Shown here: piece by piece, positions 1 to 64,000 of the stretch
How positions within the stretch are numbered: the first letter of the stretch is position 1
How the letters are laid out: each line of letters begins with the position of its first letter
From: a virus
Strand: one strand, 5' to 3'
IMG/VR virus record: IMGVR_UViG_3300025000_000061
Coordinates: 32,001 to 96,000 of that record
Length of the DNA stretch: 64,000 bases
Program-made: the position numbers and the translations under genes
The notes under the pieces: generated by a model
Told to the model about the DNA's origin: nothing
Databases searched by the model: none
The model's input: the letters and a program-made list of their open reading frames with translations, nothing else

Positions 1-46
1 TAAAAATTAAATTTTAAATAAAATAAAATATAAAATAAAAGGAGAA

Positions 47-442
47 ATGATTATTATGACAATGCAAAATGTAAATATGTTTGAAATGGCAGTTAAAAGT
101 AAGTTTAGATTTCCTTATAAGGGCATGATTAATGTTGAGGATTTATTTGATTTATCATTGAATGATTTAAATGTTGTTTATCAAACCTTAAAGAAACAAC
201 AAAAACAAACACAAGAAGAAAGTTTACTTGAAGTTAAATCTCAGGAAGATCAAGAATTGGACATTAAGATTCAAATTGTTAAACATATTTTTGATGAAAA
301 AGTAAATGAAAGAGAAATGAAACTTAAAGAGAAAGAATTTAAACAACATGAACAAAAAATTATGGCAATAATTGCAAAAAAACAAGATGCAGAATATGAA
401 AATATGTCCATTGAAGAATTGAATAAGATGATTAGTAAATAG
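47..442 (+). CDS. Conserved phage hypothetical coiled-coil protein (start may be ATG 56)
   Basis: ORF with AAGGAG SD; motif FRFPYKGMINVEDLFDL. Confidence 0.8.
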   Translation: MIIMTMQNVNMFEMAVKSKFRFPYKGMINVEDLFDLSLNDLNVVYQTLKKQQKQTQEESLLEVKSQEDQELDIKIQIVKHIFDEKVNEREMKLKEKEFKQHEQKIMAIIAKKQDAEYENMSIEELNKMISK

Positions 443-451
443 TTTTAAATG

Positions 452-480
452 GTAGGGAGTAATATAAACATACTCCCTAC
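452..480 (+). terminator. Hairpin, probable terminator
   Basis: GTAGGGAGTA / TACTCCCTAC perfect 10-bp inverted repeat after the stop codon. Confidence 0.6.
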
Positions 481-525
481 TAAAATAATAACAATAAATT
501 ATTTTTAAAAAGGAGAAAATATAAT

Positions 526-753
526 ATGAAAGGTAAAGATGCTTTTAAATTATTAGAAGAAGGTATTCTTAAAAAAGGTGTAAAAGTAAAGATGAGTAGT
601 CTTAAAGATTTTGATAAATTTACAGAAATTGATGATGTTTTTGTAAAAAGAGCAAGACCAGGAAGATTAGAAGATGATTGGGTTGTTGTTATGATTGATG
701 GACAATTATATGATGCTTTTTGGATTGATGAGATAGAAGGTTATAATATTTAA
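526..753 (+). CDS. Hypothetical protein
   Basis: ORF with SD. Confidence 0.75.
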   Translation: MKGKDAFKLLEEGILKKGVKVKMSSLKDFDKFTEIDDVFVKRARPGRLEDDWVVVMIDGQLYDAFWIDEIEGYNI

Positions 754-774
754 TAAAAGGGAGAAAATATTATT

Positions 775-1014
775 ATGTTTAATAAAATTAAAAAAGATAT
801 TATACCACCTGAATACATATTGCCTGAAAATGTACCTTTAGGTGAGGTTAAATATATTACAGATGGGCAATTTATTAAAGATGAACGATTTATATACAAT
901 GGTTATATGTATAAATATCATCATAATGCAATATCTACTTTAAGTTCATTTTTAGGATTTAATGATGGTAAACATGCATACATAAGAGGAGAAAAATATA
1001 ATACATACAAATAA
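775..1014 (+). CDS. Hypothetical protein
   Basis: ORF with SD. Confidence 0.75.
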   Translation: MFNKIKKDIIPPEYILPENVPLGEVKYITDGQFIKDERFIYNGYMYKYHHNAISTLSSFLGFNDGKHAYIRGEKYNTYK

Positions 1015-1029
1015 AAGGAGATAATAATT

Positions 1030-1392
1030 ATGAATATAAATGAAATATCAGATGAAGAATTAAATAATCTAAAATTAAACATATTAAAAGAAGAAAATAA
1101 ACGTAAAAATAATGATAAAGAATATATTCCAATAACAAGTATAGAAGAGTTGGTAAAACTTGTTAAAAATAATCACCAATTATATTATAAATTATTAAAT
1201 AAATATTGGAAAGTAGATTATGCTAATGTGGTATATTATAATCCAAGTAGGGGAAGATATATGGTTAGTTTTGGAGCAGGTCATATGTCTAATCAAGTAG
1301 ATGAAAATTATGGTTGTTGGTCATGTAATATGGCAGGTGGAGGCAGAAATAATATTTGGTCAGGTTATTATATGTTTATAAAAAATAAATAA
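1030..1392 (+). CDS. Hypothetical protein
   Basis: ORF with SD. Confidence 0.75.
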   Translation: MNINEISDEELNNLKLNILKEENKRKNNDKEYIPITSIEELVKLVKNNHQLYYKLLNKYWKVDYANVVYYNPSRGRYMVSFGAGHMSNQVDENYGCWSCNMAGGGRNNIWSGYYMFIKNK

Positions 1393-1444
1393 TAAATATC
1401 ATTACCAAATAATATAACATGATATTTAAAAAGGAGCAAAATTT

Positions 1445-1912
1445 ATGAAATCAATATTTCAATTTAAAATATATGAATATTTTTATAAAATAGAAAATTA
1501 TTTATCAATTGATTATATAAAAGATGTCTATCTTATAGGTACTGATATAAAGCATGAAAGAGTATTACCAATACATACTCTGAAAGATAATGAATTGATG
1601 GTATGTAAATACAGTTTGTTTAAAGAAATAATAGATTATTATGAAACAGATAAATATAATTGTAGGTTTAAAGAAAAAGATAAAATATGTATAGATGATG
1701 AAATATATGAAATTATAAGTTGTGTATATGGAGAAGATAAAAATACATATATAATTAAAGGGAAAGATAATATAATTATTGATAATAATAAAGAGAAAGA
1801 AGAGATTATTAAGACATATGAAGAAATGAAAGAAAAAGAAAATATTAAGGTAATAAAATGGTGGCAATTTTGGAAGCAAATTAATAATTTTATTAATAAG
1901 GAGGATTCATAA
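1445..1912 (+). CDS. Hypothetical protein, paralog of 34958..35425
   Basis: ORF with SD; shared MKSIFQ start and KICI motif. Confidence 0.75.
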   Translation: MKSIFQFKIYEYFYKIENYLSIDYIKDVYLIGTDIKHERVLPIHTLKDNELMVCKYSLFKEIIDYYETDKYNCRFKEKDKICIDDEIYEIISCVYGEDKNTYIIKGKDNIIIDNNKEKEEIIKTYEEMKEKENIKVIKWWQFWKQINNFINKEDS

Positions 1913-1913
1913 C

Positions 1914-2180
1914 ATGAAAAAGTTTTATCTTGATGATGGATGTTTTTACTGCAATAAAGAAGTTGATAATATAATACATGAAACACATATAGAAATAAAA
2001 GCATTAGTAGAGTATGATGTAGAATTTAATCGTATTCAAACACCATATATAATAAGTAGACCTTTAGATAACTATATTGGTTTAGTATGTTCTTGTGGAG
2101 AAGTAGAAGATATTTCGGATGAGTTTATGATTGAAGGTGATTATATTGTTAAAAGGGAAGATGAAGGAGAATTAAAATGA
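1914..2180 (+). CDS. Hypothetical Cys-containing protein
   Basis: ORF with SD; CxxC and CxC. Confidence 0.7.
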   Translation: MKKFYLDDGCFYCNKEVDNIIHETHIEIKALVEYDVEFNRIQTPYIISRPLDNYIGLVCSCGEVEDISDEFMIEGDYIVKREDEGELK

Positions 2181-2368
2181 TTATACGTGAATTAGGTGAG
2201 CATCAATGTATTGTTAGATTTGGTTATGATAATATTACATTAGAAAAATTAATTGCAGATAATATTATGTATATGTATGATTTAATTGATAAATGCAATG
2301 ATTGTGGATTATGTTGGATGAATGAAGAAGAAACTGATTGGTATATGAGGAAAATAGGGGTATTTTAG
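2177..2368 (+). CDS. Hypothetical protein (CxxCGLCWMN motif)
   Basis: ORF with SD, overlapping the previous stop. Confidence 0.7.
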   Translation: MIIRELGEHQCIVRFGYDNITLEKLIADNIMYMYDLIDKCNDCGLCWMNEEETDWYMRKIGVF

Positions 2369-2418
2369 AGTCAAAATGAAAGTTTAGTTTCATCACGATA
2401 TTAGGGGGAGGAATATTA

Positions 2419-2859
2419 ATGAGAGATAAAATAAGATTTCATTTTAGTTCAGGTTGTTATGTTAATGATTTTATGAAAGAATTTTTACTAAAAATTAAAA
2501 ATAATATTGATAAAGAAGATATATTATTTGAGCATAAATCAACATTAATTTATAAATCAAATAATGTAGAAGTATCTATTTCTAATGTAGGTTTAGATGT
2601 GCATTTATCTAACATTGAAGAAATAAATATAGAAAAATTTATTAATATATTGTTACAGGAACATAAAAAATTAAAAGATTTATATGAGCAATTCCCAAGA
2701 TTATATGAATTTACTATATTTACTAATGATAAATACTGTGATGAAGTTAGGAAACAGTTAATTGAATTAGAAGCAGATTTTACTGAGAATAATTTTAAAT
2801 CATTTGATGAAATGACGTATACGTTTTGTGTATGTACTAAAATTAAATTTTACAAATAA
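2419..2859 (+). CDS. Hypothetical protein
   Basis: ORF with GGGGAGG SD. Confidence 0.75.
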   Translation: MRDKIRFHFSSGCYVNDFMKEFLLKIKNNIDKEDILFEHKSTLIYKSNNVEVSISNVGLDVHLSNIEEINIEKFINILLQEHKKLKDLYEQFPRLYEFTIFTNDKYCDEVRKQLIELEADFTENNFKSFDEMTYTFCVCTKIKFYK

Positions 2860-2864
2860 AGGAG

Positions 2865-3284
2865 ATGAATAATATGGAAAATGAAATTGTTCAATATTTT
2901 GTAGTTAATAATGAGATTAATATTTCTTCGCCCAAATTATCTGCTCAGATAGGGCATGTAGCAACCATAATTACATATGAAATTACCAAATTAATGTATC
3001 AACCAATAAATTTAGATGAATATGTTAATCCTAATGTATTAATAAATATTAATGATTGGATAAATTGGTATGATAATGGCAAAGGGCAAAAGAAAATTAT
3101 ATTAGCAGGTAAAGAAAAACAATTATTAAAATTAATTGATCAAGGATTTTATTATATTAGAGATAATGGTTTAAATGAATTATTGCCGGATACATTAACG
3201 TGTGTAGGACTTCCACCTATGAAAAGATTTGAAGCACAGAAATACATAAAAAGATTACAATTATATAAAGGGGAGAAAGTATAA
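2865..3284 (+). CDS. pth2: Peptidyl-tRNA hydrolase, PTH2 family
   Basis: Motifs QYFVVN..KLSAQIGH, QKKIIL, IRDNGLNELLPDTLTCVGLPP. Confidence 0.85.
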   Translation: MNNMENEIVQYFVVNNEINISSPKLSAQIGHVATIITYEITKLMYQPINLDEYVNPNVLININDWINWYDNGKGQKKIILAGKEKQLLKLIDQGFYYIRDNGLNELLPDTLTCVGLPPMKRFEAQKYIKRLQLYKGEKV

Positions 3285-3481
3285 TGAATAAACCATATTA
3301 TATATTAAATAGAGATGAATTTATAAGTATTTTAAATTTATTTCATGCTTATGGATTTGATTTCAAAGAAAATGAATTACAAGAATTTGGCTTGTTAGTT
3401 TTAATTGATAAAGTAATTGGTGATATATCAAAAGAAAAATTTGATTTGAAATATAAATTAAGCAAATTGGAAGGAGAATAA
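3284..3481 (+). CDS. Hypothetical protein
   Basis: ORF with SD. Confidence 0.7.
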   Translation: MNKPYYILNRDEFISILNLFHAYGFDFKENELQEFGLLVLIDKVIGDISKEKFDLKYKLSKLEGE

Positions 3482-3486
3482 TAATC

Positions 3487-3663
3487 ATGTTAGTAGAATT
3501 CAAAGCATGTGAAACTTGTTTATGTGTATCATGTTGTTGGACTTATGATTGTCCAAAAGCAAAAGGATATGTATGTGTTGATTGTAGTGGTGATCCTCCT
3601 AAATCAGAAGAAGAATGTGAATATTATGAAATGGAATCTTATTTTAAAAATAAGGGAGAGTAA
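3487..3663 (+). CDS. Small Cys-rich protein, 58 aa (not in ORF track)
   Basis: GGAG SD; MLVEFKACETCLCVSCCWTYDCPKAKGYVCVDC...; fits better than the overlapping track ORF 3509..3700. Confidence 0.7.
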   Translation: MLVEFKACETCLCVSCCWTYDCPKAKGYVCVDCSGDPPKSEEECEYYEMESYFKNKGE

Positions 3664-3668
3664 AATAT

Positions 3669-4097
3669 ATGAGTTATCAAGAAGCATGGGAAGAACTTAA
3701 AGAATGGTTATTAAGAAGTCAAGAAATAGTTAAAGAATTTAAAGATGATAAGAGTATAGAAAATAATAGATATTTTATTTTAAGATTAAATGAAAAACTA
3801 AAAACGATGAAAATGATTAATAGAAAAATAGATCAATTAGAGAAAATTCATATTGATGACGGAGGTTGTAAGTTAATTGTAAGTCCTGAATTAGAGTATT
3901 TTAGCAATAACTTTGATGAAATATGTTGTAAATATGATGGACGATGGATAGCAATAAAAGGTGATAAGATAGTTGGTCATGGTGATACATTGCATAAAGC
4001 ATGTGAAATGGCAAGAAATAATGGATACGAGAAATATGTGACTACTAGAGCAAATAGAGATGGGTGGAATTGTGACTATGTAAGTTTGTTGGGTTAA
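3669..4097 (+). CDS. Hypothetical protein with C-terminal DUF5678-like domain
   Basis: KYDGRWIAIKGDKIVGHGDTL motif. Confidence 0.6.
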   Translation: MSYQEAWEELKEWLLRSQEIVKEFKDDKSIENNRYFILRLNEKLKTMKMINRKIDQLEKIHIDDGGCKLIVSPELEYFSNNFDEICCKYDGRWIAIKGDKIVGHGDTLHKACEMARNNGYEKYVTTRANRDGWNCDYVSLLG

Positions 4098-4123
4098 GAT
4101 TAAAAGAGGAGGAATTAAGAAAT

Positions 4124-4375
4124 ATGTATACAAATAATTGGGTAGATTTTACAATTGAAGATTTAACATGGGGTGAAGAAACATTATACACTCAAGAAAT
4201 ATTTGAAGAAATGTGTGACGATAAATTTGTAACTATGGAATTAGATGATGAAGGGAAACCAAAATATATTTGGACAGAAAAATTTGCATTTGTAATTAAT
4301 ACTTTTCGTAAGATTGGGATTGGAAATCCTGCTATAGTAGGTGTACCAAGAAATCCTGATTGGAATGATGTATGA
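4124..4375 (+). CDS. Hypothetical protein
   Basis: ORF with SD; C-terminal VPRNP. Confidence 0.75.
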   Translation: MYTNNWVDFTIEDLTWGEETLYTQEIFEEMCDDKFVTMELDDEGKPKYIWTEKFAFVINTFRKIGIGNPAIVGVPRNPDWNDV

Positions 4376-4593
4376 ATATAATATTTAAAATACTTTGTAC
4401 ATCATTTGGATTGTGGACTATAACATTATGTGCAATTCTAACAGCTATGATTACACCTAATATTATGATGTTTGAAATATCGTATGAATATATTAAATTA
4501 TTAGTATTTTGGTTAGGGAGTATAGTATTAGGATGTTTTTCTTTAGAACAAATTAAAAAATATATTATTGAAGTTTGGAAAGGAGATAATTAA
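4372..4593 (+). CDS. Small membrane protein (2 TM)
   Basis: Two hydrophobic segments. Confidence 0.7.
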   Translation: MNIIFKILCTSFGLWTITLCAILTAMITPNIMMFEISYEYIKLLVFWLGSIVLGCFSLEQIKKYIIEVWKGDN

Positions 4594-4595
4594 TT

Positions 4596-4844
4596 ATGCC
4601 TAGACCATATGTAGTAGGATGGTATTATTTTATAAGAAAAGTAATATATGATATTAGACTACATGGTTTTAAAATTGTAAAGAAAAGAAAGAATATTTAT
4701 AAACAAATGATAAAGAAAAAACATTTTTGGTATACTACTGAAGAAAGAGTAGAAAAACATAAGAGATTTATTGAGGAATTGAAAAAAGTAAGTGCAGAGA
4801 TACAAGATGATTATAAAAAAGTTTTGTTTGATTGTGAGGAATAA
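4596..4844 (+). CDS. Hypothetical protein
   Basis: ORF with SD. Confidence 0.7.
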   Translation: MPRPYVVGWYYFIRKVIYDIRLHGFKIVKKRKNIYKQMIKKKHFWYTTEERVEKHKRFIEELKKVSAEIQDDYKKVLFDCEE

Positions 4845-4954
4845 AATATTTATCTATATATTGTGTGTATATGGTTGTTAGACTACAATATATAGTATAA
4901 AAATCATGATAAAAGACAGATTTGGAATTAAAATAAGGAGGTAGTTAAGTTTAA

Positions 4955-5185
4955 ATGACATTAGATGAAGCTATTAAACATGCTAGAGAAATTGCAGACA
5001 ATAAAAAATGTACAGAATGTGGAGAAAATCATAGACAATTAGCTGATTGGTTAGAAGAATTAAAATACTATAGGGAAGAATGTGAAACATTTAAAGTAAA
5101 AAAGATTATTCAACCATTAAAACCGATTAATACAGTGACAGGAAATGTAAGAATTGTAGAAAAACCAAAGAAAATATTTGAATAA
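4955..5185 (+). CDS. Phage hypothetical protein (MTLDEAIKH...HRQLADWLEEL family)
   Basis: Motif recurrent in Firmicutes phages; SD. Confidence 0.75.
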   Translation: MTLDEAIKHAREIADNKKCTECGENHRQLADWLEELKYYREECETFKVKKIIQPLKPINTVTGNVRIVEKPKKIFE

Positions 5186-5197
5186 AAGGAGAATGAT

Positions 5198-5383
5198 ATG
5201 ACAAATAAATCAATTTTTCAATGTCCTAAATGTGGAAAGAAATATATTAGAAATTTTCATTATATTTCAATAGTAGGTATGCAAAATATAATTGCTATTT
5301 CTTCTGGTGGAAAAGAAATTGAAGATATGTGTATGTGTTGTGGTTATGTTATTGAAAAGGAGATAAACAAATATGGATTTTAA
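5198..5383 (+). CDS. Small zinc-ribbon protein
   Basis: CPKC...CMCC. Confidence 0.7.
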   Translation: MTNKSIFQCPKCGKKYIRNFHYISIVGMQNIIAISSGGKEIEDMCMCCGYVIEKEINKYGF

Positions 5384-5642
5384 TATTAATTTAACTATGT
5401 ATGCTATTGTTGATAGTACAGAAGAAGGATATTATTGGAATTTTAAGAAAGAAGATATGAGTAGTAAATTAAATGGAGAATGTTTATTACCTACAAAATT
5501 GATGGCAGAGCAATATATTGAAGAAGAATTGGCAATTTATTATAAAGTTATTGAAGTTAATATAGAAAGCATATCTAAAATTGGAACATGGTGTTATAGT
5601 ACCAATGAACATGAAATATTTGATGAGTATTTTGATGAATAG
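5373..5642 (+). CDS. Hypothetical protein
   Basis: ORF with SD. Confidence 0.75.
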   Translation: MDFNINLTMYAIVDSTEEGYYWNFKKEDMSSKLNGECLLPTKLMAEQYIEEELAIYYKVIEVNIESISKIGTWCYSTNEHEIFDEYFDE

Positions 5643-5658
5643 AAGGAGATAAATAAAT

Positions 5659-5838
5659 ATGGATGATAGAATATTTATATTAGGGTTTCCATTGTTAATT
5701 TATTTTATGGCACAATCAAGAAAACAATATGAAAAATCAAATATAGAAAAAATATTTATAGATATTATAGCATTTATATTTGCTTCGTTATTTGGATTTG
5801 GTTTAAATTTTATATTAATGACTTGGAAGGGAAATTAA
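5659..5838 (+). CDS. Small membrane protein, 59 aa (not in ORF track)
   Basis: AAGGAG SD; two hydrophobic stretches. Confidence 0.6.
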   Translation: MDDRIFILGFPLLIYFMAQSRKQYEKSNIEKIFIDIIAFIFASLFGFGLNFILMTWKGN

Positions 5839-6094
5839 TATTTTAATGAAGTAGGACTTTTATTATGATTTAGAAAGGAGAAAAAGATATGAATTATAAT
5901 TTACAATTAATATTGTTTTTAGGGCTATCTATTTTATTGTTTAGGATTTTTAGTTGGTGGACAAATTGGTTGGAAAGCAGGATATGATTTTTATGATAGA
6001 AATAAAGATGTAATAAATGAAAATAATAAAGATAATAAGATAAGATTGAAATATCCAAATAATTTTTAATTTTTCTTAAAGGAGAATAATACAT

Positions 6095-6265
6095 ATGACT
6101 ATGAAATGGAATGATTATCATCCAGATTTAAAGAAACTTTGGAATGCGATAGCAGATAGTTATTTTGAAGTGAGTAGTTATAGGATAAAAGAAGAAGCTA
6201 ATCAGGAAGCGATTAGTTTAATGGGAAAGTTGACGATTGAGTTGAATAAATTGGAGGATGAATAA
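6095..6265 (+). CDS. Hypothetical protein, 56 aa (not in ORF track)
   Basis: AAGGAG SD; MTMKWNDYHPDLKKLW... Confidence 0.6.
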   Translation: MTMKWNDYHPDLKKLWNAIADSYFEVSSYRIKEEANQEAISLMGKLTIELNKLEDE

Positions 6266-6468
6266 TGTGTGAACATATTTATAGACATTTAGAAACAAGA
6301 AAATTTACTAATGGTGATTTAAATTATAAAGAAAAAACTGTAAATGGCAATACTTATATAAAAATATTTACATTTTATTGTCAAAAGTGTTTGGATATTA
6401 TAGATGTTAGAAAAGAAGTGTATATTAAAACAGGTGAAAAAATACCTGAATGGTATAGGGAATTATAA
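6265..6468 (+). CDS. Hypothetical protein (CxH...CxxC)
   Basis: ORF with SD. Confidence 0.7.
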   Translation: MCEHIYRHLETRKFTNGDLNYKEKTVNGNTYIKIFTFYCQKCLDIIDVRKEVYIKTGEKIPEWYREL

Positions 6469-6500
6469 ATAAAATAAAATAAAAAGGAGAATAAATAATT

Positions 6501-6820
6501 ATGAAGAAAAAATTCAAATGTAAAGTAGAAAGAGTAGACGAATACATAATTGAATTTGATGATGAGATTATCAATCAAGAATGGTTAGATGATTTTCAAA
6601 TGATTTTCGTAATTTTAAAACATTAAAAGAACATGCTGAACATTTGGCACAATTTAGAGCAAGATTTTCTGAAATTAATTTTATTGAGGGTTATAGAGTA
6701 CCATTGATTGATGGTAAACTGCCTTTATTTTCAGATAAAAATGATATTGAAGAAGGTATTAATATTATTATTGTAAGTGAAGATGAAGATTGTGAAGTTG
6801 ATGTTGAGGAAATTGAGTAG
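6501..6820 (+). pseudogene. Frameshifted conserved phage hypothetical gene
   Basis: MKKKFKCKVERVDEYIIEF..QEWLDDF continues in another frame as NFKTLKEHAEHLAQFRARF..FIEGY; the break lies at a duplicated ATGATTTTC near 6590-6608. Confidence 0.65.
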
Positions 6821-6837
6821 GGAAAAGGAGAATAGAT

Positions 6838-7128
6838 ATGTTTAAGAAAAGAAAAGATGTTATTGTTTTGGATAAACATTTGACACGTTTAGAATCATCA
6901 CCTAAAGATAGTAGACCAAATTATAAATATTCAATCACAAATAATAAGCAAGTTGCGCCAAAATTAAAATGTTGTCCTATTTGTGGAGAATTAGAAGATA
7001 TTGCAACTAGATATGAGAGTTGGAGTATTGATTTTCATTGTAACAAATGTGATTTTAATGGTTCTGTAGATTATTTATGGATAGAAGAATGGGAACCTAA
7101 TGTGAAGGGTGAGGAAGTGCTGTTTTAG
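6838..7128 (+). CDS. Zinc-ribbon protein (LKCCPICG...CNKC)
   Basis: ORF with SD. Confidence 0.7.
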   Translation: MFKKRKDVIVLDKHLTRLESSPKDSRPNYKYSITNNKQVAPKLKCCPICGELEDIATRYESWSIDFHCNKCDFNGSVDYLWIEEWEPNVKGEEVLF

Positions 7129-7150
7129 GTTGTTTTAGATTGTTTTAGGT
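7121..7150 (+). repeat. 10-bp tandem repeat x3 (TGTTTTAGGT/TGTTTTAGAT)
   Basis: Read directly from the sequence. Confidence 0.8.
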
Positions 7151-7301
7151 GGAAATTAATTATAAAATGGTAAGAAAATATTAAATATTAGTAAAATAGT
7201 AAAATAAATATTCCATAATAAGGTATGAATAGGACATGTGTTGGACAGAATACTATTATAATATAAGAAACAAAATATATTATAATAGGAGAGTGAATTG
7301 A

Positions 7302-7724
7302 TTGAAAATATTACATAATGCTCAGTGTTATAAGCAAGATAGGGAGTTGGATTGGAGAGGGTGGTGTCCGAAGAGGGGTGAGATTTATTTGTGTCAATTG
7401 GGTAATGAAGGTCTTATATATTCAGAGATTAAGGGGTATCGTCCCGTATTGGTTGTGTCAAATAACATAGCAAACAAACATAGTCCAGTAGTTTCTATTA
7501 TACCATTAACTTCTAGTCAAATAAAAAATAATAATATGCCTGTTCATGTTAAAGTAGGAGTAGAAGAAGGGTTACGAACTTCGAGTTTAATTTGTTGTGA
7601 GCAGACTAAAACCGTATCTAAAAATCGTATGTTCATAAATGGTAGTTTAACTAGAATTTGTAAATTGAGTAGTAAATCGATGTGTAAAGTGGACGAGGCA
7701 ATACGAATACAATTTGGATTGTAA
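7302..7724 (+). CDS. mazF: MazF/PemK-family endoribonuclease, no adjacent antitoxin
   Basis: PKRGEIYLCQL...SEIKGYRPVLVVSNNIANKHSPVVSIIPLTS...HV...CEQTKTVSKNR; catalytic Arg and Thr positions retained. Confidence 0.92.
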   Translation: MKILHNAQCYKQDRELDWRGWCPKRGEIYLCQLGNEGLIYSEIKGYRPVLVVSNNIANKHSPVVSIIPLTSSQIKNNNMPVHVKVGVEEGLRTSSLICCEQTKTVSKNRMFINGSLTRICKLSSKSMCKVDEAIRIQFGL

Positions 7725-7873
7725 ATAAATTGGGAATAGATTATAAATATAAATTATAATATATATTATCATATATTATAAAAGGGTGTGATGTCTTTGA
7801 TTGTGTAAAAATAAATTAAAAAGTTATTGTGTTTAAATTGTATCTATTAAAAAATAATATAAAAGGAGGATAT

Positions 7874-9412
7874 ATGTTAGTAAAAAATCAAAAAGTTAAA
7901 ATGAATTGGAGTGGAAGTAATAGAAAACATTATGAATTAAAAGGATATCCTTTTACTAATTATAATGATGAATTTGAAGTTAAAATAGAGGATTTAGCAC
8001 CAAAAAGTCAAAAATATGTTTTGATTAGATGTGATTATTGTGGGATACCTTTTTTGAGAAGGTATGTAAATCATAATACAAGAAAAGAGAAATATGGTAT
8101 AAATGATAAAGATTGTTGTGATGATTGTAGAGCATATAAAAGAGAAGAAACATGTTTAGATAAATATGGTGTTAAAAACGCTGCTCAGACAGAAGAAATA
8201 CAAAATAAAATAAAAAGAACAATTAAAGAAAAATATGGAGTAGAATATATTTCTCAATCAGAAGAAATTAAAAACAAAAAGAAACAAACTTGTTTAGATA
8301 AATATGGAGTAGAATATACCTTACAAGTGCCAGAAATTAGAGAAATAATTACAGAAACTAATATAAATAAATATAGATGTGAAAATCCATTTCAAGCAGA
8401 AGAAATTAAAGAAAAAATAAGACAAGTCAATATGGATAAATATGGAGTTGAATATGCTTCCCAATCTTTAGAAGTGAAAGAAAAAACCAAACAAACTAAT
8501 TTAATAAAATATGGGAAAGAATACTACTTACAAACAGATGAATACAAAGAAAAGATTAAACAAAATAACCTAGACAAATACGGAGTAGAATATTATTCAC
8601 AAACAGAAGAATATAAAAACAAATATAAGCAAACCTGTCAAAATAAATATGGTGTTGATAATGTTTCACAAGTTCCAGAAATTGCAGAAAAAATTTCACA
8701 ATCACGTACAAAAGAATTTAAAGATTTGACAAATATAAAATTTAACCATTTAACAGTAATTTCTTTAGTACCTGATAAAACAAATAAGCACCATGATAGG
8801 TATTGGCTATGCGAATGTGATTGTGAAAATAAAACTAGAAAGGAAATTTCAGAAAATCATTTAGTTAGAGGAAATATTAAAAGTTGTGGGTGTATACGAA
8901 AAGAATCATTAATTGAAAGATGGGAAGGTAAAACAAAAAAGGATATATATCCTTATTACAAAGAAATATATTGTACATATGATAGTATGAGAAAAAGATG
9001 TTATAATGAAAAACATGATAATTATAAAAGATATGGTGGTAGAGGAATAATTATTTGTGATGAATGGTTGAATGATTTTATGAATTTTTATAATTGGGCA
9101 ATAAAAAACGATTATAAAGAAGGATTAACTATTGAAAGAATTGATTATGATGGCAATTATGAACCTGATAACTGTAAATGGGCAACATGGGAAGAACAAA
9201 GTTATAATAAATCAAATACGTTATACATAGAAGTAGACAATGAAATGAAAACAGTTAAACAATGGTCTGATGAAACAGGGATACCTCAACATATAATATA
9301 TCAAAGATATGCCAGATATAAAAGAAAAGATAAAAAAGAATTAGAGTTATTAACTAAAGAAAAATTCTTTAAACCAGTTAGACAACTCAAAAGAAAGGGT
9401 GATGTTGTCTGA
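7874..9412 (+). CDS. Free-standing HNH-type homing endonuclease with 23-aa KYGV repeats
   Basis: ATG 7874 after AGGAGG; about 8 repeats xTCLDKYGVEYxSQ; C-terminal WLCECDC..SCGC..MRKRCYN..YGGRGI..LTIERID..GNYEPDNCKWAT. Confidence 0.8.
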   Translation: MLVKNQKVKMNWSGSNRKHYELKGYPFTNYNDEFEVKIEDLAPKSQKYVLIRCDYCGIPFLRRYVNHNTRKEKYGINDKDCCDDCRAYKREETCLDKYGVKNAAQTEEIQNKIKRTIKEKYGVEYISQSEEIKNKKKQTCLDKYGVEYTLQVPEIREIITETNINKYRCENPFQAEEIKEKIRQVNMDKYGVEYASQSLEVKEKTKQTNLIKYGKEYYLQTDEYKEKIKQNNLDKYGVEYYSQTEEYKNKYKQTCQNKYGVDNVSQVPEIAEKISQSRTKEFKDLTNIKFNHLTVISLVPDKTNKHHDRYWLCECDCENKTRKEISENHLVRGNIKSCGCIRKESLIERWEGKTKKDIYPYYKEIYCTYDSMRKRCYNEKHDNYKRYGGRGIIICDEWLNDFMNFYNWAIKNDYKEGLTIERIDYDGNYEPDNCKWATWEEQSYNKSNTLYIEVDNEMKTVKQWSDETGIPQHIIYQRYARYKRKDKKELELLTKEKFFKPVRQLKRKGDVV

Positions 9413-10008
9413 TTGAATTTATTATAGGAGCAATTTTATATGCAAAATATAAAAAGAAATATAAATTAAAATACATATTTAAATACCCATACATATTTGC
9501 AATAATACCACCTTTATTATGTGCCTTACTATACATATTTATAGAAATATCAGTTTGGAATCAATGGTATTGGTTTTTACCATATCAACATATAATAAAA
9601 ACTACAACTTTGTTAAGTTATATACCTTTACTTTATATATATAATCTTTATGAAAATGATAATCAAAAATACATAAATAATAATATAATGAATGTAGTTA
9701 CTTCACCTATGTTTAAAGCAGGATTCTGCTTATGGTTAGGTTCGACATTAAATAAAATAGTTATAAATGCTAACAATGGTATGCCAGTTTTCCCTAGTAA
9801 TACATACTGGACTGGTTACGCCAAACCAGATTTATTTAATGATGGTATACATATATTAGGTAATGCTTATACAAAATTAATTCCTTTGTCAGACTGGATT
9901 GATATTTTTTACTCGGTGATTTCCCCAGGAGATATTTTAATTCGTATGTATGTTTTTTTAATTATATATTATGCTATAAAATATTCTAATAAATTATTAA
10001 TAAAATAA
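9409..10008 (+). CDS. DUF5317-family membrane protein (true start probably CTG 9409)
   Basis: Frame open from CTG 9409 after GGGTGA SD, giving (M)IEFIIGAILYAK..; NKIVINANNGMPV and TKLIPLSDWI..VISPGDILI motifs. Confidence 0.8.
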   Translation: MIEFIIGAILYAKYKKKYKLKYIFKYPYIFAIIPPLLCALLYIFIEISVWNQWYWFLPYQHIIKTTTLLSYIPLLYIYNLYENDNQKYINNNIMNVVTSPMFKAGFCLWLGSTLNKIVINANNGMPVFPSNTYWTGYAKPDLFNDGIHILGNAYTKLIPLSDWIDIFYSVISPGDILIRMYVFLIIYYAIKYSNKLLIK

Positions 10009-10019
10009 TAAAATAAATG

Positions 10020-10048
10020 TTGACACTTAAACAACTCTATGGTAATAT
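10020..10048 (+). promoter_or_regulatory. Sigma-A promoter for the sensor-like gene and agrD
   Basis: TTGACA-17 bp-TAATAT with extended TG. Confidence 0.75.
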
Positions 10049-10080
10049 ATAAATAGAAAATTACTAAGGGAGTTGGTTAT

Positions 10081-10881
10081 GTGGAACAAAATATTATAAA
10101 TGCGATATTGAATTTTTTCACAATTAGTTTGTTCGAGGAGTTAGGTATAGTTTTACTAATTTTAATATTTTTAAAAAGATTTGATTTACTTGATAAATAT
10201 ATGTGGAGATGGAATATAAAATGGATAATTTTGCCTACAATTTTAACGTCATTCTCCATAAATATATTTATATACATAATACCAAATTTTATATTAAAAT
10301 TTTTTGTTTCTATTATTGTTTTATACTTTTCTATAAATTATATCTTAATTAAAACAGACCCATTAGATGAAAAAATAAAATGGTATAAAATATTAATCAG
10401 TATAATATTAAGCATAGTTATGATAACAAGTGCAGAAATAATATATTTACCAATAATGCTTCAATATGTTAATCAACCAATAGAAATATTGAATAATAAT
10501 ATGTTATTAAAATTTATAGTAAGTTTGCCAGCAAAAACATTTCAAGTGTTATTGATTTATTTCATGTATAAAAAACATAATCAAAGTGAAAAATATGTTT
10601 CTAATATTTTAAAAGATAGAATATTATCTTTAGTTACAATTAGTTTTACTGGTTTAATATTGTTTGCTTTAACATGTATAGTAAAAATTGTAATTAGTTC
10701 AGAAATGATTGGTAAATATTCAATACAAACTCAAATGATGATTAGTGTATTAATAACAATTGTACCAACAATACTAATATTTCTTTATATCATACCAATT
10801 AATTACCTATTATCACGATTATTCAGAATACAACAGAGTTATCAACAAATGTATGATGATGTTGATGATACTGATGTATAG
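10081..10881 (+). CDS. Polytopic membrane protein resembling an AgrC/VirS sensor domain, lacking a kinase domain
   Basis: About 7 hydrophobic helices; directly upstream of agrD; ends in a short acidic tail with no H-box or GHKL domain. Confidence 0.6.
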   Translation: MEQNIINAILNFFTISLFEELGIVLLILIFLKRFDLLDKYMWRWNIKWIILPTILTSFSINIFIYIIPNFILKFFVSIIVLYFSINYILIKTDPLDEKIKWYKILISIILSIVMITSAEIIYLPIMLQYVNQPIEILNNNMLLKFIVSLPAKTFQVLLIYFMYKKHNQSEKYVSNILKDRILSLVTISFTGLILFALTCIVKIVISSEMIGKYSIQTQMMISVLITIVPTILIFLYIIPINYLLSRLFRIQQSYQQMYDDVDDTDV

Positions 10882-10913
10882 ATACAATGAATTGAAAGGA
10901 GGTGAAATTTATT

Positions 10914-11039
10914 ATGAAAAAATATACTCTTTTAGTCGTAGCTGGTTTTATTGCTTTAGTTGCTACTGCACTTACTAATTCCGTAGCATCTTTCATGGGA
11001 TTGAATCAACCTAAGAGTCCTTCTATGTTAGTAAAGTAA
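10914..11039 (+). CDS. agrD: AgrD-like cyclic lactone autoinducer peptide precursor, 41 aa (not in ORF track)
   Basis: Strong SD AAAGGAGGTG; MKKYTLLVVAGFIALVATALTNSVA-SFMGL-NQPKSPSMLVK, i.e. amphipathic leader, 5-residue ring and QPKxP tail; agrB is 1.5 kb away. Confidence 0.88.
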   Translation: MKKYTLLVVAGFIALVATALTNSVASFMGLNQPKSPSMLVK

Positions 11040-11055
11040 TATGACTACATAGAAA

Positions 11056-11093
11056 ATTCTAAAGTAGAGTGTTTACTTCCTCTACTTTAGAAT
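11056..11093 (+). terminator. Hairpin after agrD
   Basis: ATTCTAAAGTAGAG / CTCTACTTTAGAAT perfect 14-bp stem. Confidence 0.7.
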
Positions 11094-11179
11094 AAAAAAA
11101 TAATATAAAAACTATTGTGTTCTATATTAATATATGGTAACATATAGACAAGAATATAATAAATAAGGAGTGGTAAAAA

Positions 11180-12055
11180 ATGATGTTATTTAATAAAAAA
11201 GAAATTCTTAAAAAAGATAATCTTGTGGATGATAAATTTAAAAAAGAGATGGCATTTTTAGTATTTAAAGCAAAAGGTAGACGAAATATTGAACAATTCG
11301 TAAAAGACATGAAAATGTTTGATCCTACACCAATCGTTAATTTAATAAATAAAAATTATAATGAATTACCTGATAGAAAATTATTAAGGAAAATAGCCGA
11401 TAATAGTATGGGAATGGTTAATTTTAGGATATTATATGATCTCTGTGGTTACTCCGAGAGAGATCCTGAAGAAGATCGTAGTTGGATAAAATGGGTTCCA
11501 AGATGGGCAGAAGTTTATATGTGTGATCTAGGCATAGGAGAGGATTGTATTCAAGGAGGGAAAAGAAATGTATTAATAATTCAAAATAATAAAGGCAACC
11601 AACACTCACCGAATGTATCTATATTGCCAATATCCAGTAAATGTAAATTTAACCATATGCATATACTATTAGAAAAAGAATTGGGTTTTGAAAGGGATAG
11701 TTACGCATTGTCAGAAATGCCATTAACTGTAAGTAAGAGGAGGTTCTTTTATAATACAGTACCTTATAAAATTACAACACTTTCAGATTTTAAAATGAAA
11801 GAAATACAGGTATGTCTTGAGAAACAATTTGGATTTTTACCACTTTATTTTGACGTAGAACATGCATTTGAACTAGTCAGACATATAAAAAATCTAGAAC
11901 AAAATATAAAAATCAAAAAATCACATAATTTAGTAGATATTATGGAAGATAAATTAAATGACCTAAAAGAATACTGTTCAAAATACAAAAAGAATTATCA
12001 ACATTACCTACAAGAATACGATAGAATCAATAACTATGGTATTCAAGCAATATAG
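11180..12055 (+). CDS. XRE-like HTH - MazF/PemK fusion with C-terminal extension
   Basis: N-term KAKGRRNIEQF..LPDRKLLRKIAD..LYDLCGY; centre PRWAEVYMCDL..QGGKRNVLIIQNNKGNQHSP..GFERDSYAL. Confidence 0.8.
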   Translation: MMLFNKKEILKKDNLVDDKFKKEMAFLVFKAKGRRNIEQFVKDMKMFDPTPIVNLINKNYNELPDRKLLRKIADNSMGMVNFRILYDLCGYSERDPEEDRSWIKWVPRWAEVYMCDLGIGEDCIQGGKRNVLIIQNNKGNQHSPNVSILPISSKCKFNHMHILLEKELGFERDSYALSEMPLTVSKRRFFYNTVPYKITTLSDFKMKEIQVCLEKQFGFLPLYFDVEHAFELVRHIKNLEQNIKIKKSHNLVDIMEDKLNDLKEYCSKYKKNYQHYLQEYDRINNYGIQAI

Positions 12056-12126
12056 TGTAAATACTATATTTCTTCTATAAAATATTAATAATAAACAAAA
12101 AACAAATAAAAGGAGATGTTCAACAA

Positions 12127-12600
12127 ATGATTAACGAACACAAATTAAAGTATCTATGCAACAAATATGGTATTAATTATCAAGTATTTCATGCAACAGA
12201 TACCATATTAATAGATGCAAAATTAGATATATGGGAGGTGAAATATTATGAAGAAATACAAAAAAAATTAAATTTATTATACAATAAACAAAAAGAAATT
12301 CAATTGCAATTATTATCTCCTGTATTAGATGAACCAATTAAGAAAAAATTATTATATGAATATGAAAAAATAAACAAAAAAATAAAAGAAACAAAACCAT
12401 ATTATTTACTTCATAAAAATAAATCTGATAATAAATTTAGCAATCAGCACACACAAGGATGGAAGAAAAATTTATATCAAGTAATAACTTTTATATTAGC
12501 ACATAAAAGAGTTTTATATGGCATCCAATTAGGAAAGCCATATATACATAAGCACAATATTAAAATAAATAAGAAGGGAAAAGTATGTTTAAATACATAA
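12127..12600 (+). CDS. Hypothetical protein overlapping the agrB start
   Basis: ORF with AAGGAG SD. Confidence 0.7.
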   Translation: MINEHKLKYLCNKYGINYQVFHATDTILIDAKLDIWEVKYYEEIQKKLNLLYNKQKEIQLQLLSPVLDEPIKKKLLYEYEKINKKIKETKPYYLLHKNKSDNKFSNQHTQGWKKNLYQVITFILAHKRVLYGIQLGKPYIHKHNIKINKKGKVCLNT

Positions 12601-13271
12601 GATACCTATTAACATTCCGATATATCAAACTAATATCCTATATATCTGCTAAATATCTTCATAATAAAATACCTGTATTCCCACTAATAGATTCAAAAGT
12701 TTTATTAAAATTTTTACCAAAAAATATGTTAGATTTATTTGAAAATTTACATCAACAATCTAAATTAAAACCATATAAACTTAAATATGTTTATTACTAC
12801 GGTTGTCAAATCATCATAGGAGGCATTAACAAATTCCTACTCTTAATCACACTAGGCATCCTACTCAACATCCTCCCATATCTCATACTAACAACAATAT
12901 CATTCGTATCATTGCGAATTTGGTCTGGAGGGTTACATTTTGACTCTTACTCTAAGTGTGCCTACATTTCACTCTTATCATTTACAATCATGGCACTATT
13001 AGCAAAATACATCTACATATCAACCATACCTACTATATTAATATTCTTAATTGTCTTAATTTTAATTCTATTATATGCACCAGTAGAGCATCCCAACAGA
13101 CCAATAAAAAATAACGAAAAAGTTAAATTTAAATTAATTTCAATTTTCTCATTGTTAATATTACTATTAGTTATTTTATGCGTAAATAATATTATTATCT
13201 GTAATTCTATAGTGTTTGGAGTGCTATTAGCAGGTATAATTATGTTGCCTATTATAAACAAACTGAAATAG
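12585..13271 (+). CDS. agrB: Accessory gene regulator B (AIP-processing membrane peptidase)
   Basis: LRIWSGGLHFDSYSKC (catalytic His/Cys pair) and YAPVEHPNRPI motifs; multiple TM segments. Confidence 0.93.
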   Translation: MFKYIRYLLTFRYIKLISYISAKYLHNKIPVFPLIDSKVLLKFLPKNMLDLFENLHQQSKLKPYKLKYVYYYGCQIIIGGINKFLLLITLGILLNILPYLILTTISFVSLRIWSGGLHFDSYSKCAYISLLSFTIMALLAKYIYISTIPTILIFLIVLILILLYAPVEHPNRPIKNNEKVKFKLISIFSLLILLLVILCVNNIIICNSIVFGVLLAGIIMLPIINKLK

Positions 13272-13382
13272 TTGTTAACGCAAGTATATAAAAAGTCGAA
13301 AAATGTCGCTAGGTAATTGTTGTCTATATGTGAAATTTTATGTAAAATAATATACAATAAAATTATTAACAAAATTCAAAAA

Positions 13383-13435
13383 AAACACTTGTTCTTTTGT
13401 TATCAATGTATTATAATTGGACGAACAGGTGTTCT
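13383..13435 (+). promoter_or_regulatory. SOS-type promoter with two Gram-positive LexA boxes
   Basis: AAAC-ACTT-GTTC (13383-13394) overlaps -35 TTGTTC; 17 bp to TATAAT (13412-13417); CGAAC-AGGT-GTTC (13422-13434) at the predicted +1. Confidence 0.75.
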
Positions 13436-13472
13436 ATAAATAATAACATAATAATATTAGGAGGAGATTGCA

Positions 13473-13703
13473 ACGAATAGTGAAAAAATTTATACAATCA
13501 AAGATGAAAAAGGTAATTTTGTTCATGGTGATGGTATTAGAAAGATCGGCAAAGAATATTATTATTTGCCATATGAAAGTTTAAAAGATGGCTGTATTGT
13601 TTATACTAATAAAATAAGAGTAGAGAAGGCTCTGAATAATCTTGAAATACATAATCGATTAGGTGAGTTAGGACATAAATTTATTATTGAACTTGTCTCT
13701 TAA
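13473..13703 (+). CDS. 76-aa ORF with non-ATG (ACG) start downstream of the SOS promoter
   Basis: AGGAGGAG SD; open frame (M)NSEKIYTIKDEKGNFVHGDG...IIELVS. Confidence 0.55.
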   Translation, partial: TNSEKIYTIKDEKGNFVHGDGIRKIGKEYYYLPYESLKDGCIVYTNKIRVEKALNNLEIHNRLGELGHKFIIELVS

Positions 13704-13732
13704 TAAGATAAAAATAATAACTGACTTTCCTA

Positions 13733-13761
13733 TTGACATAGTATGAAGATACATATATAAT
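13733..13761 (+). promoter_or_regulatory. Consensus sigma-A promoter of the repressor-like operon
   Basis: TTGACA-17 bp-TATAAT. Confidence 0.85.
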
Positions 13762-13809
13762 AAGTATTAATGATTATTATATATAATTTAAAATGAGAGG
13801 TGAAGAATT

Positions 13810-15183
13810 ATGCTTAGTATAAAAAATGCTATGTTAATAGGAGAGTTAAAACCACTAATATTAAAGTATGGCAACAATTCAAAAATCTATAACATTATAC
13901 AAGAGGAATTTATTAAAAAAGGGTTATCTGGTAGCAATGCAAAAAACTTACTAACAGGTAAAATTGCTTTAGAAACATTAGATATTACCAATCAAAAAGA
14001 ATTATTCTTATTATTTTCTTTTACAGATGCTATGAAGAAAGCACTAAGTACATTTGATGAAATGTCCAAGGACACTTTTGGCATGGAAGAGGAATATATT
14101 AAATTAAAATTAGAATATTATTTTACACCCATAGAGATTGAAGAATTTACAGAATTCGTTATAGAGAAAGAAGAAGTAAGAAAATATCCGTATAGATTAA
14201 GAAATATGTTAAAAGTAGGAGAAAATCATTATATAGGGATTATAACTTCTAAAGAATTAGCCGAAATAGATTCTACTAATGATATAGTATATGACTTTGC
14301 AACACAAAGAGATCCTAAAATTGATATATTTGGAATGAGACGTATTAATGTTGACACAAGAAAAATTGATGCAATTGAAAAAAGTTTACTTGCTGGTGAA
14401 TATTTTTCAGATGAAATCAAGTTGAATGTTAAGAATGATGGAGAAGATCATATCGAATTCGATTCAAAGGACGGAATTTATGGTGATCTTATTATTCATT
14501 CAGGAACAATAACTTGTTTTGATGGCTATCACAGAAAAACTGCCAATTCTAAAGCGCAAAATAAAAATAATGAATTGCAATTTAACTGGAAGTTAGGTGT
14601 CACCAATTATCCAGAACCTAAAGCAAGAAAATTTATGACACAGATTAATAAACAAAAACCTATTAAACGTGAATACGTTAAAAATATTGATGAAACAAAA
14701 AATGAAAATACAATTGTCAATAATATTATTAATAATTCTAATTCTGAATTTGCCGATAAAATTAAAGAATCTGATGCAGAATTAAAATTTAGTGGTTTAA
14801 CTAAAAAATCTATATTATCTCTAGCAATAGAAGAACAATATGAAGAATTTTTAAACACTAAAATTTATAATATTGAAATCTCTAATTGGATAGTAGACTT
14901 TACAAATTATTTAATGGGACTATATCCTAATGAATTTTTATTTAATGTAGACAAAACTAAAAAAGTAAGTTATATTAATAATAGAAATATGTTCATAGGT
15001 TATATTGCACTTTCAAGAAAGTTATATAAGCAAGATGATTGGAAGAGTAAGACCGTTAAAATAATGAACAGTATTGATTTTAGCATTGAAAATAGCATAT
15101 GGAAGAATATTCGTATTGATGATAATATTTTAAATAAAACATCAAGAAAAGAATTATATAATCTATTTATAAAGGAGGTGTAA
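13810..15183 (+). CDS. ParB/DndB-like (DGxHR) protein, resembling SPbeta YopQ/SroE
   Basis: TQRDP and FDGYHR motifs; 457 aa; immediately upstream of an integrase-fold gene. Confidence 0.7.
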   Translation: MLSIKNAMLIGELKPLILKYGNNSKIYNIIQEEFIKKGLSGSNAKNLLTGKIALETLDITNQKELFLLFSFTDAMKKALSTFDEMSKDTFGMEEEYIKLKLEYYFTPIEIEEFTEFVIEKEEVRKYPYRLRNMLKVGENHYIGIITSKELAEIDSTNDIVYDFATQRDPKIDIFGMRRINVDTRKIDAIEKSLLAGEYFSDEIKLNVKNDGEDHIEFDSKDGIYGDLIIHSGTITCFDGYHRKTANSKAQNKNNELQFNWKLGVTNYPEPKARKFMTQINKQKPIKREYVKNIDETKNENTIVNNIINNSNSEFADKIKESDAELKFSGLTKKSILSLAIEEQYEEFLNTKIYNIEISNWIVDFTNYLMGLYPNEFLFNVDKTKKVSYINNRNMFIGYIALSRKLYKQDDWKSKTVKIMNSIDFSIENSIWKNIRIDDNILNKTSRKELYNLFIKEV

Positions 15184-15186
15184 ATA

Positions 15187-16251
15187 ATGGTAAAGCATAA
15201 AAATGGTAAGATTAACTTAGCAGAGAGAGTATTTAAACATGATAGAGATGTTAAAGAAGAATTTTTAAAAGATATTAAACCATCAACTGCAAAAACTATA
15301 AGAAGCATACTTTTTAAAGTAGATGATTATGAAGATCGAATCGGTAAAAGTATATATGATTTTACCTTTGAAGAGCGTGATGATTTCTTTATTTCTCAGT
15401 TTTGTAATAAAAGTAAGGGCGTTATTAATACAACAAGATCATATTTAGTAAAGTATATTAACCATTGTATTGATAACAACCTTGTTAGACATATGGAGAA
15501 TAGGTTTGATTTAATTTCTAAAGATGATATTGATAAATATATTAATGATACTGCAATGCAAATGAAATATCTATCTAGAGAAGAAATTAAAGAAGCACAG
15601 GATAAATTAGTTAATAATTGTGATAAGTTAATTTTGCAATTAATACCTTTGTCTGTCAGAGGGCGTACAGAATTGAATAATACTAATGAAGAATTAATTA
15701 ATTTGAGAGTAAAAGATGCTGAAGAATCTTATGAAACAGGTATTTTGCATGTCTGGAATAATGACGGTGATAGAAGACCTGTGAAAATTGATGAAGAAAC
15801 AATAGAATTATTGAAAAAGACAATAAATGATGATAGTTATATTATTAATAACGGAAGCATTTATGATAAAAAAGGGAGAATACTTGGCAGGGGTATCGGA
15901 GAAAAATGTTTTCCTTTAAATGATACTGGTTATGTATTTAGAACTGCTGGTAAGAATAAAAAAGGAAAAGTTAAAACTAATTTTTTTGGTTCTAGGATGA
16001 GAATAATGAAAACCTGGACGATGAATCCATTTATCACCGTAACGAATTTGTATTATTCTGGAATTATCGATTATGCTATGCAATTAAGAAAAGAAAAAGG
16101 TACAGAATTAGATAATCATGATTATATTAAAATAATTGATAAGTTTTCTTATGGTAAACCACAAATACTATCAAACAAAGAATTAGATTGGAGTGTACCA
16201 ATATCAAAAGTAAAATCTATGGTGGAAGATTATATTAATAGAAAATTATAA
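15187..16251 (+). CDS. Tyrosine-recombinase-fold protein with degenerate active site, putative master repressor (YopR/SroF/MrpR-like)
   Basis: SAM-like N-terminus; YLSREEI; VRGR..EELINLRVKD; HxxR box replaced by TNLYYSG. Confidence 0.7.
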   Translation: MVKHKNGKINLAERVFKHDRDVKEEFLKDIKPSTAKTIRSILFKVDDYEDRIGKSIYDFTFEERDDFFISQFCNKSKGVINTTRSYLVKYINHCIDNNLVRHMENRFDLISKDDIDKYINDTAMQMKYLSREEIKEAQDKLVNNCDKLILQLIPLSVRGRTELNNTNEELINLRVKDAEESYETGILHVWNNDGDRRPVKIDEETIELLKKTINDDSYIINNGSIYDKKGRILGRGIGEKCFPLNDTGYVFRTAGKNKKGKVKTNFFGSRMRIMKTWTMNPFITVTNLYYSGIIDYAMQLRKEKGTELDNHDYIKIIDKFSYGKPQILSNKELDWSVPISKVKSMVEDYINRKL

Positions 16252-16263
16252 AGAGGTGATAAA

Positions 16264-17145
16264 ATGGCAAAAGACGTTAATTTATCTGATTACACTGATA
16301 TAGAAGTTTATAATATGCTTAGATTTGGTATTATAGGTAGATTTCCTAATAATTTTTGGGGTGGTTTAGATACCTTTAAAACTGCAAAAGATTTAACCAA
16401 GTATATGTTTGAAAATATTCTCAAATGGGATATAGAAGATATTAAAAATAATACAACAGCAGATATTTTTTATGACTATAGACTTGGTGGTATGCTGAAA
16501 CAATTATTTAATGGTAATGTTTTAGATGCATTATTAAATGCATATCCAGAATTAGAAGAAGAATGGGTAGAATCTAAAAGAAGGACTAAAAACGAAAAAG
16601 AAGAAGATAAAAGAGAAAAAGAAGAAAAAGAAACAAGAGAAAAATATACAGATGAACAATTGATAGAAAATTTACAGCAAAAATTTAAACAATTAAATAG
16701 AAATCCTTATATAAGAGAAATGTCAGATCCAGATGGAAATGTATATTTAACAAGATTTGGTAGTTGGACTAAGGCATTAATTGCAGCAGAATTGCTTGAT
16801 GATATTTGTGCAGATGTAGATGATTCCGAAGAAGCAATTTATGAAGCACAAATTAAGATTAAAGAATTTGCATATCAATTAGGAAGATACCCTACAGAGG
16901 AAGAAGTTAATGATTTATTTTCACAAGGAGAAATAAAAGTTTATTTTAAATCTTTAGTTGGACTTTATAATTATTTAAATGAAGGGTATACAAAAGAAGA
17001 ATTGATAAATATTTTGGTTGATAAAAGAAATAAATTAGATAGAAATCCAATAAACAAAGATATAAAATTCCCAAGACCAATTATTTTTATTGATAAATTT
17101 GAAAGTTGGGAAAATGCTTTAAAAGAAGCGGGATTAGATAAATAA
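16264..17145 (+). CDS. DUF4046-like domain plus homing-endonuclease-associated repeats (putative DNA-binding protein)
   Basis: EVYNML..RFPNNFW..KYMFENILKW; repeats FGSWTKALIAA and FESWENALKEAGL. Confidence 0.65.
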   Translation: MAKDVNLSDYTDIEVYNMLRFGIIGRFPNNFWGGLDTFKTAKDLTKYMFENILKWDIEDIKNNTTADIFYDYRLGGMLKQLFNGNVLDALLNAYPELEEEWVESKRRTKNEKEEDKREKEEKETREKYTDEQLIENLQQKFKQLNRNPYIREMSDPDGNVYLTRFGSWTKALIAAELLDDICADVDDSEEAIYEAQIKIKEFAYQLGRYPTEEEVNDLFSQGEIKVYFKSLVGLYNYLNEGYTKEELINILVDKRNKLDRNPINKDIKFPRPIIFIDKFESWENALKEAGLDK

Positions 17146-17168
17146 CTAAATCCTGCTTCTTTTATTTT
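17121..17168. terminator. Bidirectional rho-independent terminator
   Basis: AAAAGAAGCGGGA...TCCTGCTTCTTTT between convergent ORFs. Confidence 0.75.
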
Positions 17169-17172
17169 TAAT

Positions 17173-17415
17173 TTACATATTCTCTTTCCTAATCCATTCT
17201 TCAGCTACCAATCTACACTCTTCAAAACTATTAAATTTAATATTCTCATCCAAAGACATATATACAATAATTCCATTATAATCTATATGAAAATGATAAT
17301 AATTCATATCAGGTATATAATAAATATATACTTTGCATCCTTTTGCTCATCTTGTTTTGCTTGTCCATGTCGGATAAACATTACGTTTTAATATCCTTTT
17401 AAATTTCATTTTCAT
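17173..17415 (-). pseudogene. Minus-strand 80-codon ORF with one in-frame TGA (codon 23)
   Basis: AGGTGGTG SD; MKMKFKRILKRNVYPTWTSKTR*AKGCKVYIYYIPDMNYYHF...EEWIRKENM. Confidence 0.6.
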
Positions 17416-17642
17416 ATCACCACCTATATATTAATACGTTATTATTTGTAGAAATATGTCGATTATTCTTAATATTATATATTATTTAAAGAATAAATCT
17501 AATGTAATATATGACATTTTATAGGTATAAGTAGTGTATTAAAAATTTGCTAAAAATTCATAAATAGTTGTTGTAATTATTTTAGTATTATGTTAATATG
17601 TATCTAAGGAAAATTTAATTATCGAAAGGGGCGAAATAAATT

Positions 17643-17792
17643 ATGAGTAACACACATAATAAACCAGAGATATTAGTTCCTCCATACGGTGTTTGCTTGA
17701 ATCCACCTAGACTATCTAATCTAAATTGTAAAGATTGTAAGTATTTTGAAGGATGTACAAATGCAAAAAAAGGTAATTATAAGAGTAAATAA
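17643..17792 (+). CDS. Small Cys-rich protein, 49 aa (not in ORF track)
   Basis: AAGGGG SD; upstream TTGTAA-17 bp-TAATAT promoter; GVC..NCKDCKYFEGC. Confidence 0.6.
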   Translation: MSNTHNKPEILVPPYGVCLNPPRLSNLNCKDCKYFEGCTNAKKGNYKSK

Positions 17793-17853
17793 AAGTAAAT
17801 TGAATGTTTTCAGAAAATATAGTACAATATATATTAACATTATCTTATAAAGG

Positions 17854-18090
17854 ATGTTGCATATGACTAAAAATAATGATAATTTTAAAACGTATATCAT
17901 TTGTTCAGGTGACAACCTTGGTAATATAGAGACACTCGATTACAGATGCCCGAAGAAAGGGATTCATAAGGGAGATTGTAGATTGAATGGAAAACAATGT
18001 GAGTATTTTTTAGGGATTAAGAATGATAGACTGAATTTTGATATAATGAATATTAAAGGGTATTGTGAGTATATTTTGAATATGAAGTGA
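17854..18090 (+). CDS. Small Cys-rich protein
   Basis: ORF with SD. Confidence 0.65.
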   Translation: MLHMTKNNDNFKTYIICSGDNLGNIETLDYRCPKKGIHKGDCRLNGKQCEYFLGIKNDRLNFDIMNIKGYCEYILNMK

Positions 18091-18138
18091 TAATTCAATT
18101 CAACATAAACATAAACATAAGGAGTGTGATATAGTAAT

Positions 18139-18897
18139 ATGAATATTGGTGGTAGAGCAATGGCAAATGGTATAATATTACAATCCAATAAAGCAATTGT
18201 AAAGGCTGTGAGAAATAAAAATAATAAAATTGATATTTTTGTTAAAGAATTAAAGAAAGAAAAATTACAAACAAAGAATAAATATAAAAATATTATCAAA
18301 AAGATACCATTGGTTAGAGGTATATATAGTTTTGCATTTACAAATGGAACGTCTTTTGTAAGATTAATAATTGTACTAACAATAATTATAGATTTTTTAG
18401 GGTTTATTAAAACAGATACACAAAATACTGCAATATCTAATATGTATTTATTTTTACTATCAGTATTAAGTCTAATTTCAATAGTATTTTATATTTATAG
18501 TTTTATCAACTTAAAAAATTTTCTTCAGTATCATGGAGCAGAACATAAAACTGTCAATGCATATGAAAATAATATATCATTAGATATTGGTGAAGTGAAA
18601 AAATGTAGTAGAATTAATTACAGATGTGGTACAATATATGCAATATTTTTGCTATTATGTGTGTTAATTTTAAGTAAATTTATAAATTTTACAAGTCTAA
18701 TATTTTTATTGTCTGTAAGTATTGCTGAAGAATTATATTCTAATGATAAATTATATAAATATGGTTTTAAATATTTATATGTGTTAGGTGGATATATTCA
18801 GAAATATTTAACAACATTAGAACCAAATGAAAAACAACTTGAAGTTGGTATTGTTTGTATGAAAAAACTTATAGAAATTGAAAATAAGATTGAATAA
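18139..18897 (+). CDS. DUF1385-family membrane protein
   Basis: IGGRAMANGI, YHGAEHK, RCGT and LTTLEP..QLEV motifs. Confidence 0.88.
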   Translation: MNIGGRAMANGIILQSNKAIVKAVRNKNNKIDIFVKELKKEKLQTKNKYKNIIKKIPLVRGIYSFAFTNGTSFVRLIIVLTIIIDFLGFIKTDTQNTAISNMYLFLLSVLSLISIVFYIYSFINLKNFLQYHGAEHKTVNAYENNISLDIGEVKKCSRINYRCGTIYAIFLLLCVLILSKFINFTSLIFLLSVSIAEELYSNDKLYKYGFKYLYVLGGYIQKYLTTLEPNEKQLEVGIVCMKKLIEIENKIE

Positions 18898-18937
18898 ACT
18901 CTTTATTTTGTTATAACTAAAATTTTGAGGTGATTTC

Positions 18938-19166
18938 ATGGAATTTACAAAAGAAGGGTTTGTTGTAGAAACGGAAAGAGGTTGGTATTTAGCAGAAGAA
19001 GGAATAGGCAGATATATTGAAATATCTGATATATTTAGAGCAAATGTTTATGATGATTTAGATTCTGCAATTTATTATTTAAAAAGATTAAAAATATGAG
19101 AAAGAAGATTATCTTGATGCAAGAATTATTAAAGTAAATTGTGTAATTAAAGGAGAAATATTTTAA
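18938..19166 (+). pseudogene. Frameshifted hypothetical gene (A-run indel near 19090)
   Basis: MEFTKEGFVVETERGWYL..YLKRLK continues in the shifted frame as YEKEDYLDARIIKV.. Confidence 0.55.
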
Positions 19167-19472
19167 ATGATACAACAAATAATAAGAACACCTCAACAAA
19201 GCAAAAATTGGTATAAATATGTTAATGAATCGCAATTTAGAATAAAATTATTTAATAGAAGTAAATATTGCGAAGAAGGATTCCCTAGATATATTTATTC
19301 AGATCATGGAATGATAAAATTTATTGTTATATTACGTAATGGAGATATTATTGAAGATGTGATATTAGATGTTAGTAGACAGTATATGTCCGAAGGTAGT
19401 CAATGGATAGATAAATATGGTAGAATATATAATGAATATGAAGTGCTTGCTTGGAAAGAAATAATAAACTGA
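19167..19472 (+). CDS. Hypothetical protein
   Basis: ORF with SD. Confidence 0.7.
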   Translation: MIQQIIRTPQQSKNWYKYVNESQFRIKLFNRSKYCEEGFPRYIYSDHGMIKFIVILRNGDIIEDVILDVSRQYMSEGSQWIDKYGRIYNEYEVLAWKEIIN

Positions 19473-19505
19473 AATATGGAATAATAAAAATGGAGGTAAA
19501 ACACT

Positions 19506-19948
19506 ATGAATTCAAAAGAAGCAATAGAAAATTATATGACCAATGGCAAGAATACACAAACGAAACTTTCCCTGATAATGAATCATTAGACACATATTTT
19601 ACTATACAAGAAAAGAAATGTATATTTTTATCATCTGCTATCGTAGGTATTACAACTTATGATGATGAATTAAGTAAAGAATATGGTAAAATGATTCTTG
19701 ATACATTAATTCAAATTAAAAATAGAACAATTTTTGAGTATATTAAAGATAAAGAAAATTATAAGAATTTTATCTTTTCTTGTAATTTTATTAAAGATTG
19801 GTTAGAATGGGGAATAAGTATTAGGGGTGCATGGTTTAATACTGGTGATGGGAAAATAGTACCAGATGAAGCATTAAGTAATGTTGGTTATGAAGAGGAT
19901 AGTATTAGGATTACTGATGAATTTATGGAATGGTTTATTGATAAGTGA
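19506..19948 (+). pseudogene. Hypothetical gene with probable -1 frameshift near its start (track ORF 19451..19948)
   Basis: GGAGG SD precedes ATG 19506 (MNSKEAIE), which joins the long frame only if one A is added at 19528-19531. Confidence 0.55.
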
Positions 19949-19972
19949 GAAGAATAAGGAAAGGAGATAAAT

Positions 19973-20164
19973 ATGACAAAACTAAAAGATATTTATTTAA
20001 AAGAAGATGAATGTTTAGTTGTTTGGTTAAAATCATCTGATGGAACATATGAACCAATAGAGATAAGTGTTGATAAGAATAATAATAAAGAAGTTAAATA
20101 TGGTATTGGTATTTCAGGAAGATGTATTTTAGGTATGAGTAGTAAAAGTAAGAGTATAATATAA
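19973..20164 (+). CDS. Hypothetical protein
   Basis: ORF with SD. Confidence 0.7.
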   Translation: MTKLKDIYLKEDECLVVWLKSSDGTYEPIEISVDKNNNKEVKYGIGISGRCILGMSSKSKSII

Positions 20165-20190
20165 AATAATATTTGAAAGGGGAATAAAAT

Positions 20191-20271
20191 ATGTTTTTAT
20201 ATTTAGATGATATTAGAAATCCAAAACTTAATAGTCTTTATATTGTCAGAAACTATGAAGATTTTAAATAA
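20191..20271 (+). pseudogene. 26-aa remnant of a receiver-like 'LxLDDxRxP' phage protein
   Basis: MFLYLDDIRNPKLNSLYIVRNYEDFK then stop, followed directly by the next SD. Confidence 0.5.
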
Positions 20272-20284
20272 AGGAGAATAAAAT

Positions 20285-20527
20285 ATGAAAAAAGTAATAA
20301 TAAAATCATGTACTAGATGTCCATATTCTGATTTTAGTATACCTGATGAAGATGAGATGGGAAGTTATATTTGTTATAAAGTAAAAAGAGAACAGTATGA
20401 TTATGAATCTGATTATGATAACAAAGAAGGTAAATTTATTATCACTTTAAAAGGTATTAGTGATCTTGAATATTCTAAAATGCTAGATAGTTATATTCCT
20501 GATTGGTGTCCATTAGAAGATAATTAA
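20285..20527 (+). CDS. Cys-rich hypothetical protein (CxxCP...PDWCPL)
   Basis: ORF with SD. Confidence 0.75.
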   Translation: MKKVIIKSCTRCPYSDFSIPDEDEMGSYICYKVKREQYDYESDYDNKEGKFIITLKGISDLEYSKMLDSYIPDWCPLEDN

Positions 20528-20554
20528 AAATTATAAAAAGGAGATAATTTAATT

Positions 20555-20787
20555 ATGAATGTAAGAGAATTAAAGAAATTATTAGAAAATATGAAGATGA
20601 CGTAGAAATTATTACATCATCAAGTAATTATGAGTTAAGTGGTGGTAGAGTTAAAGCAAGAATTATAGAAACAAAATGTTCTATAATAAGAGAAAGATTT
20701 AGAGATGATTTTGATGGAACAATGTATAGTAAAGAAATTTATAAAAGTGATCAAAATGGTAAAACAATGTTATTGGTAGTAGGGTAA
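20555..20787 (+). pseudogene. Frameshifted hypothetical gene (A-run deletion near 20586)
   Basis: MNVRELKKLLE continues in the shifted frame as KYEDDVEIITSSSNYEL.. Confidence 0.6.
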
Positions 20788-20910
20788 AGGAAATAAATGC
20801 CCAAAAAATGTGAATTTTAACAATCTATGAAAAATAGACATGCCACAAACCATTGATATTACTGGGTTTGTAAAACTCAATATCATGACAAAATACTCGT
20901 TTTGTGTTAA

Positions 20911-21123
20911 ATGGAAAGAGGTGAAAATATGACTTGTAAATATTGTGATAAACCTCATATATTTGAATCCGAATATACAGGTGACAAAGTATGTCTTGAA
21001 CATTTGTGCAATATATGTTATTGTAATGATTGCCATAGAAGATTAACTGATTGTCCATGCGGAGGTTGTAATCGTTGTAATGATGATCCACTTGAAATTC
21101 AAGATGGTTGTAGTTGGAGATAA
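20911..21123 (+). CDS. Very Cys-rich small protein
   Basis: Many CxxC motifs; start probably the second ATG (MTCKYC). Confidence 0.7.
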   Translation: MERGENMTCKYCDKPHIFESEYTGDKVCLEHLCNICYCNDCHRRLTDCPCGGCNRCNDDPLEIQDGCSWR

Positions 21124-21143
21124 TTAATAAGGAGTAAAATATA

Positions 21144-21536
21144 ATGGAATGGAATAAACAAGAAAAATGCAATTCATGTGGTATAAAATATGAAAATGGT
21201 AAACTGATATTTAAAGAATGTTTTCAATATGGATTTTCTGGTGGAACATTAAATACAAGTGGCAAAGGTATATCTATATGTGATTTTGGTTCACTAAGAT
21301 ATTGCAAATGGACAATAGAGAAAGGTAAAAATAATGATTATTGGATTGTTCAAGGAGACAAAGCAAATTTAATTTATCCAACAAAAGATAAATTGATTTA
21401 TATAAAAGATTTTAAAGAGTACGAAGAATATATTGAAATAGTTGATGTAAATAATAATAAGTATAGAATTTGTTGTTGTGATTGTATTTATGTTGAGTGG
21501 TTGCCGATAAGGTATTTGAAAATTAGTTTAAAATAA
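21144..21536 (+). CDS. Hypothetical protein
   Basis: ORF with SD. Confidence 0.7.
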   Translation: MEWNKQEKCNSCGIKYENGKLIFKECFQYGFSGGTLNTSGKGISICDFGSLRYCKWTIEKGKNNDYWIVQGDKANLIYPTKDKLIYIKDFKEYEEYIEIVDVNNNKYRICCCDCIYVEWLPIRYLKISLK

Positions 21537-21566
21537 GTTATATAAAATAGATAAGGAGAGAATGCT

Positions 21567-21971
21567 ATGAAAATTAAAATAAGAATAAAAGATTTGAATG
21601 GCAATACTGAATGGAATGAAATTTATGACATTGATAATAATATTAATCCTAATATATATGCTAATAATTTAATTAATAATTTTAATGCAACTCTAAGAAA
21701 CAATGAAACTCCTAGAGAATTAATCAATGTAGAAATAATTGATAATAATGAAATGAAACATGAACATGATTGGCAGAAACAAAATATTATTACTATTATA
21801 AAAGGTAATAATATTTATGATATTATGAAATGTTCAAGATGTGGGATAACTGCAAAAAGATATGATTTAAATAATATTGTTCGTGATGCTAAATATAAAG
21901 CAAAAATATATGATTATTGCGAGGATGCTTTAAAACAATTAGAAAAATTAGCAAATAAAAAACTTAAATAA
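21567..21971 (+). CDS. Hypothetical protein (HxW..CxxCG)
   Basis: ORF with SD. Confidence 0.75.
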   Translation: MKIKIRIKDLNGNTEWNEIYDIDNNINPNIYANNLINNFNATLRNNETPRELINVEIIDNNEMKHEHDWQKQNIITIIKGNNIYDIMKCSRCGITAKRYDLNNIVRDAKYKAKIYDYCEDALKQLEKLANKKLK

Positions 21972-21988
21972 AAGGAGAATAGATAATT

Positions 21989-22183
21989 ATGAAATGTTTA
22001 AATTGTAATTGTGAATCAATGTTTAAAACAAAAATTGGTTTTACATTTGAAGGTGGGTATCCTGAAGGAATATTAATGGAAGAAGAAATAAAAATTAGGG
22101 AAAAGGGTTGGGTTTATACTAATTTAAATGCTTATAAATGTGACAATTGTGGATTTGTTATGTTATTTAGTGAGAAAGAATAG
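21989..22183 (+). CDS. Zinc-ribbon protein
   Basis: MKCLNC...CDNCG. Confidence 0.75.
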   Translation: MKCLNCNCESMFKTKIGFTFEGGYPEGILMEEEIKIREKGWVYTNLNAYKCDNCGFVMLFSEKE

Positions 22184-22283
22184 ATATTATAAAAAATTGA
22201 AATTTTAAAAGTATTGATTTATAAGGGTTTGTAGCATGTAAAATTGCGACAAAACCATCATTTTATGAGGAAAGGAAAAAATT

Positions 22284-22493
22284 ATGATAGATAAATTTTT
22301 ATTAACTGGTCAAGATAAATTAATATTTACTGAAATACCACAAAAACCGGATGAATTTACTAATAGTAATTTTGTAAAGATGATTATTCCTATTAAGTAT
22401 ATTGATTATGAAACTGGTGTATTTAAATTAAAAGAATTTATTGATAGTATTAATAATGAAGTAATTCAATTTGAATATAATCCTAAAAATTAA
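22284..22493 (+). CDS. Hypothetical protein
   Basis: ORF with SD. Confidence 0.7.
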   Translation: MIDKFLLTGQDKLIFTEIPQKPDEFTNSNFVKMIIPIKYIDYETGVFKLKEFIDSINNEVIQFEYNPKN

Positions 22494-22522
22494 AAACAAA
22501 ATTTAAAAGGAGGTTTTATCAT

Positions 22523-22684
22523 ATGCCTAATAAATTATATGAAGAATTAAAAATATATGTATTTGTCAGAGATTATCTTAGACAATATAATGCAATGTGT
22601 ATAAACGGTATTAATGATTGTATTGAATGTGGTTTATGTTGGATGAATCCAAAAGAGATAACTGAAGTAGAAAAATGTTTATAA
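22523..22684 (+). CDS. Small protein with CxxCGLCWMN motif, 53 aa (not in ORF track)
   Basis: AAGGAGG SD; motif shared with 2177..2368. Confidence 0.65.
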   Translation: MPNKLYEELKIYVFVRDYLRQYNAMCINGINDCIECGLCWMNPKEITEVEKCL

Positions 22685-22700
22685 AAATTAAAATAAATGC

Positions 22701-22729
22701 TTGACATTAGAATAGAATACTAATATAAT
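22701..22729 (+). promoter_or_regulatory. Consensus sigma-A promoter
   Basis: TTGACA-17 bp-TATAAT. Confidence 0.85.
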
Positions 22730-22766
22730 AATAACCACAAATAAAAATAAAAGGAGGACACCTACT

Positions 22767-23005
22767 ATGACAGAAATTACACTAAACAGTGAAGTATACG
22801 TTAAGAAAGATGAGATTGAAATTGATTATGAAATGGCAGTTAATATTTTAAAAATCTAGAAGAACACAAATTTATTCAATTAGTTGATGAAATTGTATTA
22901 GAAATGCTTAAAGGAAAATATGATGATTTAGAAAGTTTAATGGAAGGACATTGTAATACAAATAGAACATTACTTAAAATTCACTATGCTACGCATGACT
23001 ATTAA
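22767..23005 (+). pseudogene. Frameshifted hypothetical gene (A-run deletion near 22850)
   Basis: MTEITLNSEVYVKK..VNILK continues in the shifted frame as NLEEHKFIQLVDE.. Confidence 0.6.
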
Positions 23006-23024
23006 AAATAAATAAAAAGAAAGG

Positions 23025-23231
23025 ATGTGTACTCTATTGGCTTTTGATTATCTTAAAATGACTATGCAAGGATTAAGCAATATTCTTTATAATACTACTC
23101 AAAGTAATTCAGTACATAACTCTAAAGATGAGATTCTTAATAGTATTAAAAGAATGATTTTAGATTACAATAATAAAGTAGATAACAAAAATAAAGTTAA
23201 TTGTGTTGATTTTAGGAAAGGAATAAATTAA
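23025..23231 (+). CDS. Hypothetical protein
   Basis: ORF. Confidence 0.6.
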   Translation: MCTLLAFDYLKMTMQGLSNILYNTTQSNSVHNSKDEILNSIKRMILDYNNKVDNKNKVNCVDFRKGIN

Positions 23232-23235
23232 TATA

Positions 23236-23454
23236 ATGAAAGTTTTTAGAGTATATAGAAAAGATATTAATGAATTGCCTGGATGGTGGAATGAAGTAGG
23301 GTATAGAGAAGTAATTTGTGTTGCAGAAAATGCTAATCAGGCAAAAGGAATTGCTCTAGCAAAACACAGAAGTTTAATGGATGATATAGCTAAAAGGGAT
23401 ATTTTAGTTGAAGAAATAACATTAGAAATAGGAATGATATTGGGAGCAGATTAA
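23236..23454 (+). CDS. Hypothetical protein
   Basis: ORF with SD. Confidence 0.7.
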   Translation: MKVFRVYRKDINELPGWWNEVGYREVICVAENANQAKGIALAKHRSLMDDIAKRDILVEEITLEIGMILGAD

Positions 23455-23669
23455 ATAATAAATATAATATATTAGGAGGAATAATAATATGTGGTATCGT
23501 ATGAGTGGTAATGGAAATATAATTTGTAAAGAATGTAATATGGTGTTTAGTATAATGATTCAACATGATTATTTTTGTCCAAGATGTCAGAATGGTATGG
23601 AAGAAGTAAAAGAAGTTATAAGAAAAGCAGAAAATAAAAATAAATAAAAATAACTAGGAGATAAATTTT

Positions 23670-23852
23670 ATGAATGATTATCATGTAATAACATTTATTA
23701 CTGGAATTGTTGTTGGTGCATCTTTAATGATATATAAACTAAATAAAATAGAAAAGGCTTATTGGACTTGGAAAAATGGTTATGAGCAATTAGAATGTAA
23801 ACTTAAACATTATGAAGAAGTTTTTAGATTAATGGGTAAAGAGGTTGAATAA
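23670..23852 (+). CDS. Small membrane-anchored protein
   Basis: N-terminal TM segment; SD. Confidence 0.7.
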   Translation: MNDYHVITFITGIVVGASLMIYKLNKIEKAYWTWKNGYEQLECKLKHYEEVFRLMGKEVE

Positions 23853-24114
23853 ATTATTGATAATGAAAGGAATTAATATTATTATGGAAAATAAAGAAGA
23901 AATAATATTTGATGTAACAATTATGCATAAAGGTGATGTAATCAGTTATTTTACACACGATAACGGAAGATACTTTATTGAACAAGGTGAAGTCAGAAGC
24001 GAAAATCCATATAAAGATGGTGTAGAAGTTTATGGAGATGGTTGGAGACAGTATGTAGGTAAATGGTTTATTAATAAAGTAGTGCGAAATGGTGAAGTTA
24101 TATTTAAAAAATAA
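23845..24114 (+). CDS. Hypothetical protein
   Basis: ORF; start probably the downstream ATG (MENK). Confidence 0.65.
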   Translation: MNKLLIMKGINIIMENKEEIIFDVTIMHKGDVISYFTHDNGRYFIEQGEVRSENPYKDGVEVYGDGWRQYVGKWFINKVVRNGEVIFKK

Positions 24115-24172
24115 TAATGAAATGAAATGAAATTTCATTTCATTTGATCATGATTAAGAAAGGAGAAATAAA

Positions 24173-24376
24173 TTGCTAACTAAAAAGAGTTATATATTGT
24201 TAAAACCTATTGATATAATAGAAACTGTTAATAAATATCATTATAATGAAATTACTATTGAAGTTAATGTATTTTATTTATTTTGGTTTATACCTATTTA
24301 TAAAACACAAAAAACAACTCATATTAATAAATTTAAAAATTCATATGTAAAACCAAAAATAAGAAAGTTAAAATAA
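24173..24376 (+). CDS. Hypothetical protein
   Basis: TTG start with SD. Confidence 0.65.
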   Translation: MLTKKSYILLKPIDIIETVNKYHYNEITIEVNVFYLFWFIPIYKTQKTTHINKFKNSYVKPKIRKLK

Positions 24377-24388
24377 AAGGAGTTTCTA

Positions 24389-24982
24389 ATGGATACATCA
24401 AAAGAATACACATTAATGTGCAAAAAAGCAATAGAAATACAAGGTAAAATTAATGAAGATAAAAATAAAGATATTTTAGGTATTTTTCAAGAACGAGGAT
24501 TAAAAAGTGGTGATTATGTAGTAATTCAAAGATATAGTGCATTATCAGAATATGAAGAAAGATGGAAAGAAACAATAACTAATATTCATGTTGATTTTGT
24601 AGTAATTAATGAGGAAGATAGGGATAATTTTTATTTACAAGGAGTAGAAAACTATTCACAATGGCCTTTTGGAATAGTTAAAAGAAATGCAGTTTATTTT
24701 GAATTCCCTTGTTGGGATGTTGATGAAGACGATTTATGCTATACGTCTGGTGAATATGTTTATTGGCTTCCTAGACAAGATCAAATTCATTCAATGTTTT
24801 TAAATGGACTTACCGAATATAATAAATTAAGAAAACTTATAGAATGGTTAGATTCTAAAGCAGAATATAATCCATATACATATTCATTAGAAATGCTATG
24901 GTTAATGTTTTATATGTATGAAAAACATAATAAAAAGTGGAATCCTATTAATAATATAAAGGAATGGGAATATTTGAATTAA
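24389..24982 (+). CDS. Phage hypothetical protein (MDTSKEY..MC..WLPRQDQ..EMLWL family)
   Basis: Recurrent phage motifs; SD. Confidence 0.8.
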   Translation: MDTSKEYTLMCKKAIEIQGKINEDKNKDILGIFQERGLKSGDYVVIQRYSALSEYEERWKETITNIHVDFVVINEEDRDNFYLQGVENYSQWPFGIVKRNAVYFEFPCWDVDEDDLCYTSGEYVYWLPRQDQIHSMFLNGLTEYNKLRKLIEWLDSKAEYNPYTYSLEMLWLMFYMYEKHNKKWNPINNIKEWEYLN

Positions 24983-24992
24983 AGGAGAAATC

Positions 24993-25208
24993 ATGAATAA
25001 GGAATTATTATATAAAGCAGAAGGTGTTAAAGAATGTGTTAAATGGTTGATTAAAGAAATAAAATTAGAACAAGAACAACAAAACAGAGCATTATTTTGG
25101 TATGATGATACTACAGATTATAATGAAAGAATAAATACTATGATAAGAATTAAAATTGGATTAGAAAAGTATGCCAAAAAATTAAAACATCAATCAAAAG
25201 AAAATTAA
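24993..25208 (+). CDS. Hypothetical protein
   Basis: ORF with SD. Confidence 0.7.
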   Translation: MNKELLYKAEGVKECVKWLIKEIKLEQEQQNRALFWYDDTTDYNERINTMIRIKIGLEKYAKKLKHQSKEN

Positions 25209-25242
25209 TACTCTATTATCTAAGGAAGCGAGGTGAAATATA

Positions 25243-25437
25243 ATATTATATACAAACTATAAAGATAATAAATTTATTAAACATTATAAGGAACGTAGAA
25301 TAGGGATGACCACTAGAATTATTGTTTCAGACATAGCACAAGAATACAATACATATAAAAGACAGAAAAGAAATAAATTGCATAATATTAATGTCGATGA
25401 AGCAACGGAGAGAATTTGTAATATAATTGGTATTTAA
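25243..25437 (+). CDS. Hypothetical 64-aa ORF with ATA start (not in ORF track)
   Basis: GAGGTG SD 7 nt upstream; the open frame fills the gap. Confidence 0.5.
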   Translation: MLYTNYKDNKFIKHYKERRIGMTTRIIVSDIAQEYNTYKRQKRNKLHNINVDEATERICNIIGI

Positions 25438-25484
25438 TTTAAAGAAACAAATAAATAAATAATATAATAAAGGGGTTTATAATT

Positions 25485-25868
25485 ATGAGCAAAGAAAATA
25501 TTTTAATATTTGATAAAGTTAAATGTAATATGGTTTTTGAAATTCAATTTTATACTTTTGATAATGATGAACCATTTGATGAATATGTCGAAGTGTCTTG
25601 TGGAGAAGATATTGAAAGTTTATTAAATGCTTATAAAAGTAAAAAATGGGACGAATTGTTTTATAAGCAAAGTTATAGAAACACTGATATTGCATATGTT
25701 GAATTTAAAGGTTTACATTTTTTTGCAGAAAGTATTGATGGACATAAATTTAGAGTAGGAAATAAAAATGGTATGAAACAATATGCAAATGCTGTTTTAA
25801 ATATTGAAAAACTAGGTGAAGACAATTCTTTAAAGTTAAAACAAATCAGAAATATATTAGATAAGTAA
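25485..25868 (+). CDS. Hypothetical protein
   Basis: ORF with SD. Confidence 0.75.
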   Translation: MSKENILIFDKVKCNMVFEIQFYTFDNDEPFDEYVEVSCGEDIESLLNAYKSKKWDELFYKQSYRNTDIAYVEFKGLHFFAESIDGHKFRVGNKNGMKQYANAVLNIEKLGEDNSLKLKQIRNILDK

Positions 25869-25909
25869 TATAAATGTAAAATATAAAAATCATAAAGTGA
25901 GGTGAAAAT

Positions 25910-26095
25910 ATGAAATTCCAAGATAGTGACTTAGATAAATATACACTAATGAAAAGTGAAAAATTAGATAAATGTTTTATATGTCAAGAAGAGACTTATT
26001 ACATTGATTATTGTTGTGAAGGTAGGTTATGTAGTACAGAATGTCATGATAAATGTTATGAACAATTAATGAATATGATTGAAAGAAATGATTAG
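25910..26095 (+). CDS. Small Cys-rich protein
   Basis: CFIC..CSTEC; GAGGTG SD. Confidence 0.7.
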   Translation: MKFQDSDLDKYTLMKSEKLDKCFICQEETYYIDYCCEGRLCSTECHDKCYEQLMNMIERND

Positions 26096-26109
26096 GAGGA
26101 ATACATATT

Positions 26110-26403
26110 ATGTTTAATTTATTTAGTGTTTTTAGAAGAAAACAAAGTAAATCAAATAATACTATCACAGTAGAAAAATATATTGTAGATATTTATTATA
26201 AAAATAATACTATGAATTCATTTATTAATGATGGTGATACCTTCCCTATTGATTACCGTAAATTTTTAAAATGGTATTTTTGTAGAGATAGTGAGTTATA
26301 TTGCTTTGGTTATAAAAATGGAGGAATGTTACTTATTAATAGGAATGAGATTAGTAAAATTAATTTCTATAGGAAGGAGGTACAAGAAAAAGTAAAAATA
26401 TAA
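26110..26403 (+). CDS. Hypothetical protein
   Basis: ORF with SD. Confidence 0.75.
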   Translation: MFNLFSVFRRKQSKSNNTITVEKYIVDIYYKNNTMNSFINDGDTFPIDYRKFLKWYFCRDSELYCFGYKNGGMLLINRNEISKINFYRKEVQEKVKI

Positions 26404-26449
26404 TGTAATAAGAAGTATAAAGTATAAATGAAAGTGAGGTGAAAGTTAT

Positions 26450-26725
26450 ATGAATTATAAAGAAGAATTAATTATAATTTGGGATGAGTGTATTGAAGAA
26501 ATATTTGAAGGTGAAGAATTAACTGAAGATGATAAATTAGATTTTGATATAGTAAAAGAATCTATAATTGCACAAATAAAGAATGAAAAAGCATCAGAAG
26601 AAGATCAAAAATATGTATGTGACAATATAGAATTATATAAAAAATTTTTTATGACTATGTTAACTTGTAATGAGAAAGAAATGAAATTAATTACATTGGA
26701 ATTATTAAAAATTAAAAATAAGTAA
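26450..26725 (+). CDS. Hypothetical protein
   Basis: ORF with SD. Confidence 0.75.
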   Translation: MNYKEELIIIWDECIEEIFEGEELTEDDKLDFDIVKESIIAQIKNEKASEEDQKYVCDNIELYKKFFMTMLTCNEKEMKLITLELLKIKNK

Positions 26726-26739
26726 AATTAAAAGGAGAA

Positions 26740-27003
26740 ATGATAATTATGTTCAATATGTTTAATACCAAGAAAGTTACTCACGCAGAAAGGTTGGACC
26801 AAGCAAAGACAAGGGTATCTTCGGCATTATCTATGTTTGTACAAGCAAAAGAGGAAATGATTAATGCTAAGAATCAACTGAATGAAACTATTAGCAATAT
26901 TGATAATGAAATTAATGATTTGCAGAGTGTTAGAGATAATGTTGTGAGTGAGATGGGCAGTTATGATAGTTTGATTAGGAAATTTGATGAATTTACTTTG
27001 TAG
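26740..27003 (+). CDS. Coiled-coil hypothetical protein
   Basis: ORF with SD. Confidence 0.75.
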   Translation: MIIMFNMFNTKKVTHAERLDQAKTRVSSALSMFVQAKEEMINAKNQLNETISNIDNEINDLQSVRDNVVSEMGSYDSLIRKFDEFTL

Positions 27004-27208
27004 GATAGATTTGCATAGAATAATAAAATAAAAATAAATACATAAAGGAGATAAATTTATTATGAAAACAATGACAAGGAAAGAAAAAAGAAAATTATGG
27101 AAGATAGATTGGATGATTGTTAAAGACAGTATTGAAGGTGATAATAGAAAAGAAAAACGTGAAAATTGGTATCAATCTTGGAGTAAGTTTAAAATTTAAT
27201 TTCTATAA

Positions 27209-27248
27209 GTTTAAGAAGTTATTATATATTTTAAATAACTTCTTAAAC
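27209..27248. terminator. Intergenic hairpin
   Basis: GTTTAAGAAGTTATT / AATAACTTCTTAAAC. Confidence 0.55.
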
Positions 27249-27282
27249 CAAAATAAATTATTATAAAGGAGAAAATTATTAT

Positions 27283-27528
27283 ATGAATAATCAAACAGAA
27301 AATTATATCATTCTTAAACCTATTGCTGAAAGATTTAATAAAGTTGCTAAAGAAATATCAGACGAAGATATTAAATATATTATTAAAGAAGCAATGCGAG
27401 AACAAATTAAAGGTGTATTTGATTTTAGTAAATTAGAAGAATTGACTTACGAGTATATTGATAAAAATGAAGAAGATATTAAACAAATGATTGCAGATTC
27501 AATTATTGATAGACTTAGATATAGGTAA
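27283..27528 (+). CDS. Hypothetical protein
   Basis: ORF with SD. Confidence 0.75.
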   Translation: MNNQTENYIILKPIAERFNKVAKEISDEDIKYIIKEAMREQIKGVFDFSKLEELTYEYIDKNEEDIKQMIADSIIDRLRYR

Positions 27529-27588
27529 AAATATTTGTTACAATATATTTTTTTTATTCAAACTTAAAATTAAAGGAGGAAAATAAAT

Positions 27589-27771
27589 ATGAATATATTA
27601 CATCAAAAAATACCAATTAATAGCAATGGTGAATACTTATTAAAATTAAGAGAAGTATCAAGAATGCATGATTCTATTAAAGATGTTTTACCTGAAGATT
27701 ATATATTAATAACTTCACCAACCGATATTGCTAAAATTGATGGAAATTATAGAGAAAGCGGAAATATATGA
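27589..27771 (+). CDS. Hypothetical protein
   Basis: ORF with SD. Confidence 0.65.
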   Translation: MNILHQKIPINSNGEYLLKLREVSRMHDSIKDVLPEDYILITSPTDIAKIDGNYRESGNI

Positions 27772-27816
27772 TGGACTGTGTAAATGATAAAAAATTAAAA
27801 AAGGTGGAATATAAAA

Positions 27817-29070
27817 GTGGGTGCTACAGCACTAAGCGTTAAAGATTTTGTAATTGATATTTCTGAAGCAAAAGAAAAAACAAAACAAAAAAAGATTCAA
27901 CAAAAACAAAAAGCAAAAACTACATATAATGTGATTCTACAAAATAATATTGATTTTGTAATACACAAGAAAACTACAACTACAGATAAGAATTTAGTAT
28001 TTTTAATTAGTCAAAATCAATTTTATATTCAAGATAATAAAACTAAAGATATTGATACTCTATCCAAAGAAAAATTACGTGGATTTTTTCAATCAATATA
28101 TTGGGATAAATTTGAGAAACTAGATAGGGTCGTTTGGTGGCAAGGAAGTCCTGAAAAAATGATAGAGAAAATGATTGAAATAGTTAGCAATACAGATATG
28201 CAAAAAATGTACCAACATGGAATTTGCGTTGATAGGTATAAAATAGATTCTTGGAAAGAGTCATTTAACAATAATGTTAAGTTATTTAAATATTGCTATG
28301 ATAAATGTCAAGAATCAAGAACAAACAGAAGTTATTTTGATCATATATTAAAACTTGCAACTACTATTGAAAAAGAAATAAATTTTAATAATGCAAGATT
28401 ATTTATTGATAAATTTTGCGAATCTAATGTAAAAATGTTTTTAGAAGAAGGATATAAATATAATGCTAATATTAAACCAAATCATGAAATGTTCTTAAAT
28501 TTAATTAATACATATTCATTAGATTTTAGTAGATTTATTGATTATATTTCTATTGATTTATATTCTCAAGGAATTAGTCAATTTGATAAAAATATATTAA
28601 CTGAATATAATGATTATTTACAAATGCAAGTTAAATTGTATGATAAGGTTAAAGAAAAATATCCTAAATATTTAAGAACTGAACATGATATTGTTGCTTT
28701 AAAGGTAACTTTATATGAAAAACATAAACAGGAATTGATGTTACTTGACATAGTAGACAATTTTAAACATTTAGAGTATAAAGATAGAGAATTTTGTATT
28801 GTATTACCTGAATCAAGTATGAATATAGTTGACGAAGGGGTTAATTTGTCGCATTGTGTCGCAGATTATATTGACAAGGTAGCAAATAATGAAAAATTAA
28901 TTGTATTTTTAAGAACAGTAGATGAACCAGATAAATCATTGGTTACAGTAGAAATAAAAGATAATTCTATTGTTCAAGCAAAAGGATATGCAAATAGATT
29001 AATTAATAAGGAAGAAGAAAAGTTTTTAAAGAAATGGGCAAAAGCAAAAGAATTACATTATAGTATTTAA
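27817..29070 (+). CDS. PcfJ-domain protein
   Basis: C-terminal DEGVNLSHCVADY..IVFLR..SLVTVEI..IVQAKGYANR. Confidence 0.85.
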   Translation: MGATALSVKDFVIDISEAKEKTKQKKIQQKQKAKTTYNVILQNNIDFVIHKKTTTTDKNLVFLISQNQFYIQDNKTKDIDTLSKEKLRGFFQSIYWDKFEKLDRVVWWQGSPEKMIEKMIEIVSNTDMQKMYQHGICVDRYKIDSWKESFNNNVKLFKYCYDKCQESRTNRSYFDHILKLATTIEKEINFNNARLFIDKFCESNVKMFLEEGYKYNANIKPNHEMFLNLINTYSLDFSRFIDYISIDLYSQGISQFDKNILTEYNDYLQMQVKLYDKVKEKYPKYLRTEHDIVALKVTLYEKHKQELMLLDIVDNFKHLEYKDREFCIVLPESSMNIVDEGVNLSHCVADYIDKVANNEKLIVFLRTVDEPDKSLVTVEIKDNSIVQAKGYANRLINKEEEKFLKKWAKAKELHYSI

Positions 29071-29110
29071 TGAAATAATAAAATAAAAATATAAAAAGGA
29101 GAATGATATT

Positions 29111-30343
29111 ATGAAAATTGAAGTAGGAATGAAATGTAAACAAATTAAGGCAATTGAAAAGTATGGTTTTGATTGTATTGGTATGGAATTTGAAATCACA
29201 AAAATAGATGACAATGTGATTATGTGTATGGGTAATGGAATTGGTTTTGGCATTGATCCTAATGAGTTTGAGAATTATTTTGAAATAGTTAAAGAGAAAG
29301 TTAAGGAAAAAGGGAAAGAAGATTGCATTATGAACACAAACTACAAAGGCAAAAAAATTAGAATTATCAACACAGAAGGATTCATTAGAGATGATTACAA
29401 AGATTTGGATAAATATATTGGTCAAACAGGAATCGTTAGATGGGATTTTGAAGGTAGTGAACATAGATTATCTATAAAATTTGATAATGAAGTATTAGAT
29501 AGTATAAATGAAAGTAATGGTAGATTATGTTTTAGAGTTGATAGTGTAAAGTTTATTGATGATACTTGTGAAAGAAATATTGATAAAGATAATAAAAATA
29601 AAACTTTAGATATTAATGATATTAAAATTGGTCAAAAATATAGAGTAATTAAGAACAGAGATACTCGTTATGGTTCATGTAGAGATTTAATAGAAATCGA
29701 AAGTCAAGAAGTTGAAATTATGGGGTTGAATGTAGGAGTTAATGGAGATATAAGGATTAAATCAAAAAATAATATACATATTTGTAGAGTTGAAAATCTT
29801 GATAAAATTAATAGTTACGCAAAATTAGGTGATATTGTAGAATTATCAAATGGTTTAAAAATGAAGATATGTGAAGATGAAAATATTAATGGATATTATA
29901 AAACGGTAGATATCTTTACTAATAAAAATATAACAACATATATATCAGAGAATAAATTAAAAGAATATTATTTAGGTAATAAAGTTTGGGGATATGATGC
30001 ATACAAATATGAAATAATTAATATTAAAACTGAGGAAATTAAAAAAGAAACAAAATCTGTAAAAACAAATAAAGTTTATTTCTATAAGATGATACCACAT
30101 AAAATTAATTGGGAAATAACACATGATGATGAAATAATAAATCAAACAACTGATTCAGGTGATGAATCATATAAACTAATAATCAATGGATTAACTACTA
30201 TTGTTATTCTTGATGACGGATGTAAGGGTGTAGCAAAGTGTTTGCCTAGTGATGAATATGATATGGATAAAGGAGTAGATATAGCTTACACGAAAGCATT
30301 AATTAAATCTTATCAGAAAAAATTAAAGAGATTGGTAAAATAG
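29111..30343 (+). CDS. Multidomain hypothetical protein (several small beta domains; C-terminal TIVIL..GVAKC.P.DEYD..KG..IA domain)
   Basis: Long ORF with SD. Confidence 0.75.
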   Translation: MKIEVGMKCKQIKAIEKYGFDCIGMEFEITKIDDNVIMCMGNGIGFGIDPNEFENYFEIVKEKVKEKGKEDCIMNTNYKGKKIRIINTEGFIRDDYKDLDKYIGQTGIVRWDFEGSEHRLSIKFDNEVLDSINESNGRLCFRVDSVKFIDDTCERNIDKDNKNKTLDINDIKIGQKYRVIKNRDTRYGSCRDLIEIESQEVEIMGLNVGVNGDIRIKSKNNIHICRVENLDKINSYAKLGDIVELSNGLKMKICEDENINGYYKTVDIFTNKNITTYISENKLKEYYLGNKVWGYDAYKYEIINIKTEEIKKETKSVKTNKVYFYKMIPHKINWEITHDDEIINQTTDSGDESYKLIINGLTTIVILDDGCKGVAKCLPSDEYDMDKGVDIAYTKALIKSYQKKLKRLVK

Positions 30344-30460
30344 TTTAATTCAAAAATATTGATTTTAGAAACTGTTGATTTATAATGGTTTCTAAACTTC
30401 AATATTTGCACAAAAGAGAATTTTTATCGTGATATAAAAGGAAAATAAGAGGTAATTTAT

Positions 30461-30736
30461 ATGGAAAACTTATTAATTGGTACAATTATTATATATAGTG
30501 TTATTAGTATGCTTATTTCTGGAATACATGTAGATTATTATATAAAAGAAAATATTAACCCATTCAAAGATGCCAAAGATTCAATTAAAGAAATAGAAAC
30601 AATTGGTGATTTAATTATTTTTATACTATTATCTTATGCTTGGTTAATTGCAGTATTGTTTTATGGTATAGTGAAAGTATTCTATAATCGTTATACAATT
30701 TCTTTAATGAATGTAAGAATAAAGAAGAAAGGATAA
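30461..30736 (+). CDS. Membrane protein (2 TM)
   Basis: Hydrophobic segments; SD. Confidence 0.7.
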   Translation: MENLLIGTIIIYSVISMLISGIHVDYYIKENINPFKDAKDSIKEIETIGDLIIFILLSYAWLIAVLFYGIVKVFYNRYTISLMNVRIKKKG

Positions 30737-30741
30737 AATAT

Positions 30742-30972
30742 ATGAATAGATTGATTATTAGTAATAATCCTTCAGATTTTACTGTAATAGATCATACTTA
30801 TCATGAAATTAAAGGTAATTATGAATTTTCATTTTATCAAAATCTAAATTATGGTGGTATAAGTAAATATGGTGAAATAGTTATTGATGATTTTGATATT
30901 GATAAAGTGATTGAATATTTACAGTTAATGAAAAAGTTAGGGGATAGAAACAAAGAAAGGAGAGAAATATGA
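30742..30972 (+). CDS. Hypothetical protein
   Basis: ORF with SD. Confidence 0.7.
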   Translation: MNRLIISNNPSDFTVIDHTYHEIKGNYEFSFYQNLNYGGISKYGEIVIDDFDIDKVIEYLQLMKKLGDRNKERREI

Positions 30973-31433
30973 ATCCAACAATTAAAAAACTCTTAGAAAC
31001 AAAACAACCTAAAATAACTACATTATCAGACAAAGAAAAAAGAATATATAAAACTGGTCTAACTATGTTAGGTGCAATTATATCTGATGATTTCTTTGAT
31101 ATTCCTAGATTACCTAAAGATAAATATTCTACTGAAGGATTATTTTATGAAATTACTTATTATGATAGTGATCAATTGTGGACACAAAGTGATGGACAAA
31201 GATTTCTTTTAGTAGTATATAAAATTGAAAAAAGTAAATTAGGTATGAGTTCTCGGTGTCCATTAAGAATTGATTTTAAAATTGTTGATGAAAAGAATTA
31301 TGGTATATATTTTTATGATCAGTCTGGACAGAGGACTGTAAAAAGAGATTTAATGTCTTGTGAAGATGGTAAGTATTATACTGAAATTGATAATTATGAT
31401 AGGGTTAAATTGAGTAAATTGGTGAATATTTAA
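30969..31433 (+). CDS. Hypothetical protein
   Basis: ORF with SD. Confidence 0.75.
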   Translation: MNPTIKKLLETKQPKITTLSDKEKRIYKTGLTMLGAIISDDFFDIPRLPKDKYSTEGLFYEITYYDSDQLWTQSDGQRFLLVVYKIEKSKLGMSSRCPLRIDFKIVDEKNYGIYFYDQSGQRTVKRDLMSCEDGKYYTEIDNYDRVKLSKLVNI

Positions 31434-31641
31434 TGGATAAATATGAGAAGGAGATAAATATGAATAAATTTATAAAAAGATTAAAGAAAAGAATTAAAAT
31501 GAAATTTTGTAAGCATGAATATGAATGGAAAGCATCTTATTTAGTGATGTTTCAACAATGTAAAAAATGTGGGAAGGTAATACCATAAGATAGATAATAA
31601 AAAAATCAACACAAATCATTTCTTTCGTCATGATTTTAGTA

Positions 31642-31670
31642 TTGACAAAATACAAAAATAAATATAAAAT
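31642..31670 (+). promoter_or_regulatory. Sigma-A promoter
   Basis: TTGACA-17 bp-TAAAAT, 8 bp downstream of a 28-bp repeat. Confidence 0.7.
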
Positions 31671-31705
31671 ATAATAAAACAAAATGAAAGGAGGATAGAT
31701 AAAAT

Positions 31706-31963
31706 ATGGGTAATTTAAACAAAGAAAAAATTAATAATTTGTTTCAACAAATAAAAGATGAGTTATTCCAAAATGAAATAGATGAAGAGTATAATAATTA
31801 TATGATAAAGGTTAAAGAATTGCAAAAAGGATTATGTGAATTAGATATTAAAGAAAGTCAACCAGAAACATATATCCATGCTAGAAATGATGAAATAGAT
31901 GGTTATGGTTATAAAAAGAAAAATAATTATTGCAATTGTAGTGGCAACGGTGGAATATATTAA
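31706..31963 (+). CDS. Hypothetical protein
   Basis: ORF with SD. Confidence 0.7.
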   Translation: MGNLNKEKINNLFQQIKDELFQNEIDEEYNNYMIKVKELQKGLCELDIKESQPETYIHARNDEIDGYGYKKKNNYCNCSGNGGIY

Positions 31964-32013
31964 ATTAAAAATATTAAAATAAAAATAAAATAAAAATACA
32001 TAATAAAGGAGAA

Positions 32014-32229
32014 ATGATTATATGTCATTCACATGTCAAATTTGTAAAACGCCTCAACCAGCAAGAAATAAACCACATAAAGTCTGAAACAAGAGATAGG
32101 CAATATATTAATTTAGATGCAAATGGTATTGCTAAAATTTCTTCAGGTTATGAGACAGTTAAGGAACAAAATTTATGTGAAAAATGCTGGATAAAAAGGT
32201 TTAATGGTTATAATTCTATACGTTCATAA
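32014..32229 (+). CDS. Hypothetical protein
   Basis: ORF. Confidence 0.55.
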   Translation: MIICHSHVKFVKRLNQQEINHIKSETRDRQYINLDANGIAKISSGYETVKEQNLCEKCWIKRFNGYNSIRS

Positions 32230-32253
32230 TTAATAATAGAAAGGAGAATAAAT

Positions 32254-32667
32254 ATGTTAGAGTGGAAACAAGTAGAATTAGAAGATTCAATAAATGATGA
32301 AAATGAACAAGAATACAAAACAGAAAAGAAAATAATTAAAGGTGAAATATATTTCTTTCTGAAAAATGGATATATAGAAACTTCTTATAAAGAATATACT
32401 GATGCAGAAAAATCATTTGTAAATATGTATCCGACAGAATATGAAATATATGATTTAATGAGTGGAATAGATTTTGCTGATAATGTTGAATGTGGTGGTT
32501 TTATAGATTATGATGGTTCGATTGCACAAATATTTGTGGATGACTATAAAAGCAATTTAGGTATTTGGGATCATGGAATACATCAAGGGAAATTTTGTTT
32601 AGGGCAATATGATTTTAGAAAGTTATGTGAAAAATATAATATCGAAGTTAATTGGGCAAATAGATAA
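32254..32667 (+). CDS. Hypothetical protein
   Basis: ORF with SD; GGFIDYDG motif. Confidence 0.75.
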   Translation: MLEWKQVELEDSINDENEQEYKTEKKIIKGEIYFFLKNGYIETSYKEYTDAEKSFVNMYPTEYEIYDLMSGIDFADNVECGGFIDYDGSIAQIFVDDYKSNLGIWDHGIHQGKFCLGQYDFRKLCEKYNIEVNWANR

Positions 32668-32949
32668 TACATATATACTAGATATAGTAAGCATGTAAGA
32701 GATATTCTACTATATCTAGTATTAAAAACAACACAAAATCAGGCTTTTGTCACAATATTTAAGAAAGGGGAGGAATTATCTTGGAAAACAAATATCCACT
32801 TAAAGAATGTTATGAATGTAAATTTAATTATTGTTGGATTGATTATGGTGATTGCAAATTTATTGAAGGTTGAATTTATTGAAGGTTGTATATCAAAATA
32901 TAAATATAGTTTATCAATTTTAGATTAAATTTAATAGGAGGAGAAAATT

Positions 32950-33300
32950 ATGCAAAAATATAGAAAGATACCTGATATTATTCTAGTAGAAATTTATAAA
33001 CTAGGAATGGAAGATGGATGGACAATTGAGTATTCAGGATTTTATTCTTATTGTAAAGAATTTAAGACAAGACAAGAATGTTTGGATTTTATTAAAAATG
33101 ATGAAGGTAAATTAGATTGTTATTCGGAAGATAGAGAATTAGATATTATATATGAAGATCCTATGCCATTTATTAAAACAACTGAAACTGAATATGATGT
33201 AAAAGAAGGAGATTATATTATTGTAGATGATAAAGGTAAAAAGTTACGTGTTGTTAAGAAAGATATATTTGAAAAGACTTATGAATTAATTGATAAATAA
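32950..33300 (+). CDS. PGDYG-like phage protein
   Basis: KYRK.P N-terminus and EGDYII..VKKDIFEKTYE C-terminus. Confidence 0.7.
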   Translation: MQKYRKIPDIILVEIYKLGMEDGWTIEYSGFYSYCKEFKTRQECLDFIKNDEGKLDCYSEDRELDIIYEDPMPFIKTTETEYDVKEGDYIIVDDKGKKLRVVKKDIFEKTYELIDK

Positions 33301-33327
33301 AAATTAAATATAAGGAGAAATAAAACT

Positions 33328-33606
33328 ATGATAGGTAAATGTGATGTTTGTGGAAAAGAAGAAGAAATTTATGTACGTTCTTCAACTATGGGTGCAATTA
33401 GTTTTGCCTATTGCAAAGATTGTTTACAAAAAGGTTTAGAACCTTACAATGCTGTAGTTGCTTATATTTCTTGTGTTGGTAGATTTCCAGATGATATTAA
33501 TGAAAATTATCAAAATTATGTTAGAAATATTTTAAAGGAATTAGGTATTAGTGAAGAACAATTTATTAAAGATGTAGATAAAATGAATGCTGAGTATCCT
33601 TATTAG
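33328..33606 (+). CDS. Zinc-finger hypothetical protein
   Basis: CDVC...YCKDC. Confidence 0.75.
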   Translation: MIGKCDVCGKEEEIYVRSSTMGAISFAYCKDCLQKGLEPYNAVVAYISCVGRFPDDINENYQNYVRNILKELGISEEQFIKDVDKMNAEYPY

Positions 33607-33627
33607 GGATTAAGAAAGGAATTTTAT

Positions 33628-33981
33628 ATGAACAAATACGAATATAAGATAGAATTTAATTGCAAGAGTAATGAATTACAAAATATTATTGATAAAATAA
33701 CAAATATAATCAAACATGAATTATCTCAACATATAGAAAATATTATGCCTACATTTACAGTTTTAGAAGAAAATGAATTAAGGTATTACGTAAATATTTC
33801 TTATGATGGATTAACTGTAACACAAGAAGAAAAAGAAATACCAATTGATCATCATGTTAATTATGCATGTTGGGATAGAAGTGGTTATGGTGGAGTATAT
33901 GCATATTCAAATAAAAGTATGGAACATGCAGAAGAATTAGCAAGAAAATGTTTTAAGCAAGGAGCAGGGTGTGTTAATTAA
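33628..33981 (+). CDS. Hypothetical protein
   Basis: ORF with SD. Confidence 0.7.
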   Translation: MNKYEYKIEFNCKSNELQNIIDKITNIIKHELSQHIENIMPTFTVLEENELRYYVNISYDGLTVTQEEKEIPIDHHVNYACWDRSGYGGVYAYSNKSMEHAEELARKCFKQGAGCVN

Positions 33982-34097
33982 TAAATATTTAGGAAAGGAG
34001 AAAATATGATAGTTAAAAAGTTTATGGATGTGCCTGAGTGGATTTTAAAATGTGTTGATTATTAAAAATAATTTAATGTTAAAAGTGAGGTGATAAT

Positions 34098-34361
34098 TTG
34101 AATAATATAATTAAACAAATATTAAATGTCATTGGTGATCATGAAGGAAGTAAATTCACTTTAACTATTTGGCCTCCAGATGAGATATACATATCAATTT
34201 ATGAAACAGACGTATTAATTGAAATTAATAAGAAAGAAAAATGTGCTTATGTTAATACTGAAACAATGGAACATCATTTAACTTCAAGTATGTTAGATGA
34301 ATTAAGTCAAATTATTAAAATAATAGATAATAATATTGATGTAGTTTTAGGTTGTTTATAA
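34098..34361 (+). CDS. Hypothetical protein
   Basis: TTG start with GAGGTG SD. Confidence 0.7.
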   Translation: MNNIIKQILNVIGDHEGSKFTLTIWPPDEIYISIYETDVLIEINKKEKCAYVNTETMEHHLTSSMLDELSQIIKIIDNNIDVVLGCL

Positions 34362-34390
34362 AACAATAAAATAAAAGGAGAGATTATTAT

Positions 34391-34621
34391 ATGAAAAAAT
34401 ATAATTCTGAAATGTGGGGAAAGTTAGGAGAGTGTATTTATCTTAGATTTACTCCTAATTATGTCAAAAAAACAACTGGAAAAGATGCAGAAATTAAATT
34501 TTATTTAGCTGATGATTTTGATAAAAAATTTGGTGGTATGTCCTCTGTTCCTATTGAAGTAGCAGAAGATGTTGAAGGAAAATATGAAGCAGTTTGCGAA
34601 TATGGTATTGAGATTCGTTAA
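34391..34621 (+). CDS. Hypothetical protein
   Basis: ORF with SD. Confidence 0.7.
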   Translation: MKKYNSEMWGKLGECIYLRFTPNYVKKTTGKDAEIKFYLADDFDKKFGGMSSVPIEVAEDVEGKYEAVCEYGIEIR

Positions 34622-34957
34622 ATAAAAAAAGTATATACTATATATTGTAGTTGACTATTATTTTGACTACAATATATAGAAAAATATTAAGATCAAATCT
34701 GAAATTTATTAAAATATTAACTATATTAAAGGAGATGGTTTATTATGACAGTTAGCAAACCTGTTAAAATAGAAACAGAGATTGAAGATTTAACTACGGG
34801 ATGCACTTATATTTACAAAGGAACATTTATTGAGGATTGTAGAAAATATTTTCTATCACTATTTTATGGAAATAGACCTCATAAAATACTTTGGATTAAT
34901 CATTTATAAAATATAAATATAAATATTTTGTAATAAAATTAAAGGAGATAAAATATT

Positions 34958-35425
34958 ATGAAATCAATATTTCAAAAACCAGTACATGAAAGAATTTACT
35001 ATGTTTATAATTACAGTGATGGTTCTGCATGTGTGAATTATGATGATAAATTCAAAGAACATATAAATATTTATGAAACAGATAAAGAATTTGAATTAAA
35101 TGAAGGAGAAAAAATTTGCATTGAAAGAGAACCACTTACTATTAAAGAAATTATAAAAAGTGTTGATGATAATAGTATTATTTATATTACAAGAGAAATT
35201 GAAAAGATTGAAGATTTAGAATATAAAACTAAAATTGAAACAGAAGTAGAAAATATAAATAAAGAAAATAAAGAATATAAAGAAAAAGATAGAGAAAAAG
35301 AAAAAATAAAAGAGTTTGATAAATTTAAATTAGAAATGCAAAATAAATATTCATTTAAAAAGTACAAATATGGATTTATTGCTTCAGTTGTATTAAGTTT
35401 ATATTTACTAATTAAAGTTATGTAA
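34958..35425 (+). CDS. Hypothetical protein, paralog of 1445..1912, with C-terminal TM
   Basis: MKSIFQ start, KICI motif, same length. Confidence 0.75.
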   Translation: MKSIFQKPVHERIYYVYNYSDGSACVNYDDKFKEHINIYETDKEFELNEGEKICIEREPLTIKEIIKSVDDNSIIYITREIEKIEDLEYKTKIETEVENINKENKEYKEKDREKEKIKEFDKFKLEMQNKYSFKKYKYGFIASVVLSLYLLIKVM

Positions 35426-35453
35426 AAATTAATTTTAAAGGAGAGAAATTATT

Positions 35454-35837
35454 ATGTACTTTATAGAAAATCAAGAAGAATTAATTGGTAAAACAATTGC
35501 CTATGTAAACATGAATCAGTTTGCAGAGCGTATTTTAATTGCAACGACTGACGGAGGAATCTTAACAGTTTCTCAAGAATCGGATGAATATAATACAGAA
35601 ATAGAAATTCATAGTAAAATAAATACTAAATATCATATTCTAAATTGTAAAAAACATAATAGATATATTTATGAAAATTTAATAAAGTATGGAGTATTTA
35701 CCGAAGAAGAATATAATGAATTTGTTGATGAACACAAAAGGAAACAACAAGAACAAGAGAAATTAAGATTAGAAAGACAAAAACAATTAGAATTAGAGCA
35801 ATATTTAAAATTGAAAGCTAAATATGAGAATAATTAA
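35454..35837 (+). CDS. Hypothetical protein with C-terminal coiled coil
   Basis: ORF with SD. Confidence 0.75.
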   Translation: MYFIENQEELIGKTIAYVNMNQFAERILIATTDGGILTVSQESDEYNTEIEIHSKINTKYHILNCKKHNRYIYENLIKYGVFTEEEYNEFVDEHKRKQQEQEKLRLERQKQLELEQYLKLKAKYENN

Positions 35838-35856
35838 AGGAGAAAAACAAATATAA

Positions 35857-36330
35857 ATGAGTAATTTAACTTGGGATGAATATTTCATATCTATCGCATA
35901 CATAGCATCATTAAGAAGTAAAGACCCTAAAACCAAAGTAGGTTCATGTATAGTCAATCAAGATAATAGAATTATTAGTACAGGATACAACGGTATGCCA
36001 AATGGATGTGATGATACTCAAATGCCCTGGGAAAGAGCAGATGGTTTAAAAGATAAAAATTGGTATGTGGTACACTCAGAGTTAAATGCAATATTACATA
36101 GTAAAGTAGATTTAGAAGGATGCAAAATTTATGTTACTCTGTTTCCATGCAACGAGTGTACTAAAGCATTAATACAGTCAGGAATTAAAGAAATAATATA
36201 TTTGTCTGATAAATACAAAGATAGAGAACAAACTATAGCATCTAAATTCATGTTAGATAATGCAGGAATTAAGTATAGAAGGCTAGTGTCTGATGTTAGT
36301 TTTGAAGTTAATTTAAAGGTTATTGAGTAA
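35857..36330 (+). CDS. dCMP deaminase (ComEB/deoxycytidylate deaminase family)
   Basis: WDEYF, SKDP.TKVG, GYNG, HSELNA and FPCNEC motifs. Confidence 0.93.
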   Translation: MSNLTWDEYFISIAYIASLRSKDPKTKVGSCIVNQDNRIISTGYNGMPNGCDDTQMPWERADGLKDKNWYVVHSELNAILHSKVDLEGCKIYVTLFPCNECTKALIQSGIKEIIYLSDKYKDREQTIASKFMLDNAGIKYRRLVSDVSFEVNLKVIE

Positions 36331-36338
36331 AATGATGG

Positions 36339-36367
36339 TTGACAAATAGTTAACAGAATGATAAAAT
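36339..36367 (+). promoter_or_regulatory. Sigma-A promoter (AGAATGATAAAAT family)
   Basis: TTGACA-17 bp-TAAAAT with extended TG. Confidence 0.75.
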
Positions 36368-36389
36368 AATAAAAGGAGGATAATTATTT

Positions 36390-36608
36390 ATGTTGAATTT
36401 AAATTTACAGTTAGCAAAAGAAATTATTATTAAACAAAATGATGATGGTACACATAGTATTCAAGTAAAAATGGATGTATATGACTAAAATACAAATGAA
36501 TATATAGAAGGAAATTTTATGTTTGCAAAAACAGTAATAAATTTAGATAAAATGGATATAAAATGTTTGGAAGGTATTGATGATAATTTATATACTGTGC
36601 AGTTTTAA
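36390..36608 (+). pseudogene. Hypothetical gene with an in-frame TAA
   Basis: MLNLNLQLAKEIIIKQNDDGTHSIQVKMDVYD*NTNEYIEGNFMF.. Confidence 0.55.
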
Positions 36609-36775
36609 TGAATTGAAATTTAAAATAATTAATAAGGAGGATAAATACTATGTCATTTAAGTTATCAGAAAAATATCTTAAAAGAAAACAAGAAGAATAT
36701 GAATTAAAATATGTTACATTCAAAGGTAAAGAAATACATATCAGTTAAATAAAAGACAGATCGGTAACTTCGGAA

Positions 36776-36973
36776 ATGAAATTTGAAATGAGAATAAATT
36801 CATATGCACAAGATGATCTACCACCTAAATTAACTGATGAAGCATTAATTAATACTGCAAAATATTTTATGTCTCAATGTTCAAGACCAAAATTTCCATG
36901 TACTACTTATGATGAATCTTTGATACATAAGATTTTACCAGAGTTAATTAAAAGATTGGAAGAAAGATTATAA
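36776..36973 (+). CDS. Hypothetical protein
   Basis: ORF with weak SD. Confidence 0.55.
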   Translation: MKFEMRINSYAQDDLPPKLTDEALINTAKYFMSQCSRPKFPCTTYDESLIHKILPELIKRLEERL

Positions 36974-37400
36974 ATATAACGTAAAAGGAGAATAAATTAA
37001 AGTGAAATTAATTGAAAAATTACTTGAACTTAATAATGGGAATCAATTTAATGCAGAGTGTGACTGTCCATATAATTATCATAATGGTGAAATACCAGAA
37101 AATACATTTACACCTTATTGCGATGATGATGATGGTAGTGGTTGTGAAAGGTGTCATAATCAAGAATTAATAGATTGAAATAAATAGTAGGATTTATTAT
37201 GAAAAAGAGGAGGAAGTTAAATCAACTATGAGTAAAAAAGATAAAATTATGGAGTTAAAAATAAAGTCTTGCTATTCAATAGGTTGCATAATGGAAGTTG
37301 TTACTGCTATTAATGAATCTAAACTATCTTGTTTTGTTGAAAATAAATTAGACAAAGATAGTAATTATGTTTTGAGTATCTATAAATAATATTAATACCA

Positions 37401-37604
37401 ATGATAAGATTTGTAATAAAATTTAGGAGGATTATTATAAAAAGATTTAAAAATCTTGATGAATTAAATTTATATCTTGAAAATATGTATGGTTACGATG
37501 AGGAAGAATCTATTTATATGCTTTTAGAAGATTTCGAAAAAATTAAAAAAGCATTAGAACATATAAATCGTGTTGTTCAAAATGTTGAAAATATTATTGT
37601 TTAA
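37401..37604 (+). CDS. Hypothetical protein (start possibly ATA near 37437)
   Basis: ORF with internal AGGAGG SD. Confidence 0.55.
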   Translation: MIRFVIKFRRIIIKRFKNLDELNLYLENMYGYDEEESIYMLLEDFEKIKKALEHINRVVQNVENIIV

Positions 37605-37651
37605 GTTTAGACCAAAGAATCGTTTGATTTAAAAATAAAGGATGTGATAAT

Positions 37652-37924
37652 TTGATTGTAAAACTAATATTATCATTTTTATTTATGACAGTAATGATTA
37701 TCGGAATAATATTTAGTATTGTTGGTATTAAATTGATTTGCTATTTTATTGGTGAATATTATAATGATAAATTAAATGAAAATATTAAAAATAAGATTAA
37801 AATAATAAATAATATAATTAACAAAATAGCAAAAATATTTGATATTATAATCACTATAATAATTGCAATTAGTTTTATAGGAATATTAATACTTATAGGT
37901 TATACAATTTTATTTGCTAAATAA
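37652..37924 (+). CDS. Membrane protein (2 TM)
   Basis: Hydrophobic segments. Confidence 0.7.
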   Translation: MIVKLILSFLFMTVMIIGIIFSIVGIKLICYFIGEYYNDKLNENIKNKIKIINNIINKIAKIFDIIITIIIAISFIGILILIGYTILFAK

Positions 37925-37927
37925 ATT

Positions 37928-38353
37928 ATGATTAAAGTTACGTTTGAACACAATATTTCAAAAAAGGAGATTAATATGAGTGATTATATATCAACAAAAT
38001 GTATTAGATTACATACGCAACATCAAGATTTAGAAAGTATATTAAGTTATTTAGGTAAAAGTGAATTATATAATAATCTAAAAGAACAAGATAATTTAGA
38101 CATATATGAAATCAATGAAATATTAGAAAAAGAAAATATAAGAATAATAGAATATAAAAATATATATTACATTGATATTATTTTGCAAAATGAATATGGT
38201 GAGCAAGAAGTGAGTTTATATATATCATTTAATGAGATTAATAATATTATTATTGATGATTTTATTGATAAATACGGTAATGTAGAAATATTAGATATAA
38301 TTATATTAGCACATAATTGGTATAATTGTTGTGAAGAACCTTATAGTTGTTAA
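37928..38353 (+). CDS. Hypothetical protein
   Basis: ORF; the SD favours the internal ATG (MSDY). Confidence 0.7.
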   Translation: MIKVTFEHNISKKEINMSDYISTKCIRLHTQHQDLESILSYLGKSELYNNLKEQDNLDIYEINEILEKENIRIIEYKNIYYIDIILQNEYGEQEVSLYISFNEINNIIIDDFIDKYGNVEILDIIILAHNWYNCCEEPYSC

Positions 38354-38372
38354 ATAGAAAAGGAGAGTTAAT

Positions 38373-38573
38373 ATGGCAAACACAGATAAATTACAAAAAT
38401 TATTAAATAACTTAACTAAAATTAATTGTCCAATGCTAGAATGTAAATATTGTTTCATTAACGAAGAAAATGATGATTGGCCTGATTGTGAAAAACCCAC
38501 AACAATCAAAGATGGGTATCTTAAATGCCTTGGTTTTAAAGAAATAACTTGCCCATTTTTTGAATCGAGATAA
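38373..38573 (+). CDS. Small Cys-rich protein
   Basis: ORF with SD. Confidence 0.7.
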   Translation: MANTDKLQKLLNNLTKINCPMLECKYCFINEENDDWPDCEKPTTIKDGYLKCLGFKEITCPFFESR

Positions 38574-38779
38574 GGAGGATATATTATGGCAGATGTAATG
38601 TTTAAAATTTATAATCATTATGAAAAAGATGGTTTATATTTTATAGAAACAGATTATGGTGAGTTATATACAGAAAATAAAAAAGATTATGATAAAACAA
38701 TTGAAGATGGGTTTATTATTCTTAAATTAGATGAATACGATTATGATATATAATTTTAAAAATTAAAGGAAATAATCTA

Positions 38780-39391
38780 ATGATATTACTATTAAAATTC
38801 TGGACTAGTCAGTTATTTATGGATTATGATACTAGAGTTAAGTTTATTTATAATAATTTTTTAAAACTTAATCTATATAGTTTATTTATATTTGTAAGTG
38901 TTATGATTATAGGATTATTCGTTAATATTCATTATAGATTATCTTTAACTATTTCTATGTTTCATTTATTGTTTGTATTTATGATATCTATGGCTAACAA
39001 TAATGATTATTCTAGAATACTTACAAAAGAAAGAAAAATAAAACTAGAAGAAGAAAGATTGAAATGTGAAGAGCAAGATAGAATAGCAAGAGAGAATGAA
39101 AGAATCAGAAAAGAAAAAATTCATAAAGAATATGAAGATCAACAGAAAAGAATGCATGAAGAATTTATTAAATATTTTTTCAATAATTATTATATTTACA
39201 ATACAAATGATAATTTAAATGCATTGTTGACAATATTAGATTTGCCAATTGATACTAGAGATTTTAACATAATTAATAAGCAACATAGGAAATTAGCAAA
39301 ATTATATCATCCTGATATTTATAAAGACAATGGAATAAAGTTAAAAGAAATTAATGTTGCGTTTGATAAATTAAAGAAAATATTAAAGTGA
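38780..39391 (+). CDS. Membrane-anchored J-domain (DnaJ-like) protein
   Basis: 2 TM, coiled coil, C-terminal RKLAKLYHPD..KEINVAFDKL. Confidence 0.82.
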   Translation: MILLLKFWTSQLFMDYDTRVKFIYNNFLKLNLYSLFIFVSVMIIGLFVNIHYRLSLTISMFHLLFVFMISMANNNDYSRILTKERKIKLEEERLKCEEQDRIARENERIRKEKIHKEYEDQQKRMHEEFIKYFFNNYYIYNTNDNLNALLTILDLPIDTRDFNIINKQHRKLAKLYHPDIYKDNGIKLKEINVAFDKLKKILK

Positions 39392-39405
39392 GGTAGGATT
39401 AGTAT

Positions 39406-39957
39406 ATGAATTACTATGCTGGAATAGGTTCAAGAGAGACACCAAATGAAATATTAAAATTATTTGAAAAAGTAGGAAAGTTTCTTGCCAAGAAAGGTTT
39501 TATTTTAAGAAGTGGTGGTGCAGGAGGAAGTGATCAAGCATTTGAAAATGGGAATGATTTAGTTAATGGTAAGAAAGAAATATATTTACCTTGGAGAAAT
39601 TTTGAAGGTTCTGATTCTAAATTAGTTGTTAATGATGTAAAAGCATATAAATTAGCAGAGAAATTTCATCCTTATTGGCACAATTTATCTCAAGGAGCGA
39701 AAAAATTACAAGCACGTAATGGTCATCAAATTTTAGGATGGGATTTAAATACACCTTCTAATTTTGTAATATGTTGGACTGAAAAAGGCAAAGGTAAGGG
39801 TGGCACAGGTCAAGGTTTAAGAATAGCAAAGGCATATGAAATACCTGTATTTGATGCTGGAAGGTTTGATAATATTGATGAAATAAGATTGACATTAAAA
39901 GAATTTTTAATTCAGAATTCTAGTTTAGAAGAAATAGATATTAAATTAAAGGAGTAA
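39406..39957 (+). CDS. SLOG/DprA-like nucleotide-binding phage protein
   Basis: YYAGIGSRETP, LRSGGA.GSD.AFE, ARN..QILG and GGTGQ motifs. Confidence 0.8.
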   Translation: MNYYAGIGSRETPNEILKLFEKVGKFLAKKGFILRSGGAGGSDQAFENGNDLVNGKKEIYLPWRNFEGSDSKLVVNDVKAYKLAEKFHPYWHNLSQGAKKLQARNGHQILGWDLNTPSNFVICWTEKGKGKGGTGQGLRIAKAYEIPVFDAGRFDNIDEIRLTLKEFLIQNSSLEEIDIKLKE

Positions 39958-40147
39958 ATATAAAATTGAAATATATTAGTAAAACTATTAATTATTTAAT
40001 TTCACTATATTTTATTATCTTATTTATTTCTTTATTTTTCGGATATAAACCAACAAATGTAGAAATAGGATGTGCTTCTTTATTTGCTTCAATATTTTTC
40101 TTAGATTATGCTAATAATAAAATATAATTAAAAAGGAGAGATTATTA

Positions 40148-40498
40148 TTGATTGAAAAAATATACAAATATATAAATAAAATAACCAATAGTTTAAAAAT
40201 ACACTTCTTAGATAGTGATGTAAAACAATTATTAATTAATAGAGGTTATATTCCTATAGAAATTATTTCAAAAAATAAAGAATGCTATCAAGAAACATAC
40301 AATGAATATATGTGGACTAATTATTGGACATATTCCTATGAAATAAAAGTAAAAAATATAGATAATTGCAAGTATTATATAATAACCGCTATTCATACAT
40401 TTAGCAGTAAAAATGATAGTGATAGTAGATATTATATAAAAGAAATAAAAGATATTAATGGTGTAATTAAAGATAATAAAACATATTATAATATTTGA
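40148..40498 (+). CDS. Hypothetical protein
   Basis: TTG start with SD. Confidence 0.7.
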   Translation: MIEKIYKYINKITNSLKIHFLDSDVKQLLINRGYIPIEIISKNKECYQETYNEYMWTNYWTYSYEIKVKNIDNCKYYIITAIHTFSSKNDSDSRYYIKEIKDINGVIKDNKTYYNI

Positions 40499-40723
40499 AA
40501 GGGAAAGGGGGAATATAACCATGATTGAAAAATCTTGTTATACTTGTATAAGTGCTGGCGTATCAAAAGAAAAGTATCCTTGTGATAAGTGCCACAATCA
40601 GAATAATTGGAGATATAGATATAGTGTTCAATCGTTGTGTTTGGTTGGAGTATGTTTAATAGCTGTTGGGATTATTGTTTTATTGTAAATATAAATAAAT
40701 AATAAAAAAGGAGATAAATACAT

Positions 40724-41008
40724 ATGAACAAATACAATGATGTAGATTGTTGCTTTGATTGCGTAAAACAATTTAATGATGAATTATGTAAAAATGATAT
40801 GTATTGTAAAACAAAAAATAATTGTAGTACAAATCATTGTAGTCCTGGTGCTTGTAAAAATTTTGAGAAGAAAGAAGCAATGGTAACTATCACAAAAGCA
40901 GAATATGAAGAATTAATAAAGGATAGTAATTTGTTAGAAGCACTTAGATGTACAGGAGTAGATAATTGGGTAGGATATAGTAGTGCATATGATCTTTTAA
41001 ATGAATAG
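40724..41008 (+). CDS. Hypothetical protein (Cys-rich N-terminus; L..GVDNW.GY C-terminus)
   Basis: ORF with SD. Confidence 0.75.
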   Translation: MNKYNDVDCCFDCVKQFNDELCKNDMYCKTKNNCSTNHCSPGACKNFEKKEAMVTITKAEYEELIKDSNLLEALRCTGVDNWVGYSSAYDLLNE

Positions 41009-41029
41009 GATGAAGAGGAGTAAATACAT

Positions 41030-41230
41030 ATGAAAGTAAAGATATTGTCTGGTCATAATAAAATTGGTGAAATAGTTGAAGCGAAGAGATATTGCGAATT
41101 AAATGAAGAAGAATTAGAAGAATCATTAGGTGGTTATGGATGGGAAAATGTAAATGGAATATTTATTCAACATAAAAGTAATGAATGGATATATATGTTA
41201 AATGAAGAAGTGGAGATTGTGGAAGAATAA
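41030..41230 (+). CDS. Hypothetical protein
   Basis: ORF with SD. Confidence 0.7.
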   Translation: MKVKILSGHNKIGEIVEAKRYCELNEEELEESLGGYGWENVNGIFIQHKSNEWIYMLNEEVEIVEE

Positions 41231-41305
41231 TTTTTAGATACTACATATAGTGGATGCAATAATAAAATACCACTATATGTAGATAAACTTTAGAAAGGAA
41301 AGAAA

Positions 41306-41722
41306 ATGAAAAAATACAATGAACCATATCAAGTAAATCAAATATGGGTATCTGAAACTAACCCTGAGCAAGATTTCTTTATTTATTGGGTAGATTATGA
41401 TAGAGTAAGTGATAATGCATATGATTATAATTATTATTCACACATACTTACTACAAAAATAAACAAAGAAGCATTTGAAAATTATGTTGCTAAAAAATTT
41501 AAATGTAATTCATTTGCTGACATAAAAAGAGAAAGCATATATCCTTATTCATGGTGGGGAGAGTATAAACCTAGATCATTAAAACAATTAGTAAAAAAGT
41601 ATAATATAAAATTATTAAAAACTCTTAATTATGAAGTAAATGATTATTGCAATATAGGTAATTATAGTTATAATTATAGTGTTAAAGATATTGAAAAAGT
41701 TATAGGAGAGGTAAGAAAATAA
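41306..41722 (+). CDS. Hypothetical protein
   Basis: ORF with SD. Confidence 0.75.
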   Translation: MKKYNEPYQVNQIWVSETNPEQDFFIYWVDYDRVSDNAYDYNYYSHILTTKINKEAFENYVAKKFKCNSFADIKRESIYPYSWWGEYKPRSLKQLVKKYNIKLLKTLNYEVNDYCNIGNYSYNYSVKDIEKVIGEVRK

Positions 41723-41741
41723 AATAGAAAGGAGATAATAT

Positions 41742-42281
41742 ATGGAAATTGGAGATAAGGTATTATTTTCAACAGGAAAAGAAGAATTAAAAAGTAATAT
41801 TGGAATAATCATTGCCTTAAAAAATAATAAATTCATAATTCTTAATAGAAGTTATAATTGTAATACTATTTATACTATTGAAGGGAATTATATTGATAGT
41901 ATAACTAATGTAAATAGAATCAGAGAAGATATAAAAACATATTATACACCTCAAATAGAAGAATTAAAATCTAAATTAAAAACTGTAACATCTGAAGAAA
42001 AAATACAAGAACGAATCAATAAATACAATGATATTAAAAATAGGATTATAGTAAATTGTGAAAGATTAATTGTTTGTTCAGATGACGATGAATTTGATAA
42101 TCGACTAAAGGAAATAGATAAACTGAAGAAACAATTATTTAGCATTGATTTAGAATGTGGTGATATTATCCGAAAAGAAAATGGTAGGATTAAATATGAA
42201 ATTAAAAAACTTGAAATCGAAATGAATGGTAGATTAAATAATATTAATGATGAAAGAATTATTAAAGCATTTGAGTTTTAA
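41742..42281 (+). CDS. Hypothetical protein (KOW-like N-terminus, coiled coil)
   Basis: ORF with SD. Confidence 0.75.
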   Translation: MEIGDKVLFSTGKEELKSNIGIIIALKNNKFIILNRSYNCNTIYTIEGNYIDSITNVNRIREDIKTYYTPQIEELKSKLKTVTSEEKIQERINKYNDIKNRIIVNCERLIVCSDDDEFDNRLKEIDKLKKQLFSIDLECGDIIRKENGRIKYEIKKLEIEMNGRLNNINDERIIKAFEF

Positions 42282-42542
42282 TAAAAAATACATAAAACAT
42301 TAGCTAGGAGGTAATTTTATGGACTTGGAAACTGCTTGTAAGAATTATGAAGAAGAGTATCATAGAAATGTTGAAGAATTACATCAATTAAAAACACAGG
42401 TACAAAATATGATTGAAAATTTATTTATTGATGGATTCACTACAAATACTAAAAAAATGATGGTTGAGATTTTAAAAAAATGTAGGTAAATAATGTTAAA
42501 ATAAAAGACACATTTGATCGTAAAATCAGAAAGGAATAATAT

Positions 42543-42788
42543 ATGAAAATAGCAGAAACATATACATACTATGTTATTTACAATATAACTAAAGAAGAAT
42601 ATTACTCCGATATTGTAGATGTAGGACATTACAGGATTGAATATAAATTTAATAAATTAATTAGTGAAGCAATCCTTTATAATACAAGAAAAGAAGCAAA
42701 TGAAGATATAAGAGAATGGATAAATAGAAACAGTACAGATAAATATATTGTTAAAAAGATTAGATTAGATTATTCTATAAATAATTAA
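42543..42788 (+). CDS. Hypothetical protein
   Basis: ORF with SD. Confidence 0.7.
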   Translation: MKIAETYTYYVIYNITKEEYYSDIVDVGHYRIEYKFNKLISEAILYNTRKEANEDIREWINRNSTDKYIVKKIRLDYSINN

Positions 42789-42804
42789 AAAAGAAGAAAA
42801 TAAT

Positions 42805-43134
42805 ATGAAAAAATATAAATTAATAAAATCAAAAAACAAAGAAAAAATATTTACTGTTACAATTGAAGCAGATTCAAACGATGGAGATTATATCACAGCA
42901 ACTAGTGATTATAATGAATTAGAATTTGAAGAAATAGTAGATGAATTAATTAGATTAAAGAAATATTATGGTGATTCACATCAATTTGAAGATTTTTATA
43001 ATACTGAATATAATATTGATATTCCATATAGTGAATATGGTAGATGCCATACATTATCTTCTATTGAAATTTATTGTATTGAGAATGGACAATATTATGA
43101 AGTTGAATTAAATTTAAATGATGTTGTTTTCTGA
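42805..43134 (+). CDS. Hypothetical protein
   Basis: ORF; ADSNDGDY motif. Confidence 0.7.
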   Translation: MKKYKLIKSKNKEKIFTVTIEADSNDGDYITATSDYNELEFEEIVDELIRLKKYYGDSHQFEDFYNTEYNIDIPYSEYGRCHTLSSIEIYCIENGQYYEVELNLNDVVF

Positions 43135-43168
43135 TAATTAATTAATAAATTATAAGGAGAAAATAATT

Positions 43169-43606
43169 ATGGAATTTAAATATGAATCAGTTAATAATAC
43201 AATACTTAATATGTTATATTTGCCTAATCAAATTGAAATTGAATGTGATTTTGTACTTACTAATGAAGATACTATATTTAAAGGTAAATCAAAAATTATG
43301 AGAGGTGAAGAATATATAGAAATTAAAGGTAGTCTAATAGATTATATTACTTCTGTTACTAAAAATTCTAATGTTATTTATATGTCAGACATTCCTAGTG
43401 AATATGAATGTAATCTTAGTAATTTACCAAAAAAGAATATGAAGAAAGATATTATAGATATGGATATTAATATTAAATTTCCTAGAGTTAAAATATCACC
43501 TAATATTGATATTACTATGTCTTATGATACTTCTAATTTAATAGGTAATATTCATCCATTGTATGATTATAAGAGTAGGGATATAATGATTTTAAGTTGT
43601 GATTAA
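43169..43606 (+). CDS. Hypothetical protein
   Basis: ORF with SD. Confidence 0.7.
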   Translation: MEFKYESVNNTILNMLYLPNQIEIECDFVLTNEDTIFKGKSKIMRGEEYIEIKGSLIDYITSVTKNSNVIYMSDIPSEYECNLSNLPKKNMKKDIIDMDINIKFPRVKISPNIDITMSYDTSNLIGNIHPLYDYKSRDIMILSCD

Positions 43607-43629
43607 TTGGTGTAAAGGAGATATTAATT

Positions 43630-43866
43630 ATGTCAATTATTGATTATAGTTACTACACTATACCATTAAAAAATATTAAGAAACATCAAAAATTTATATT
43701 ATATTCAATAAATAATCTTTCTAATGCTATAGGTTATAATAATGCTGTAAAATTAGTCATGCAATCAATATTAATAGAAATGTTAATGTATGATTGGAGA
43801 TATGTTTATCATTATGATGTTAGTTATTGGTGTGATGAGATTATGAAGTATCCTGTTATAAATTAA
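43630..43866 (+). CDS. Hypothetical protein
   Basis: ORF with SD. Confidence 0.7.
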   Translation: MSIIDYSYYTIPLKNIKKHQKFILYSINNLSNAIGYNNAVKLVMQSILIEMLMYDWRYVYHYDVSYWCDEIMKYPVIN

Positions 43867-43905
43867 AAAACATCACAAATAATTAGATTTGTGATGATTT
43901 AGGTA

Positions 43906-43934
43906 TTGACAGAATAATAAAATAAATATATAAT
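43906..43934 (+). promoter_or_regulatory. Consensus sigma-A promoter of the RNA-repair operon
   Basis: TTGACA-17 bp-TATAAT, 8 bp downstream of a 28-bp repeat. Confidence 0.85.
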
Positions 43935-43971
43935 AAGTATAAATTATCGAGAGAGGAGATAAAAATAATAA

Positions 43972-45270
43972 ATGAGTTATAATGCATACATAGTTAAAAT
44001 TAAAACTATCAGAAAACATTCAAATGCTGATAGACTTCAAGTTGCAACAGTGTTTGGAAACGATGTTATTGTAGGATTGGATGTTAAAGAAAATGATATG
44101 ATGCTATATTTTCCTACAGATGGTAGACTTAATGTAGAGTATTGTAGAGTAAATAGACTTCTTAGAGAAAAAGATGAGCAAGGTAATAATATTGGTGGTT
44201 ACATGGATGAATCAAAATGTCATGTCACAACAATAAAGTTAAGAAATGAAAGATCGGATGGCCTCTTAATGCCAATAAAAAGTTTAGAGAAATTTACTGA
44301 TATAAATACCTTAAAAGAAGGAGATACTATTTCAACTCTTAATGGGATATTAATATGTGAAAAGTATATTCCAAGAGGTAAGAATAGAAATAAAACAGAA
44401 GTAACGCCTAAAGAAAAGAAAAAGAAGAAAACTGATACAATATCTTACCCATTCTTTGAAGAGCATAGGGATACATCTCAACTAGCATATAATACAGCAC
44501 AATTTAAAGAAGGTGATTTATGTGTGATTAGTTTGAAGCTACATGGAACATCGGGTCGTAGTACATATACTATTAAAGAAAAGAAAAAATTGCTTCCATA
44601 TTGGTTATATAAAACATTGCAAATTGTGAAAATAAAAATACCAAATAAAAAATCATGGGACTATATTTCAGGAACAAGAAGGGTAATACTAAAAAATTAC
44701 GATAATGGATTTTATGGAAATGATAATTTCAGAAAAGAATGGCATGATTTTTTTGTTGATAAATTACATAAAGGCGAAACTGTTTATTATGAAATTGTAG
44801 GATATGTAAATGAAAATACAACTATTATGCCTGAATGTAACAACAAGAAAACTAAAGATAAAGAGTTTATCAAACAATATGGAGAAACTACTAGATTTAC
44901 ATATGGTTGTGAAGTAGGGCAAAATGATATTTATGTATATAGAATGACTAAAACAGATGAAGATGGTAAAGTGGTAGAGTATTCAACAAAATATACTCAA
45001 ATTAGATGTGAACAAATGGGAGTAAAATTTGTACCAGTGTTTGATAAATTTATATTTACTACAGTTGATGATTTAATGGAAAGAGTTAATACATATGTTG
45101 ATGGTGTTGATCCTATTGGTAAAAATCATATTAAAGAAGGTATTGTTGTTAGAATTGATGATCGTGAGAAATTTACTGCATTTAAACACAAAAGTTTTAT
45201 GTTCAAACTTTTAGAGGGCATTATTAAAGCAGACGATATTGTTGATATGGAAGAATTGGAATCTGCATAG
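43972..45270 (+). CDS. ATP-dependent RNA ligase (Rnl2/DRB0094-like) with N-terminal OB fold
   Basis: HSNADRL N-terminus; motif I KLHGTS; YYEIVG; EGIVVR; FKHKS. Confidence 0.85.
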   Translation: MSYNAYIVKIKTIRKHSNADRLQVATVFGNDVIVGLDVKENDMMLYFPTDGRLNVEYCRVNRLLREKDEQGNNIGGYMDESKCHVTTIKLRNERSDGLLMPIKSLEKFTDINTLKEGDTISTLNGILICEKYIPRGKNRNKTEVTPKEKKKKKTDTISYPFFEEHRDTSQLAYNTAQFKEGDLCVISLKLHGTSGRSTYTIKEKKKLLPYWLYKTLQIVKIKIPNKKSWDYISGTRRVILKNYDNGFYGNDNFRKEWHDFFVDKLHKGETVYYEIVGYVNENTTIMPECNNKKTKDKEFIKQYGETTRFTYGCEVGQNDIYVYRMTKTDEDGKVVEYSTKYTQIRCEQMGVKFVPVFDKFIFTTVDDLMERVNTYVDGVDPIGKNHIKEGIVVRIDDREKFTAFKHKSFMFKLLEGIIKADDIVDMEELESA

Positions 45271-45283
45271 AATTATAAAATAA

Positions 45284-45326
45284 TTATACTTATATCTTAC
45301 TTTCTTACAATAAGATATAAGTATAA
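45284..45326. terminator. Intergenic hairpin
   Basis: TTATACTTATATCTTA / TAAGATATAAGTATAA. Confidence 0.5.
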
Positions 45327-45345
45327 TATAAAAGGAGATAATATT

Positions 45346-45699
45346 ATGTGTGATTTAGACAAGAGATTTAAAGAAGTGCAAGAATTAAGGGATGAATTAA
45401 ATACATATCATACAGAATTACAAAGTAATCTAAGTGTTGTTGATAAAGAAATAGTAGATTTGGAACATTATATAGAATTTTATAATTTTAATGCATCTCA
45501 AGGATTTAAAGCATATAAAATGTTGCAGGAAAGATTAATTAAAAGAAGAGAGATTAAAAAATCAATTGAGAAATGCAATATTATATGGAATGGTAATGTA
45601 AGAGATTTCGCAATAGGGAAAAGTATAGACAAGCAAATGAAAAGCATTGAAAATAAGAAATATACTGCTAGAGTATTAAAGGAATTATTTGAGAATTAA
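45346..45699 (+). CDS. Conserved phage coiled-coil protein
   Basis: DKEIVDLEHYIE..NASQG.KAYK..RR.IK motif. Confidence 0.75.
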   Translation: MCDLDKRFKEVQELRDELNTYHTELQSNLSVVDKEIVDLEHYIEFYNFNASQGFKAYKMLQERLIKRREIKKSIEKCNIIWNGNVRDFAIGKSIDKQMKSIENKKYTARVLKELFEN

Positions 45700-45711
45700 G
45701 GAGTTGGTTAA

Positions 45712-46644
45712 GTGGAAAAACCAAAACTAATTTGCCTCGTTGGATTACCAGCATCAGGCAAGTCATTTTATGCAAAACAATTAGCAGAACAATATAGTGC
45801 AAAAATATACTCATCAGATCAATTAAGAATAGAAATGTTTAACGATGTTAATGAATGTGATAGAAATGAAGAATTATTTAAGGAATTAAAATTAAGAGTA
45901 AAAAGTAGTTTATCTAAAGGTGAAAATGTTATTTGGGATTCTACTAATATTTCATATAAAAAACGTAAAACAATATTAGAAGAAATGAGAAAATATAATT
46001 GTGATAATATATGTTATTTGATTGCTACTCCATATGAGAAATGTTTAGAACAAAACATACATAGAGAAAGAAAAGTGCCAGAGCATATCATTAGGAAAAT
46101 GTATATGAATATTAATATACCTCAGACATATGAAGGATTTAATGAAATTAATATTATTTATAATACAAATAATATGATGTTTGATGTAAAAGAATTATTA
46201 TATTCATTAGATTTTATAGATCAAGACAATCAATATCACACATTAACAATCGGAAGACATTGTAGAAAATGTGCTGATAACATTAAAAATATGATGTATT
46301 ATAATAAAATAGTTAATGAAAATTGTGAAAATTTATATTTAGCAGGTTTATTACATGATATAGGTAAATGTTTCTGTAAATCATTTAAGAATAGTAAAGG
46401 CGAAATTACTGAAAATGCTACATATTATCAACATCATTTAGTATCTGCTTATGATAGTTTGTTTTATTTAAAAGATTTAGGTGTGAGTAAAGATGATATA
46501 TTAGAAATTACTAATTTAATTCAATGGCATATGAGATTATTTAATGAAACTGAAAAATCTAAAAAGAAATTTATTAGTATGACTAGTCAAGGATTTTATA
46601 ATGATCTATTGTTATTGCACAAGGCCGATATTAATGCAAAATAA
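45712..46644 (+). CDS. Polynucleotide kinase (AAA_33) fused to an HD phosphohydrolase
   Basis: GLPASGKS P-loop, SSD..R, DSTN; H..HDIGK..H..WHM..AD. Confidence 0.85.
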   Translation: MEKPKLICLVGLPASGKSFYAKQLAEQYSAKIYSSDQLRIEMFNDVNECDRNEELFKELKLRVKSSLSKGENVIWDSTNISYKKRKTILEEMRKYNCDNICYLIATPYEKCLEQNIHRERKVPEHIIRKMYMNINIPQTYEGFNEINIIYNTNNMMFDVKELLYSLDFIDQDNQYHTLTIGRHCRKCADNIKNMMYYNKIVNENCENLYLAGLLHDIGKCFCKSFKNSKGEITENATYYQHHLVSAYDSLFYLKDLGVSKDDILEITNLIQWHMRLFNETEKSKKKFISMTSQGFYNDLLLLHKADINAK

Positions 46645-46647
46645 TAG

Positions 46648-46676
46648 TTGACAATATATTAATAGAATGATAAAAT
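46648..46676 (+). promoter_or_regulatory. Sigma-A promoter (AGAATGATAAAAT family)
   Basis: TTGACA-17 bp-TAAAAT with extended TG. Confidence 0.75.
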
Positions 46677-46705
46677 AATAATAAATAAAAAGGGAGGTTA
46701 ATCTT

Positions 46706-47755
46706 ATAAAAACGAACATATTTATACCTAAAACTATCAAAGTAGGTTTTCAAAATCGTAATGATACATACACAAAGAAACTAGCATACGTTATCTATTA
46801 TGATCAAAAAGGCAAATTAAGGAAAGAAGTTAGCTGGAACGGCTGGAGGGATAATAAAATTGAACCACAAGAATTTGTCAATGAACCAATTTCAGGATTT
46901 GTATTAAATAAAAAAGCAGGAGATTATTCTACTCATTGGAATCATCGACAAGCATATTGTAGAGTATATGACATCAGGGACTTCGAATTTGAAATTACAA
47001 TAGAAAATCTTTTATATATCCTAGAAAACACTTCATCAATTAAAGGGAAAGGATTAGAAGGAGAATTTGTTTATGGATGGGACGGAAAGGATTTATTATT
47101 AATTCCTTGTGATTCACCTGATTATAAAGAAATGGTTAAACTTAACAATTTAAGACATGAAAAGAAAAAGTTTGATAGTAAGAATATGATTTTAGGTGCA
47201 ACATATAAAAATAATAAAAATAATGAATTAATTTATTTAGGAAGATTTTATGAAAGAAATGGTGACAATAAAGAATCAAAATCATACTTCTTTTATGACA
47301 GAAATTCAAAATATAATTATTATAAAGTTACTACTATTAAATCTTTGACAGGAAATATAATTGATATAGTAGATGAAAATTGTATTGAAGATTATTCTAA
47401 TTTAATGGATGAATTATTAAAAAGTAATTATTATTCTACTAGAGAACAGAAATATGATGAATATATGAATTATACATTAATTGAATTTAAAGAAAGTTTA
47501 AATAAACATGCATATTCATATCATAGATACTATGTTCAAGTTGAAGATAAATATGTAAAATATCATATAGAAAGATATAGAGGTTATAGTTATTATAATA
47601 GTGATTATAAATATAATGTTTATGCATTAAGCAAAGGACACAAGGATGAAGTAATTATTAGAGATGCATCAATAGAACAAGTATTCAATAAAATAAAACC
47701 TAAATATTTAGTTACATATGATAAAAATAAAAATATAATTAAGGAGTGGAAGTAA
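46706..47755 (+). CDS. Conserved phage hypothetical protein, 349 aa with ATA start (track ORF truncated at 47132)
   Basis: Frame open from ATA 46706, 8 nt after GGGAGG; IFIPKTIKVGFQNRNDTYTKKLAYVIYYD..RKE.SW.GW. Confidence 0.75.
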   Translation: MKTNIFIPKTIKVGFQNRNDTYTKKLAYVIYYDQKGKLRKEVSWNGWRDNKIEPQEFVNEPISGFVLNKKAGDYSTHWNHRQAYCRVYDIRDFEFEITIENLLYILENTSSIKGKGLEGEFVYGWDGKDLLLIPCDSPDYKEMVKLNNLRHEKKKFDSKNMILGATYKNNKNNELIYLGRFYERNGDNKESKSYFFYDRNSKYNYYKVTTIKSLTGNIIDIVDENCIEDYSNLMDELLKSNYYSTREQKYDEYMNYTLIEFKESLNKHAYSYHRYYVQVEDKYVKYHIERYRGYSYYNSDYKYNVYALSKGHKDEVIIRDASIEQVFNKIKPKYLVTYDKNKNIIKEWK

Positions 47756-48186
47756 ACATGTTAAACAAACAAAATATAAATGATGAAAAGATTATGCAGT
47801 TAAAATTTCAGATTCAAGAGAAGAAGAAAAGTTTAAAAACTAAGAAAAGATTTACACCTTTAACAAATTGTAATTTAGAATTGGATGGAGTAAGATATAA
47901 TATCCAAGTTCCGAACAAGGAAATATTAACTACTTTATTGGTTAAATTGAATATGTATAGGTTGTCTATTATTGATCCATATTTAGAATTAATAGATGAT
48001 TTTATTATTTCTGGATATACTGTTGATGAATGGATTAAGGATATTAAATTAAAATTGGAAATTTTGAGGTATGAGGAAGAGGATAGAAAGTTGAAGGAGT
48101 TAGAAAGGAAACTTCATCAATTGCTCAGTGTCGAAAAGAAAGTAGAATTAGAAATTGGTGAGATTGAAAGTTTAATTGGTGAATAG
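47746..48186 (+). CDS. Conserved phage coiled-coil protein
   Basis: ORF with SD; the SD favours ATG MLNK. Confidence 0.75.
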   Translation: MEVNMLNKQNINDEKIMQLKFQIQEKKKSLKTKKRFTPLTNCNLELDGVRYNIQVPNKEILTTLLVKLNMYRLSIIDPYLELIDDFIISGYTVDEWIKDIKLKLEILRYEEEDRKLKELERKLHQLLSVEKKVELEIGEIESLIGE

Positions 48187-48269
48187 TAAATAAATAAATT
48201 ATACCATATAGGGTATGATAATAAATAAACATACCTTATATAGTATAAAATCAAATGAGGTGAATTGAT

Positions 48270-49013
48270 ATAGATAATAATATTGATGGATATGCAAAAT
48301 TAATTACTAATCAAAAAGGTGAGTTATTATCTATTATTGAATTAAATTGTAATAATAAAGCATTTCAACAATATTTAGAGGATTCTCCAATAGAATATTT
48401 TAAGGATATAGAATATGATAATAAAAATTCTGCCATTTTAATAACATTTAAATTTAAAAGTGAAATATCATATTCTTATGAGGGCATAGAAGAGTATGAA
48501 GATTGGGTAGAAATAATTGATGAAATATTATTAGAATCTAATTATAAAGATAAGATTATTAATAATGTGAAAGAGTTATTAAATATTTTAACAAGTATTA
48601 AAAACAATACAATTGTATTTCAAAATAATTATTATGAATATAATAATTATTATTTTGAAACAGCAGGAGAGTTAGAGAAATATATTTATGAACAACTTTA
48701 TGATTTTATAAATGATTATGAAGAATATTTTGAAGATGACGATATAATAAATGTGAAATTACATAATGAAATAATGGATTATATTAATAATTATAATTTT
48801 TATTTTAAACCTATTGATATAGAATTAACAGGAAACAATGGTGTAGATTATATTAAGATTACTCAAAATTATAATCAATTTAATAATAATACTGTTTTTA
48901 TTGAAATAGGTTATTGTTGTGTTGTTATTTTTAAGAAAGTTGTTCGTGTTGAGTTTTTGACAGGATTATTTAATAAGATTTTTGTTGAAGGTATTTTAAA
49001 TATTAATGAATAA
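48270..49013 (+). CDS. Hypothetical protein, probable ATA start 48270 (track ORF starts at 48567)
   Basis: Frame open from ATA 7 nt after GAGGTG. Confidence 0.65.
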   Translation: MDNNIDGYAKLITNQKGELLSIIELNCNNKAFQQYLEDSPIEYFKDIEYDNKNSAILITFKFKSEISYSYEGIEEYEDWVEIIDEILLESNYKDKIINNVKELLNILTSIKNNTIVFQNNYYEYNNYYFETAGELEKYIYEQLYDFINDYEEYFEDDDIINVKLHNEIMDYINNYNFYFKPIDIELTGNNGVDYIKITQNYNQFNNNTVFIEIGYCCVVIFKKVVRVEFLTGLFNKIFVEGILNINE

Positions 49014-49039
49014 AAACAATAGCAAATTTATGTTTCATT

Positions 49040-49279
49040 GTGAATTTAATAGAAGGAGGGAAAATTTTTATGTACACTTATATTATATGTATGAAAAATG
49101 GCAAAGAATATAAAATCAAATGTGATTTTAATTTTAAAGATTTAATTGATAATATAATGTCGAAAAATCAAAATGAAATTAAACTATTACATTTTAATGT
49201 AGTAGATTCCAAAGATAGAATTGTTGCTATAATAGGTGGTGAGGTATCAAGTATTGAGTATTTTGTTAAAATTAATTAG
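49040..49279 (+). CDS. Hypothetical protein
   Basis: ORF; the SD favours ATG MYTY. Confidence 0.7.
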   Translation: MNLIEGGKIFMYTYIICMKNGKEYKIKCDFNFKDLIDNIMSKNQNEIKLLHFNVVDSKDRIVAIIGGEVSSIEYFVKIN

Positions 49280-49308
49280 TAAGATTAAAATGTTGTAGAA
49301 AATAATAG

Positions 49309-49337
49309 TTGACAAGATGGTATTAGAATGATAAAAT
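49309..49337 (+). promoter_or_regulatory. Sigma-A promoter (AGAATGATAAAAT family)
   Basis: TTGACA-17 bp-TAAAAT with extended TG. Confidence 0.75.
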
Positions 49338-49375
49338 AATTATAAGTAAAAAAATAAAATGGAGGAATACATATT

Positions 49376-49732
49376 ATGAAAAAGAAAACTATGAGAGTTA
49401 ATATCCAAATGAAGGATGGTTCAGAACTTAAACAAGTTGATATATTTAAAAATAGAGAATTAGGAGATAGTATAGTTTCTACTAAATTAGAAATTGAAAA
49501 ATTGCTTAATTATGAGAATGATAAAAATGTATATTTTGGTGGGAAATATATTCAAGGTGGAATTATTCCCAAGCAAATAAGTAAGTATGAAATTATTGAA
49601 GATGAAAAAGAAATATCATTAGTATTGTTAAATTTTATTAAAGAAAATAATCATGTGTATAATTTTAATTCAAATGATGTAATGAATTTTATAATTGAGA
49701 ATAGACAAGAAATATTAAAAATATTGAGGTAA
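49376..49732 (+). CDS. Hypothetical protein
   Basis: ORF with SD. Confidence 0.75.
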   Translation: MKKKTMRVNIQMKDGSELKQVDIFKNRELGDSIVSTKLEIEKLLNYENDKNVYFGGKYIQGGIIPKQISKYEIIEDEKEISLVLLNFIKENNHVYNFNSNDVMNFIIENRQEILKILR

Positions 49733-49848
49733 ATTTAGAGTAGAAAATACTATATTTAGTAATACATATTTAATAAAATACTAGATATAGTATTAATATA
49801 AATGCTGAATTTTATAATGAAATAATAATAAATTGGAGGGATATATTT

Positions 49849-51150
49849 TTGGAGTTAATTTATGAGACGGATAATGGAAAACTTGTTCATGGTGATAATA
49901 TTGAAGTAATGAAAGAATATGAAGATGATACATTTGATAGTGGTATTTCAGATTTTCCTTATGATTTAAAATTTATGGGTAAGAAATGGGATAATACAGG
50001 ATATTTTTATAAATGGTGCAAAGCAAGAGCAATTCAATTATATAGAATAATTAAACCAGGAGGATATGTTTGTATATTTGGTCATCCTAAGACAAATCAT
50101 AGAATGAAATGTGCTTTTGAAGATGCAGGATTTCAAATTGTAGAAGAAATTGACTGGATTTTTGGTACTGGATTTCCTAAGAATCAGGATATAGGAAAGT
50201 TGTTTGATAAAAAAGCAGGAAAAGAAAGAGAAATTATAGGTAAATATAAAACACCAGAAGGTGGTCAAATTTTATCTACTTATAATAATTGGCAAGATGA
50301 AGATTTAAAAAACGGAGAGCAAGAAAGAAGGATACCTAATATTACATTACCTACAACAGAACAAGCACAAAAATGGAACGGATGGAAAACGTCAGGTTTA
50401 AAACCAGCACATGAACCTATTACAGTATTTCAAAAACCATTAGAAGGCACATATATAAATAATATAAATATACATAATTGTGGTGCAATGAATATTGATG
50501 CTTGTAGAATTCCTACTTCACAAGATGATAAAGATATTATCAATGCAAAAGCATCTAAAAATCCAACAACTAACTATTCAGATAGTGAAAATAAAATATA
50601 TGGTGCATATGCAGAAGATAAATCAATGCCAGCAAATGAGATAGGTAGATTTCCAGTTAATATTATTCTTGATTCTTTTATGGGAGAAATATTAGATGGT
50701 CAAAGTGGGATTACAAAAAGTGGAAAAGTAAAAGAAAATAAAAATGCATACGAAGGTAAATCTAATACAGGATTTTTAAGAGGGATTACTACAATGCAAA
50801 ATCAACATGGAGATTCAGGTGGTGCGAGTAGATTTTTCTTAAAGATTGATACAGATGATTTTGTACCATTTTATTATTGTGGGAAAGCAACTAAAAAAGA
50901 AAAGGGTGAAGGGAATACTCATGTTACTGTTAAACCTAAACAATTAATTAAATGGTTAATAAAATTAGTTACTCCTATTGATGGTAAAACAATTGATATT
51001 ACAGCAGGAAGTGGAACGCATGGATTAAGTTGTGAAGAATTAAATAAAGAAGAAGGATATAATTTAAAATGGATTAATATTGAGTTGTTGAATACTGAGA
51101 AAGAACCATACTGTGAAATTGCAAAAAATAGGATTAAAAGTGTAATATAA
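49849..51150 (+). CDS. N6-adenine/N4-cytosine DNA methyltransferase (beta class, orphan)
   Basis: DFPY catalytic motif variant; LKPAHEPI; HVTVKP; DITAGSGT SAM-binding motif. Confidence 0.88.
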   Translation: MELIYETDNGKLVHGDNIEVMKEYEDDTFDSGISDFPYDLKFMGKKWDNTGYFYKWCKARAIQLYRIIKPGGYVCIFGHPKTNHRMKCAFEDAGFQIVEEIDWIFGTGFPKNQDIGKLFDKKAGKEREIIGKYKTPEGGQILSTYNNWQDEDLKNGEQERRIPNITLPTTEQAQKWNGWKTSGLKPAHEPITVFQKPLEGTYINNINIHNCGAMNIDACRIPTSQDDKDIINAKASKNPTTNYSDSENKIYGAYAEDKSMPANEIGRFPVNIILDSFMGEILDGQSGITKSGKVKENKNAYEGKSNTGFLRGITTMQNQHGDSGGASRFFLKIDTDDFVPFYYCGKATKKEKGEGNTHVTVKPKQLIKWLIKLVTPIDGKTIDITAGSGTHGLSCEELNKEEGYNLKWINIELLNTEKEPYCEIAKNRIKSVI

Positions 51151-51282
51151 AAATACATATAACTATACATATAACTATATGTAGTATGTATTATAATTTT
51201 AAACTACTACATATAGTAAAAAATCATTACAAATTCGCAGTTTTATTCAAAATATTATCACAAAAAAGGAGAAATTAAATTT

Positions 51283-51696
51283 ATGTATTCAATTCAATCA
51301 GAAATAACATTTAATTCAGCTCATTTCCTACAAAATTATAAAGGTAAATGTAGTACAATTCATGGTCACAATTGGAAAGTTATAGCAGAAGTGCAATCAG
51401 AAAAATTACATAATGATATGGTTATGGATTTTAAGGAATTAAAAAATTATTTAAAAGAGATAGAAAAATTATTTGATCATAAATTAATTATTAAAAAAGA
51501 CAGTCTAAAAGATAATACTATTCAATGTTTAAAAGATGAAGGTTTTGAATTGGCAATTGTTGATTTTAATACAACAGCTGAAAATTTTGCAAAACATATC
51601 TATTACATATTAAAAAATAAATATAATTTAAATGTAAGGAAAGTAAATATATATGAAACTGAAAATAATAAAGCATCTTATTGGGAAGGAAATTAA
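51283..51696 (+). CDS. queD: 6-carboxytetrahydropterin synthase
   Basis: FNSAHFL..GKC..IHGHNW; MDF; DH; TAEN; YET. Confidence 0.92.
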   Translation: MYSIQSEITFNSAHFLQNYKGKCSTIHGHNWKVIAEVQSEKLHNDMVMDFKELKNYLKEIEKLFDHKLIIKKDSLKDNTIQCLKDEGFELAIVDFNTTAENFAKHIYYILKNKYNLNVRKVNIYETENNKASYWEGN

Positions 51697-51699
51697 ATT

Positions 51700-52338
51700 A
51701 TGAATGTAATTGAAAAATACATAAGTGTTGAAGGAGAGGGAATATTTCAAGGTTATCCAACTGTATTTATAAGATTTACAGGATGCAATTTAAAATGCTC
51801 ATATTGTGACAGTTTATATGCACATGATGTAGAAAATAGTAGTAAATATAAAATTACTAATATATTAAGTTATATATTAAAAACAAAAATAAAAAAAGTT
51901 ACACTAACTGGTGGAGAACCTTTATGTCAAGACAATATTTATAAATTAATTAATATATTACTATATAATAAAATTAATGTGAATATAGAAACTAATGGCT
52001 CTATATTAATAAACAATATAAATAATAATGCAGTTATAACTATGGATTACAAACTTCCATCAAGTAATATGGAATCATTTATGTTATTAGATAATTTAAA
52101 GTTACTTAAATTAGATGATGTATTAAAGTTTGTTTGCTCAGATGAAAATGATTTAAAAACTGCATTAAATATTATTAATAAATATACTCCACAATGCAAT
52201 ATATATTTTAGTCCTGTATTTAACACTATACAACCAAAAAGAATAGTTGAATTTATATTAGATAATAAATTATTTAATTGTAGAATGCAATTACAAATCC
52301 ATAAATATATTTGGGGCAAAGAAACGAGAGGTGTTTAA
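51700..52338 (+). CDS. queE: 7-carboxy-7-deazaguanine synthase (radical SAM)
   Basis: SVEGEG..G.PTVFIRFTGCNLKCSYCDS; LTGGEP; IETNG; QIHKYIW. Confidence 0.93.
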   Translation: MNVIEKYISVEGEGIFQGYPTVFIRFTGCNLKCSYCDSLYAHDVENSSKYKITNILSYILKTKIKKVTLTGGEPLCQDNIYKLINILLYNKINVNIETNGSILINNINNNAVITMDYKLPSSNMESFMLLDNLKLLKLDDVLKFVCSDENDLKTALNIINKYTPQCNIYFSPVFNTIQPKRIVEFILDNKLFNCRMQLQIHKYIWGKETRGV

Positions 52339-52341
52339 TTT

Positions 52342-52980
52342 ATGAAAAATGACAAATGTGTTGTTGTATTATCAGGTGGTCAAGATTCAACAACTTGCTT
52401 ATTTTGGGCAATAAAAAATTTTAATTATGTTGAAGCAATAGGTTTTGATTATGACCAAAAACACAGGTTAGAACTTAGATGTGCAAAAGAAATATGTGAT
52501 AAACAAAGTATTAAATATACTGTACTTGATTTAAGTTTACTTAATCAGTTGACAATTAATGCACTTACAAGAGATGATATTATTCCTGAAATGGTAAATG
52601 GAAAATCTACTGCATTTGTAGATGGTAGAAATCTTCTTTTCTTAACTTTTGCTTCAATTTATGCAAAACAAAAAGGTATAAATAATATTATTACAGGTGT
52701 ATGCGAAACTGATTTTAGTGGGTACTCCGATTGCAGAGATATATTTATTAAATCATTAAATGTAACATTGAATTTAGCAATGGATTATAATTTTGTTATT
52801 CACACTCCTTTAATGTGGTTAAATAAAAAAGAAACATGGGAATTAGCAGATAAATTGGGATGTATTGATATTGTTAAAAATGAAACATTAACTTGTTATA
52901 ATGGAATTGTAGGAGATGGATGTGGTGAGTGTCCGGCTTGTAAATTGAGATTGAAAGGTTATGAAGAATATTTAAAATGA
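52342..52980 (+). CDS. queC: 7-cyano-7-deazaguanine synthase
   Basis: SGGQDSTT; FVDGRN; DFSGYSDCR; [13 protein letters not shown]. Confidence 0.95.
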
Positions 52981-53007
52981 TAAAATAAATAATATTGATT
53001 AAAATAG

Positions 53008-53037
53008 TTGACAAATATATTAATATTGTGTTAAAAT
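53008..53037 (+). promoter_or_regulatory. Sigma-A promoter
   Basis: TTGACA-18 bp-TAAAAT with TG. Confidence 0.6.
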
Positions 53038-53065
53038 AAATCAACAAATAAAATATAGAAAGGAA

Positions 53066-53491
53066 ATGAAACTGATTAAAATTGCATTAATTAGTTGTAC
53101 AAAGTTAAAACAAACATATCAATGCGAAGCACAAGAAATGTATTTACCATCACAATTATTTAAAAAAGCATCTTACTATATCAAACAACAGAATTATAAT
53201 AATTGGTTTATACTTTCTGCAAAATATGGTTTACTTAATCCTAGTGATTTAATTGAATCATATGATTTAACTCTAAATAATATGAAATCAATAGAAGTTA
53301 AAAAATGGTCGCAAAAAGTATTTAATCAGTTAATTAATTATGATATTTATGAAATTGATTTTTATGCTGGTGAAAAATACAGAAAATATCTTATTTCATT
53401 ATTAGAACAAAGAAATATTATATGTAATATCCCATTAAAAGGATTAGGTATAGGTCAACAATTAAAATTTTATAAGGAGGCAATAATATGA
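53066..53491 (+). CDS. DUF6884-family protein
   Basis: IALISCTKLK..A.EMY..S.LF..WFILSAKYGL..YD.TL..AG.KY..PL.GLGIGQQL. Confidence 0.8.
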   Translation: MKLIKIALISCTKLKQTYQCEAQEMYLPSQLFKKASYYIKQQNYNNWFILSAKYGLLNPSDLIESYDLTLNNMKSIEVKKWSQKVFNQLINYDIYEIDFYAGEKYRKYLISLLEQRNIICNIPLKGLGIGQQLKFYKEAII

Positions 53492-53709
53492 AAATTAATA
53501 ACAAATGGAAAATAAATAAAGGTGATGATGTGACAATTAAAGCACAGGGTATTACTGTAAAAGGAGATGTTTTATCAGCAGAATATTATGAAGATGGTGG
53601 ATGGTATATTGAATTAATTAATGCTAATGTCCCTGGTGGATATAGTTATTATAAACAAAAATATGATGGTGGAAATGTAGTGAATGTTCAAAAGATGGTG
53701 ATTAATTGA
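53488..53709 (+). CDS. Hypothetical protein
   Basis: ORF with SD. Confidence 0.7.
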   Translation: MKINNKWKINKGDDVTIKAQGITVKGDVLSAEYYEDGGWYIELINANVPGGYSYYKQKYDGGNVVNVQKMVIN

Positions 53710-54515
53710 TTTTATATGTGTCAAAAACAAATGATAAATTAAACACAAAAGAATTAAATACTGAATTTCTTTCTGAATATTTATGTTTAAATCCTAAATA
53801 TAATGTATCTATTAAAAATCCAAATGTTAAAGTATTACTAGATTCTGGTGCTTTCCAAGATAAAGAAAAAGAAAAAAGATTGTCTTTACAAGAAGCATTA
53901 AATAGACAGTTAAATTTTGAAAAAAAAGTAGGTTTTATATCTGAACGTATCGTTGCCTATGATTATATAGGCAACGTAAAAGAAACTATAGAAGCAAATA
54001 AATTCTTAGTAGAAAAGAGAGAAGAATTAGAACCAAGACAATTAGTATTAATGATTCAAGGAAATACTACACATGATTACATACATTGTTTAGTAGAAAC
54101 TTTATTAATAACGAAATCAGAAGATTGTATAGGATTTGGTGGAGTTGCATTGGCTGGTAGAGAAAATAATACTAAATTTAAATTATTAGATGCATTTAAA
54201 ATTGGATTGCCGATAATTTATAATAGTGGGATAAAAAACATACATATCTTTGGAGTGGGTAGTTTTACAGTATTAAAAGAGATTACTAATATAAAAAACA
54301 TATTTAAACAGTTATATATTGATACTGATGAATTAAATATAAGTTGTGATACTGCTGCTTTTGAAATTAGATCGACAATGGGAAGTGTGATAAATTTAGA
54401 AGAAGAGAAATGGGAAAAGGTTTATACAAAAGCACAAAAATACATAAATTATCATCCAGCAGATTTAACTATAGAAAATATTAATAAAGCATTACAAATT
54501 ATAAGTAAAATATAA
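53706..54515 (+). CDS. TGT-fold transglycosylase, DpdA-like (putative DNA 7-deazaguanine insertion enzyme)
   Basis: LLDSGAFQ, IQG, GFGGV, HIFGVG and SCDT motifs; clustered with queDEC. Confidence 0.7.
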   Translation: MILYVSKTNDKLNTKELNTEFLSEYLCLNPKYNVSIKNPNVKVLLDSGAFQDKEKEKRLSLQEALNRQLNFEKKVGFISERIVAYDYIGNVKETIEANKFLVEKREELEPRQLVLMIQGNTTHDYIHCLVETLLITKSEDCIGFGGVALAGRENNTKFKLLDAFKIGLPIIYNSGIKNIHIFGVGSFTVLKEITNIKNIFKQLYIDTDELNISCDTAAFEIRSTMGSVINLEEEKWEKVYTKAQKYINYHPADLTIENINKALQIISKI

Positions 54516-54634
54516 ATCAACATAAAACAGTAGTTTTATAGCAAAATAATAATATAATTAAATAAACAAAATAAACTATAATTAATCTGTCGTTTAATGA
54601 GAAAGAATTATATGTTATAATAATATTAGGAAGG

Positions 54635-55387
54635 GTGAAAAACATAAAAGTAATTAATATTTCAAAAGAAGAAAAATTAGATAAAAAACTATATACAGTA
54701 AAAAATGTTCCTATGGAGACTGTAAAGGAAATTTGTAAAAACAAACACTATTTACATAGAGTGCCACATATTATTGCTAGTTATGGACTATATAAAAACG
54801 ATTTATTATTAGGAATTATAACCTTCGGTATACCACCAAGTCCTTACTTAATGAAAATATGTGGTGAAGAATATAAAAGTAATGTTTTAGAATTGAATCG
54901 TCTTTGGTGTTATGATGAATCTCCTAGAAACTCTGAAAGTTATTTGATTTCACAAGGTATTAAACTATTAAAGAAAGATAAACCTGATATAAAGATATTA
55001 ATTTCATTTGCAGATACGAGACAAAATCATTTAGGATACATATATCAAGCATCAAATTGGTATTTTACAGGATGGTCTATTCCAGGTGGAGGAAGTATAG
55101 TTATTAATGGCAAAGAGGTTCATCCTAAGAATTTAAACAATAAATATGGGACTAGTGATTTAGAAAAATTAAAAGTAATACTTAATACAGAAAATATTCA
55201 TTATCGTCCAAGGAGTAAAAAATGTAGATATGTATATTTTATTAGTAAAGATAAAAGAGAAAATGCATTATTAAAAACATTATGTAAATATGAAATACAA
55301 AATACATATCCAAAAGAATTTCCGAAAGAAACTGAATATAAGACTCAAAAACAAAAACTACTTGATAAAAATGTAGACGGTTTTTAG
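54635..55387 (+). CDS. Mom-like GNAT DNA-modification protein
   Basis: HYLH, ELNRLW, ESYLI, ISFAD..HLGYIYQASNWYFTG, KCRYVY. Confidence 0.82.
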   Translation: MKNIKVINISKEEKLDKKLYTVKNVPMETVKEICKNKHYLHRVPHIIASYGLYKNDLLLGIITFGIPPSPYLMKICGEEYKSNVLELNRLWCYDESPRNSESYLISQGIKLLKKDKPDIKILISFADTRQNHLGYIYQASNWYFTGWSIPGGGSIVINGKEVHPKNLNNKYGTSDLEKLKVILNTENIHYRPRSKKCRYVYFISKDKRENALLKTLCKYEIQNTYPKEFPKETEYKTQKQKLLDKNVDGF

Positions 55388-55447
55388 ACATAGTTTTGAT
55401 TGGGTTAAATTAAATTAACAAAATGCAAAAATAAATATAAATACATG

Positions 55448-55476
55448 TTGCAAAACCAAAATAATAATGTTATAAT
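55448..55476 (+). promoter_or_regulatory. Sigma-A promoter
   Basis: TTGCAA-17 bp-TATAAT with extended TG. Confidence 0.7.
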
Positions 55477-55670
55477 GTTATTAATAAAATTATTAGGAGG
55501 TTTTAATTATGCAAAAATGTGAAGTATGTGGAAAAGAAACAGAAAATTATTGTATTTGTGATAGTTGTAACTCTGCTTATTGTGTTGAACATATAGGTCA
55601 ATTTAATGAATGTCCTTTATGTGGAAAGGAACATACATTTAAAGAGAATTTTTAAAGTATAATAAAAGGA

Positions 55671-56093
55671 GTGTTAAATATGAGTTATAAAATTTACATT
55701 GGAGATTCTAAATGCACAAAATGTGGTAAGTCTCATAAGAAAATCTTTGAGATTGATGGTAAACCATACGGATCAAGTTGTGCAAAAGATATTATTGGTA
55801 AAGAATTAACTGCTCCTGTATGGTTGTATGAATTAGCAGAACAACATGTGCAAAGTAGAATAAAAAGCAACGATATTGAAAATGTCGAAGATTTTGAAGT
55901 TAATTTTTGGAATGAATTGCCTGATGACAAAAATACAATATTGGGTAGAAGTTTTAATAATTTATTTGAGAGTTATATTTATCATAAAACAATCAAAATT
56001 AAAGGAAAATCAGTAAAAGTTGATTGGCAACATGAAATAGTTGGTTATTTGCATAATAGACATGCAGAAATTACATTTAATACAATCAAATAG
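55671..56093 (+). CDS. Hypothetical protein (CxxCG..YGSSC)
   Basis: ORF with SD. Confidence 0.75.
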   Translation: MLNMSYKIYIGDSKCTKCGKSHKKIFEIDGKPYGSSCAKDIIGKELTAPVWLYELAEQHVQSRIKSNDIENVEDFEVNFWNELPDDKNTILGRSFNNLFESYIYHKTIKIKGKSVKVDWQHEIVGYLHNRHAEITFNTIK

Positions 56094-56389
56094 TTTAAAA
56101 TATGTTAAATTTGGTTTATCACGTTTTTTATCGATCAAATATTCAATTTAACTCACTTATACTTCCATTTGCTATGTAGTATAAATGTCATAATAAAATA
56201 ACGGTTTTGTCACAATATAGGTAAAATTACGCAATATCGTAATGTATCTGATTTTACCCATAATAATGTCAGCAAACCCTTATAATACAAGGGTTAGAGA
56301 GCATTTTTATACTTAAAATAAAAGTATAAAATAAATATTGTGACAAAAGAAAGATTTTGTTCAAACTTTAAAGGAAAAAGGAGGAAATT

Positions 56390-56932
56390 ATGAACAAAGA
56401 ATACATAAAGTTTTTAAATTTTAGAACAGAATTAATTGAATTATTAGATAAGTATAGATACCAAATATCAGGTACAAATCTTGATGATGGCTCAATGAAT
56501 ATAGAAAATAAAAATGGTATTGCTTATATATTAAGAGATTCTTATTCAGATTACGAAGCATTGGATTTTGACTGGAATATATTATCTACAGATTATATAT
56601 TAAATATGTTCCCAGAAGATAATAATTCGCCTATTAAAAATAACAATATTGGTATATTTACTAATAATTATGATAAAGTTTCTATGTTATTTGATGATCT
56701 ATATAATCAAAATAAAGAAAATGTAAAGAGATTCAGAAAGAGCAAAGAAGAAATAAATTTATTATTAGAAGATGATAGATATTTTGTTTGGATTAAACCG
56801 ATAGATAATTCAAGAGGTCATAGATGTTCAAAAGTTGTTTATATTGATAGGAATTTAACATTAAATGAGTTACAATATAATGTTATGCCTATTTGTTGTT
56901 ATTGTAAAAGAGAAGATGTAAAGGTGTTTTAA
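56390..56932 (+). CDS. Hypothetical protein
   Basis: ORF with AGGAGG SD. Confidence 0.75.
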   Translation: MNKEYIKFLNFRTELIELLDKYRYQISGTNLDDGSMNIENKNGIAYILRDSYSDYEALDFDWNILSTDYILNMFPEDNNSPIKNNNIGIFTNNYDKVSMLFDDLYNQNKENVKRFRKSKEEINLLLEDDRYFVWIKPIDNSRGHRCSKVVYIDRNLTLNELQYNVMPICCYCKREDVKVF

Positions 56933-57128
56933 ATAAATATAAATAAAAATAAGGAGGAAAATAGTATGGTAATGAAACCTGAAGAATTTGATAGTTTATA
57001 TTTATCATTTTTAAATGGTAATGAATTAACTAGAGAGGAAGTTAAAAATTTGTTTGATACTTTTGGAGAATTAATAAATGAGTATAAACGATTATTGGAA
57101 GAATTTAATAAAACCGTAGGAGGGTAAT

Positions 57129-57704
57129 ATGAAAAGAATTGATGTAATGACTGATATTGAAACATTAGGTAAAGATTCTGATTCTACAATATTTCAAATA
57201 TCTGCAATAGCTTTTAATATTGAAAGTGGAGAATACATAGATAAATTTAATATGATTGCTGATATTGAAAAGAATAAAATAATAAATGTATCAGGTAGCA
57301 CAATAAAATGGTGGTTAAATACCGATAAAGAATTATTAACAAAACTACTTAATAATGGAGAATATTCAAGTGAAGAAATACTTAAACAATTTCATATATG
57401 GTTAAATTCATTAAGTGAAGATATGAAGAATGTTTATTTATGGGGTAATGGTATTCTATTTGATAATAAGATGTTACAATGTCAAATGAAAAATATCAAT
57501 TTAGATTATCCTATATTTTATAGGAATGATAGAGATATGAGAACATTAGTAGAATTAGCAAGTCATAAGGTAGGGATTCAAACAGAAAAGGAATTTAGAG
57601 ATAAATATAAAAATCCAGATTTAATTGCTCATGATGCTTTTGATGATGTCAAGGGACAAATTGATATTGTTATTAAATGCCATAATATATTGATGAAAGG
57701 ATAA
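57129..57704 (+). CDS. DEDDh 3'-5' exonuclease (phage RNase T/DUF5051-like)
   Basis: DIETLG; WGNGILFD; RDMRT; HDAFDD. Confidence 0.85.
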   Translation: MKRIDVMTDIETLGKDSDSTIFQISAIAFNIESGEYIDKFNMIADIEKNKIINVSGSTIKWWLNTDKELLTKLLNNGEYSSEEILKQFHIWLNSLSEDMKNVYLWGNGILFDNKMLQCQMKNINLDYPIFYRNDRDMRTLVELASHKVGIQTEKEFRDKYKNPDLIAHDAFDDVKGQIDIVIKCHNILMKG

Positions 57705-57711
57705 TATAATT

Positions 57712-57933
57712 ATGAACAATTATAAACTTATGGAAGAATATATTCAATGGAGAAAAGATACTGGTAAATTTAGACATGAATTAAGAGATATAATTGTAAA
57801 TGATAATGGTGTAATTAAAACAGAGAAGAAGATGGCATGTGTTATAAATACTTCACCTGAAGATTGGAAAGAGTTTTGTGAAGATAGAGATATAGAATAT
57901 GAAGGTGAAATGAAATTGTTGGCAATGTGTTAG
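57712..57933 (+). CDS. Hypothetical protein
   Basis: ORF with SD. Confidence 0.7.
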   Translation: MNNYKLMEEYIQWRKDTGKFRHELRDIIVNDNGVIKTEKKMACVINTSPEDWKEFCEDRDIEYEGEMKLLAMC

Positions 57934-58062
57934 TATGTAGAAAATCTTGACAAATTATCAATAGTAATTACTATATGTAGTATTAAAAATATATAAAAAT
58001 ACTACATATAGTAATAATATCATGATCAAATTCCTCTTTTATATTAACTTGAAAGGAGAATT

Positions 58063-58344
58063 ATGAAAAAATTATTAATCATTTCTTTACTAACTACTTT
58101 TTTATTAACTGGGTGTGGTATGTCTAATAGTAATAATACAAAACAAATGGCATATTTTAAAGATACAGGTGTTGTTATAAAAGATTCAATGGATAGAGAA
58201 TACCATATAATTAAAGACCCAAATGATTATTTGTATTTTCGTACTGATGTAGTATATTATAGTATTTCGCCTGTATTAGATAAAGATGGTAAATATACAA
58301 AAGATATAAATACAATTAAAGAGATGTACAGAATAGAAAAATAA
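58063..58344 (+). CDS. Lipoprotein
   Basis: MKKLLIISLLTTFLLTGC signal peptide with lipobox. Confidence 0.8.
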   Translation: MKKLLIISLLTTFLLTGCGMSNSNNTKQMAYFKDTGVVIKDSMDREYHIIKDPNDYLYFRTDVVYYSISPVLDKDGKYTKDINTIKEMYRIEK

Positions 58345-58362
58345 AAAGGAGAAAAAATACAT

Positions 58363-58695
58363 ATGATAACTCAATTACCATGTGGCTGTTCAACTATACC
58401 TATCAATAAATTTGCTAAAGTTAAAGAAATATTATTAGCAGGAAAAGCAATTATAACTGATAATCCAAATTATGAAGAATCAGAAATAGTTATGTTCCAA
58501 TTAAAAGATGGAAATGTATTTTCAGTAGTTATGTTTTCAGATGATACTCAAGGAACTGTTAATTTTGATATGAAAAAAGCATTAAATGTTTGTAAAGAAT
58601 TATGGGATGATGGTTATGATTTTTGCTATGGAGAGCATATGAATTTTGTTATTGGTGAAGAAAGTAAAGATAAGAAAGATGAAAATAATAGTTGA
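58363..58695 (+). CDS. Hypothetical protein
   Basis: ORF with SD. Confidence 0.75.
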   Translation: MITQLPCGCSTIPINKFAKVKEILLAGKAIITDNPNYEESEIVMFQLKDGNVFSVVMFSDDTQGTVNFDMKKALNVCKELWDDGYDFCYGEHMNFVIGEESKDKKDENNS

Positions 58696-58714
58696 CAGAA
58701 TGATAAAATAATAG

Positions 58715-58743
58715 TTGACAGATTGTAAATAAAAATGTATAAT
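58715..58743 (+). promoter_or_regulatory. Consensus sigma-A promoter of the ligase-macrodomain-PARP operon
   Basis: TTGACA-17 bp-TATAAT; AAAATAATAGTTGACAGA is duplicated at 58682 and 58705. Confidence 0.8.
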
Positions 58744-58772
58744 ATGATTAAATTAAAAAAGGAGGTTATAAT

Positions 58773-60101
58773 TTGCAAGAAATATTAAGTATTGTTAATC
58801 AATTAGCAAGTACATCTAGTCGTTTAGAAAAAGAATCTATTTTAAAGAGAAATCAAGATAATCAATTATTCAAAGACATTCTTACATTCGTTTATAATAC
58901 TTTAGAAGTAAAAACAGGTATTAAACGTAAAAAACTTGAGAAGAAAGTAAAATCTAAACCAACAGTAACTATGAATAATTTTTATGATTTAAGAGATTAT
59001 TTATCTAATCATAATACTGGTTCAGATGAAATAATTGCAAATATTCAACAATTTTTATCTCAGCAAGAAGATAATATAAAAGAATTATATATTCAAATTA
59101 TTCTTCAAGACCTACGTTGTGGTTTAAAAGAAAAAACTATTAATAGTGCCTTTGGATATGAATTTATTTATATCCATAAATTAGAGAAAGGAGAAGTAGC
59201 AGAAGAAAAACATCTTAAATGGCTTAAAAGTAAAGAATTTGGTATATATAGAAAGTTAGATGGGTATAGAAGTGAAATTGAAGTAGGTAATAATAAGGTT
59301 AAGATAATGTCCTCTGGTGGTGAAATATATAAAGAATTAGTCGATATTGAAAAAGTATTATCTGAAACTGATTTACCACATGGAGTATTTGTTTGCGAAT
59401 TATTAGCAGTAGATGATAATAATACAATGTCTAGAATAGAAAGATTTAATAAAACTGGTTCTATTTTAAGAAAAGATGGAGAAAAGCATGGAATAGAAGT
59501 TAATATATTTAATTTTATTCCTGATGACGGATTTTATAAAGGTTATCATCCTATGACTTGTAGAGATAGAAAGAATCTAGCAAAAAAATTGATTGATAAG
59601 ATTAATTCTCCTTTGATTAAAAATATTGATCCTTTCTATATTGGAAAAGATATTGCTCAAATTGATTATTGGTTTGAAAAAATGATGGATCAAGATGATG
59701 AGGGAATTATGGTTTTGCCTTTAGATGCAAAATATTATGGTAAAAAATCATATCAACAAATGTTAAAGGTTAAGACAGAAAAAGAAGCTGATGTGGTTAT
59801 AGTTGGTTTTGAAAAAGGTGAAAAAGGTAAGGAATTTGAAAATACTTTAGGTAAAATAATTGTAGATTATAAAGGTAAACCAGCAAAAGTAATGTGTGGT
59901 TATAAAGTAAAATATAATCCAGATAAATATGATAATAGGATGGTTAGAGATTATATTTGGAATCATCAAGATGAATTGATGGGTAAAATTGTTAAGGTAA
60001 GATATACAGATGAAAATGTTAATGAAAAAGGTGAATTGGATTTAAGATTATGTAGATTGATTGAGTATAGAGATGATAAGAGTGAACCGAGTTATAATTA
60101 A
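58773..60101 (+). CDS. lig: ATP-dependent DNA ligase
   Basis: Motif I KLDGYR; CEL; EGIMV; LKVK; C-terminal OB fold ..YRDDK. Confidence 0.9.
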   Translation: MQEILSIVNQLASTSSRLEKESILKRNQDNQLFKDILTFVYNTLEVKTGIKRKKLEKKVKSKPTVTMNNFYDLRDYLSNHNTGSDEIIANIQQFLSQQEDNIKELYIQIILQDLRCGLKEKTINSAFGYEFIYIHKLEKGEVAEEKHLKWLKSKEFGIYRKLDGYRSEIEVGNNKVKIMSSGGEIYKELVDIEKVLSETDLPHGVFVCELLAVDDNNTMSRIERFNKTGSILRKDGEKHGIEVNIFNFIPDDGFYKGYHPMTCRDRKNLAKKLIDKINSPLIKNIDPFYIGKDIAQIDYWFEKMMDQDDEGIMVLPLDAKYYGKKSYQQMLKVKTEKEADVVIVGFEKGEKGKEFENTLGKIIVDYKGKPAKVMCGYKVKYNPDKYDNRMVRDYIWNHQDELMGKIVKVRYTDENVNEKGELDLRLCRLIEYRDDKSEPSYN

Positions 60102-60130
60102 CAATAAATAAATTAAAAGGAGGAAATATT

Positions 60131-60550
60131 ATGATTATTAAAGAAGAACAAAGGGATTTATTTTCAGTACCACATGGTTATTATTTTGCTCATTGTATCT
60201 CAGGAGATTTTGCATTAGGTGCAGGTATTGCAGTTAAATTTAACGAGTTATATAATATGCGTAAAAAATTAAAAGAAGTCACAGATTTTGAATATGATAA
60301 TTGTGCAATTCTTATTGATAATGTATTTAATCTTGTAACAAAACGAAGATCATTTCATAAACCTACATATGATAGTTTAAATGAAGCATTAGTAGATATG
60401 ATGGAACAAGTTAAAGAATTAGGTGTTGAAAGAATTGCTATGCCTTTTATCGGATGTGGACTAGATAAACTTTCTTGGAGTATTGTTAAGGAAATGATTG
60501 AAGAAGTATTTGAAGATGTTGATGTTGAAATTTTAGTTTGTTATTTATAA
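60131..60550 (+). CDS. Macrodomain protein (Poa1p/TARG1-like ADP-ribosylhydrolase)
   Basis: DLF..AHCISGDFALGAGIA..F; FNLVTK; IAMPFIGCGLD.L.W. Confidence 0.9.
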   Translation: MIIKEEQRDLFSVPHGYYFAHCISGDFALGAGIAVKFNELYNMRKKLKEVTDFEYDNCAILIDNVFNLVTKRRSFHKPTYDSLNEALVDMMEQVKELGVERIAMPFIGCGLDKLSWSIVKEMIEEVFEDVDVEILVCYL

Positions 60551-60563
60551 GAGAGGTGGATAT

Positions 60564-61778
60564 ATGCAAAATCCATTATATTTAGTTAAAGTAGAACCAG
60601 GAGAAAATAATAATAAATATTACCAAATGCTGGATAACGGCGATGGAAATTTTATTTGTAAATATGGTAGAATTGGCAATTCAGGTTATCAGACAAAAAC
60701 TTATCCTATATCTAAATGGGAATCTCAATATAAAAGTAAGATAAAAAAGGGTTATATAGACCAGTCAAGATTAGTTGCGGAAACTATTGTTACTCAAAAT
60801 AAGAAAAAAGAATACCTTGATATTGACAATCCATCTATAGCACAAATTGTAACAAGATTACAATCTATGGCACGACAAGCAATTAAGGATAATTATACTA
60901 TTAATTCTCAGAATGTTACGCAGGTTATGATCAACGAAGCACAGTTAATTTTAAATAATCTAATTGATGCAGATGATATTGAATTATTTAATAAAATACT
61001 AGTTGATTTATTTAAAACTATCCCTAGAAAAATGGGTAAAGTTAAAGATTATTTAGCAAAAAGTGATAAAGATTTTAGTGAGATTATTCAAAGAGAACAA
61101 GATTTACTTGATGTAATGAAAGGTCAAGTTGTTCAACAATCTATAGTTAAAGATGAAAATAATGAAGATGATACATATGAAATGCCAAATCAAACAATAT
61201 TAGAAGTATTAGGATTACAATTTGAAGAAATTACTCAAGATGAAAAAGAATTAATTAAGAAAAATCTTGGTGGTATTAGTGATAAATTTTATCAAGCATG
61301 GAGAGTTATTAATATTAAGACACAAAAGAAATTTAATGAGTTTATACAGAATAATAATATAAAAGAAAATAAATTATTATGGCATGGATCAAGAAACGAG
61401 AATTGGTGGAGTATTATTAATTCAGGATTAGTTTTAAGACCATCTGCTGTAATCACAGGCAAGATGTTTGGATATGGTATTTATTTTGCACCTAAAGCAA
61501 GAAAGTCATTTGGTTACACTTCTTATCATGGTTCATATTGGGCAGGAGGAAATTCTAATTCTGCATTTATGAGTTTATATGATGTAGCATATGGCAAACC
61601 TTACGATGTACATTCTTTTGATAGTCAATATCATAATTTTAACTATGAGTTATTACAAAAGTATTGTAAAGATGCTAATTGTCTACATGCTCATGCTGGA
61701 AGTATGCTTAGGAATGATGAGATTATAGTTTATAAAGAAGAACAAACTACTATTAAGTATTTAGTTGAATTGAGGTAA
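60564..61778 (+). CDS. WGR-domain poly(ADP-ribose) polymerase-like protein
   Basis: NNNKYYQM..KYGRIG..KIKKGY (WGR-like); LWHGS; GKMFGYGIYFA..KS.GY; NDEIIVY (H-Y-E triad). Confidence 0.88.
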   Translation: MQNPLYLVKVEPGENNNKYYQMLDNGDGNFICKYGRIGNSGYQTKTYPISKWESQYKSKIKKGYIDQSRLVAETIVTQNKKKEYLDIDNPSIAQIVTRLQSMARQAIKDNYTINSQNVTQVMINEAQLILNNLIDADDIELFNKILVDLFKTIPRKMGKVKDYLAKSDKDFSEIIQREQDLLDVMKGQVVQQSIVKDENNEDDTYEMPNQTILEVLGLQFEEITQDEKELIKKNLGGISDKFYQAWRVINIKTQKKFNEFIQNNNIKENKLLWHGSRNENWWSIINSGLVLRPSAVITGKMFGYGIYFAPKARKSFGYTSYHGSYWAGGNSNSAFMSLYDVAYGKPYDVHSFDSQYHNFNYELLQKYCKDANCLHAHAGSMLRNDEIIVYKEEQTTIKYLVELR

Positions 61779-61810
61779 TATGATTGGTCGGATTGTTGAG
61801 TAAGGTATAA

Positions 61811-61854
61811 TCAAGGGTGAAATAATAAAAATAAATAATAAAATTCACCCTTGA
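61811..61854 (+). terminator. Inverted repeat after PARP, overlapping the -35 of the next promoter
   Basis: TCAAGGGTGAA / TTCACCCTTGA. Confidence 0.55.
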
Positions 61855-61879
61855 CAAATATATAAAATACTAATATAAT
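61851..61879 (+). promoter_or_regulatory. Consensus sigma-A promoter of the replication/recombination genes
   Basis: TTGACA-17 bp-TATAAT. Confidence 0.85.
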
Positions 61880-61995
61880 AATGGAGGGTTGAAGGAGGAA
61901 AGACAAAAGAAGAAGGAAAGGATTAAAAAGAAAGGAAAAGTTAAAGTAAGTAATAAGACAAAAAAATTTAAAAGAAAAGGAGAAATGATTATTTT

Positions 61996-62268
61996 ATGGT
62001 AGAAATTAAAGTCAATCCGTACAAATCAGTTGTGGTTTTAGACAGTGAAGGTGAAGAAATCACTATTTCAGAAGGAGATCAAGTACAATTCTGCCTTGAT
62101 TCTGGATTAGTAAAGAAAGGGAGAATCACAAAATTACAAGGAAAGGGTGATAAATTAAAAATACAATTGTTGCCTAGTGAAAAAGAATGTGAGGAAATTT
62201 GGCCTATAGTTGTGATAAGTGATGGAAGTTTGAAGTTACAAGATGATAGTGATGAAGAAGATGAATAA
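61996..62268 (+). CDS. Hypothetical SH3-like protein with acidic tail
   Basis: ORF with SD. Confidence 0.7.
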   Translation: MVEIKVNPYKSVVVLDSEGEEITISEGDQVQFCLDSGLVKKGRITKLQGKGDKLKIQLLPSEKECEEIWPIVVISDGSLKLQDDSDEEDE

Positions 62269-62336
62269 GGGTTAAGATTTAGTTAAATTAGTAAATTAAT
62301 AAAATAAAATAAATAAAATGGAGGAATATTATACAT

Positions 62337-63326
62337 ATGGCTAAAACTAAACATGGTTTACAAGAAACAGTTGGTGTCTATCAAATTAGAGGAATTGTTA
62401 ATGGAACAGAGAAGGAAAAATTCTATGTAGAAAAGAAAACTAAAACTCAAAAAGATATGAGAATGATTAATTTTGGATTGGAAATAGAACCTAATAAAAA
62501 TATCTATTTTAATCTCAATGGTATGGTTAAAGATGAAGTGTATTTTTCTACCAAAGATAACGAAGGTAAAACTGTTACTGAAAAAGTTAAATGGGACAAA
62601 AGAAAAACATTTAATAAAGAAAATTATAATCTCATAGGTCTTAGAATTGGTCTTGAAAAAGATAATGATGGTAAAAATATTCAAGAAACATTAGTTGAAT
62701 TTGATGCCTGTGAAAAAATTAGTAAATTGCTTAATGATGATATGAGTGTTTTTACTAAAGGCAAAATTGAATTTGGTAGTTTCGATGGAAAAGACAATAA
62801 AGTTCGTACTATAAAATTTATACCTCAACAAATGTCTTTATGTTCTAAAGATATTGATTTTACAGATGAAAATTTTGAAATCAAATCTGATTTTAGTCAA
62901 CAAATAGTTTTTATGGGTATTGAAAAGAAAGACGATGTTTTTATTGTTAAGGCGAAAATTATTACTTATTCATCTATTGAAGAAACGGAATTTATTATTA
63001 AGGATAAAGATTTAGCACAGTTGTTTAAACAAAAACTAAAACCTTACAATGCTATTCAGGTACATGGGCATATTGAAGTAGCTGAAAATGTTGAGGAAAT
63101 AAAAGATGATGATACTTGGGGTGAAAGTGATCCAACTCAAAGAATAAATACCCCTACACGTAGAGATTTAGTTATAACTGGTGCTAAAGGTAAAACTCTT
63201 GATACAACAACTTATACTAAAGAATTAATTGAGGAAGCAATTCAAAAGTTAGAACAATCCAATAATGCACAAGGGGATTGGGGTTCTAGTAATAGTGTTA
63301 CTGATGCAGAAGATGATGAATGGTAG
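62337..63326 (+). CDS. Putative single-stranded DNA-binding protein (OB-fold-like, acidic C-terminal tail)
   Basis: Beta-rich sequence ending DAEDDEW; precedes an AAA ATPase, as in SPbeta-like replication modules. Confidence 0.55.
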   Translation: MAKTKHGLQETVGVYQIRGIVNGTEKEKFYVEKKTKTQKDMRMINFGLEIEPNKNIYFNLNGMVKDEVYFSTKDNEGKTVTEKVKWDKRKTFNKENYNLIGLRIGLEKDNDGKNIQETLVEFDACEKISKLLNDDMSVFTKGKIEFGSFDGKDNKVRTIKFIPQQMSLCSKDIDFTDENFEIKSDFSQQIVFMGIEKKDDVFIVKAKIITYSSIEETEFIIKDKDLAQLFKQKLKPYNAIQVHGHIEVAENVEEIKDDDTWGESDPTQRINTPTRRDLVITGAKGKTLDTTTYTKELIEEAIQKLEQSNNAQGDWGSSNSVTDAEDDEW

Positions 63327-63390
63327 AAATACCATTCATAAATAAATTATTAATTAATAAAATAAAAATAAATGGAGGAATATTATACAT

Positions 63391-64000
63391 ATGGCAACTG
63401 CAAGAAAAGGTGGCAAAGTTCAAAGTAAAATTCAAATGTTATTGTTTGGACTTCAAGGATCAGGGAAAAGTACTATTGCATCACAATTTTTATATTTAAA
63501 ACGTCCAGATGGAAAACCATTAAGAGTTTTATATTTAGATGGAGAATCTGGCTCAATTGACGATATGCTTGAAGCAATAGAAAATGATAATATAAATTTA
63601 GAAAATTTATATATTGTTTATACTCAATCATTAAAAGAAGTAAATCAATACATAGAAAAAGCAACAAAAAAAGAACCATTTTATGAACTTGATGATAAGG
63701 GAAAAGAAGATTTTGACAAAATGATATTAGATGCAGATGGTGAACAATTTATACCAGATGCTATTGTTGTTGATGGAACGTCAGTTTTAAATTTGGCAGT
63801 AAAACAAGGTATAATTGAATTTAGTAAAAAAAGAGCAAATGTTAAAGCAGAAAGAGATAAATTACTAGGTGAAGAAAAATTCGTAAAAGTTGAAGGAGCA
63901 GGTATTGAATTAAAAGACTATAATACCATTAATTTTAAAGGACAAGATTTAGTATTAACCTTAACTGGAAGTGGATTGCATTATATTGTTACTGCCAGAG
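63391..64000 (+). CDS. AAA_24/Sak4-like ATPase, truncated by the window end (not in ORF track)
   Basis: GGAGG SD; MATARKGG..LLFGLQGSGKST Walker A; LYLDGESG; AIVVDG Walker B. Confidence 0.8.
   Translation, partial: MATARKGGKVQSKIQMLLFGLQGSGKSTIASQFLYLKRPDGKPLRVLYLDGESGSIDDMLEAIENDNINLENLYIVYTQSLKEVNQYIEKATKKEPFYELDDKGKEDFDKMILDADGEQFIPDAIVVDGTSVLNLAVKQGIIEFSKKRANVKAERDKLLGEEKFVKVEGAGIELKDYNTINFKGQDLVLTLTGSGLHYIVTAR

What the first reader, a model, noticed from the sequence alone, without database searches (positions are those of the whole stretch)
2371..58047. About 19 dif-like 28-bp sites (11-6-11) punctuate the accessory arrays: cassette recombination sites or operators of the integrase-fold repressor
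Seen, for example: TCATGACAAAA-TACTCG-TTTTGTGTTAA (20883), TCATAATAAAA-TAACGG-TTTTGTCACAA (56188), TTGTGACAAAA-GAAAGA-TTTTGTTCAAA (56338), TCAAAATGAAA-GTTTAG-TTTCATCACGA (2371) and TTTGCACAAAA-GAGAAT-TTTTATCGTGA (30405). Arms are conserved, each 6-bp core differs, and sites lie between a stop codon and the next SD. I saw none in the 7-18.8 kb control region or after 58.1 kb. They bracket functional units: the MTase alone (49793-51224), the que/TGT block (51224-54517) and the Mom block (54517-56188). Established: 11-6-11 is the architecture of Xer/dif tyrosine-recombinase sites. Inference: either an integron- or pdif-like gene-shuffling system in a phage, or genome-wide operators for the recombinase-derived repressor.
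Basis: partly seen in the sequence, partly recalled or inferred. Interest (0 to 1): 0.85.

Follow-up and report, generated by a model that had tools for sequence, protein, structure and literature searches.

The report
Repeated 28-bp dyad at phage gene junctions
A large SPbeta-like groundwater phage carries about 40 copies of a 28-bp palindromic DNA site just in front of gene starts. They are most likely docking sites for a silencing protein, and related phages have swapped gene blocks at them, but nothing shows an enzyme-driven gene-cassette system.

Summary
The window lies in a 151.8-kb SPbeta-like phage record with 39 copies of a degenerate 11-6-11 dyad (TYAnnAYAAAA-N6-TTTTRTnnTRA), 23 of them in the window. 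A matrix trained on window sites finds 15 hits in 11 kb of intergenic DNA outside the window, against 1 expected.

- **Position:** sites lie between a stop codon or hairpin and the next SD (median 7 nt).
- **Nature:** the arms are symmetric but do not co-vary, so this is a protein-binding sequence, not a folded hairpin.
- **Recombinase:** none is competent. The integrase-fold protein at 15187-16251 is a YopR/MrpR/SroF homologue keeping 3 of 7 catalytic positions. No PF00589 gene exists, and all 39 cores differ.
- **Shuffling:** related phages do break synteny in or at the sites, and two cores are flipped.
- **Wider spread:** the dyad core (YAAAA-N6-TTTTR, spacer strictly 6) is also strongly enriched in Bacillus phage SPbeta. 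There it is distinct from the SPBRE that MrpR binds.

Best reading (0.42): a stoperator-like operator array of the SroE/SroF repression module that also serves as a recombination hotspot. This scan noted the same kind of dyad before on other DNA (e1-5390111, e1-5411158).

The parts
2371..2398 (.). dyad site, 21 nt before a start codon
   Evidence: 18.8 bits
4904..4931 (.). dyad site, preceded by an AT-rich inverted repeat at 4854-4895
5841..5868 (.). weaker dyad site just 5' of an SD
   Evidence: 9.5 bits
20883..20910 (.). dyad site, preceded by a GC hairpin about 11 nt upstream
22244..22271 (.). dyad site; its right arm overlaps the SD
27535..27562 (.). dyad site
   Evidence: 14.1 bits
30405..30432 (.). 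dyad site
31606..31633 (.). dyad site ending 8 nt before the -35 (TTGACA) of a sigma-A-type promoter
32728..32755 (.). dyad site; its spacer is the reverse complement of the spacer at the orthologous site in a relative; boxed repeat at 32675-32722 upstream
34687..34714 (.). dyad site with boxed repeat at 34636-34681 upstream
37175..37202 (.). weaker dyad site just 5' of an SD
37392..37419 (.). dyad site
37606..37633 (.). dyad site
37926..37953 (.). dyad site
42496..42523 (.). dyad site; identical site in a relative (c1289) with a different left flank
43870..43897 (.). dyad site ending 8 nt before a perfect -35; four relatives keep the spacer, right arm and promoter but have four different left flanks
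49016..49043 (.). weaker dyad site; the same spacer in two relatives with three of the four possible flank combinations
49793..49820 (.). dyad site before the MTase gene; boxed repeat at 49748-49792 abuts it
51224..51251 (.). dyad site between the MTase gene and the queD/E/C block; the same spacer lies before the MTase gene in relative L021
54517..54544 (.). dyad site between the que block and mom
56188..56215 (.). dyad site; in L021 homology to this site starts at site position 5, joining it directly to the MTase 3' end (que and Mom blocks absent)
56338..56365 (.). dyad site; homology with L021 ends inside its right arm
58020..58047 (.). dyad site with an 18-20-nt perfect inverted repeat at 57965-58017 upstream
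13810..15183 (+). YopQ/SroE homologue (DndB/DGQHR family by homology); candidate reader of the dyad
   Evidence: tblastn to SPbeta YopQ 4.6e-19; 50% identity to the L005 homologue, which hits Pfam DndB above cut-off, as does SPbeta YopQ
15187..16251 (+). YopR/MrpR/SroF homologue, an integrase-fold protein without a full catalytic set; candidate reader of the dyad
   Evidence: Pfam MrpR_N_CB 5.9e-14; PDB MrpR 6e-15; catalytic positions
16264..17145 (+). DUF4046 plus two homing-endonuclease-associated repeats, syntenic with the two genes above in all relatives; third candidate DNA binder

Best explanation
The 28-bp elements are dispersed, two-fold symmetric protein-binding sites. The half-site is TYAnnAYAAAA, and the 6-bp spacer is unconserved but relatively GC-rich. 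They stand at the head of about 40 translation units, between the previous stop codon (often a hairpin or boxed repeat) and the SD, or 8-9 nt upstream of a -35.

Most likely they are a stoperator-like operator array. Through it the phage's SPbeta-type repression module keeps the accessory and early arrays silent unit by unit in the lysogen. That module is the SroE/YopQ-like DndB-family protein at 13810-15183 and the SroF/YopR/MrpR-like integrase-fold protein at 15187-16251.

Because the same short sequence recurs at many junctions, it is also where related phages have exchanged gene modules, and the palindrome itself lets the spacer flip. That is why the sites bracket functional units.

Shown: the sites are real, symmetric, not structure-constrained, placed at fixed positions, conserved in a clade, and coincide with mosaic junctions.

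Inferred: that a repressor binds them, which protein it is, and that binding blocks transcription.
For: - Enrichment 14- to 16-fold on held-out DNA.
- Symmetric information content without arm covariation: 255 Watson-Crick pairs against 250.6 +/- 6.6 after permutation, with positions Y2/R27 and Y7/R22 independent.
- Adjacent YopQ and YopR homologues in SPbeta gene order.
- SPbeta MrpR binds a repeated intergenic element at about 10 sites and represses (PMC10516654).
- I read SPBRE 19-31 nt before the ATG of yonX, yopM, yopV and yonP, and 7 nt upstream of the aimR -35. The same two geometries occur here.
- No site lies in the 7-18.8 kb control region, which must stay expressed.
- The same dyad, in the same pre-SD place, occurs in relatives with SroF at 75% and 50% identity and 34 times in 40 kb of a more distant relative.
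- A relative whose SroE and SroF are only 41% and 45% identical has no such dyad: 0 pattern matches in 150 kb and 3 weak matrix hits in 61 kb.
- The DndB family, to which YopQ belongs, binds spaced palindromes (PMC4507180).
- No other dispersed box emerged from a de novo word search of intergenic DNA.
Against: - No binding data exist.
- phi3T SroF binds a 26-bp asymmetric box as a monomer (bioRxiv 10.1101/2025.11.27.690993), whereas this site is a dyad.
- SPbeta has its own YAAAA-N6-TTTTR dyads: 10 in 9.3 kb of intergenic DNA against 0.72 expected, with spacer 6 only, and 15 against 2.6 by a second tool. They are distinct from SPBRE, and apart from those beside aimR and near yonP they lie outside the regions named for the ten MrpR ChAP-seq peaks.
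- One motif shared by phages with 50%-identical repressors is unusual for immunity specificity.
- The small AT palindrome found at pre-SD positions in the dyad-less relative is only modestly repeated, so operator/repressor co-variation is not shown.
Confidence: 0.42

Rival explanations
1. Binding sites for some other factor, either a host protein or a phage activator. They would mark the starts of delayed-early or middle transcription units, as an activator-dependent or phage-specific promoter element, or act as an architectural DNA-bending site.
For: - At least 16 of 39 sites follow a hairpin or boxed repeat at a fixed 0-13 nt, as if transcription restarts there.
- The A4-N6-T4 core is conserved from SPbeta to this clade, which suits a conserved factor better than a fast-evolving immunity repressor.
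- Strong sigma-A promoters mostly lack sites, so the sites define a separate class of units.
Against: - No sigma-A -35/-10 signal lies upstream of or inside the sites beyond controls (mean best score 7.4 against 7.2).
- Sites end 0-15 nt from the SD, leaving no room for a -10 and a leader.
- A two-fold symmetric site is not expected of a promoter.
- No YonO, sigma factor or HU gene was detected in the record.
- A close relative from the same samples lacks the dyad, which argues against a host factor.
Confidence: 0.23
2. Active site-specific recombination sites. These would be dif/pdif- or integron-like core sites cut by a tyrosine recombinase (host Xer, or the phage's integrase-fold protein). 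The 6-bp core would act as a compatibility tag, so that only sites with the same core exchange modules between co-infecting phages.
For: - The 11-6-11 architecture with inner A and T tracts resembles the single-recombinase sites difH and difSL (PMC5357621).
- 60 inter-genome site pairs share one adjacent flank but only 2 share both.
- Junctions fall at arm/core borders, as at L021 7289 and 7439.
- The same core occurs with different neighbours: one core lies after the MTase gene here and before it in L021, and another has four different left contexts.
- Arg-I, Glu and Tyr are kept in the clade's integrase-fold protein.
Against: - Lys, His-II, Arg-II and His/Trp-III are replaced in all 12 clade members.
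- No PF00589 gene is in the record; the only recombinase is a large serine integrase.
- Fully orthologous sites do not keep the core better than the arms: identity 0.79 against 0.83-0.87.
- 37 of 66 junctions without a site also break, and array turnover at 18-29 kb needs no sites.
- Most gene junctions have no site, unlike integron cassettes.
- Spacer flips are explained by the palindrome alone.
Confidence: 0.1
3. PeSL-like regulatory cassettes with no dedicated binder. These would be repeated hairpin-plus-leader modules whose only shared role is to punctuate transcription or translation, and which shuffle genes by ordinary recombination between repeats.
For: - Hairpin-plus-site modules of about 100 bp are mutually similar: L018 5847-5988 matches three window modules at 73-80% identity.
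- Mosaic junctions lie at them.
- There is precedent in T4-type phages (PMC2839356, PMC4122927).
Against: - No sigma-70-type promoter lies in the module.
- Strict two-fold symmetry and a fixed 6-bp spacer, kept even in SPbeta, point to recognition by a protein.
- More than half of the sites have no hairpin.
Confidence: 0.12
4. RNA elements: an 11-bp stem with a 6-nt loop in the mRNA leader, acting as a processing site, a 5' stabiliser or a translational operator.
For: Sites lie in the transcribed strand just 5' of SD sequences. The phage encodes two MazF/PemK endoribonucleases.
Against: - No compensatory change between the arms (permutation P = 0.28).
- Half of the sites pair at only 4-7 of 11 positions.
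- No Rfam match.
Confidence: 0.03

Closest known systems
SPBRE of Bacillus phage SPbeta and Phi3TRE of phi3T, operators of the integrase-fold master repressor MrpR/YopR/SroF (PMC10516654; bioRxiv 10.1101/2025.11.27.690993)
   Same: The phage has adjacent YopQ and YopR homologues. A long element is repeated in intergenic DNA of unidirectional early arrays. The placement is the same, either just 5' of the SD or 7-9 nt upstream of a -35.
   Different: The site here is a symmetric 11-6-11 dyad with a free spacer, not an asymmetric 15-26-bp box read by a monomer. There are about 40 copies rather than about 10. SPbeta carries a similar dyad in addition to SPBRE, so the dyad may be a second element rather than the SPBRE counterpart.
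Stoperators of Cluster A mycobacteriophages (L5 gp71 repressor; named from my own knowledge, not read here)
   Same: Dozens of repressor sites in short intergenic regions across the genome, thought to stop transcription between genes.
   Different: Stoperators are asymmetric 13-bp sites oriented with transcription and bound by an HTH repressor. These sites are palindromic and 28 bp long.
PeSLs, the composite promoter/stem-loop cassettes of T4-type phages (PMC2839356, PMC4122927)
   Same: Repeated regulatory modules at gene junctions of hyperplastic regions. Insertions, deletions and replacements between related phages are bounded by them.
   Different: No sigma-70-type promoter is found in the module, and the conserved part is a dyad rather than a promoter. 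Minicircles were not tested.
Xer core sites (dif; the single-recombinase sites difH and difSL; pdif modules) (PMC5357621)
   Same: Two 11-bp imperfect inverted arms around a 6-bp centre. The inner A-run and T-run resemble those of difH and difSL.
   Different: No competent partner recombinase is found in the phage. There are about 40 sites with 39 different centres. They are not paired in inverse orientation around modules. The arms differ from the dif sequences quoted in the review.
Integron attC sites
   Same: Imperfect palindromes at the 3' side of single genes or small gene groups in a co-oriented array.
   Different: The length is fixed at 28 bp. The sequence is conserved rather than the structure, with no arm covariation. 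There is no IntI, no attI and no Pc. Most junctions lack a site.
DndB operator, 5'-TACG-N10-CGTA-3' (PMC4507180)
   Same: A spaced palindrome bound by a DGQHR/DndB-family regulator. YopQ/SroE belongs to that Pfam family.
   Different: The sequence and spacing differ. DndB has two sites at one promoter rather than an array. Binding of SroE to any DNA motif is not reported in the papers I could read.

Membership tests
Xer/dif-type (including pdif) recombination sites | Two roughly 11-bp inverted arms around a 6-8-bp central region | tested here: met
   Column statistics of 36 sites.
Xer/dif-type (including pdif) recombination sites | A cognate tyrosine recombinase with the R-E/D-K-H-R-H/W-Y catalytic set | tested here: not met
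   No PF00589 hit in the 151.8-kb record, which is 82% complete. The SroF-like protein keeps only R, E and Y. Host Xer could not be examined because the host is unknown.
Xer/dif-type (including pdif) recombination sites | Recombining partners share the central region | tested here: inconclusive
   All 39 centres in this genome differ. Orthologous sites in other phages often share the centre, with one flank replaced.
Integron attC | Structure conserved rather than sequence (folded bottom strand), with variable length | tested here: not met
   No arm covariation; length fixed at 28 bp.
Integron attC | Adjacent IntI integrase with attI and Pc | tested here: not met
   No tyrosine recombinase of PF00589 type.
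SPBRE/Phi3TRE operators of MrpR/SroF | The phage encodes an MrpR/SroF-family protein next to a YopQ/SroE homologue | tested here: met
SPBRE/Phi3TRE operators of MrpR/SroF | The element is repeated at promoters or leaders of early units | tested here: met
SPBRE/Phi3TRE operators of MrpR/SroF | An asymmetric long box read by one monomer | tested here: not met
   The site is two-fold symmetric.
SPBRE/Phi3TRE operators of MrpR/SroF | Bound by the repressor (ChAP-seq, EMSA) | not testable with these tools
   No binding data and no protein-DNA modelling tool were available.
SPBRE/Phi3TRE operators of MrpR/SroF | The sequence is specific to the phage's own repressor | tested here: inconclusive
   The same dyad occurs with SroF at 75% and 50% identity and is absent with SroF at 45%. 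A like dyad exists in SPbeta beside SPBRE.
PeSL regulatory cassettes | Strong sigma-70-type promoter plus stem-loop in one repeated module | tested here: not met
   A stem-loop or boxed repeat lies upstream of at least 16 of 39 sites, but there is no promoter signal above control.
PeSL regulatory cassettes | Indels and replacements between close relatives are bounded by the element | tested here: met
   (9 of 9 site-bearing junctions break against 37 of 66 without a site, Fisher p = 0.010).

The most novel reading that the evidence does not exclude
SPbeta-like phages, from Bacillus SPbeta itself to this groundwater clade, share a second dispersed control element beside SPBRE. It is a junction dyad with a strict 6-bp spacer (core YAAAA-N6-TTTTR, extended here to 11-6-11). 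It would be the so-far unknown DNA target of the second master repressor SroE/YopQ, a DndB/DGQHR-family protein, or of SroE together with SroF. Its palindromic, dif-like form would also make it the preferred crossover point for module exchange between phages.
Probability: 0.25. Interest if true: 0.7.

Novelty: new variant of a known kind. Interest (0 to 1): 0.5.

Why it matters
The role of SroE in the SPbeta/arbitrium switch is called open in the 2025 preprint. The dyads offer a concrete candidate DNA target for SroE, and it can be tested directly in the laboratory model SPbeta.

The sites also mark, at nucleotide resolution, where anti-restriction and DNA-modification genes have been swapped between related phages. 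These genes include orphan methyltransferases, the 7-deazaguanine genes and Mom. This is a Gram-positive-type counterpart of the PeSL-mediated shuffling known from T4-type phages.

If instead a recombinase-fold protein still synapses these sites, they would show an intermediate between a recombination site and an operator.

Tried and rejected
- **RNA or DNA hairpin:** rejected. Arm pairing equals the permuted expectation and there is no Rfam or tRNA match.
- **Sigma-A promoter inside or just upstream of the site:** no enrichment over control junctions. Only 3 sites lie next to strong promoters.
- **Exact 5-mer dyad enumeration:** it did not pick up the motif because the arms are degenerate. 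Generic 11-6-11 complementarity scans were unspecific.
- **Similarity searches:** megablast against phage records found nothing. A single-protein IMG/VR scan with the SroF-like protein found nothing.
- **Co-occurrence of dyad arrays with SroF in other contigs (G001-G004):** no MrpR_C_cat gene was found. The contigs are 18-80% complete and end before the expected place, so this is uninformative.
- **Phage HU-family protein as binder:** no such gene is present. No YonO or YopP homologue either.
- **Exact-consensus scan of 185,579 species genomes:** it gave 25 single scattered hits and no arrays, so there is no host clue.
- **Replacement box in the dyad-less relative G005:** a small AT palindrome (7 against 0.33 expected) proved only weakly repeated when extended.
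- **GAATGATAAAATAAT as an alternative operator:** only 4 exact copies, all promoter -10 modules.

Full report
**What the window is.** It is bases 32001-96000 of a single 151,782-bp virus record. GC is about 24%, and 307 of 326 crudely called genes lie on the + strand. CheckV rates the record 82% complete.

The protein at 15187-16251 matches Pfam MrpR_N_CB (5.9e-14). Its only solved relatives are SPbeta MrpR/YopR (6e-15), and it is 25% identical to yopR over 86% of its length. The gene before it (13810-15183) is a YopQ homologue (tblastn 4.6e-19). So the pair corresponds to SroE/SroF of SPbeta-like phages.

Other genes fit an SPbeta-like temperate phage:
- A large serine integrase lies at genome 143736-145253 on the minus strand.
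- Replication genes resemble those of SPbeta-like phages: DnaB-like helicase, primase, RecJ-like exonuclease, a 1091-aa polymerase and exonuclease V.
- Relatives come from groundwater metagenomes and keep the control-region synteny.

**The observation.** Starting from 14 sites and iterating a 28-column matrix with the spacer masked gives 36 sites of at least 13 bits in the genome. Three weaker ones lie just before SDs. Twenty-three of the 39 are in the window.

The motif generalises beyond the sites it was built from. A matrix from window sites alone was scanned outside the window:
- It gives 12 hits of at least 14 bits against 0.87 expected.
- Restricted to 11.1 kb of intergenic DNA with its own order-3 background, it gives 15 hits of at least 10 bits against 0.96 +/- 1.0, and none of 200 simulations reached the observed count.

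The consensus is aaaa-TYAtnAYAAAa, then N6, then TTTTRTnatRA-nwT. The left arm and the reverse complement of the right arm have the same degenerate consensus. All 39 spacers differ, and their GC is 42% against 22% around them. Thirty-four sites are intergenic. Twenty-six have an SD and a start codon within 30 nt, with a median of 7 nt from site end to SD. Three sites end 8-9 nt before a perfect TTGACA. None lies in 7-18.8 kb or after 58,047 in the window, but 16 lie elsewhere in the genome.

**Sequence or structure.** If the arms paired as RNA or as folded single-stranded DNA, variable positions should change together. They do not.
- Watson-Crick pairs total 255 against 250.6 +/- 6.6 after shuffling right arms among sites (P = 0.28).
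- The two Y/R position pairs are statistically independent.
- Half of the sites pair at only 4-7 of 11 positions.

The element is therefore a two-fold symmetric sequence motif. That is the signature of a protein bound as a dimer or as two protomers, and not of an attC-like or RNA hairpin.

**Is there a recombinase?** No PF00589 gene is found in the record. The SroF-like protein and 11 clade members were aligned with MrpR and read at the seven positions of Table 3 of PMC10516654.
- Kept: Arg-I (which MrpR has lost), Glu and Tyr.
- Replaced: Lys by Asp, His-II by Thr, Arg-II by Tyr or variable residues, and His/Trp-III by Pro.

It is not a competent tyrosine recombinase.

**Comparison with SPbeta.** From the SPbeta record I read the SPBRE as a box of about 21 bp. 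It sits 19-31 nt before the ATG of yonX, yopM, yopV and yonP, and 7 nt upstream of the aimR -35. MrpR binds these boxes and represses (PMC10516654). The sites here occupy the same two positions, which at first made them look like the SPBRE counterpart.

Two results complicate that.
- **Mode of binding.** phi3T SroF reads a 26-bp asymmetric box as a monomer (bioRxiv 10.1101/2025.11.27.690993).
- **A separate dyad in SPbeta.** Its annotated intergenic DNA (9.3 kb of the 47 kb read) holds YAAAA-N6-TTTTR 10 times against 0.72 +/- 0.81 expected. The counts for spacers 4 to 8 are 0, 0, 10, 1 and 0. A second tool gives 15 against 2.6 over the whole 47 kb. All eight matrix hits of at least 10 bits are intergenic, and one lies directly upstream of the aimR SPBRE.

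These dyads are distinct from SPBRE. Apart from the ones beside aimR and near yonP, they lie outside the promoter regions named for the ten MrpR peaks. The dyad is therefore better seen as a second dispersed element of SPbeta-like phages.

**Who might read it.**
- **YopQ/SroE.** It is shared by SPbeta and this phage, and it is required for lysogeny. The papers I could read report no DNA target for it; the 2025 preprint calls its role unclear. SPbeta YopQ and the L005 homologue hit Pfam DndB above cut-off (58.6 and 39.6 bits). The window protein is 50% identical to the L005 protein. DndB is a regulator that binds spaced palindromes (PMC4507180). This makes SroE, alone or with SroF, the leading candidate, but it is inference only.
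- **A relative without the dyad.** One relative from the same samples has SroE and SroF at 41% and 45% identity. It has no dyad of this consensus: 0 matches with up to 3 mismatches in 150 kb, against 9 in this genome and 7 in another relative. It has only 3 weak matrix hits in 61 kb. That fits a specificity tied to the phage's own proteins rather than to a host factor, but I could not show a convincing replacement motif there.

**The cassette test.** Relatives were fetched through the MTase, a 207-aa protein and the ligase.
- **Loss of the que and Mom blocks.** L021 lacks both (window 51.2-56.2 kb). Its MTase 3' end is joined to the sequence that follows site 56188, and homology starts at position 5 of the site.
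- **A breakpoint inside an arm.** Homology between L021 and the window ends inside the right arm of site 56338.
- **An inserted gene.** L021 has an extra N6/N4 methyltransferase gene between two sites.
- **One-sided flanks.** Across eleven non-redundant genomes (near-identical contigs merged), 60 pairs of sites share one adjacent flank (at least 70% identity over 30 nt). Only 2 pairs share both flanks.
- **One spacer with many contexts.** A single spacer with its right arm and promoter is found behind four different left contexts. Another spacer has three of the four possible flank combinations.
- **Breaks at site-bearing junctions.** In blastn comparisons, all 9 informative junctions with a site are homology breaks, against 37 of 66 without a site (Fisher p = 0.010).

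The association is real but not exclusive. More than half of site-free junctions also break. Array turnover between 18 and 29 kb needs no sites. Fully orthologous sites do not keep the spacer better than the arms.

Two spacers are exact reverse complements of the spacer at the corresponding site in a relative. One of these has a homologous left flank and right arm. Such loop flips are what a palindrome produces by itself through template switching or arm-arm exchange, as I know from minute inversions in plastid hairpins. They need no recombinase.

**Context of the sites.**
- Seven of 39 sites are preceded at 0-8 nt by a long AT-rich inverted repeat, against 1.8% of control junctions. Each arm of that repeat is itself a TACTA-N4-TAGTA palindrome (7 against 0.07 expected).
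- At least eight more sites follow a GC hairpin at about 11 nt.
- In the distant relative G003 this hairpin-dyad-SD module recurs about once per kb. It flanks at least eight orphan methyltransferase paralogues.
- No sigma-A promoter signal accompanies the sites.

**Verdict.** The sites are real, and they are ordinary in kind: a dispersed operator-like array of an SPbeta-type phage, of which this scan has already reported several. They are unusual in form. They are a dif-like dyad shared across a clade and echoed in SPbeta, they are distinct from SPBRE, and they coincide with mosaic junctions.

I put 0.42 on a repression-module operator array that doubles as a recombination hotspot. The rivals are 0.23 for another factor or a promoter role, 0.12 for a binder-less PeSL-like cassette, 0.10 for active site-specific cassette exchange, and 0.03 for an RNA element.

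Noticed in passing
window 7302-13271: The control region upstream of the YopQ/YopR pair holds two PemK/MazF-family genes (7302-7724, 11180-12055), DUF7487, and an AgrB homologue (12585-13271). It sits where SPbeta has the arbitrium genes. This suggests a peptide-signalling input to the lysis-lysogeny switch.
   Followed up: partly
window 4854-4895, 32675-32722, 34636-34681, 49748-49792, 51172-51219, 57965-58017: Pairs of 14-bp palindromic boxes (TACTA-N4-TAGTA; 7 against 0.07 expected) lie 28-33 bp apart centre to centre and abut dyad sites. They resemble tandem NrdR boxes, or could fold as long hairpins. Which applies was not resolved.
   Followed up: partly
window about 20835-20870, 22215-22240, 30365-30395; genome 26040-26065: A second class of hairpin (AAACC...GGGTTT with a conserved TTGAT-containing loop) sits about 11 nt upstream of at least eight dyad sites. 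It recurs in relatives (L018, L021, L001, G003).
   Followed up: partly
window 56216-56337: The roughly 120-nt stretch between sites 56188 and 56338 has no ORF. It has nested inverted repeats and a GC stem, and is 87-92% conserved in L018 and L021. It may be a small RNA gene. There is no Rfam match.
   Followed up: partly
window 36339, 46648, 49309, 53008, 58715 and others: Strong sigma-A-type promoters (TTGACA-N17-TAAAAT with an extended TG) share a near-identical 15-bp -10 module. Most have no dyad next to them.
   Followed up: partly
L117+L118 (IMGVR_UViG_3300009647_000134, 1-40000): A distant relative carries 34 dyad sites in 40 kb and at least eight divergent orphan N6/N4 DNA methyltransferase genes (22-32% identity to the genome's copy at 147717-148451). 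Most are single-gene units between dyads.
   Followed up: partly
L007 (NC_001884.1 45000-92000): Bacillus phage SPbeta has TAAAA-N6-TTTTA dyads at gene junctions (15 against 2.6 expected, spacer 6 only). They are separate from SPBRE. I found no description of them in the papers read.
   Followed up: yes
window 43972-46644: An RNA ligase (phrog_968) is followed by a polynucleotide kinase/phosphatase-like protein, a likely tRNA-repair pair. It lies behind a promoter with an upstream dyad.
   Followed up: no
window 17146-17642 compared with L001 12449 and L004 2470: Relatives have a top-scoring dyad plus a promoter in the long intergenic region after the DUF4046 gene. This phage has lost both there (alignment A1).
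   Followed up: partly

Follow-up and report, generated by a model that had tools for sequence, protein, structure and literature searches.

The agr-type gene cassette described here, which lies beside SPbeta-type repressor genes in a phage genome, is on sequence grounds a strong candidate for a phage communication system of a second kind, alongside arbitrium. A search of the literature found no description of it. Cassette and repressor genes together occupy positions 7302-16251 of the window, by which we mean the whole 64,000-nucleotide stretch that was analysed, a part of a 152-kb phage record. As the best explanation as a whole, we suggest that this region of a large temperate Clostridium phage controls the lysis-lysogeny decision and that the peptide made by the cassette is a density signal biasing it. 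We hold this joint reading tentatively, at a little short of an even chance.

All genes listed in the first-pass annotation were found at their places on the + strand, where all features described below lie. Their order, mazF - (HNH) - DUF5317 - membrane protein - agrD - HTH-mazF - orf - agrB - SOS promoter/orf - DGxHR protein - integrase-fold protein, was borne out as well, since no fewer than 17 distinct loci of phages and prophages, some of the latter in Clostridiaceae genomes, show this block at 25-90% protein identity. Such recurrence is far from what chance would give. The first-pass annotation also spoke of an SPbeta-like locus with agr-type signalling in arbitrium's place. The former is true of the repressor pair and untrue of the rest of the genome, which is not close to SPbeta; the latter stands as to genes, linkage and position, and fails in calling one membrane protein "AgrC-like".

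The repressor pair and its putatively SOS-controlled neighbour

The two genes at the downstream end of the block proved to be the YopQ/SroE and YopR/SroF homologues that had been suspected, according to Pfam, phrog, tblastn and invariant residues. The first (13810..15183), the DGxHR protein, is a ParB-like YopQ/SroE homologue of DndB/DGQHR type (phrog_5732, 2e-59; tblastn 1e-13 to SPbeta yopQ and 1e-20 to phi3T). Its residues D238, G239, H241 and R242 are invariant, SPbeta YopQ included, and orthologues match PF14072. The second (15187..16251) is a YopR/SroF/MrpR homologue of the integrase-fold master-repressor type (PF22822 MrpR_N_CB, 5.9e-14; tblastn 1e-9 to SPbeta yopR with 86% of the query covered), whose orthologues also match PF22823 MrpR_C_cat. 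The pair has a perfect sigma-A promoter, TTGACA-17-TATAAT (13733..13761), which is the sole site with 12/12 consensus positions in a scan of 6.8-18.2 kb and is invariant in the aligned loci L003 and L010.

Further upstream lies an SOS-type promoter (13389..13435), seen in sequence and alignment: -35 TTGTTC, 17 nt, -10 TATAAT, then the LexA (Cheo) box CGAACAGGTGTTCT. Its GAAC-N4-GTTC at 13423-13434 is the sole exact LexA box of the 64-kb window. Nine further loci (10 in all) likewise have a single exact box, at the same position, and five others have a box with one mismatch there; the SOS promoter and orf annotated ahead of the DGxHR gene are confirmed. The promoter is predicted to drive a conserved small ORF (13461..13703; frames, orthologues) with the motif ..VIKDxxGNFV.., which has no canonical start in the window (ACG where L010 has ATG). 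We regard it as a candidate SOS-controlled switch factor. Similarity of this ORF to YopT/Sar was looked for and none was seen; agr-less relatives (L032-L034) have the ORF too. In phi3T and SPbeta, LexA-controlled antirepressors of SroF are established (bioRxiv 10.1101/2025.11.27.690993).

The predicted cyclic peptide

The agrD gene (10914..11039, RBS AAAGGAGGTG), the best reading of its ORF, encodes 41 aa. TIGR04223 is the only recurrent AgrD match, with 21-33 bits in orthologues and 14.6 bits in the window, the latter under the cut-off of 19 bits. Its partner AgrB (12585..13271; PF04647, 7.4e-37) is a peptidase/cyclase in which R111, G115, G116, H118 and C125 are invariant in 17 orthologues, His118/Cys125 being the His/Cys dyad. 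The suggestion of a lactone-type peptide gene is supported throughout: in 17/17 AgrDs a serine stands five residues ahead of the (N/H)QP cleavage junction. In the window AgrD the predicted Ser-closed ring is S-F-M-G-L, with NQPKSPSMLVK as the recognition tail behind it, and at least 14 different rings occur among the 17 loci. The product should accordingly differ from phage to phage, as a phage-specific five-residue Ser-closed (lactone) cyclic peptide, SFMGL in the window. Such lactone rings are found in the S. intermedius-group AIPs. From their own agr operons, hosts of related prophages make AIP-type peptides of the Cys (thiolactone) kind.

A perfect 13-14-bp hairpin followed by an A-run (11057..11092; fold z-score -5.4) begins 18 nt 3' of the agrD stop. 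It has the same place in all 17 loci, with differing sequence (z -2.2 to -6.5 in relatives), and candidate functions are those of a 3'-end/stability element or an atypical terminator.

Membrane proteins and the question of a receptor

The DUF5317 membrane protein (9409..10008; PF17248, 1.1e-13) has 199 aa and a CTG/ATT start overlapping the HNH stop. A 132-aa version starting at 9610 was rejected as an artefact of the start-codon rule, since homology and frame extend to 9409; in tblastn the orthologue in L003 covers 9409-9999 at 69% identity. Being 37-42% identical to chromosomal DUF5317 proteins adjoining agrBD, it is homologous by sequence to the gene that opens the four-gene agr operon of clostridial chromosomes.

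A predicted sigma-A-like promoter (10020..10048; TTGACA-17-TAATAT with upstream TG, 10/12 positions in the consensus scan) precedes the gene of a polytopic 7-TM protein (10081..10881; 266 aa; AF2, hhalign), and agrD. The 7-TM gene is always directly 5' of agrD; the cytoplasmic loop of its product, KRFDLLDxYxW, is conserved, and the C-terminal helix has an acidic tail at its end (pLDDT of the AF2 model 76). Pfam, NCBIfam and PDB gave no match. In hhalign, residues 10-164 match the CPE1562-type family (93.2%, E 2.9e-7), against at most 1.6% for AgrC sensors, AgrB and DUF5317. Among 181 representatives of the family, all of 250-325 aa except shorter fragments, a kinase was sought and none found. 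The name "AgrC-like" was therefore abandoned: the protein is a longer relative of the CPE1562-type gene, its N-terminal part homologous, on these alignments, to the second gene of the kinase-less operon.

Because both membrane proteins have their homologues in that operon, the phage cassette is a rearranged copy of it with a MazF fusion inside, and may only make a peptide, not sense it. The matching chromosomal operon encodes no receptor, and on a conservative reading the cassette may thus serve peptide production only. A kinase, LytTR protein or SPbeta-type AimR was sought in the 152-kb record and none was found; as this record has a completeness of 82%, the missing part could still contain a receptor or AimR. 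In none of the relatives does an SPbeta-type AimR lie closer than 10 kb to the module. The idea that the cassette excludes aimRP is confounded by host genus. In tblastn, the window AgrB and 7-TM protein had no match in 50,697 deposited phage genomes.

An alternative is lysogenic conversion, in which an AIP-like peptide of the prophage would activate or block AgrC/VirS-type receptors of the host and so alter sporulation, toxin or biofilm programmes. The cassette would then lie by the repressor merely since the region is transcribed in lysogens, and the MazF genes would have separate toxin or defence functions. The prophage-bearing hosts do have their own agr operons, with AgrC-type kinases adjoining AgrB, and the cassette corresponds to their biosynthetic, receptor-less type of clostridial operon. 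Phage agr genes of unknown role have a precedent, e.g. in phiCDHM1 (PMC3901668; review PMC11945551). Furthermore, the 7-18 kb region has none of the 28-bp palindromes that recur in other parts of the genome; if these are repressor operators, their absence would fit lysogenic expression. Against such manipulation, the peptides are hypervariable among close phages while no host receptor is co-inherited, the long MazF form described below is strictly tied to the cassette, and the cassette's position before the switch genes survives many rearrangements. We consider host manipulation possible, yet rather doubtful.

The cyclic peptide might also be an antimicrobial or interference agent against non-lysogens or rival phage pherotypes, with the 7-TM protein as exporter or immunity factor and the MazFs as abortive-infection toxins. 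The tight pairing of a variable small peptide and an equally polytopic, variable membrane protein, seen in bacteria too (L011, L012), would suit this role, as would the second 7-TM paralogue that some phages (L030, L031, L039) have without a second peptide gene. MazF is, moreover, a known phage-defence toxin (PMC10769878). However, whatever homology can be recognised points to agr signalling peptides and maturation genes. We know of no bacteriocins with five-residue AIP-type rings, and find this explanation improbable.

The MazF fusion and linkage to the switch genes

Between agrD and agrB lies a gene for a 291-aa XRE-HTH::MazF::three-helix fusion (11180..12055; PF02452 (PemK), 1.4e-14). It matches S. 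aureus and B. subtilis MazF in PDB at 1e-27 to 3e-29, and residues 13-96 have an XRE fold (Z 8-8.9; AF2 and VIA). In its MazF core, which is EndoA-like in type, the catalytic Arg is kept (R129, invariant). Its promoter (11115..11143), predicted from sequence only, consists of -35 TTGTGT, 17 nt and an extended -10 TGgTAACAT; the arrangement, TTGaca-like and then TGgTAAnAT, is found in relatives too. All agr-bearing loci have the long XRE::MazF form, and all agr-less ones lack it. Agr-less relatives have a short MazF only, directly before the small ORF and yopQ-yopR.

DUF5317, 7-TM, agrD and long MazF genes keep the same order everywhere; agrB can switch sides with linkage kept. Linkage of this set to sroEF, which the first-pass annotation had raised, held in every sufficiently long agr-bearing relative, and from its invariance we infer a lysis-lysogeny role of the cassette. 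Since morons, genes expressed in lysogens, often adjoin repressor genes, adjacency is no proof of wiring.

The agr operon could also have been captured once near the repressor genes and have hitch-hiked ever since, with no role in the phage life cycle. Agr-less L033 and L034 keep a working-looking core of mazF, small ORF, yopQ and yopR, and L032 keeps DUF5317 alone, which suggests that the cassette can be lost. Yet open reading frames are intact, catalytic residues invariant, hairpin and promoters conserved, and gene order is kept across repeatedly recombined loci that have diverged to 25-40% identity. Such passive carriage seems very improbable to us.

Among themselves and with long MazF, the cassette genes show co-variation (Spearman 0.4-0.7; DUF5317-AgrD 0.23); with yopQ/R it is only weak (0.17-0.53). 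Between the window and L003, the closest pair compared, identity is 38-39% for the 7-TM protein and AgrD and 56-81% for their flanks; over all pairs, average differences in divergence between genes are modest (30-41%). The more ring residues two loci share, the higher is the identity of their 7-TM proteins (30, 34, 45, 62%). Linkage and phylogeny confound this co-variation with AgrD, which would also be expected of a processing or export partner.

A possible model and its relation to known systems

In the signalling model that we prefer, the cyclic peptide would report phage density and bias establishment of lysogeny, prophage induction or both, as a functional analogue of arbitrium. SOS would be the second input, through the LexA-boxed small gene. 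Sensing might be accomplished by the phage 7-TM protein, via its phage-type cytoplasmic loop and C-terminal tail, or by an AgrC/VirS-type kinase of the host. The most likely cytoplasmic effector would be the XRE::MazF fusion, by comparison with phi3T, where arbitrium acts via host MazF and MazF activity promotes lysogeny (PMC10769878).

With SPbeta/phi3T arbitrium and sroA-F the region shares a peptide-signal module directly upstream, on the same strand, of SroE/YopQ and SroF/YopR (the arbitrium position originally claimed), an SOS (LexA box) input through a small gene, and a MazF RNase, which is host-encoded in phi3T and phage-encoded here, with a putative decision role. In contrast, there is no AimR or other RRNPP receptor and no Sec-secreted, Opp-re-imported linear peptide; the predicted signal is a Ser peptide cyclised by AgrB, with two membrane partners taking part in its production. 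Homologues of sroA-D are missing, and the SOS-controlled gene, unrelated to YopT/Sar, stands upstream of sroE instead of downstream of sroF. SPbeta and phi3T are Bacillus phages, whereas the hosts here are Clostridium.

The kinase-less agr operon of clostridia, of the C. perfringens CPE1563-CPE1562-agrB-agrD type (PMC2706048), has all four of its gene families in common with the cassette: DUF5317, CPE1562-type membrane protein, AgrB, and AgrD with the QPxxP tail. Neither locus has a kinase or regulator. CPE1563 and CPE1562 were assigned to the DUF5317 and 7-TM families by inference from identical operon layouts in L024, L026, L054 and L055, not from strain 13 itself. The phage-borne version, fixed beside a repressor module, differs in its order (DUF5317, 7-TM, agrD, ..., agrB), the Ser instead of Cys in the ring, the inserted XRE::MazF gene, and a membrane protein about 100 residues longer, with two extra helices, the conserved cytoplasmic loop and the acidic tail. 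Phage phiCDHM1 of Clostridioides difficile (PMC3901668) also has agrB and agrD without agrA, but it carries an AgrC kinase homologue and has no reported link to an SroE/F-type switch. With agrBDCA of Staphylococcus aureus the cassette shares the AgrB His/Cys peptidase-cyclase, the five-residue ring and conserved C-terminal tail of AgrD, and a pherotype-like hypervariable segment; it lacks AgrC kinase, AgrA and RNAIII-type output, and has two extra membrane proteins.

Accessory genes

Three genes vary among relatives. By its presence in some of them and not others, the short MazF/PemK RNase gene mazF1 (7302..7724; PF02452 (PemK), 2.8e-24; phrog_1936) is accessory. The HNH/DUF7487 homing endonuclease gene (7829..9412; Pfam DUF7487, 3.6e-43; phrog_374, 3e-67), missing from L006, L013 and L016, is on this comparison a mobile insertion outside the conserved core. 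The small basic orf157 (12127..12600), which overlaps the agrB start, is missing from L016, L029-L031, L038, L039 and L047; as only about one locus in two has it, the cassette does not depend on it. Its homologues, of 96-161 aa, are present in L003-L010, L013 and L046.

Linkage and order of the cassette

The first-pass annotation proposed that an agr-type cyclic peptide replaces arbitrium in an SPbeta-like lysis-lysogeny locus. The linkage between agr genes and repressor genes which this idea presumes is borne out by relatives. Loci were collected via AgrB, the 7-TM membrane protein, DUF5317 and YopQ and were compared by tblastn and jackhmmer. In at least 17 distinct loci, DUF5317, the 7-TM protein (10081-10881 in the window), agrD, a long MazF (the XRE-HTH::MazF fusion, 11180-12055) and agrB adjoin yopQ-yopR wherever the contig is long enough to extend to this pair. 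Across loci, DUF5317, the 7-TM protein, agrD and the long MazF always follow one another in this order. The agrB gene is located either 3' of the MazF fusion, in some loci behind an intervening small ORF, or 5' of DUF5317 (loci L013, L030 and L039), and it is never lost among agr-bearing loci. The short mazF1 gene (7302-7724) and the HNH homing endonuclease gene (7829-9412) are accessory and stand outside the conserved set. Three relatives lack agr: two of them (L033 and L034) hold just a short MazF, a small ORF, yopQ and yopR, and the third (L032) retains DUF5317 in addition to its short MazF. Because these agr-less relatives have the short MazF only, the long XRE::MazF form and the agr genes co-occur strictly.

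All genes listed originally are present in the window, with two boundaries corrected. Full-length DUF5317 occupies 9409-10008 and is cut to 132 aa by standard ORF callers. The HNH gene ends with ...GTC TGA (9400-9412), and the CTG or ATT start of DUF5317 overlaps this stop. In the related locus L003, DUF5317 has a TTG start, which the HNH insertion seems to have replaced in the window. The protein matches PF17248 (1.1e-13) and is 37-42% identical to DUF5317 proteins of chromosomal agr operons. For agrD, the most likely start is ATG 10914, preceded by AAAGGAGGTG, and the product has 41 aa.

The repressor pair and its control region

The two genes downstream of the cassette, which had been taken for relatives of SPbeta yopQ (sroE) and yopR (sroF), are indeed their homologues by sequence. 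The YopQ homologue (13810-15183, 457 aa) matches SPbeta yopQ at 1e-13 and the phi3T homologue at 1e-20 in tblastn; it has in common with the SPbeta and phi3T proteins the D-G-x-H-R motif, in which D238, G239, H241 and R242 are invariant. After a gap of 4 bp follows the YopR homologue (15187-16251, 354 aa), which in tblastn matches SPbeta yopR at 1e-9 over 86% of its own length. It also matches PF22822 (MrpR_N_CB) with 52.9 bits (cut-off 27), and PF22823 (MrpR_C_cat) is found on its orthologues. The role of master repressor without recombinase activity is established for SPbeta YopR only (bioRxiv 10.1101/2022.10.21.513154). Directly 3' of yopR, and kept there in many relatives, is a gene (16264-17145) for a protein with DUF4046 and homing-endonuclease-associated repeats (PF18780).

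The predicted promoter of yopQ-yopR (13733-13761) is a perfect TTGACA-17-TATAAT, invariant in relatives. Located 5' of it is an SOS promoter, in which CGAACAGGTGTTCT comes after the -10 box and contains the sole exact GAAC-N4-GTTC of the 64-kb window. Nine more loci have their only exact LexA box at the same position, and five others have a box with one mismatch there. In two loci (L013:11905 and L041:9843) the sole exact box lies just 3' of yopR, not 5' of yopQ, which is the sar/yopT arrangement of SPbeta.

Behind the SOS-type promoter sits a small ORF (about 70-105 aa) that is conserved and encodes the motif VIKDxxGNFV (window 13461-13703; L003:10954-11214; L010:3852-4082). Since ACG stands in the window and L003 at the position of the ATG start of L010, their start would be non-canonical or located further downstream. 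In phi3T and SPbeta, SroF is inactivated by a LexA-controlled small antirepressor, Sar/YopT (bioRxiv 10.1101/2025.11.27.690993). The SOS-controlled ORF of the window is upstream of the repressor pair, whereas sar/yopT is downstream. Homology to YopT/Sar was rejected, as hhalign finds no similarity, and a Sar-like role of the small ORF may be proposed by analogy only.

Intergenic palindromes of the form TGACAAAA-N6-TTTTGTCA are present at 20886-20907, 32731-32752, 56191-56212, 56341-56362 and other sites (6 matches at up to 3 mismatches, 2.1 expected); none lies within the 7-18 kb control region. The YopR-type repressor might bind them as its operators, in analogy to the repeated sites of SPbeta, or they may be recombination sites.

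The peptide and its processing

AgrB scores 126.9 bits against PF04647 (127.9 in the genome search), five-fold above the cut-off of 23. Residues H118 and C125, seven positions apart, are invariant in 17 of 17 orthologues; the catalytic pair of S. aureus AgrB is H77/C84. The AgrD of the window reaches 14.6 bits against TIGR04223, below the cut-off of 19. Its orthologues score 21.2 (L006), 31.1 (L013) and 32.9 bits (L011) and chromosomal AgrDs 52-55, and TIGR04223 is the sole family matched by all nine AgrD peptides tested. In each of 17 loci, AgrD has a Ser exactly at -5 before the tail (N/H/S/Y)(Q/E)(P/S)xxP. The remaining four ring positions vary among loci, giving SFMGL, SFMGF, SFMWL, SFLSF, SAWTF, SAAWL, SYWWL, SWVGF, SWLML, SWLGA, SMFFS, SAFLW and others. 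As far as sequence can tell, the peptide system looks functional.

A perfect hairpin of 11-18 bp, different in sequence from locus to locus, is found 3' of agrD everywhere, and a conserved predicted promoter for the MazF fusion follows it. What comes after the hairpin is a stretch of A instead of U, which does not support a classical intrinsic terminator.

Clostridiaceae genomes holding the prophage block have agr genes of their own. Two of them (L054 and L055) possess a four-gene operon of DUF5317, a 149-161-aa membrane protein, AgrB and AgrD, with Cys-type peptides (for example SSACIWGH/YQPEEP). Separate agrB genes adjoining AgrC-type kinases are also present in prophage hosts (L056, L058 and L059). 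BLAST scores of the phage AgrB are similar for the AgrC-linked type and for that of the four-gene operon, either of which may be its source. The AgrD peptides of the hosts are of Cys-type, whereas that of the cassette is of Ser-type. Clostridial agr signalling governs toxins and sporulation in several species. The peptide might be a means by which lysogens manipulate host quorum sensing, an explanation that we consider possible, though less likely than not.

The 7-TM protein is a relative of a kinase-less operon protein

The AF2 model of the 7-TM protein (pLDDT 76) has about seven helices and a long C-terminal helix. Profile searches against Pfam, NCBIfam and PDB gave no match, and fold searches (Foldseek against PDB, ESM Atlas by shape, VIA-wide) returned background only, with partial helices and a best Z of 7.9. 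A profile search of 1.84 billion representative sequences gave 181 relatives, all of 250-325 aa save shorter fragments. The protein had been labelled AgrC-like. None of the 181 listed representatives is fused to a kinase, PF14501 (HATPase_c_5) has no match in the 152-kb record, and hhalign of a 129-sequence family profile with clostridial AgrC N-termini adjoining AgrB gives a probability of at most 1.6%. On these grounds homology to AgrC was rejected, and the label was dropped. An AgrC-like functional role is a possibility; we read the model as having the 7-TM, N-out/C-in layout common to AgrC.

The same profile aligns with a family of chromosomal membrane proteins of 149-166 aa (CPE1562-type), which sit between DUF5317 and agrB-agrD (hhalign probability 93.2%, E 2.9e-7, 136 columns; controls at most 1.6%). 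Smaller profiles, of 14 and 2 sequences, gave a probability of 10%. Because the 7-TM profile matches a protein of the chromosomal operon, the cassette is a rearranged copy of this kinase-less operon, which is biosynthetic as far as known. Like the clostridial four-gene operon, the cassette has DUF5317, a CPE1562-type protein, AgrB and AgrD. The clostridial order is DUF5317, membrane protein, agrB, agrD, whereas in the phage agrD directly follows the membrane protein and agrB stands apart, after the MazF fusion or ahead of DUF5317. In addition, the phage protein has three features that set it apart from its chromosomal counterpart: a strongly conserved cytoplasmic loop (R33, D35, D38) as an insertion, two more helices and a conserved tail QxSYQxMxDD. 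Distant bacterial members of the 7-TM family (L011 and L012) have an AgrD-like ORF directly after them.

Three related phages contain a second 7-TM paralogue between the cassette and yopQ (L030:8466-9311, L031:8287-9171 and L039:6446-7285). No second agrD was detected.

The MazF fusion

For residues 13-96 of the fusion, the predicted fold is an HTH of the XRE family (Z 8-8.9 against XRE regulators, C.AhdI, SinR and ImmR). An EndoA-type MazF spans residues 105-221 (E 1e-27 to 3e-29 to MazF/EndoA in PDB; VIA Z 9-10), with R129 invariant and P150-x-(S/T) conserved as catalytic features, and residues 226-284 form three helices. No MazE-like antitoxin was recognised among the neighbours. The small orf157 (12127-12600) is present 3' of the fusion in about half of the loci; it was rejected as obligatory antitoxin, being absent from 7 agr-bearing loci. 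Neutralisation of the toxin in cis, by its fused XRE domain or its C-terminal helices, is conceivable.

The arbitrium of phi3T modulates host MazF, whose activity favours lysogeny (PMC10769878). Because phi3T arbitrium works through host MazF, a phage-borne MazF at this position is noteworthy, and peptide control of it is a candidate mechanism by analogy.

Co-variation and divergence

Co-variation was computed across 66 locus pairs (Spearman). It is tight between yopQ and yopR (r 0.92), mostly 0.4-0.7 among the cassette genes and between them and the long MazF (0.23 for DUF5317-AgrD), and weak between the cassette genes and yopQ/R (0.17-0.53).

The lowest mean identities are those of AgrB (30%) and the 7-TM protein (32%), the other genes being at 37-41%. 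Between the window and L003, identity is 39% for the 7-TM protein and 38% for AgrD, and the flanks are at 69% (DUF5317), 56% (MazF), 81% (YopQ) and 75% (YopR). Further, the more ring residues are shared, the higher is the 7-TM identity. This pattern resembles that of the staphylococcal agr pherotype segment. A processing partner would be expected to show it just as well, and linkage confounds it.

A possible communication system

The existence of a peptide-making cassette, of an SPbeta-type, SOS-connected switch and of their evolutionary coupling is well supported. The steering of lysis and lysogeny by the peptide, its sensor and a role of MazF as the output are inferred. That the peptide is a density signal of the phage with an effect on the switch is plausible; we put this a little short of an even chance. 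Readings in which the cassette serves exclusion or hitch-hikes share the probability left over by this one and by manipulation of host quorum sensing. A farther-reaching form of the density signal, a self-contained pherotype system of the phage, appears unlikely. Here the phage's kinase-less 7-TM protein would itself detect the Ser-lactone peptide on the outside of the cell. The conserved cytoplasmic loop and acidic tail of this protein would relay the signal to XRE::MazF, and the RNase and/or DNA-binding activity of the latter would set the SroE/SroF balance of the switch. If true, this would be a second, independently evolved phage-to-phage communication, with extracellular sensing, RNase output and neither a two-component nor an RRNPP receptor.

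To our knowledge, no phage-encoded peptide system other than arbitrium has been shown to steer lysis and lysogeny, and arbitrium, which works with a linear peptide and a cytoplasmic RRNPP receptor, is known solely from phages of the Bacillus group. The SPbeta AimR, a single sequence of a very divergent family, had no match in the 152-kb record (82% complete; searched with this one sequence) and, by jackhmmer, none in any locus. A Pfam scan of eight of the larger window ORFs, of 310-442 aa, found no AimR either. A conserved agr-type cyclic-peptide cassette at the arbitrium-equivalent place in Clostridium phages would mean that communication between phages arose at least twice, with different chemistry; the one described here comes with phage-specific pherotypes and a MazF fusion of its own. 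The analysis also offers a handle on two unexplained genes of clostridial agr operons, those for DUF5317 and the CPE1562-type protein. Because sequenced Clostridiaceae genomes hold prophages with the block (loci L046 and L047 among them), the hypothesis lends itself to direct tests.

Arbitrium and the sro operon are already known systems. Phage agr genes are known as well, from phiCDHM1 (PMC3901668; reviewed in PMC11945551). In the literature searched, we found no account of a kinase-less DUF5317/CPE1562-type/XRE::MazF cassette fixed 5' of SroE/SroF homologues.

The phage and its hosts

The source is a 151.8-kb IMG/VR viral record of 82% estimated completeness, of which the window covers bases 32001-96000. 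The G+C content of the window is about 24%, and nearly all genes are on the + strand. Neither megablast of the window region nor tblastn of AgrB and the 7-TM protein gave a match among 50,697 deposited phages, so there is no close DNA relative among them and close relatives are known only from metagenomes and MAGs. The description SPbeta-like is apt for the repressor module and the genome style; it does not extend to the whole genome, the DNA polymerase III alpha being just 30-34% identical to any deposited phage protein. The 7-TM protein is present in 3 of 391 genomes sampled, every copy within the same block. Because related prophages sit in Clostridiaceae genomes, the hosts are Clostridium-type bacteria.

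Elsewhere, the window encodes a protein with WGR and PARP catalytic domains (60564-61778), an RNA-ligase-like protein (43972-45270), a fusion of AAA_33 kinase and HD phosphohydrolase (45712-46644) and an ATP-dependent DNA ligase (58773-60101). The combination of these four accessory genes suggests an RNA/DNA repair or anti-defence set.

Follow-up and report, generated by a model that had tools for sequence, protein, structure and literature searches.

Loci that carry agrB and agrD without agrCA occur in many clostridia, including C. perfringens, and peptide sensing in these organisms has been disputed for more than 15 years. The phage cassette described here raises a related question: what is the function of a membrane protein that resembles the sensor domain of AgrC, is encoded directly beside an agrD-like gene, and has no kinase domain? 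The analysis covered a stretch of 64,000 nucleotides (hereafter, the window), corresponding to positions 32,001 to 96,000 of the IMG/VR virus record IMGVR_UViG_3300025000_000061. The sequencing runs containing this stretch comprised groundwater DNA only, and no RNA runs were listed. The protein in question was designated X. The cassette includes the following features, given in window coordinates:

9409–10008, + strand: DUF5317 membrane protein, 199 aa (PF17248, E 3.9e-15)
10020–10048, + strand: promoter-like site TTGACA-17-TAATAT with TG extension (consensus match only)
10081–10881, + strand: X, 266 aa, kinase-less 7-TM protein, by profile comparison a homolog of the clostridial AgrC sensor module
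10914–11039, + strand: AgrD-like precursor, 41 aa, with Ser at the ring position (...VA-S-F-M-G-L / NQPKSPSMLVK)
11059–11090, + strand: perfect 11-bp hairpin with a 10-nt loop, 3' of agrD (read from the sequence)
11180–12055, + strand: XRE-HTH-MazF fusion, 291 aa, after agrD
12585–13271, + strand: AgrB peptidase/cyclase (PF04647, E 7.4e-37)

The gene of X starts with a GTG codon located 7 nt 3' of AAGGGAG. Its product contains seven hydrophobic helices, and an N-out/C-in topology was predicted from the K/R-rich loops 31–48, 93–103, and 167–181. All of X beyond TM7 is an acidic cytoplasmic tail of 20 aa, and the C-terminus reads ...QQMYDDVDDTDV. Searches of Pfam and NCBIfam (Pfam E up to 1) revealed no kinase, H-box, or ATPase domain in X and assigned it to no other family, in agreement with the preliminary description of a 266-aa multi-TM protein that ends after its last helix. 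No His residue is invariant in the X family. The candidate assignment of X to the CPBP/Abi (MroQ-like) proteases was rejected, as the protein had no PF02517 match (E up to 1), no conserved His, and no FxxxH or HxxxN/D motif; the EExxxR motif of CPBP proteins was likewise absent, with the Arg located 13 residues after the Glu pair instead of 3. No structure like the model of X was found among the solved or Atlas structures, and an ESM Atlas feature search returned only unnamed clusters, the nearest of which were mostly viral. Components of a phosphorelay were also sought outside the window. Across the virus record of 151,782 bp, which is about 82% complete, no LytTR (PF04397), receiver (PF00072), HATPase_c, or HATPase_c_5 domain was detected, so that the lack of a response regulator, at first stated for the window only, extends to the whole 152-kb record, which contains neither AgrA nor a kinase.

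The relationship of X to receptor kinases was assessed by profile comparisons. The X profile matched the AgrC sensor domains directly only at a weak level (14%); the link between X and AgrC depends on a bridging family, Xs, a short five-helix module matched by helices 1–5 of X. In hhalign comparisons, phage X matched Xs with a probability of 96.8% (E 2.9e-10, 135 columns) and bacterial X matched the Xs profile at 96.6%, while Xs matched the sensor domains of nine agrB-adjacent AgrC-type kinases at 91.8% (E 7.3e-7). In addition, the X-family profile detected a 452-aa kinase with SPOB_a and GHKL domains, located after a Response_reg+LytTR gene (E 1.5e-5 in the genome search; 92% by hhalign). Other membrane proteins, used as negative controls, gave 0.1–0.2% (AgrB; 0.1% for X against AgrB) and 0.8% (MASE9). 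No match was found for helices 6–7 and the tail, and helices 6–7 scored 0.1% against the TM pair of short kinases. These transitive comparisons uphold the initial notion of an AgrC-like membrane domain and show, at the level of sequence profiles, that helices 1–5 of X are homologous to the sensor domains of AgrC-type kinases.

The Xs module was found in three forms: fused to the LytTR-partnered kinase (452 aa); split, in CheW-Xs (160 aa)-kinase (282 aa, SPOB_a + GHKL)-AgrB-AgrD operons of at least five genomes; and free, in DUF5317-Xs-AgrB-AgrD operons. The X/Xs family shares the motifs (I/V)-P-E-(E/A/S) in TM1, E..Y.P-type in TM4, and S/T-(L/I)-P in TM5, which are represented in the window X by E19/E20, E119-x2-Y122-x-P124, and P150, with the near-invariant Pro18 replaced by Phe in this protein and its closest relatives. 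The conserved core of X is formed by TM1 (..S-L-F-E-E..) and cytoplasmic loop 1 (LKRFDLLD), and conservation is strongest on the cytoplasmic face of the protein. X has very short extracellular loops, and its best-conserved residues form the intramembrane Glu pair; both features could also be those of a transporter or an enzyme. X resembles AgrC in having a multi-pass sensor module with helices 1–5 homologous by profile and a predicted N-out/C-in orientation, and in sharing an agr locus with AgrB and AgrD. However, X lacks the DHp helix with its phospho-accepting His and the GHKL ATPase, instead of which it carries the acidic 20-aa tail, and the 152-kb phage record contains no LytTR partner.

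The kinase-less form proved to be the rule among the relatives of X. A search of 1.8 billion proteins yielded 74 representative homologs, all of 56–320 aa (253–320 aa for the full-length proteins), and all 40 profile matches to X were 361 aa or shorter; neither a kinase fusion nor a GHKL ATPase was present among these 74 and 40 proteins. A profile search among proteins of 561–2000 aa also returned no fused forms, which constitutes weak evidence. The genome-contig scan with the phage X profile gave no match; X and AgrB had no tblastn match in 50,697 GenBank phage records, and the cassette DNA had none in the GenBank phage collection. Both the kinase-less X and the entire cassette were retained down to 28–33% X identity, which refutes a recent truncation of a full-length kinase. 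The close relatives are consistently kinase-less, and the view of X as a “receptor without a kinase” is supported as to the identity of the protein, with recent truncation excluded.

The genes of the X family are encoded in agr loci, adjoining agrD and/or agrB, a trait that defines the family and is present in the window X. An AgrD-like ORF is located directly 3' of full-length X in all phage loci (8/8) and in most of the bacterial ones (19/23). The five Ruminiclostridium-type genomes contained 17 agrB loci, 11 of which had a GHKL kinase within 2 kb, whereas five were X-adjacent; a kinase and X occurred together at none of the 17 loci, and one locus had neither. At the X-adjacent agrB loci of these five genomes, X stands in for AgrC. 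A convergent XRE gene lies beside 10 agrB-X-agrD loci, and L050 has an XRE-X-agrD operon; X is repeatedly linked to XRE-type HTH proteins, represented in the phage by the XRE-HTH-MazF fusion.

The genes surrounding X in the phage were examined individually. DUF5317 is located directly upstream of X, as noted earlier, and its Pfam score was 56.6 bits against a cut-off of 25. The reading frame is open from 9403; since homologs begin with MIEFIIG and the window reads LIEFIIG, the start was assigned to the CTG at 9409, a codon that overlaps the stop codon of the preceding gene (527 aa). The motifs ANGG.MP and S.GD are kept, and G111, N115, N122, M125, P126, S172, G174, and D175 are invariant in the alignment. 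The co-fold of X with DUF5317 scored 0.00, which provides no evidence either way. The two genes are separated by a gap of 72 bp containing the promoter-like site 10020–10048. The preliminary description had presented the co-transcription of X and agrD from their own sigma-A promoter as seen; this claim was not confirmed, as the site is only a consensus match and such sites are not enriched in this DNA of 24% GC (71 vs. 62.5 ± 7.4 in shuffles).

The AgrD-like ORF is preceded by the ribosome-binding site AGGAGGTG and matched TIGR04223 with E 0.036 (14.3 bits, below the cut-off of 19). Its motif S-x4-(N/H)QPK.PS is kept in 8/8 phage cassettes and parallels C-x4-(H/Y)QP..PK of the bacterial loci. 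Behind the hairpin downstream of agrD lies a run of A and not of T, and the terminator scan did not call this hairpin. In the XRE-HTH-MazF protein, a five-helix HTH fold at the N-terminus precedes a MazF/PemK domain, and the C-terminus forms a helical hairpin; the HTH domain had no match to Pfam HTH families and scored 2% against the bacterial XRE partners, which indicates no specific kinship. The catalytic GG.H...C motif of AgrB is intact, with H118 and C125 invariant in the alignment.

Comparison with cellular agr operons revealed the same set of components in the C. perfringens type. In C. perfringens, the hypothetical proteins CPE1563 and CPE1562 are co-transcribed with agrB-agrD, with an agrD ORF of 135 bp (Vidal et al., 2009, PMC2706048). 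The C. perfringens AgrD sequence, likewise as a 135-bp ORF, was present in a genome with the operon DUF5317 (188 aa)-Xs (about 153 aa)-AgrB-AgrD; therefore, the “hypothetical” genes of the CPE1563/CPE1562 type very likely encode DUF5317 and Xs, an assignment made by operon position and AgrD identity. The phage DUF5317 and that of the C. perfringens-type operon share 35% identity (E 4e-24). The operon comprises the same four components as the phage cassette, but its Xs is short, with five TM helices and without helices 6–7 and the tail. Gene order differs as well, with the phage agrD placed after X and agrB moved behind the MazF gene. An operon that unites DUF5317 and a sensor module with AgrB and AgrD is an old design of cellular genomes and not an invention of the phage. 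The kinase-less sensor design is itself conserved and previously unstudied, and a shorter form of it is found in the C. perfringens-type agr operon. The usual partners of cellular DUF5317 are membrane HD-GYP proteins, and long DUF5317 fusions (558–627 aa) had no recognizable second domain. The possibility that DUF5317 is a general partner of bacterial full-length X was rejected, as it is missing from five X-bearing genomes.

We propose that X is a stand-alone, kinase-less input module of the AgrC type within an old agr unit, in which the peptide signal is passed by protein contact, and we consider the chances for and against this proposal to be about even. The phage lineage would carry the four-part agr unit in a rearranged form, with the gene of XRE-HTH-MazF inserted. 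AgrB would cleave and cyclize the AgrD precursor to yield a five-residue Ser-lactone (S-F-M-G-L ring), which may be bound by X in the membrane. X would then relay the signal by protein contact and not by phosphotransfer, probably through the highly conserved cytoplasmic loop 1 and the C-terminal tail. The neighboring XRE-HTH-MazF is the most plausible partner and might be held at the membrane or released from it, as SdpI holds SdpR; the preliminary description had proposed a contact of HTH-MazF with the acidic tail or with DUF5317. In Bacillus subtilis, SdpI is a peptide-sensing membrane protein that sequesters the repressor SdpR. This similarity concerns the mode of action only and would provide, by analogy, a kinase-free precedent for the X/XRE route; SdpR belongs to the ArsR type, whereas the X-linked partners are of the XRE type.

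Several other roles of X were weighed against this proposal. A sensor homolog without an output domain could act as a decoy or dominant-negative protein that absorbs the host AIP or poisons AgrC-type sensors of the host via mixed oligomers, silencing host quorum sensing during infection, and phages do interfere with host quorum sensing. However, bacterial chromosomes stably carry this kinase-less protein in agrB-X-agrD loci, the phage encodes a matching AgrD of its own together with an intact AgrB and would therefore make a signal and not only absorb one, and the conserved cytoplasmic loop and tail speak for a downstream contact; a decoy role thus appears very doubtful. Since a split sensor/kinase form exists, a third route was considered, in which X is the plug-in half of a split AgrC that senses the peptide and docks within the membrane on a short kinase of the host (2 TM + DHp + ATPase) or on another host sensor, with the phosphorelay running through AgrA/VirR-type regulators of the host. 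This docking would find a precedent in the split CheW-Xs-kinase-AgrB-AgrD operons and in the fused 452-aa form, and it would be consistent with the C. perfringens-type Xs, which has no local kinase and for which peptide sensing has been attributed to the distant VirS/VirR system (PMC4963840). We nevertheless regard it as unlikely, given that the split Xs lacks the two additional helices and the conserved cytoplasmic tail of full-length X and that X-type loci recurrently contain an HTH partner and not a kinase.

A role in making the signal, as opposed to receiving it, was also considered. X may be a factor of AIP maturation or export, namely a leader-peptide protease, flippase, or exporter acting on the AgrB product, a step that is performed by MroQ/SpsB in staphylococci. 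X always immediately adjoins the precursor gene, even if agrB lies at another site, and its acidic motif within the membrane (P/F-E-E in TM1, E119 in TM4) is nearly invariant; both observations are consistent with such a role. It is made rather improbable by the fact that, in bona fide histidine kinases, the homologous module is the only input domain in the membrane; besides Glu19, no possible catalytic residue (His, Ser, Cys) is conserved family-wide, and no CPBP/Abi or other peptidase family was recognized by Pfam (E up to 1).

The C. difficile phage phiCDHM1 is reported to encode a complete agrC kinase alongside agrB and agrD. Both phages bear an agr-type signaling gene set, but the phage studied here combines a kinase-less sensor with DUF5317 and HTH-MazF. 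The cassette is located just upstream of a DndB-like gene and a gene of an MrpR/YopR-type repressor (window 13810–16251). The arbitrium system (AimR/AimP/AimX) of SPbeta-like phages is likewise a peptide cassette upstream of DndB-like and MrpR/YopR-type repressor genes, and arbitrium has also been linked to MazF-type RNases. However, arbitrium employs a linear peptide and a cytoplasmic TPR receptor, whereas a cyclic peptide made by AgrB and sensing at the membrane are proposed here. Much more tentatively, X and XRE-HTH-MazF could form a kinase-free pathway in which the receptor gates a DNA-binding RNase and which replaces arbitrium in the lysis-lysogeny decision of clostridial SPbeta-like phages. 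Extended to cells, this scenario would make DUF5317 and Xs the missing local sensing parts of the AgrCA-less C. perfringens-type operons, possibly feeding c-di-GMP (HD-GYP) signaling. We offer this combined scenario as a possibility and not as the expected outcome.

The recognition of Xs as a stand-alone homolog, by profile, of the AgrC sensor module, together with DUF5317, in the C. perfringens-type operon leads to concrete knockout and binding tests. In the phage, X lies beside its own peptide gene, XRE-HTH-MazF, and an SPbeta-type repressor region, which offers a compact model for phosphorylation-free peptide signaling. The phage cassette may represent a second, chemically different phage communication system.

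The genes around the 266-aa membrane protein (X) in the window (bases 32001-96000 of the virus record; GC about 24%) all lie on the + strand, and the only sequencing runs containing this stretch were groundwater metagenomes.

7302-7724, +, MazF
7829-9412, +, 527-aa DUF7487 protein
9409-10008, +, DUF5317
10081-10881, +, X
10914-11039, +, AgrD-like peptide
11180-12055, +, 291-aa PemK/MazF-domain protein (long MazF)
12127-12600, +, 157-aa ORF
12585-13271, +, AgrB
13810-15183, +, 457-aa ORF (phage homologs carry DndB)
15187-16251, +, MrpR_N_CB protein (YopR-type repressor-like)

X, whose last residues are ...QQMYDDVDDTDV, is read from a GTG preceded by a good ribosome-binding site. Its AF2 model is all-helical (pLDDT 76), and hydropathy with the positive-inside rule gave seven membrane helices with an external N-terminus and an internal tail. 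No Pfam or NCBIfam domain was detected in X, thus neither an H-box nor an ATPase, which agrees with the kinase-less multi-TM protein of the preliminary description. The absence of a response regulator, previously noted for the window, extended to the entire 151,782-bp record (about 82% complete), where no LytTR, receiver, HATPase_c, or HATPase_c_5 domain was found. The proposed sigma-A promoter has a plausible consensus match at 10020-10048; however, this AT-rich DNA shows no enrichment of matches of that kind, and therefore co-transcription of X and agrD is only inferred. At 10132-10140 (X residues 18-20), the helix 1 (I/V)-P-E-E motif carries Phe, as in the closest relatives; Pro is found in nearly the whole family. 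A perfect 11-bp hairpin lies 3' of agrD (11059-11090); the run after it is of A rather than T, so that neither strand has a canonical intrinsic terminator here.

An exhaustive phmmer search with X against 1.84 billion representatives yielded 74 matches, every one of 56-320 aa (full-length members, 253-320 aa). Word-indexed searches with the single X or a 57-sequence profile gave matches of at most 361 aa, unnamed or "hypothetical"; these close homologs are consistently kinase-less. In phage relatives, the order DUF5317-X-agrD-long MazF-AgrB-small ORF-DndB-MrpR is kept to 28–33% X identity. The AgrD of 8/8 phage cassettes has a ring-position Ser followed by (N/H)QPK.PS, and AgrB retains its catalytic His and Cys. 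Since the homologs are uniformly short and the cassette is kept at such identity, the reading of X as a recent truncation of a full kinase was rejected. The DndB-homolog, MrpR_N_CB, and HNH_repeat/DUF4046 genes 3' of the cassette (13810-17145) indicate that it occupies the genomic position of arbitrium in SPbeta-like phages.

Direct comparison of the X profile with nine AgrC-type sensor domains from X-bearing genomes gave a weak score (14%). A search of the profile against 400 Clostridia genomes provided a bridge: a 452-aa protein, matched over its N-terminal 245 residues, with Pfam SPOB_a and HATPase_c/HATPase_c_5 and encoded immediately 3' of a Response_reg+LytTR gene. By hhalign, X matched this kinase at 92% (E 6.7e-7), spanning X residues 10-168. 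Searching with the kinase N-terminal domain revealed a large family of stand-alone, five-helix proteins of 150-180 aa (Xs). Xs occurs free in DUF5317-Xs-AgrB-AgrD operons, some with GGDEF or HD-GYP genes upstream; split in CheW-Xs-kinase-AgrB-AgrD, where the 282-aa kinase comprises two helices, SPOB_a, and GHKL; and fused in the 452-aa kinase. In profile-profile comparisons, Xs matched phage X at 96.8% (E 2.9e-10), bacterial X at 96.6%, and the sensor domains of agrB-adjacent AgrC-type kinases at 91.8% (E 7.3e-7). Two other multi-pass membrane proteins served as controls: AgrB scored 0.1–0.2% against X or Xs, and MASE9 0.8% against X. Helices 6-7 and the tail of X had no matches. Thus, the Xs-bridged scores and low controls indicated that X helices 1-5 share ancestry with the module through which clostridial AgrC-type kinases receive their input, so that the AgrC-like label was upheld for this part, and X is very probably a kinase-less homolog of that sensor module.

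Several Xs loci varied in layout. DUF5317 precedes three tandem 149-aa Xs paralogs at L106:933-3192 and two tandem copies at L118. Split AgrC-type kinases (282-311 aa, with an Xs of about 160 aa and 5 TM) were observed at L103, L104, L107, L108, L115, and partly L111; a CheW gene within an agr operon is unusual.

Pfam confirmed DUF5317 directly upstream of X (9409-10008, E 3.9e-15), as described earlier. Homologs open MIEFIIG where the window has LIEFIIG, which places the DUF5317 start at the CTG at 9409; this CTG (ATG in homologs) overlaps the TGA of the 527-aa gene at 9409-9412. The latter encodes DUF7487 repeats and a C-terminal HNH-like region, and since a relative (L006) has a 566-aa DUF4379 protein there, the slot looks like a variable insert. 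DUF5317 was present in 37/200 sampled Clostridia genomes and was missing from five genomes with full-length X. In cells, the DUF5317 gene usually follows one for a MASE9-HD_5 (HD-GYP) membrane protein, with translational coupling between the two; at L052, L055, and L057-L063 it overlaps the stop of the MASE9-HD_5 gene, and so appears coupled to it. Given this coupling and that absence, membrane signalling proteins seem to use DUF5317 as an accessory subunit. GGDEF or HD-GYP genes lie directly 5' of DUF5317-Xs-AgrB-AgrD at L126 and L118, a gene order hinting that agr is tied to c-di-GMP signalling; neither gene type was found in the phage record.

DNA encoding CLWFTHQPEEPK, which we take to be the core of C. 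perfringens AgrD, matched in 3/401 genomes, all of one family. One of them (G490) has a DUF5317-Xs-AgrB-AgrD operon (L132:3427-5272) with a 44-aa AgrD ORF (135 bp), an Xs of roughly 153 aa (99.9% to the Xs profile), and a 188-aa DUF5317 (Pfam 1.3e-30; 35% identity with the phage protein). The C. perfringens AgrD ORF is likewise 135 bp (Vidal et al., 2009; PMC2706048). Thus, judging by this operon, the two "hypothetical proteins" co-transcribed with C. perfringens agrBD are very likely DUF5317 and Xs. Reviews place no two-component system near agrBD in that species and ascribe sensing to VirS/VirR (PMC4963840). Our literature search found no paper calling these two genes sensor-like and no occurrence of the term "DUF5317."

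Ruminiclostridium and related Bacillota carry an X subfamily of 310-320 aa with a longer helical cytoplasmic tail. An AgrD-like ORF (..KPAC.W..HQPRVPK and variants, Ser in some) lies directly 3' of X in 19/23 bacterial loci, commonly in an agrB-X-agrD arrangement flanked by a convergent gene for an XRE-type HTH protein. At L050:2828-4380 (G002:C1), an XRE-X-agrD operon faces agrB and encodes a 210-aa double-HTH XRE protein, a divergent 244-aa X, and a 47-aa AgrD with a Ser ring and non-hydrophobic leader; it adjoins phage-like antirepressor and excisionase-like ORFs. For the 291-aa phage protein, AF2 gave a model in three parts, one a C-terminal helical hairpin; its HTH-MazF label held at the fold level, whereas the HTH was invisible to sequence profiles. 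With this phage fold included, three independent layouts link X-agrD pairs to XRE-type HTH proteins.

Across 17 agrB loci in five X-bearing Ruminiclostridium-type genomes, a GHKL kinase lay within 2 kb at 11, X was adjacent at five, neither occurred at one, and both at none (p about 0.001 by our own hypergeometric count, indicative only, as the genomes are related). Ruminiclostridium cellobioparum also has an orphan X-agrD pair with no local agrB and an Opp-type peptide importer alongside (L019/L018:6001-7103), as well as a broken X, interrupted by one TAA, that comes after an agrB (G001:C22:78581-79173).

X is dedicated to an AgrD peptide, substitutes for AgrC at agr loci instead of accompanying it, and has a conserved cytoplasmic face. 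We propose that X would bind the AgrB-made Ser-lactone and that its output would be a protein contact, most plausibly with the XRE-HTH-MazF protein; this full receptor-without-phosphorelay mechanism has, in our estimate, an even chance of being correct. Alternatively, X may be a plug-in sensor for a short host kinase, and the split Xs-kinase form proves that such pairings exist; X may also act as a maturation or export factor, or as a decoy. Agr signalling and the AgrC sensor are already known as a kind of system. The conserved, free-standing X sensor family, which has a tail of its own and a fixed place beside agrD in both phages and bacteria, has no Pfam or NCBIfam entry and was not found in the literature searched.
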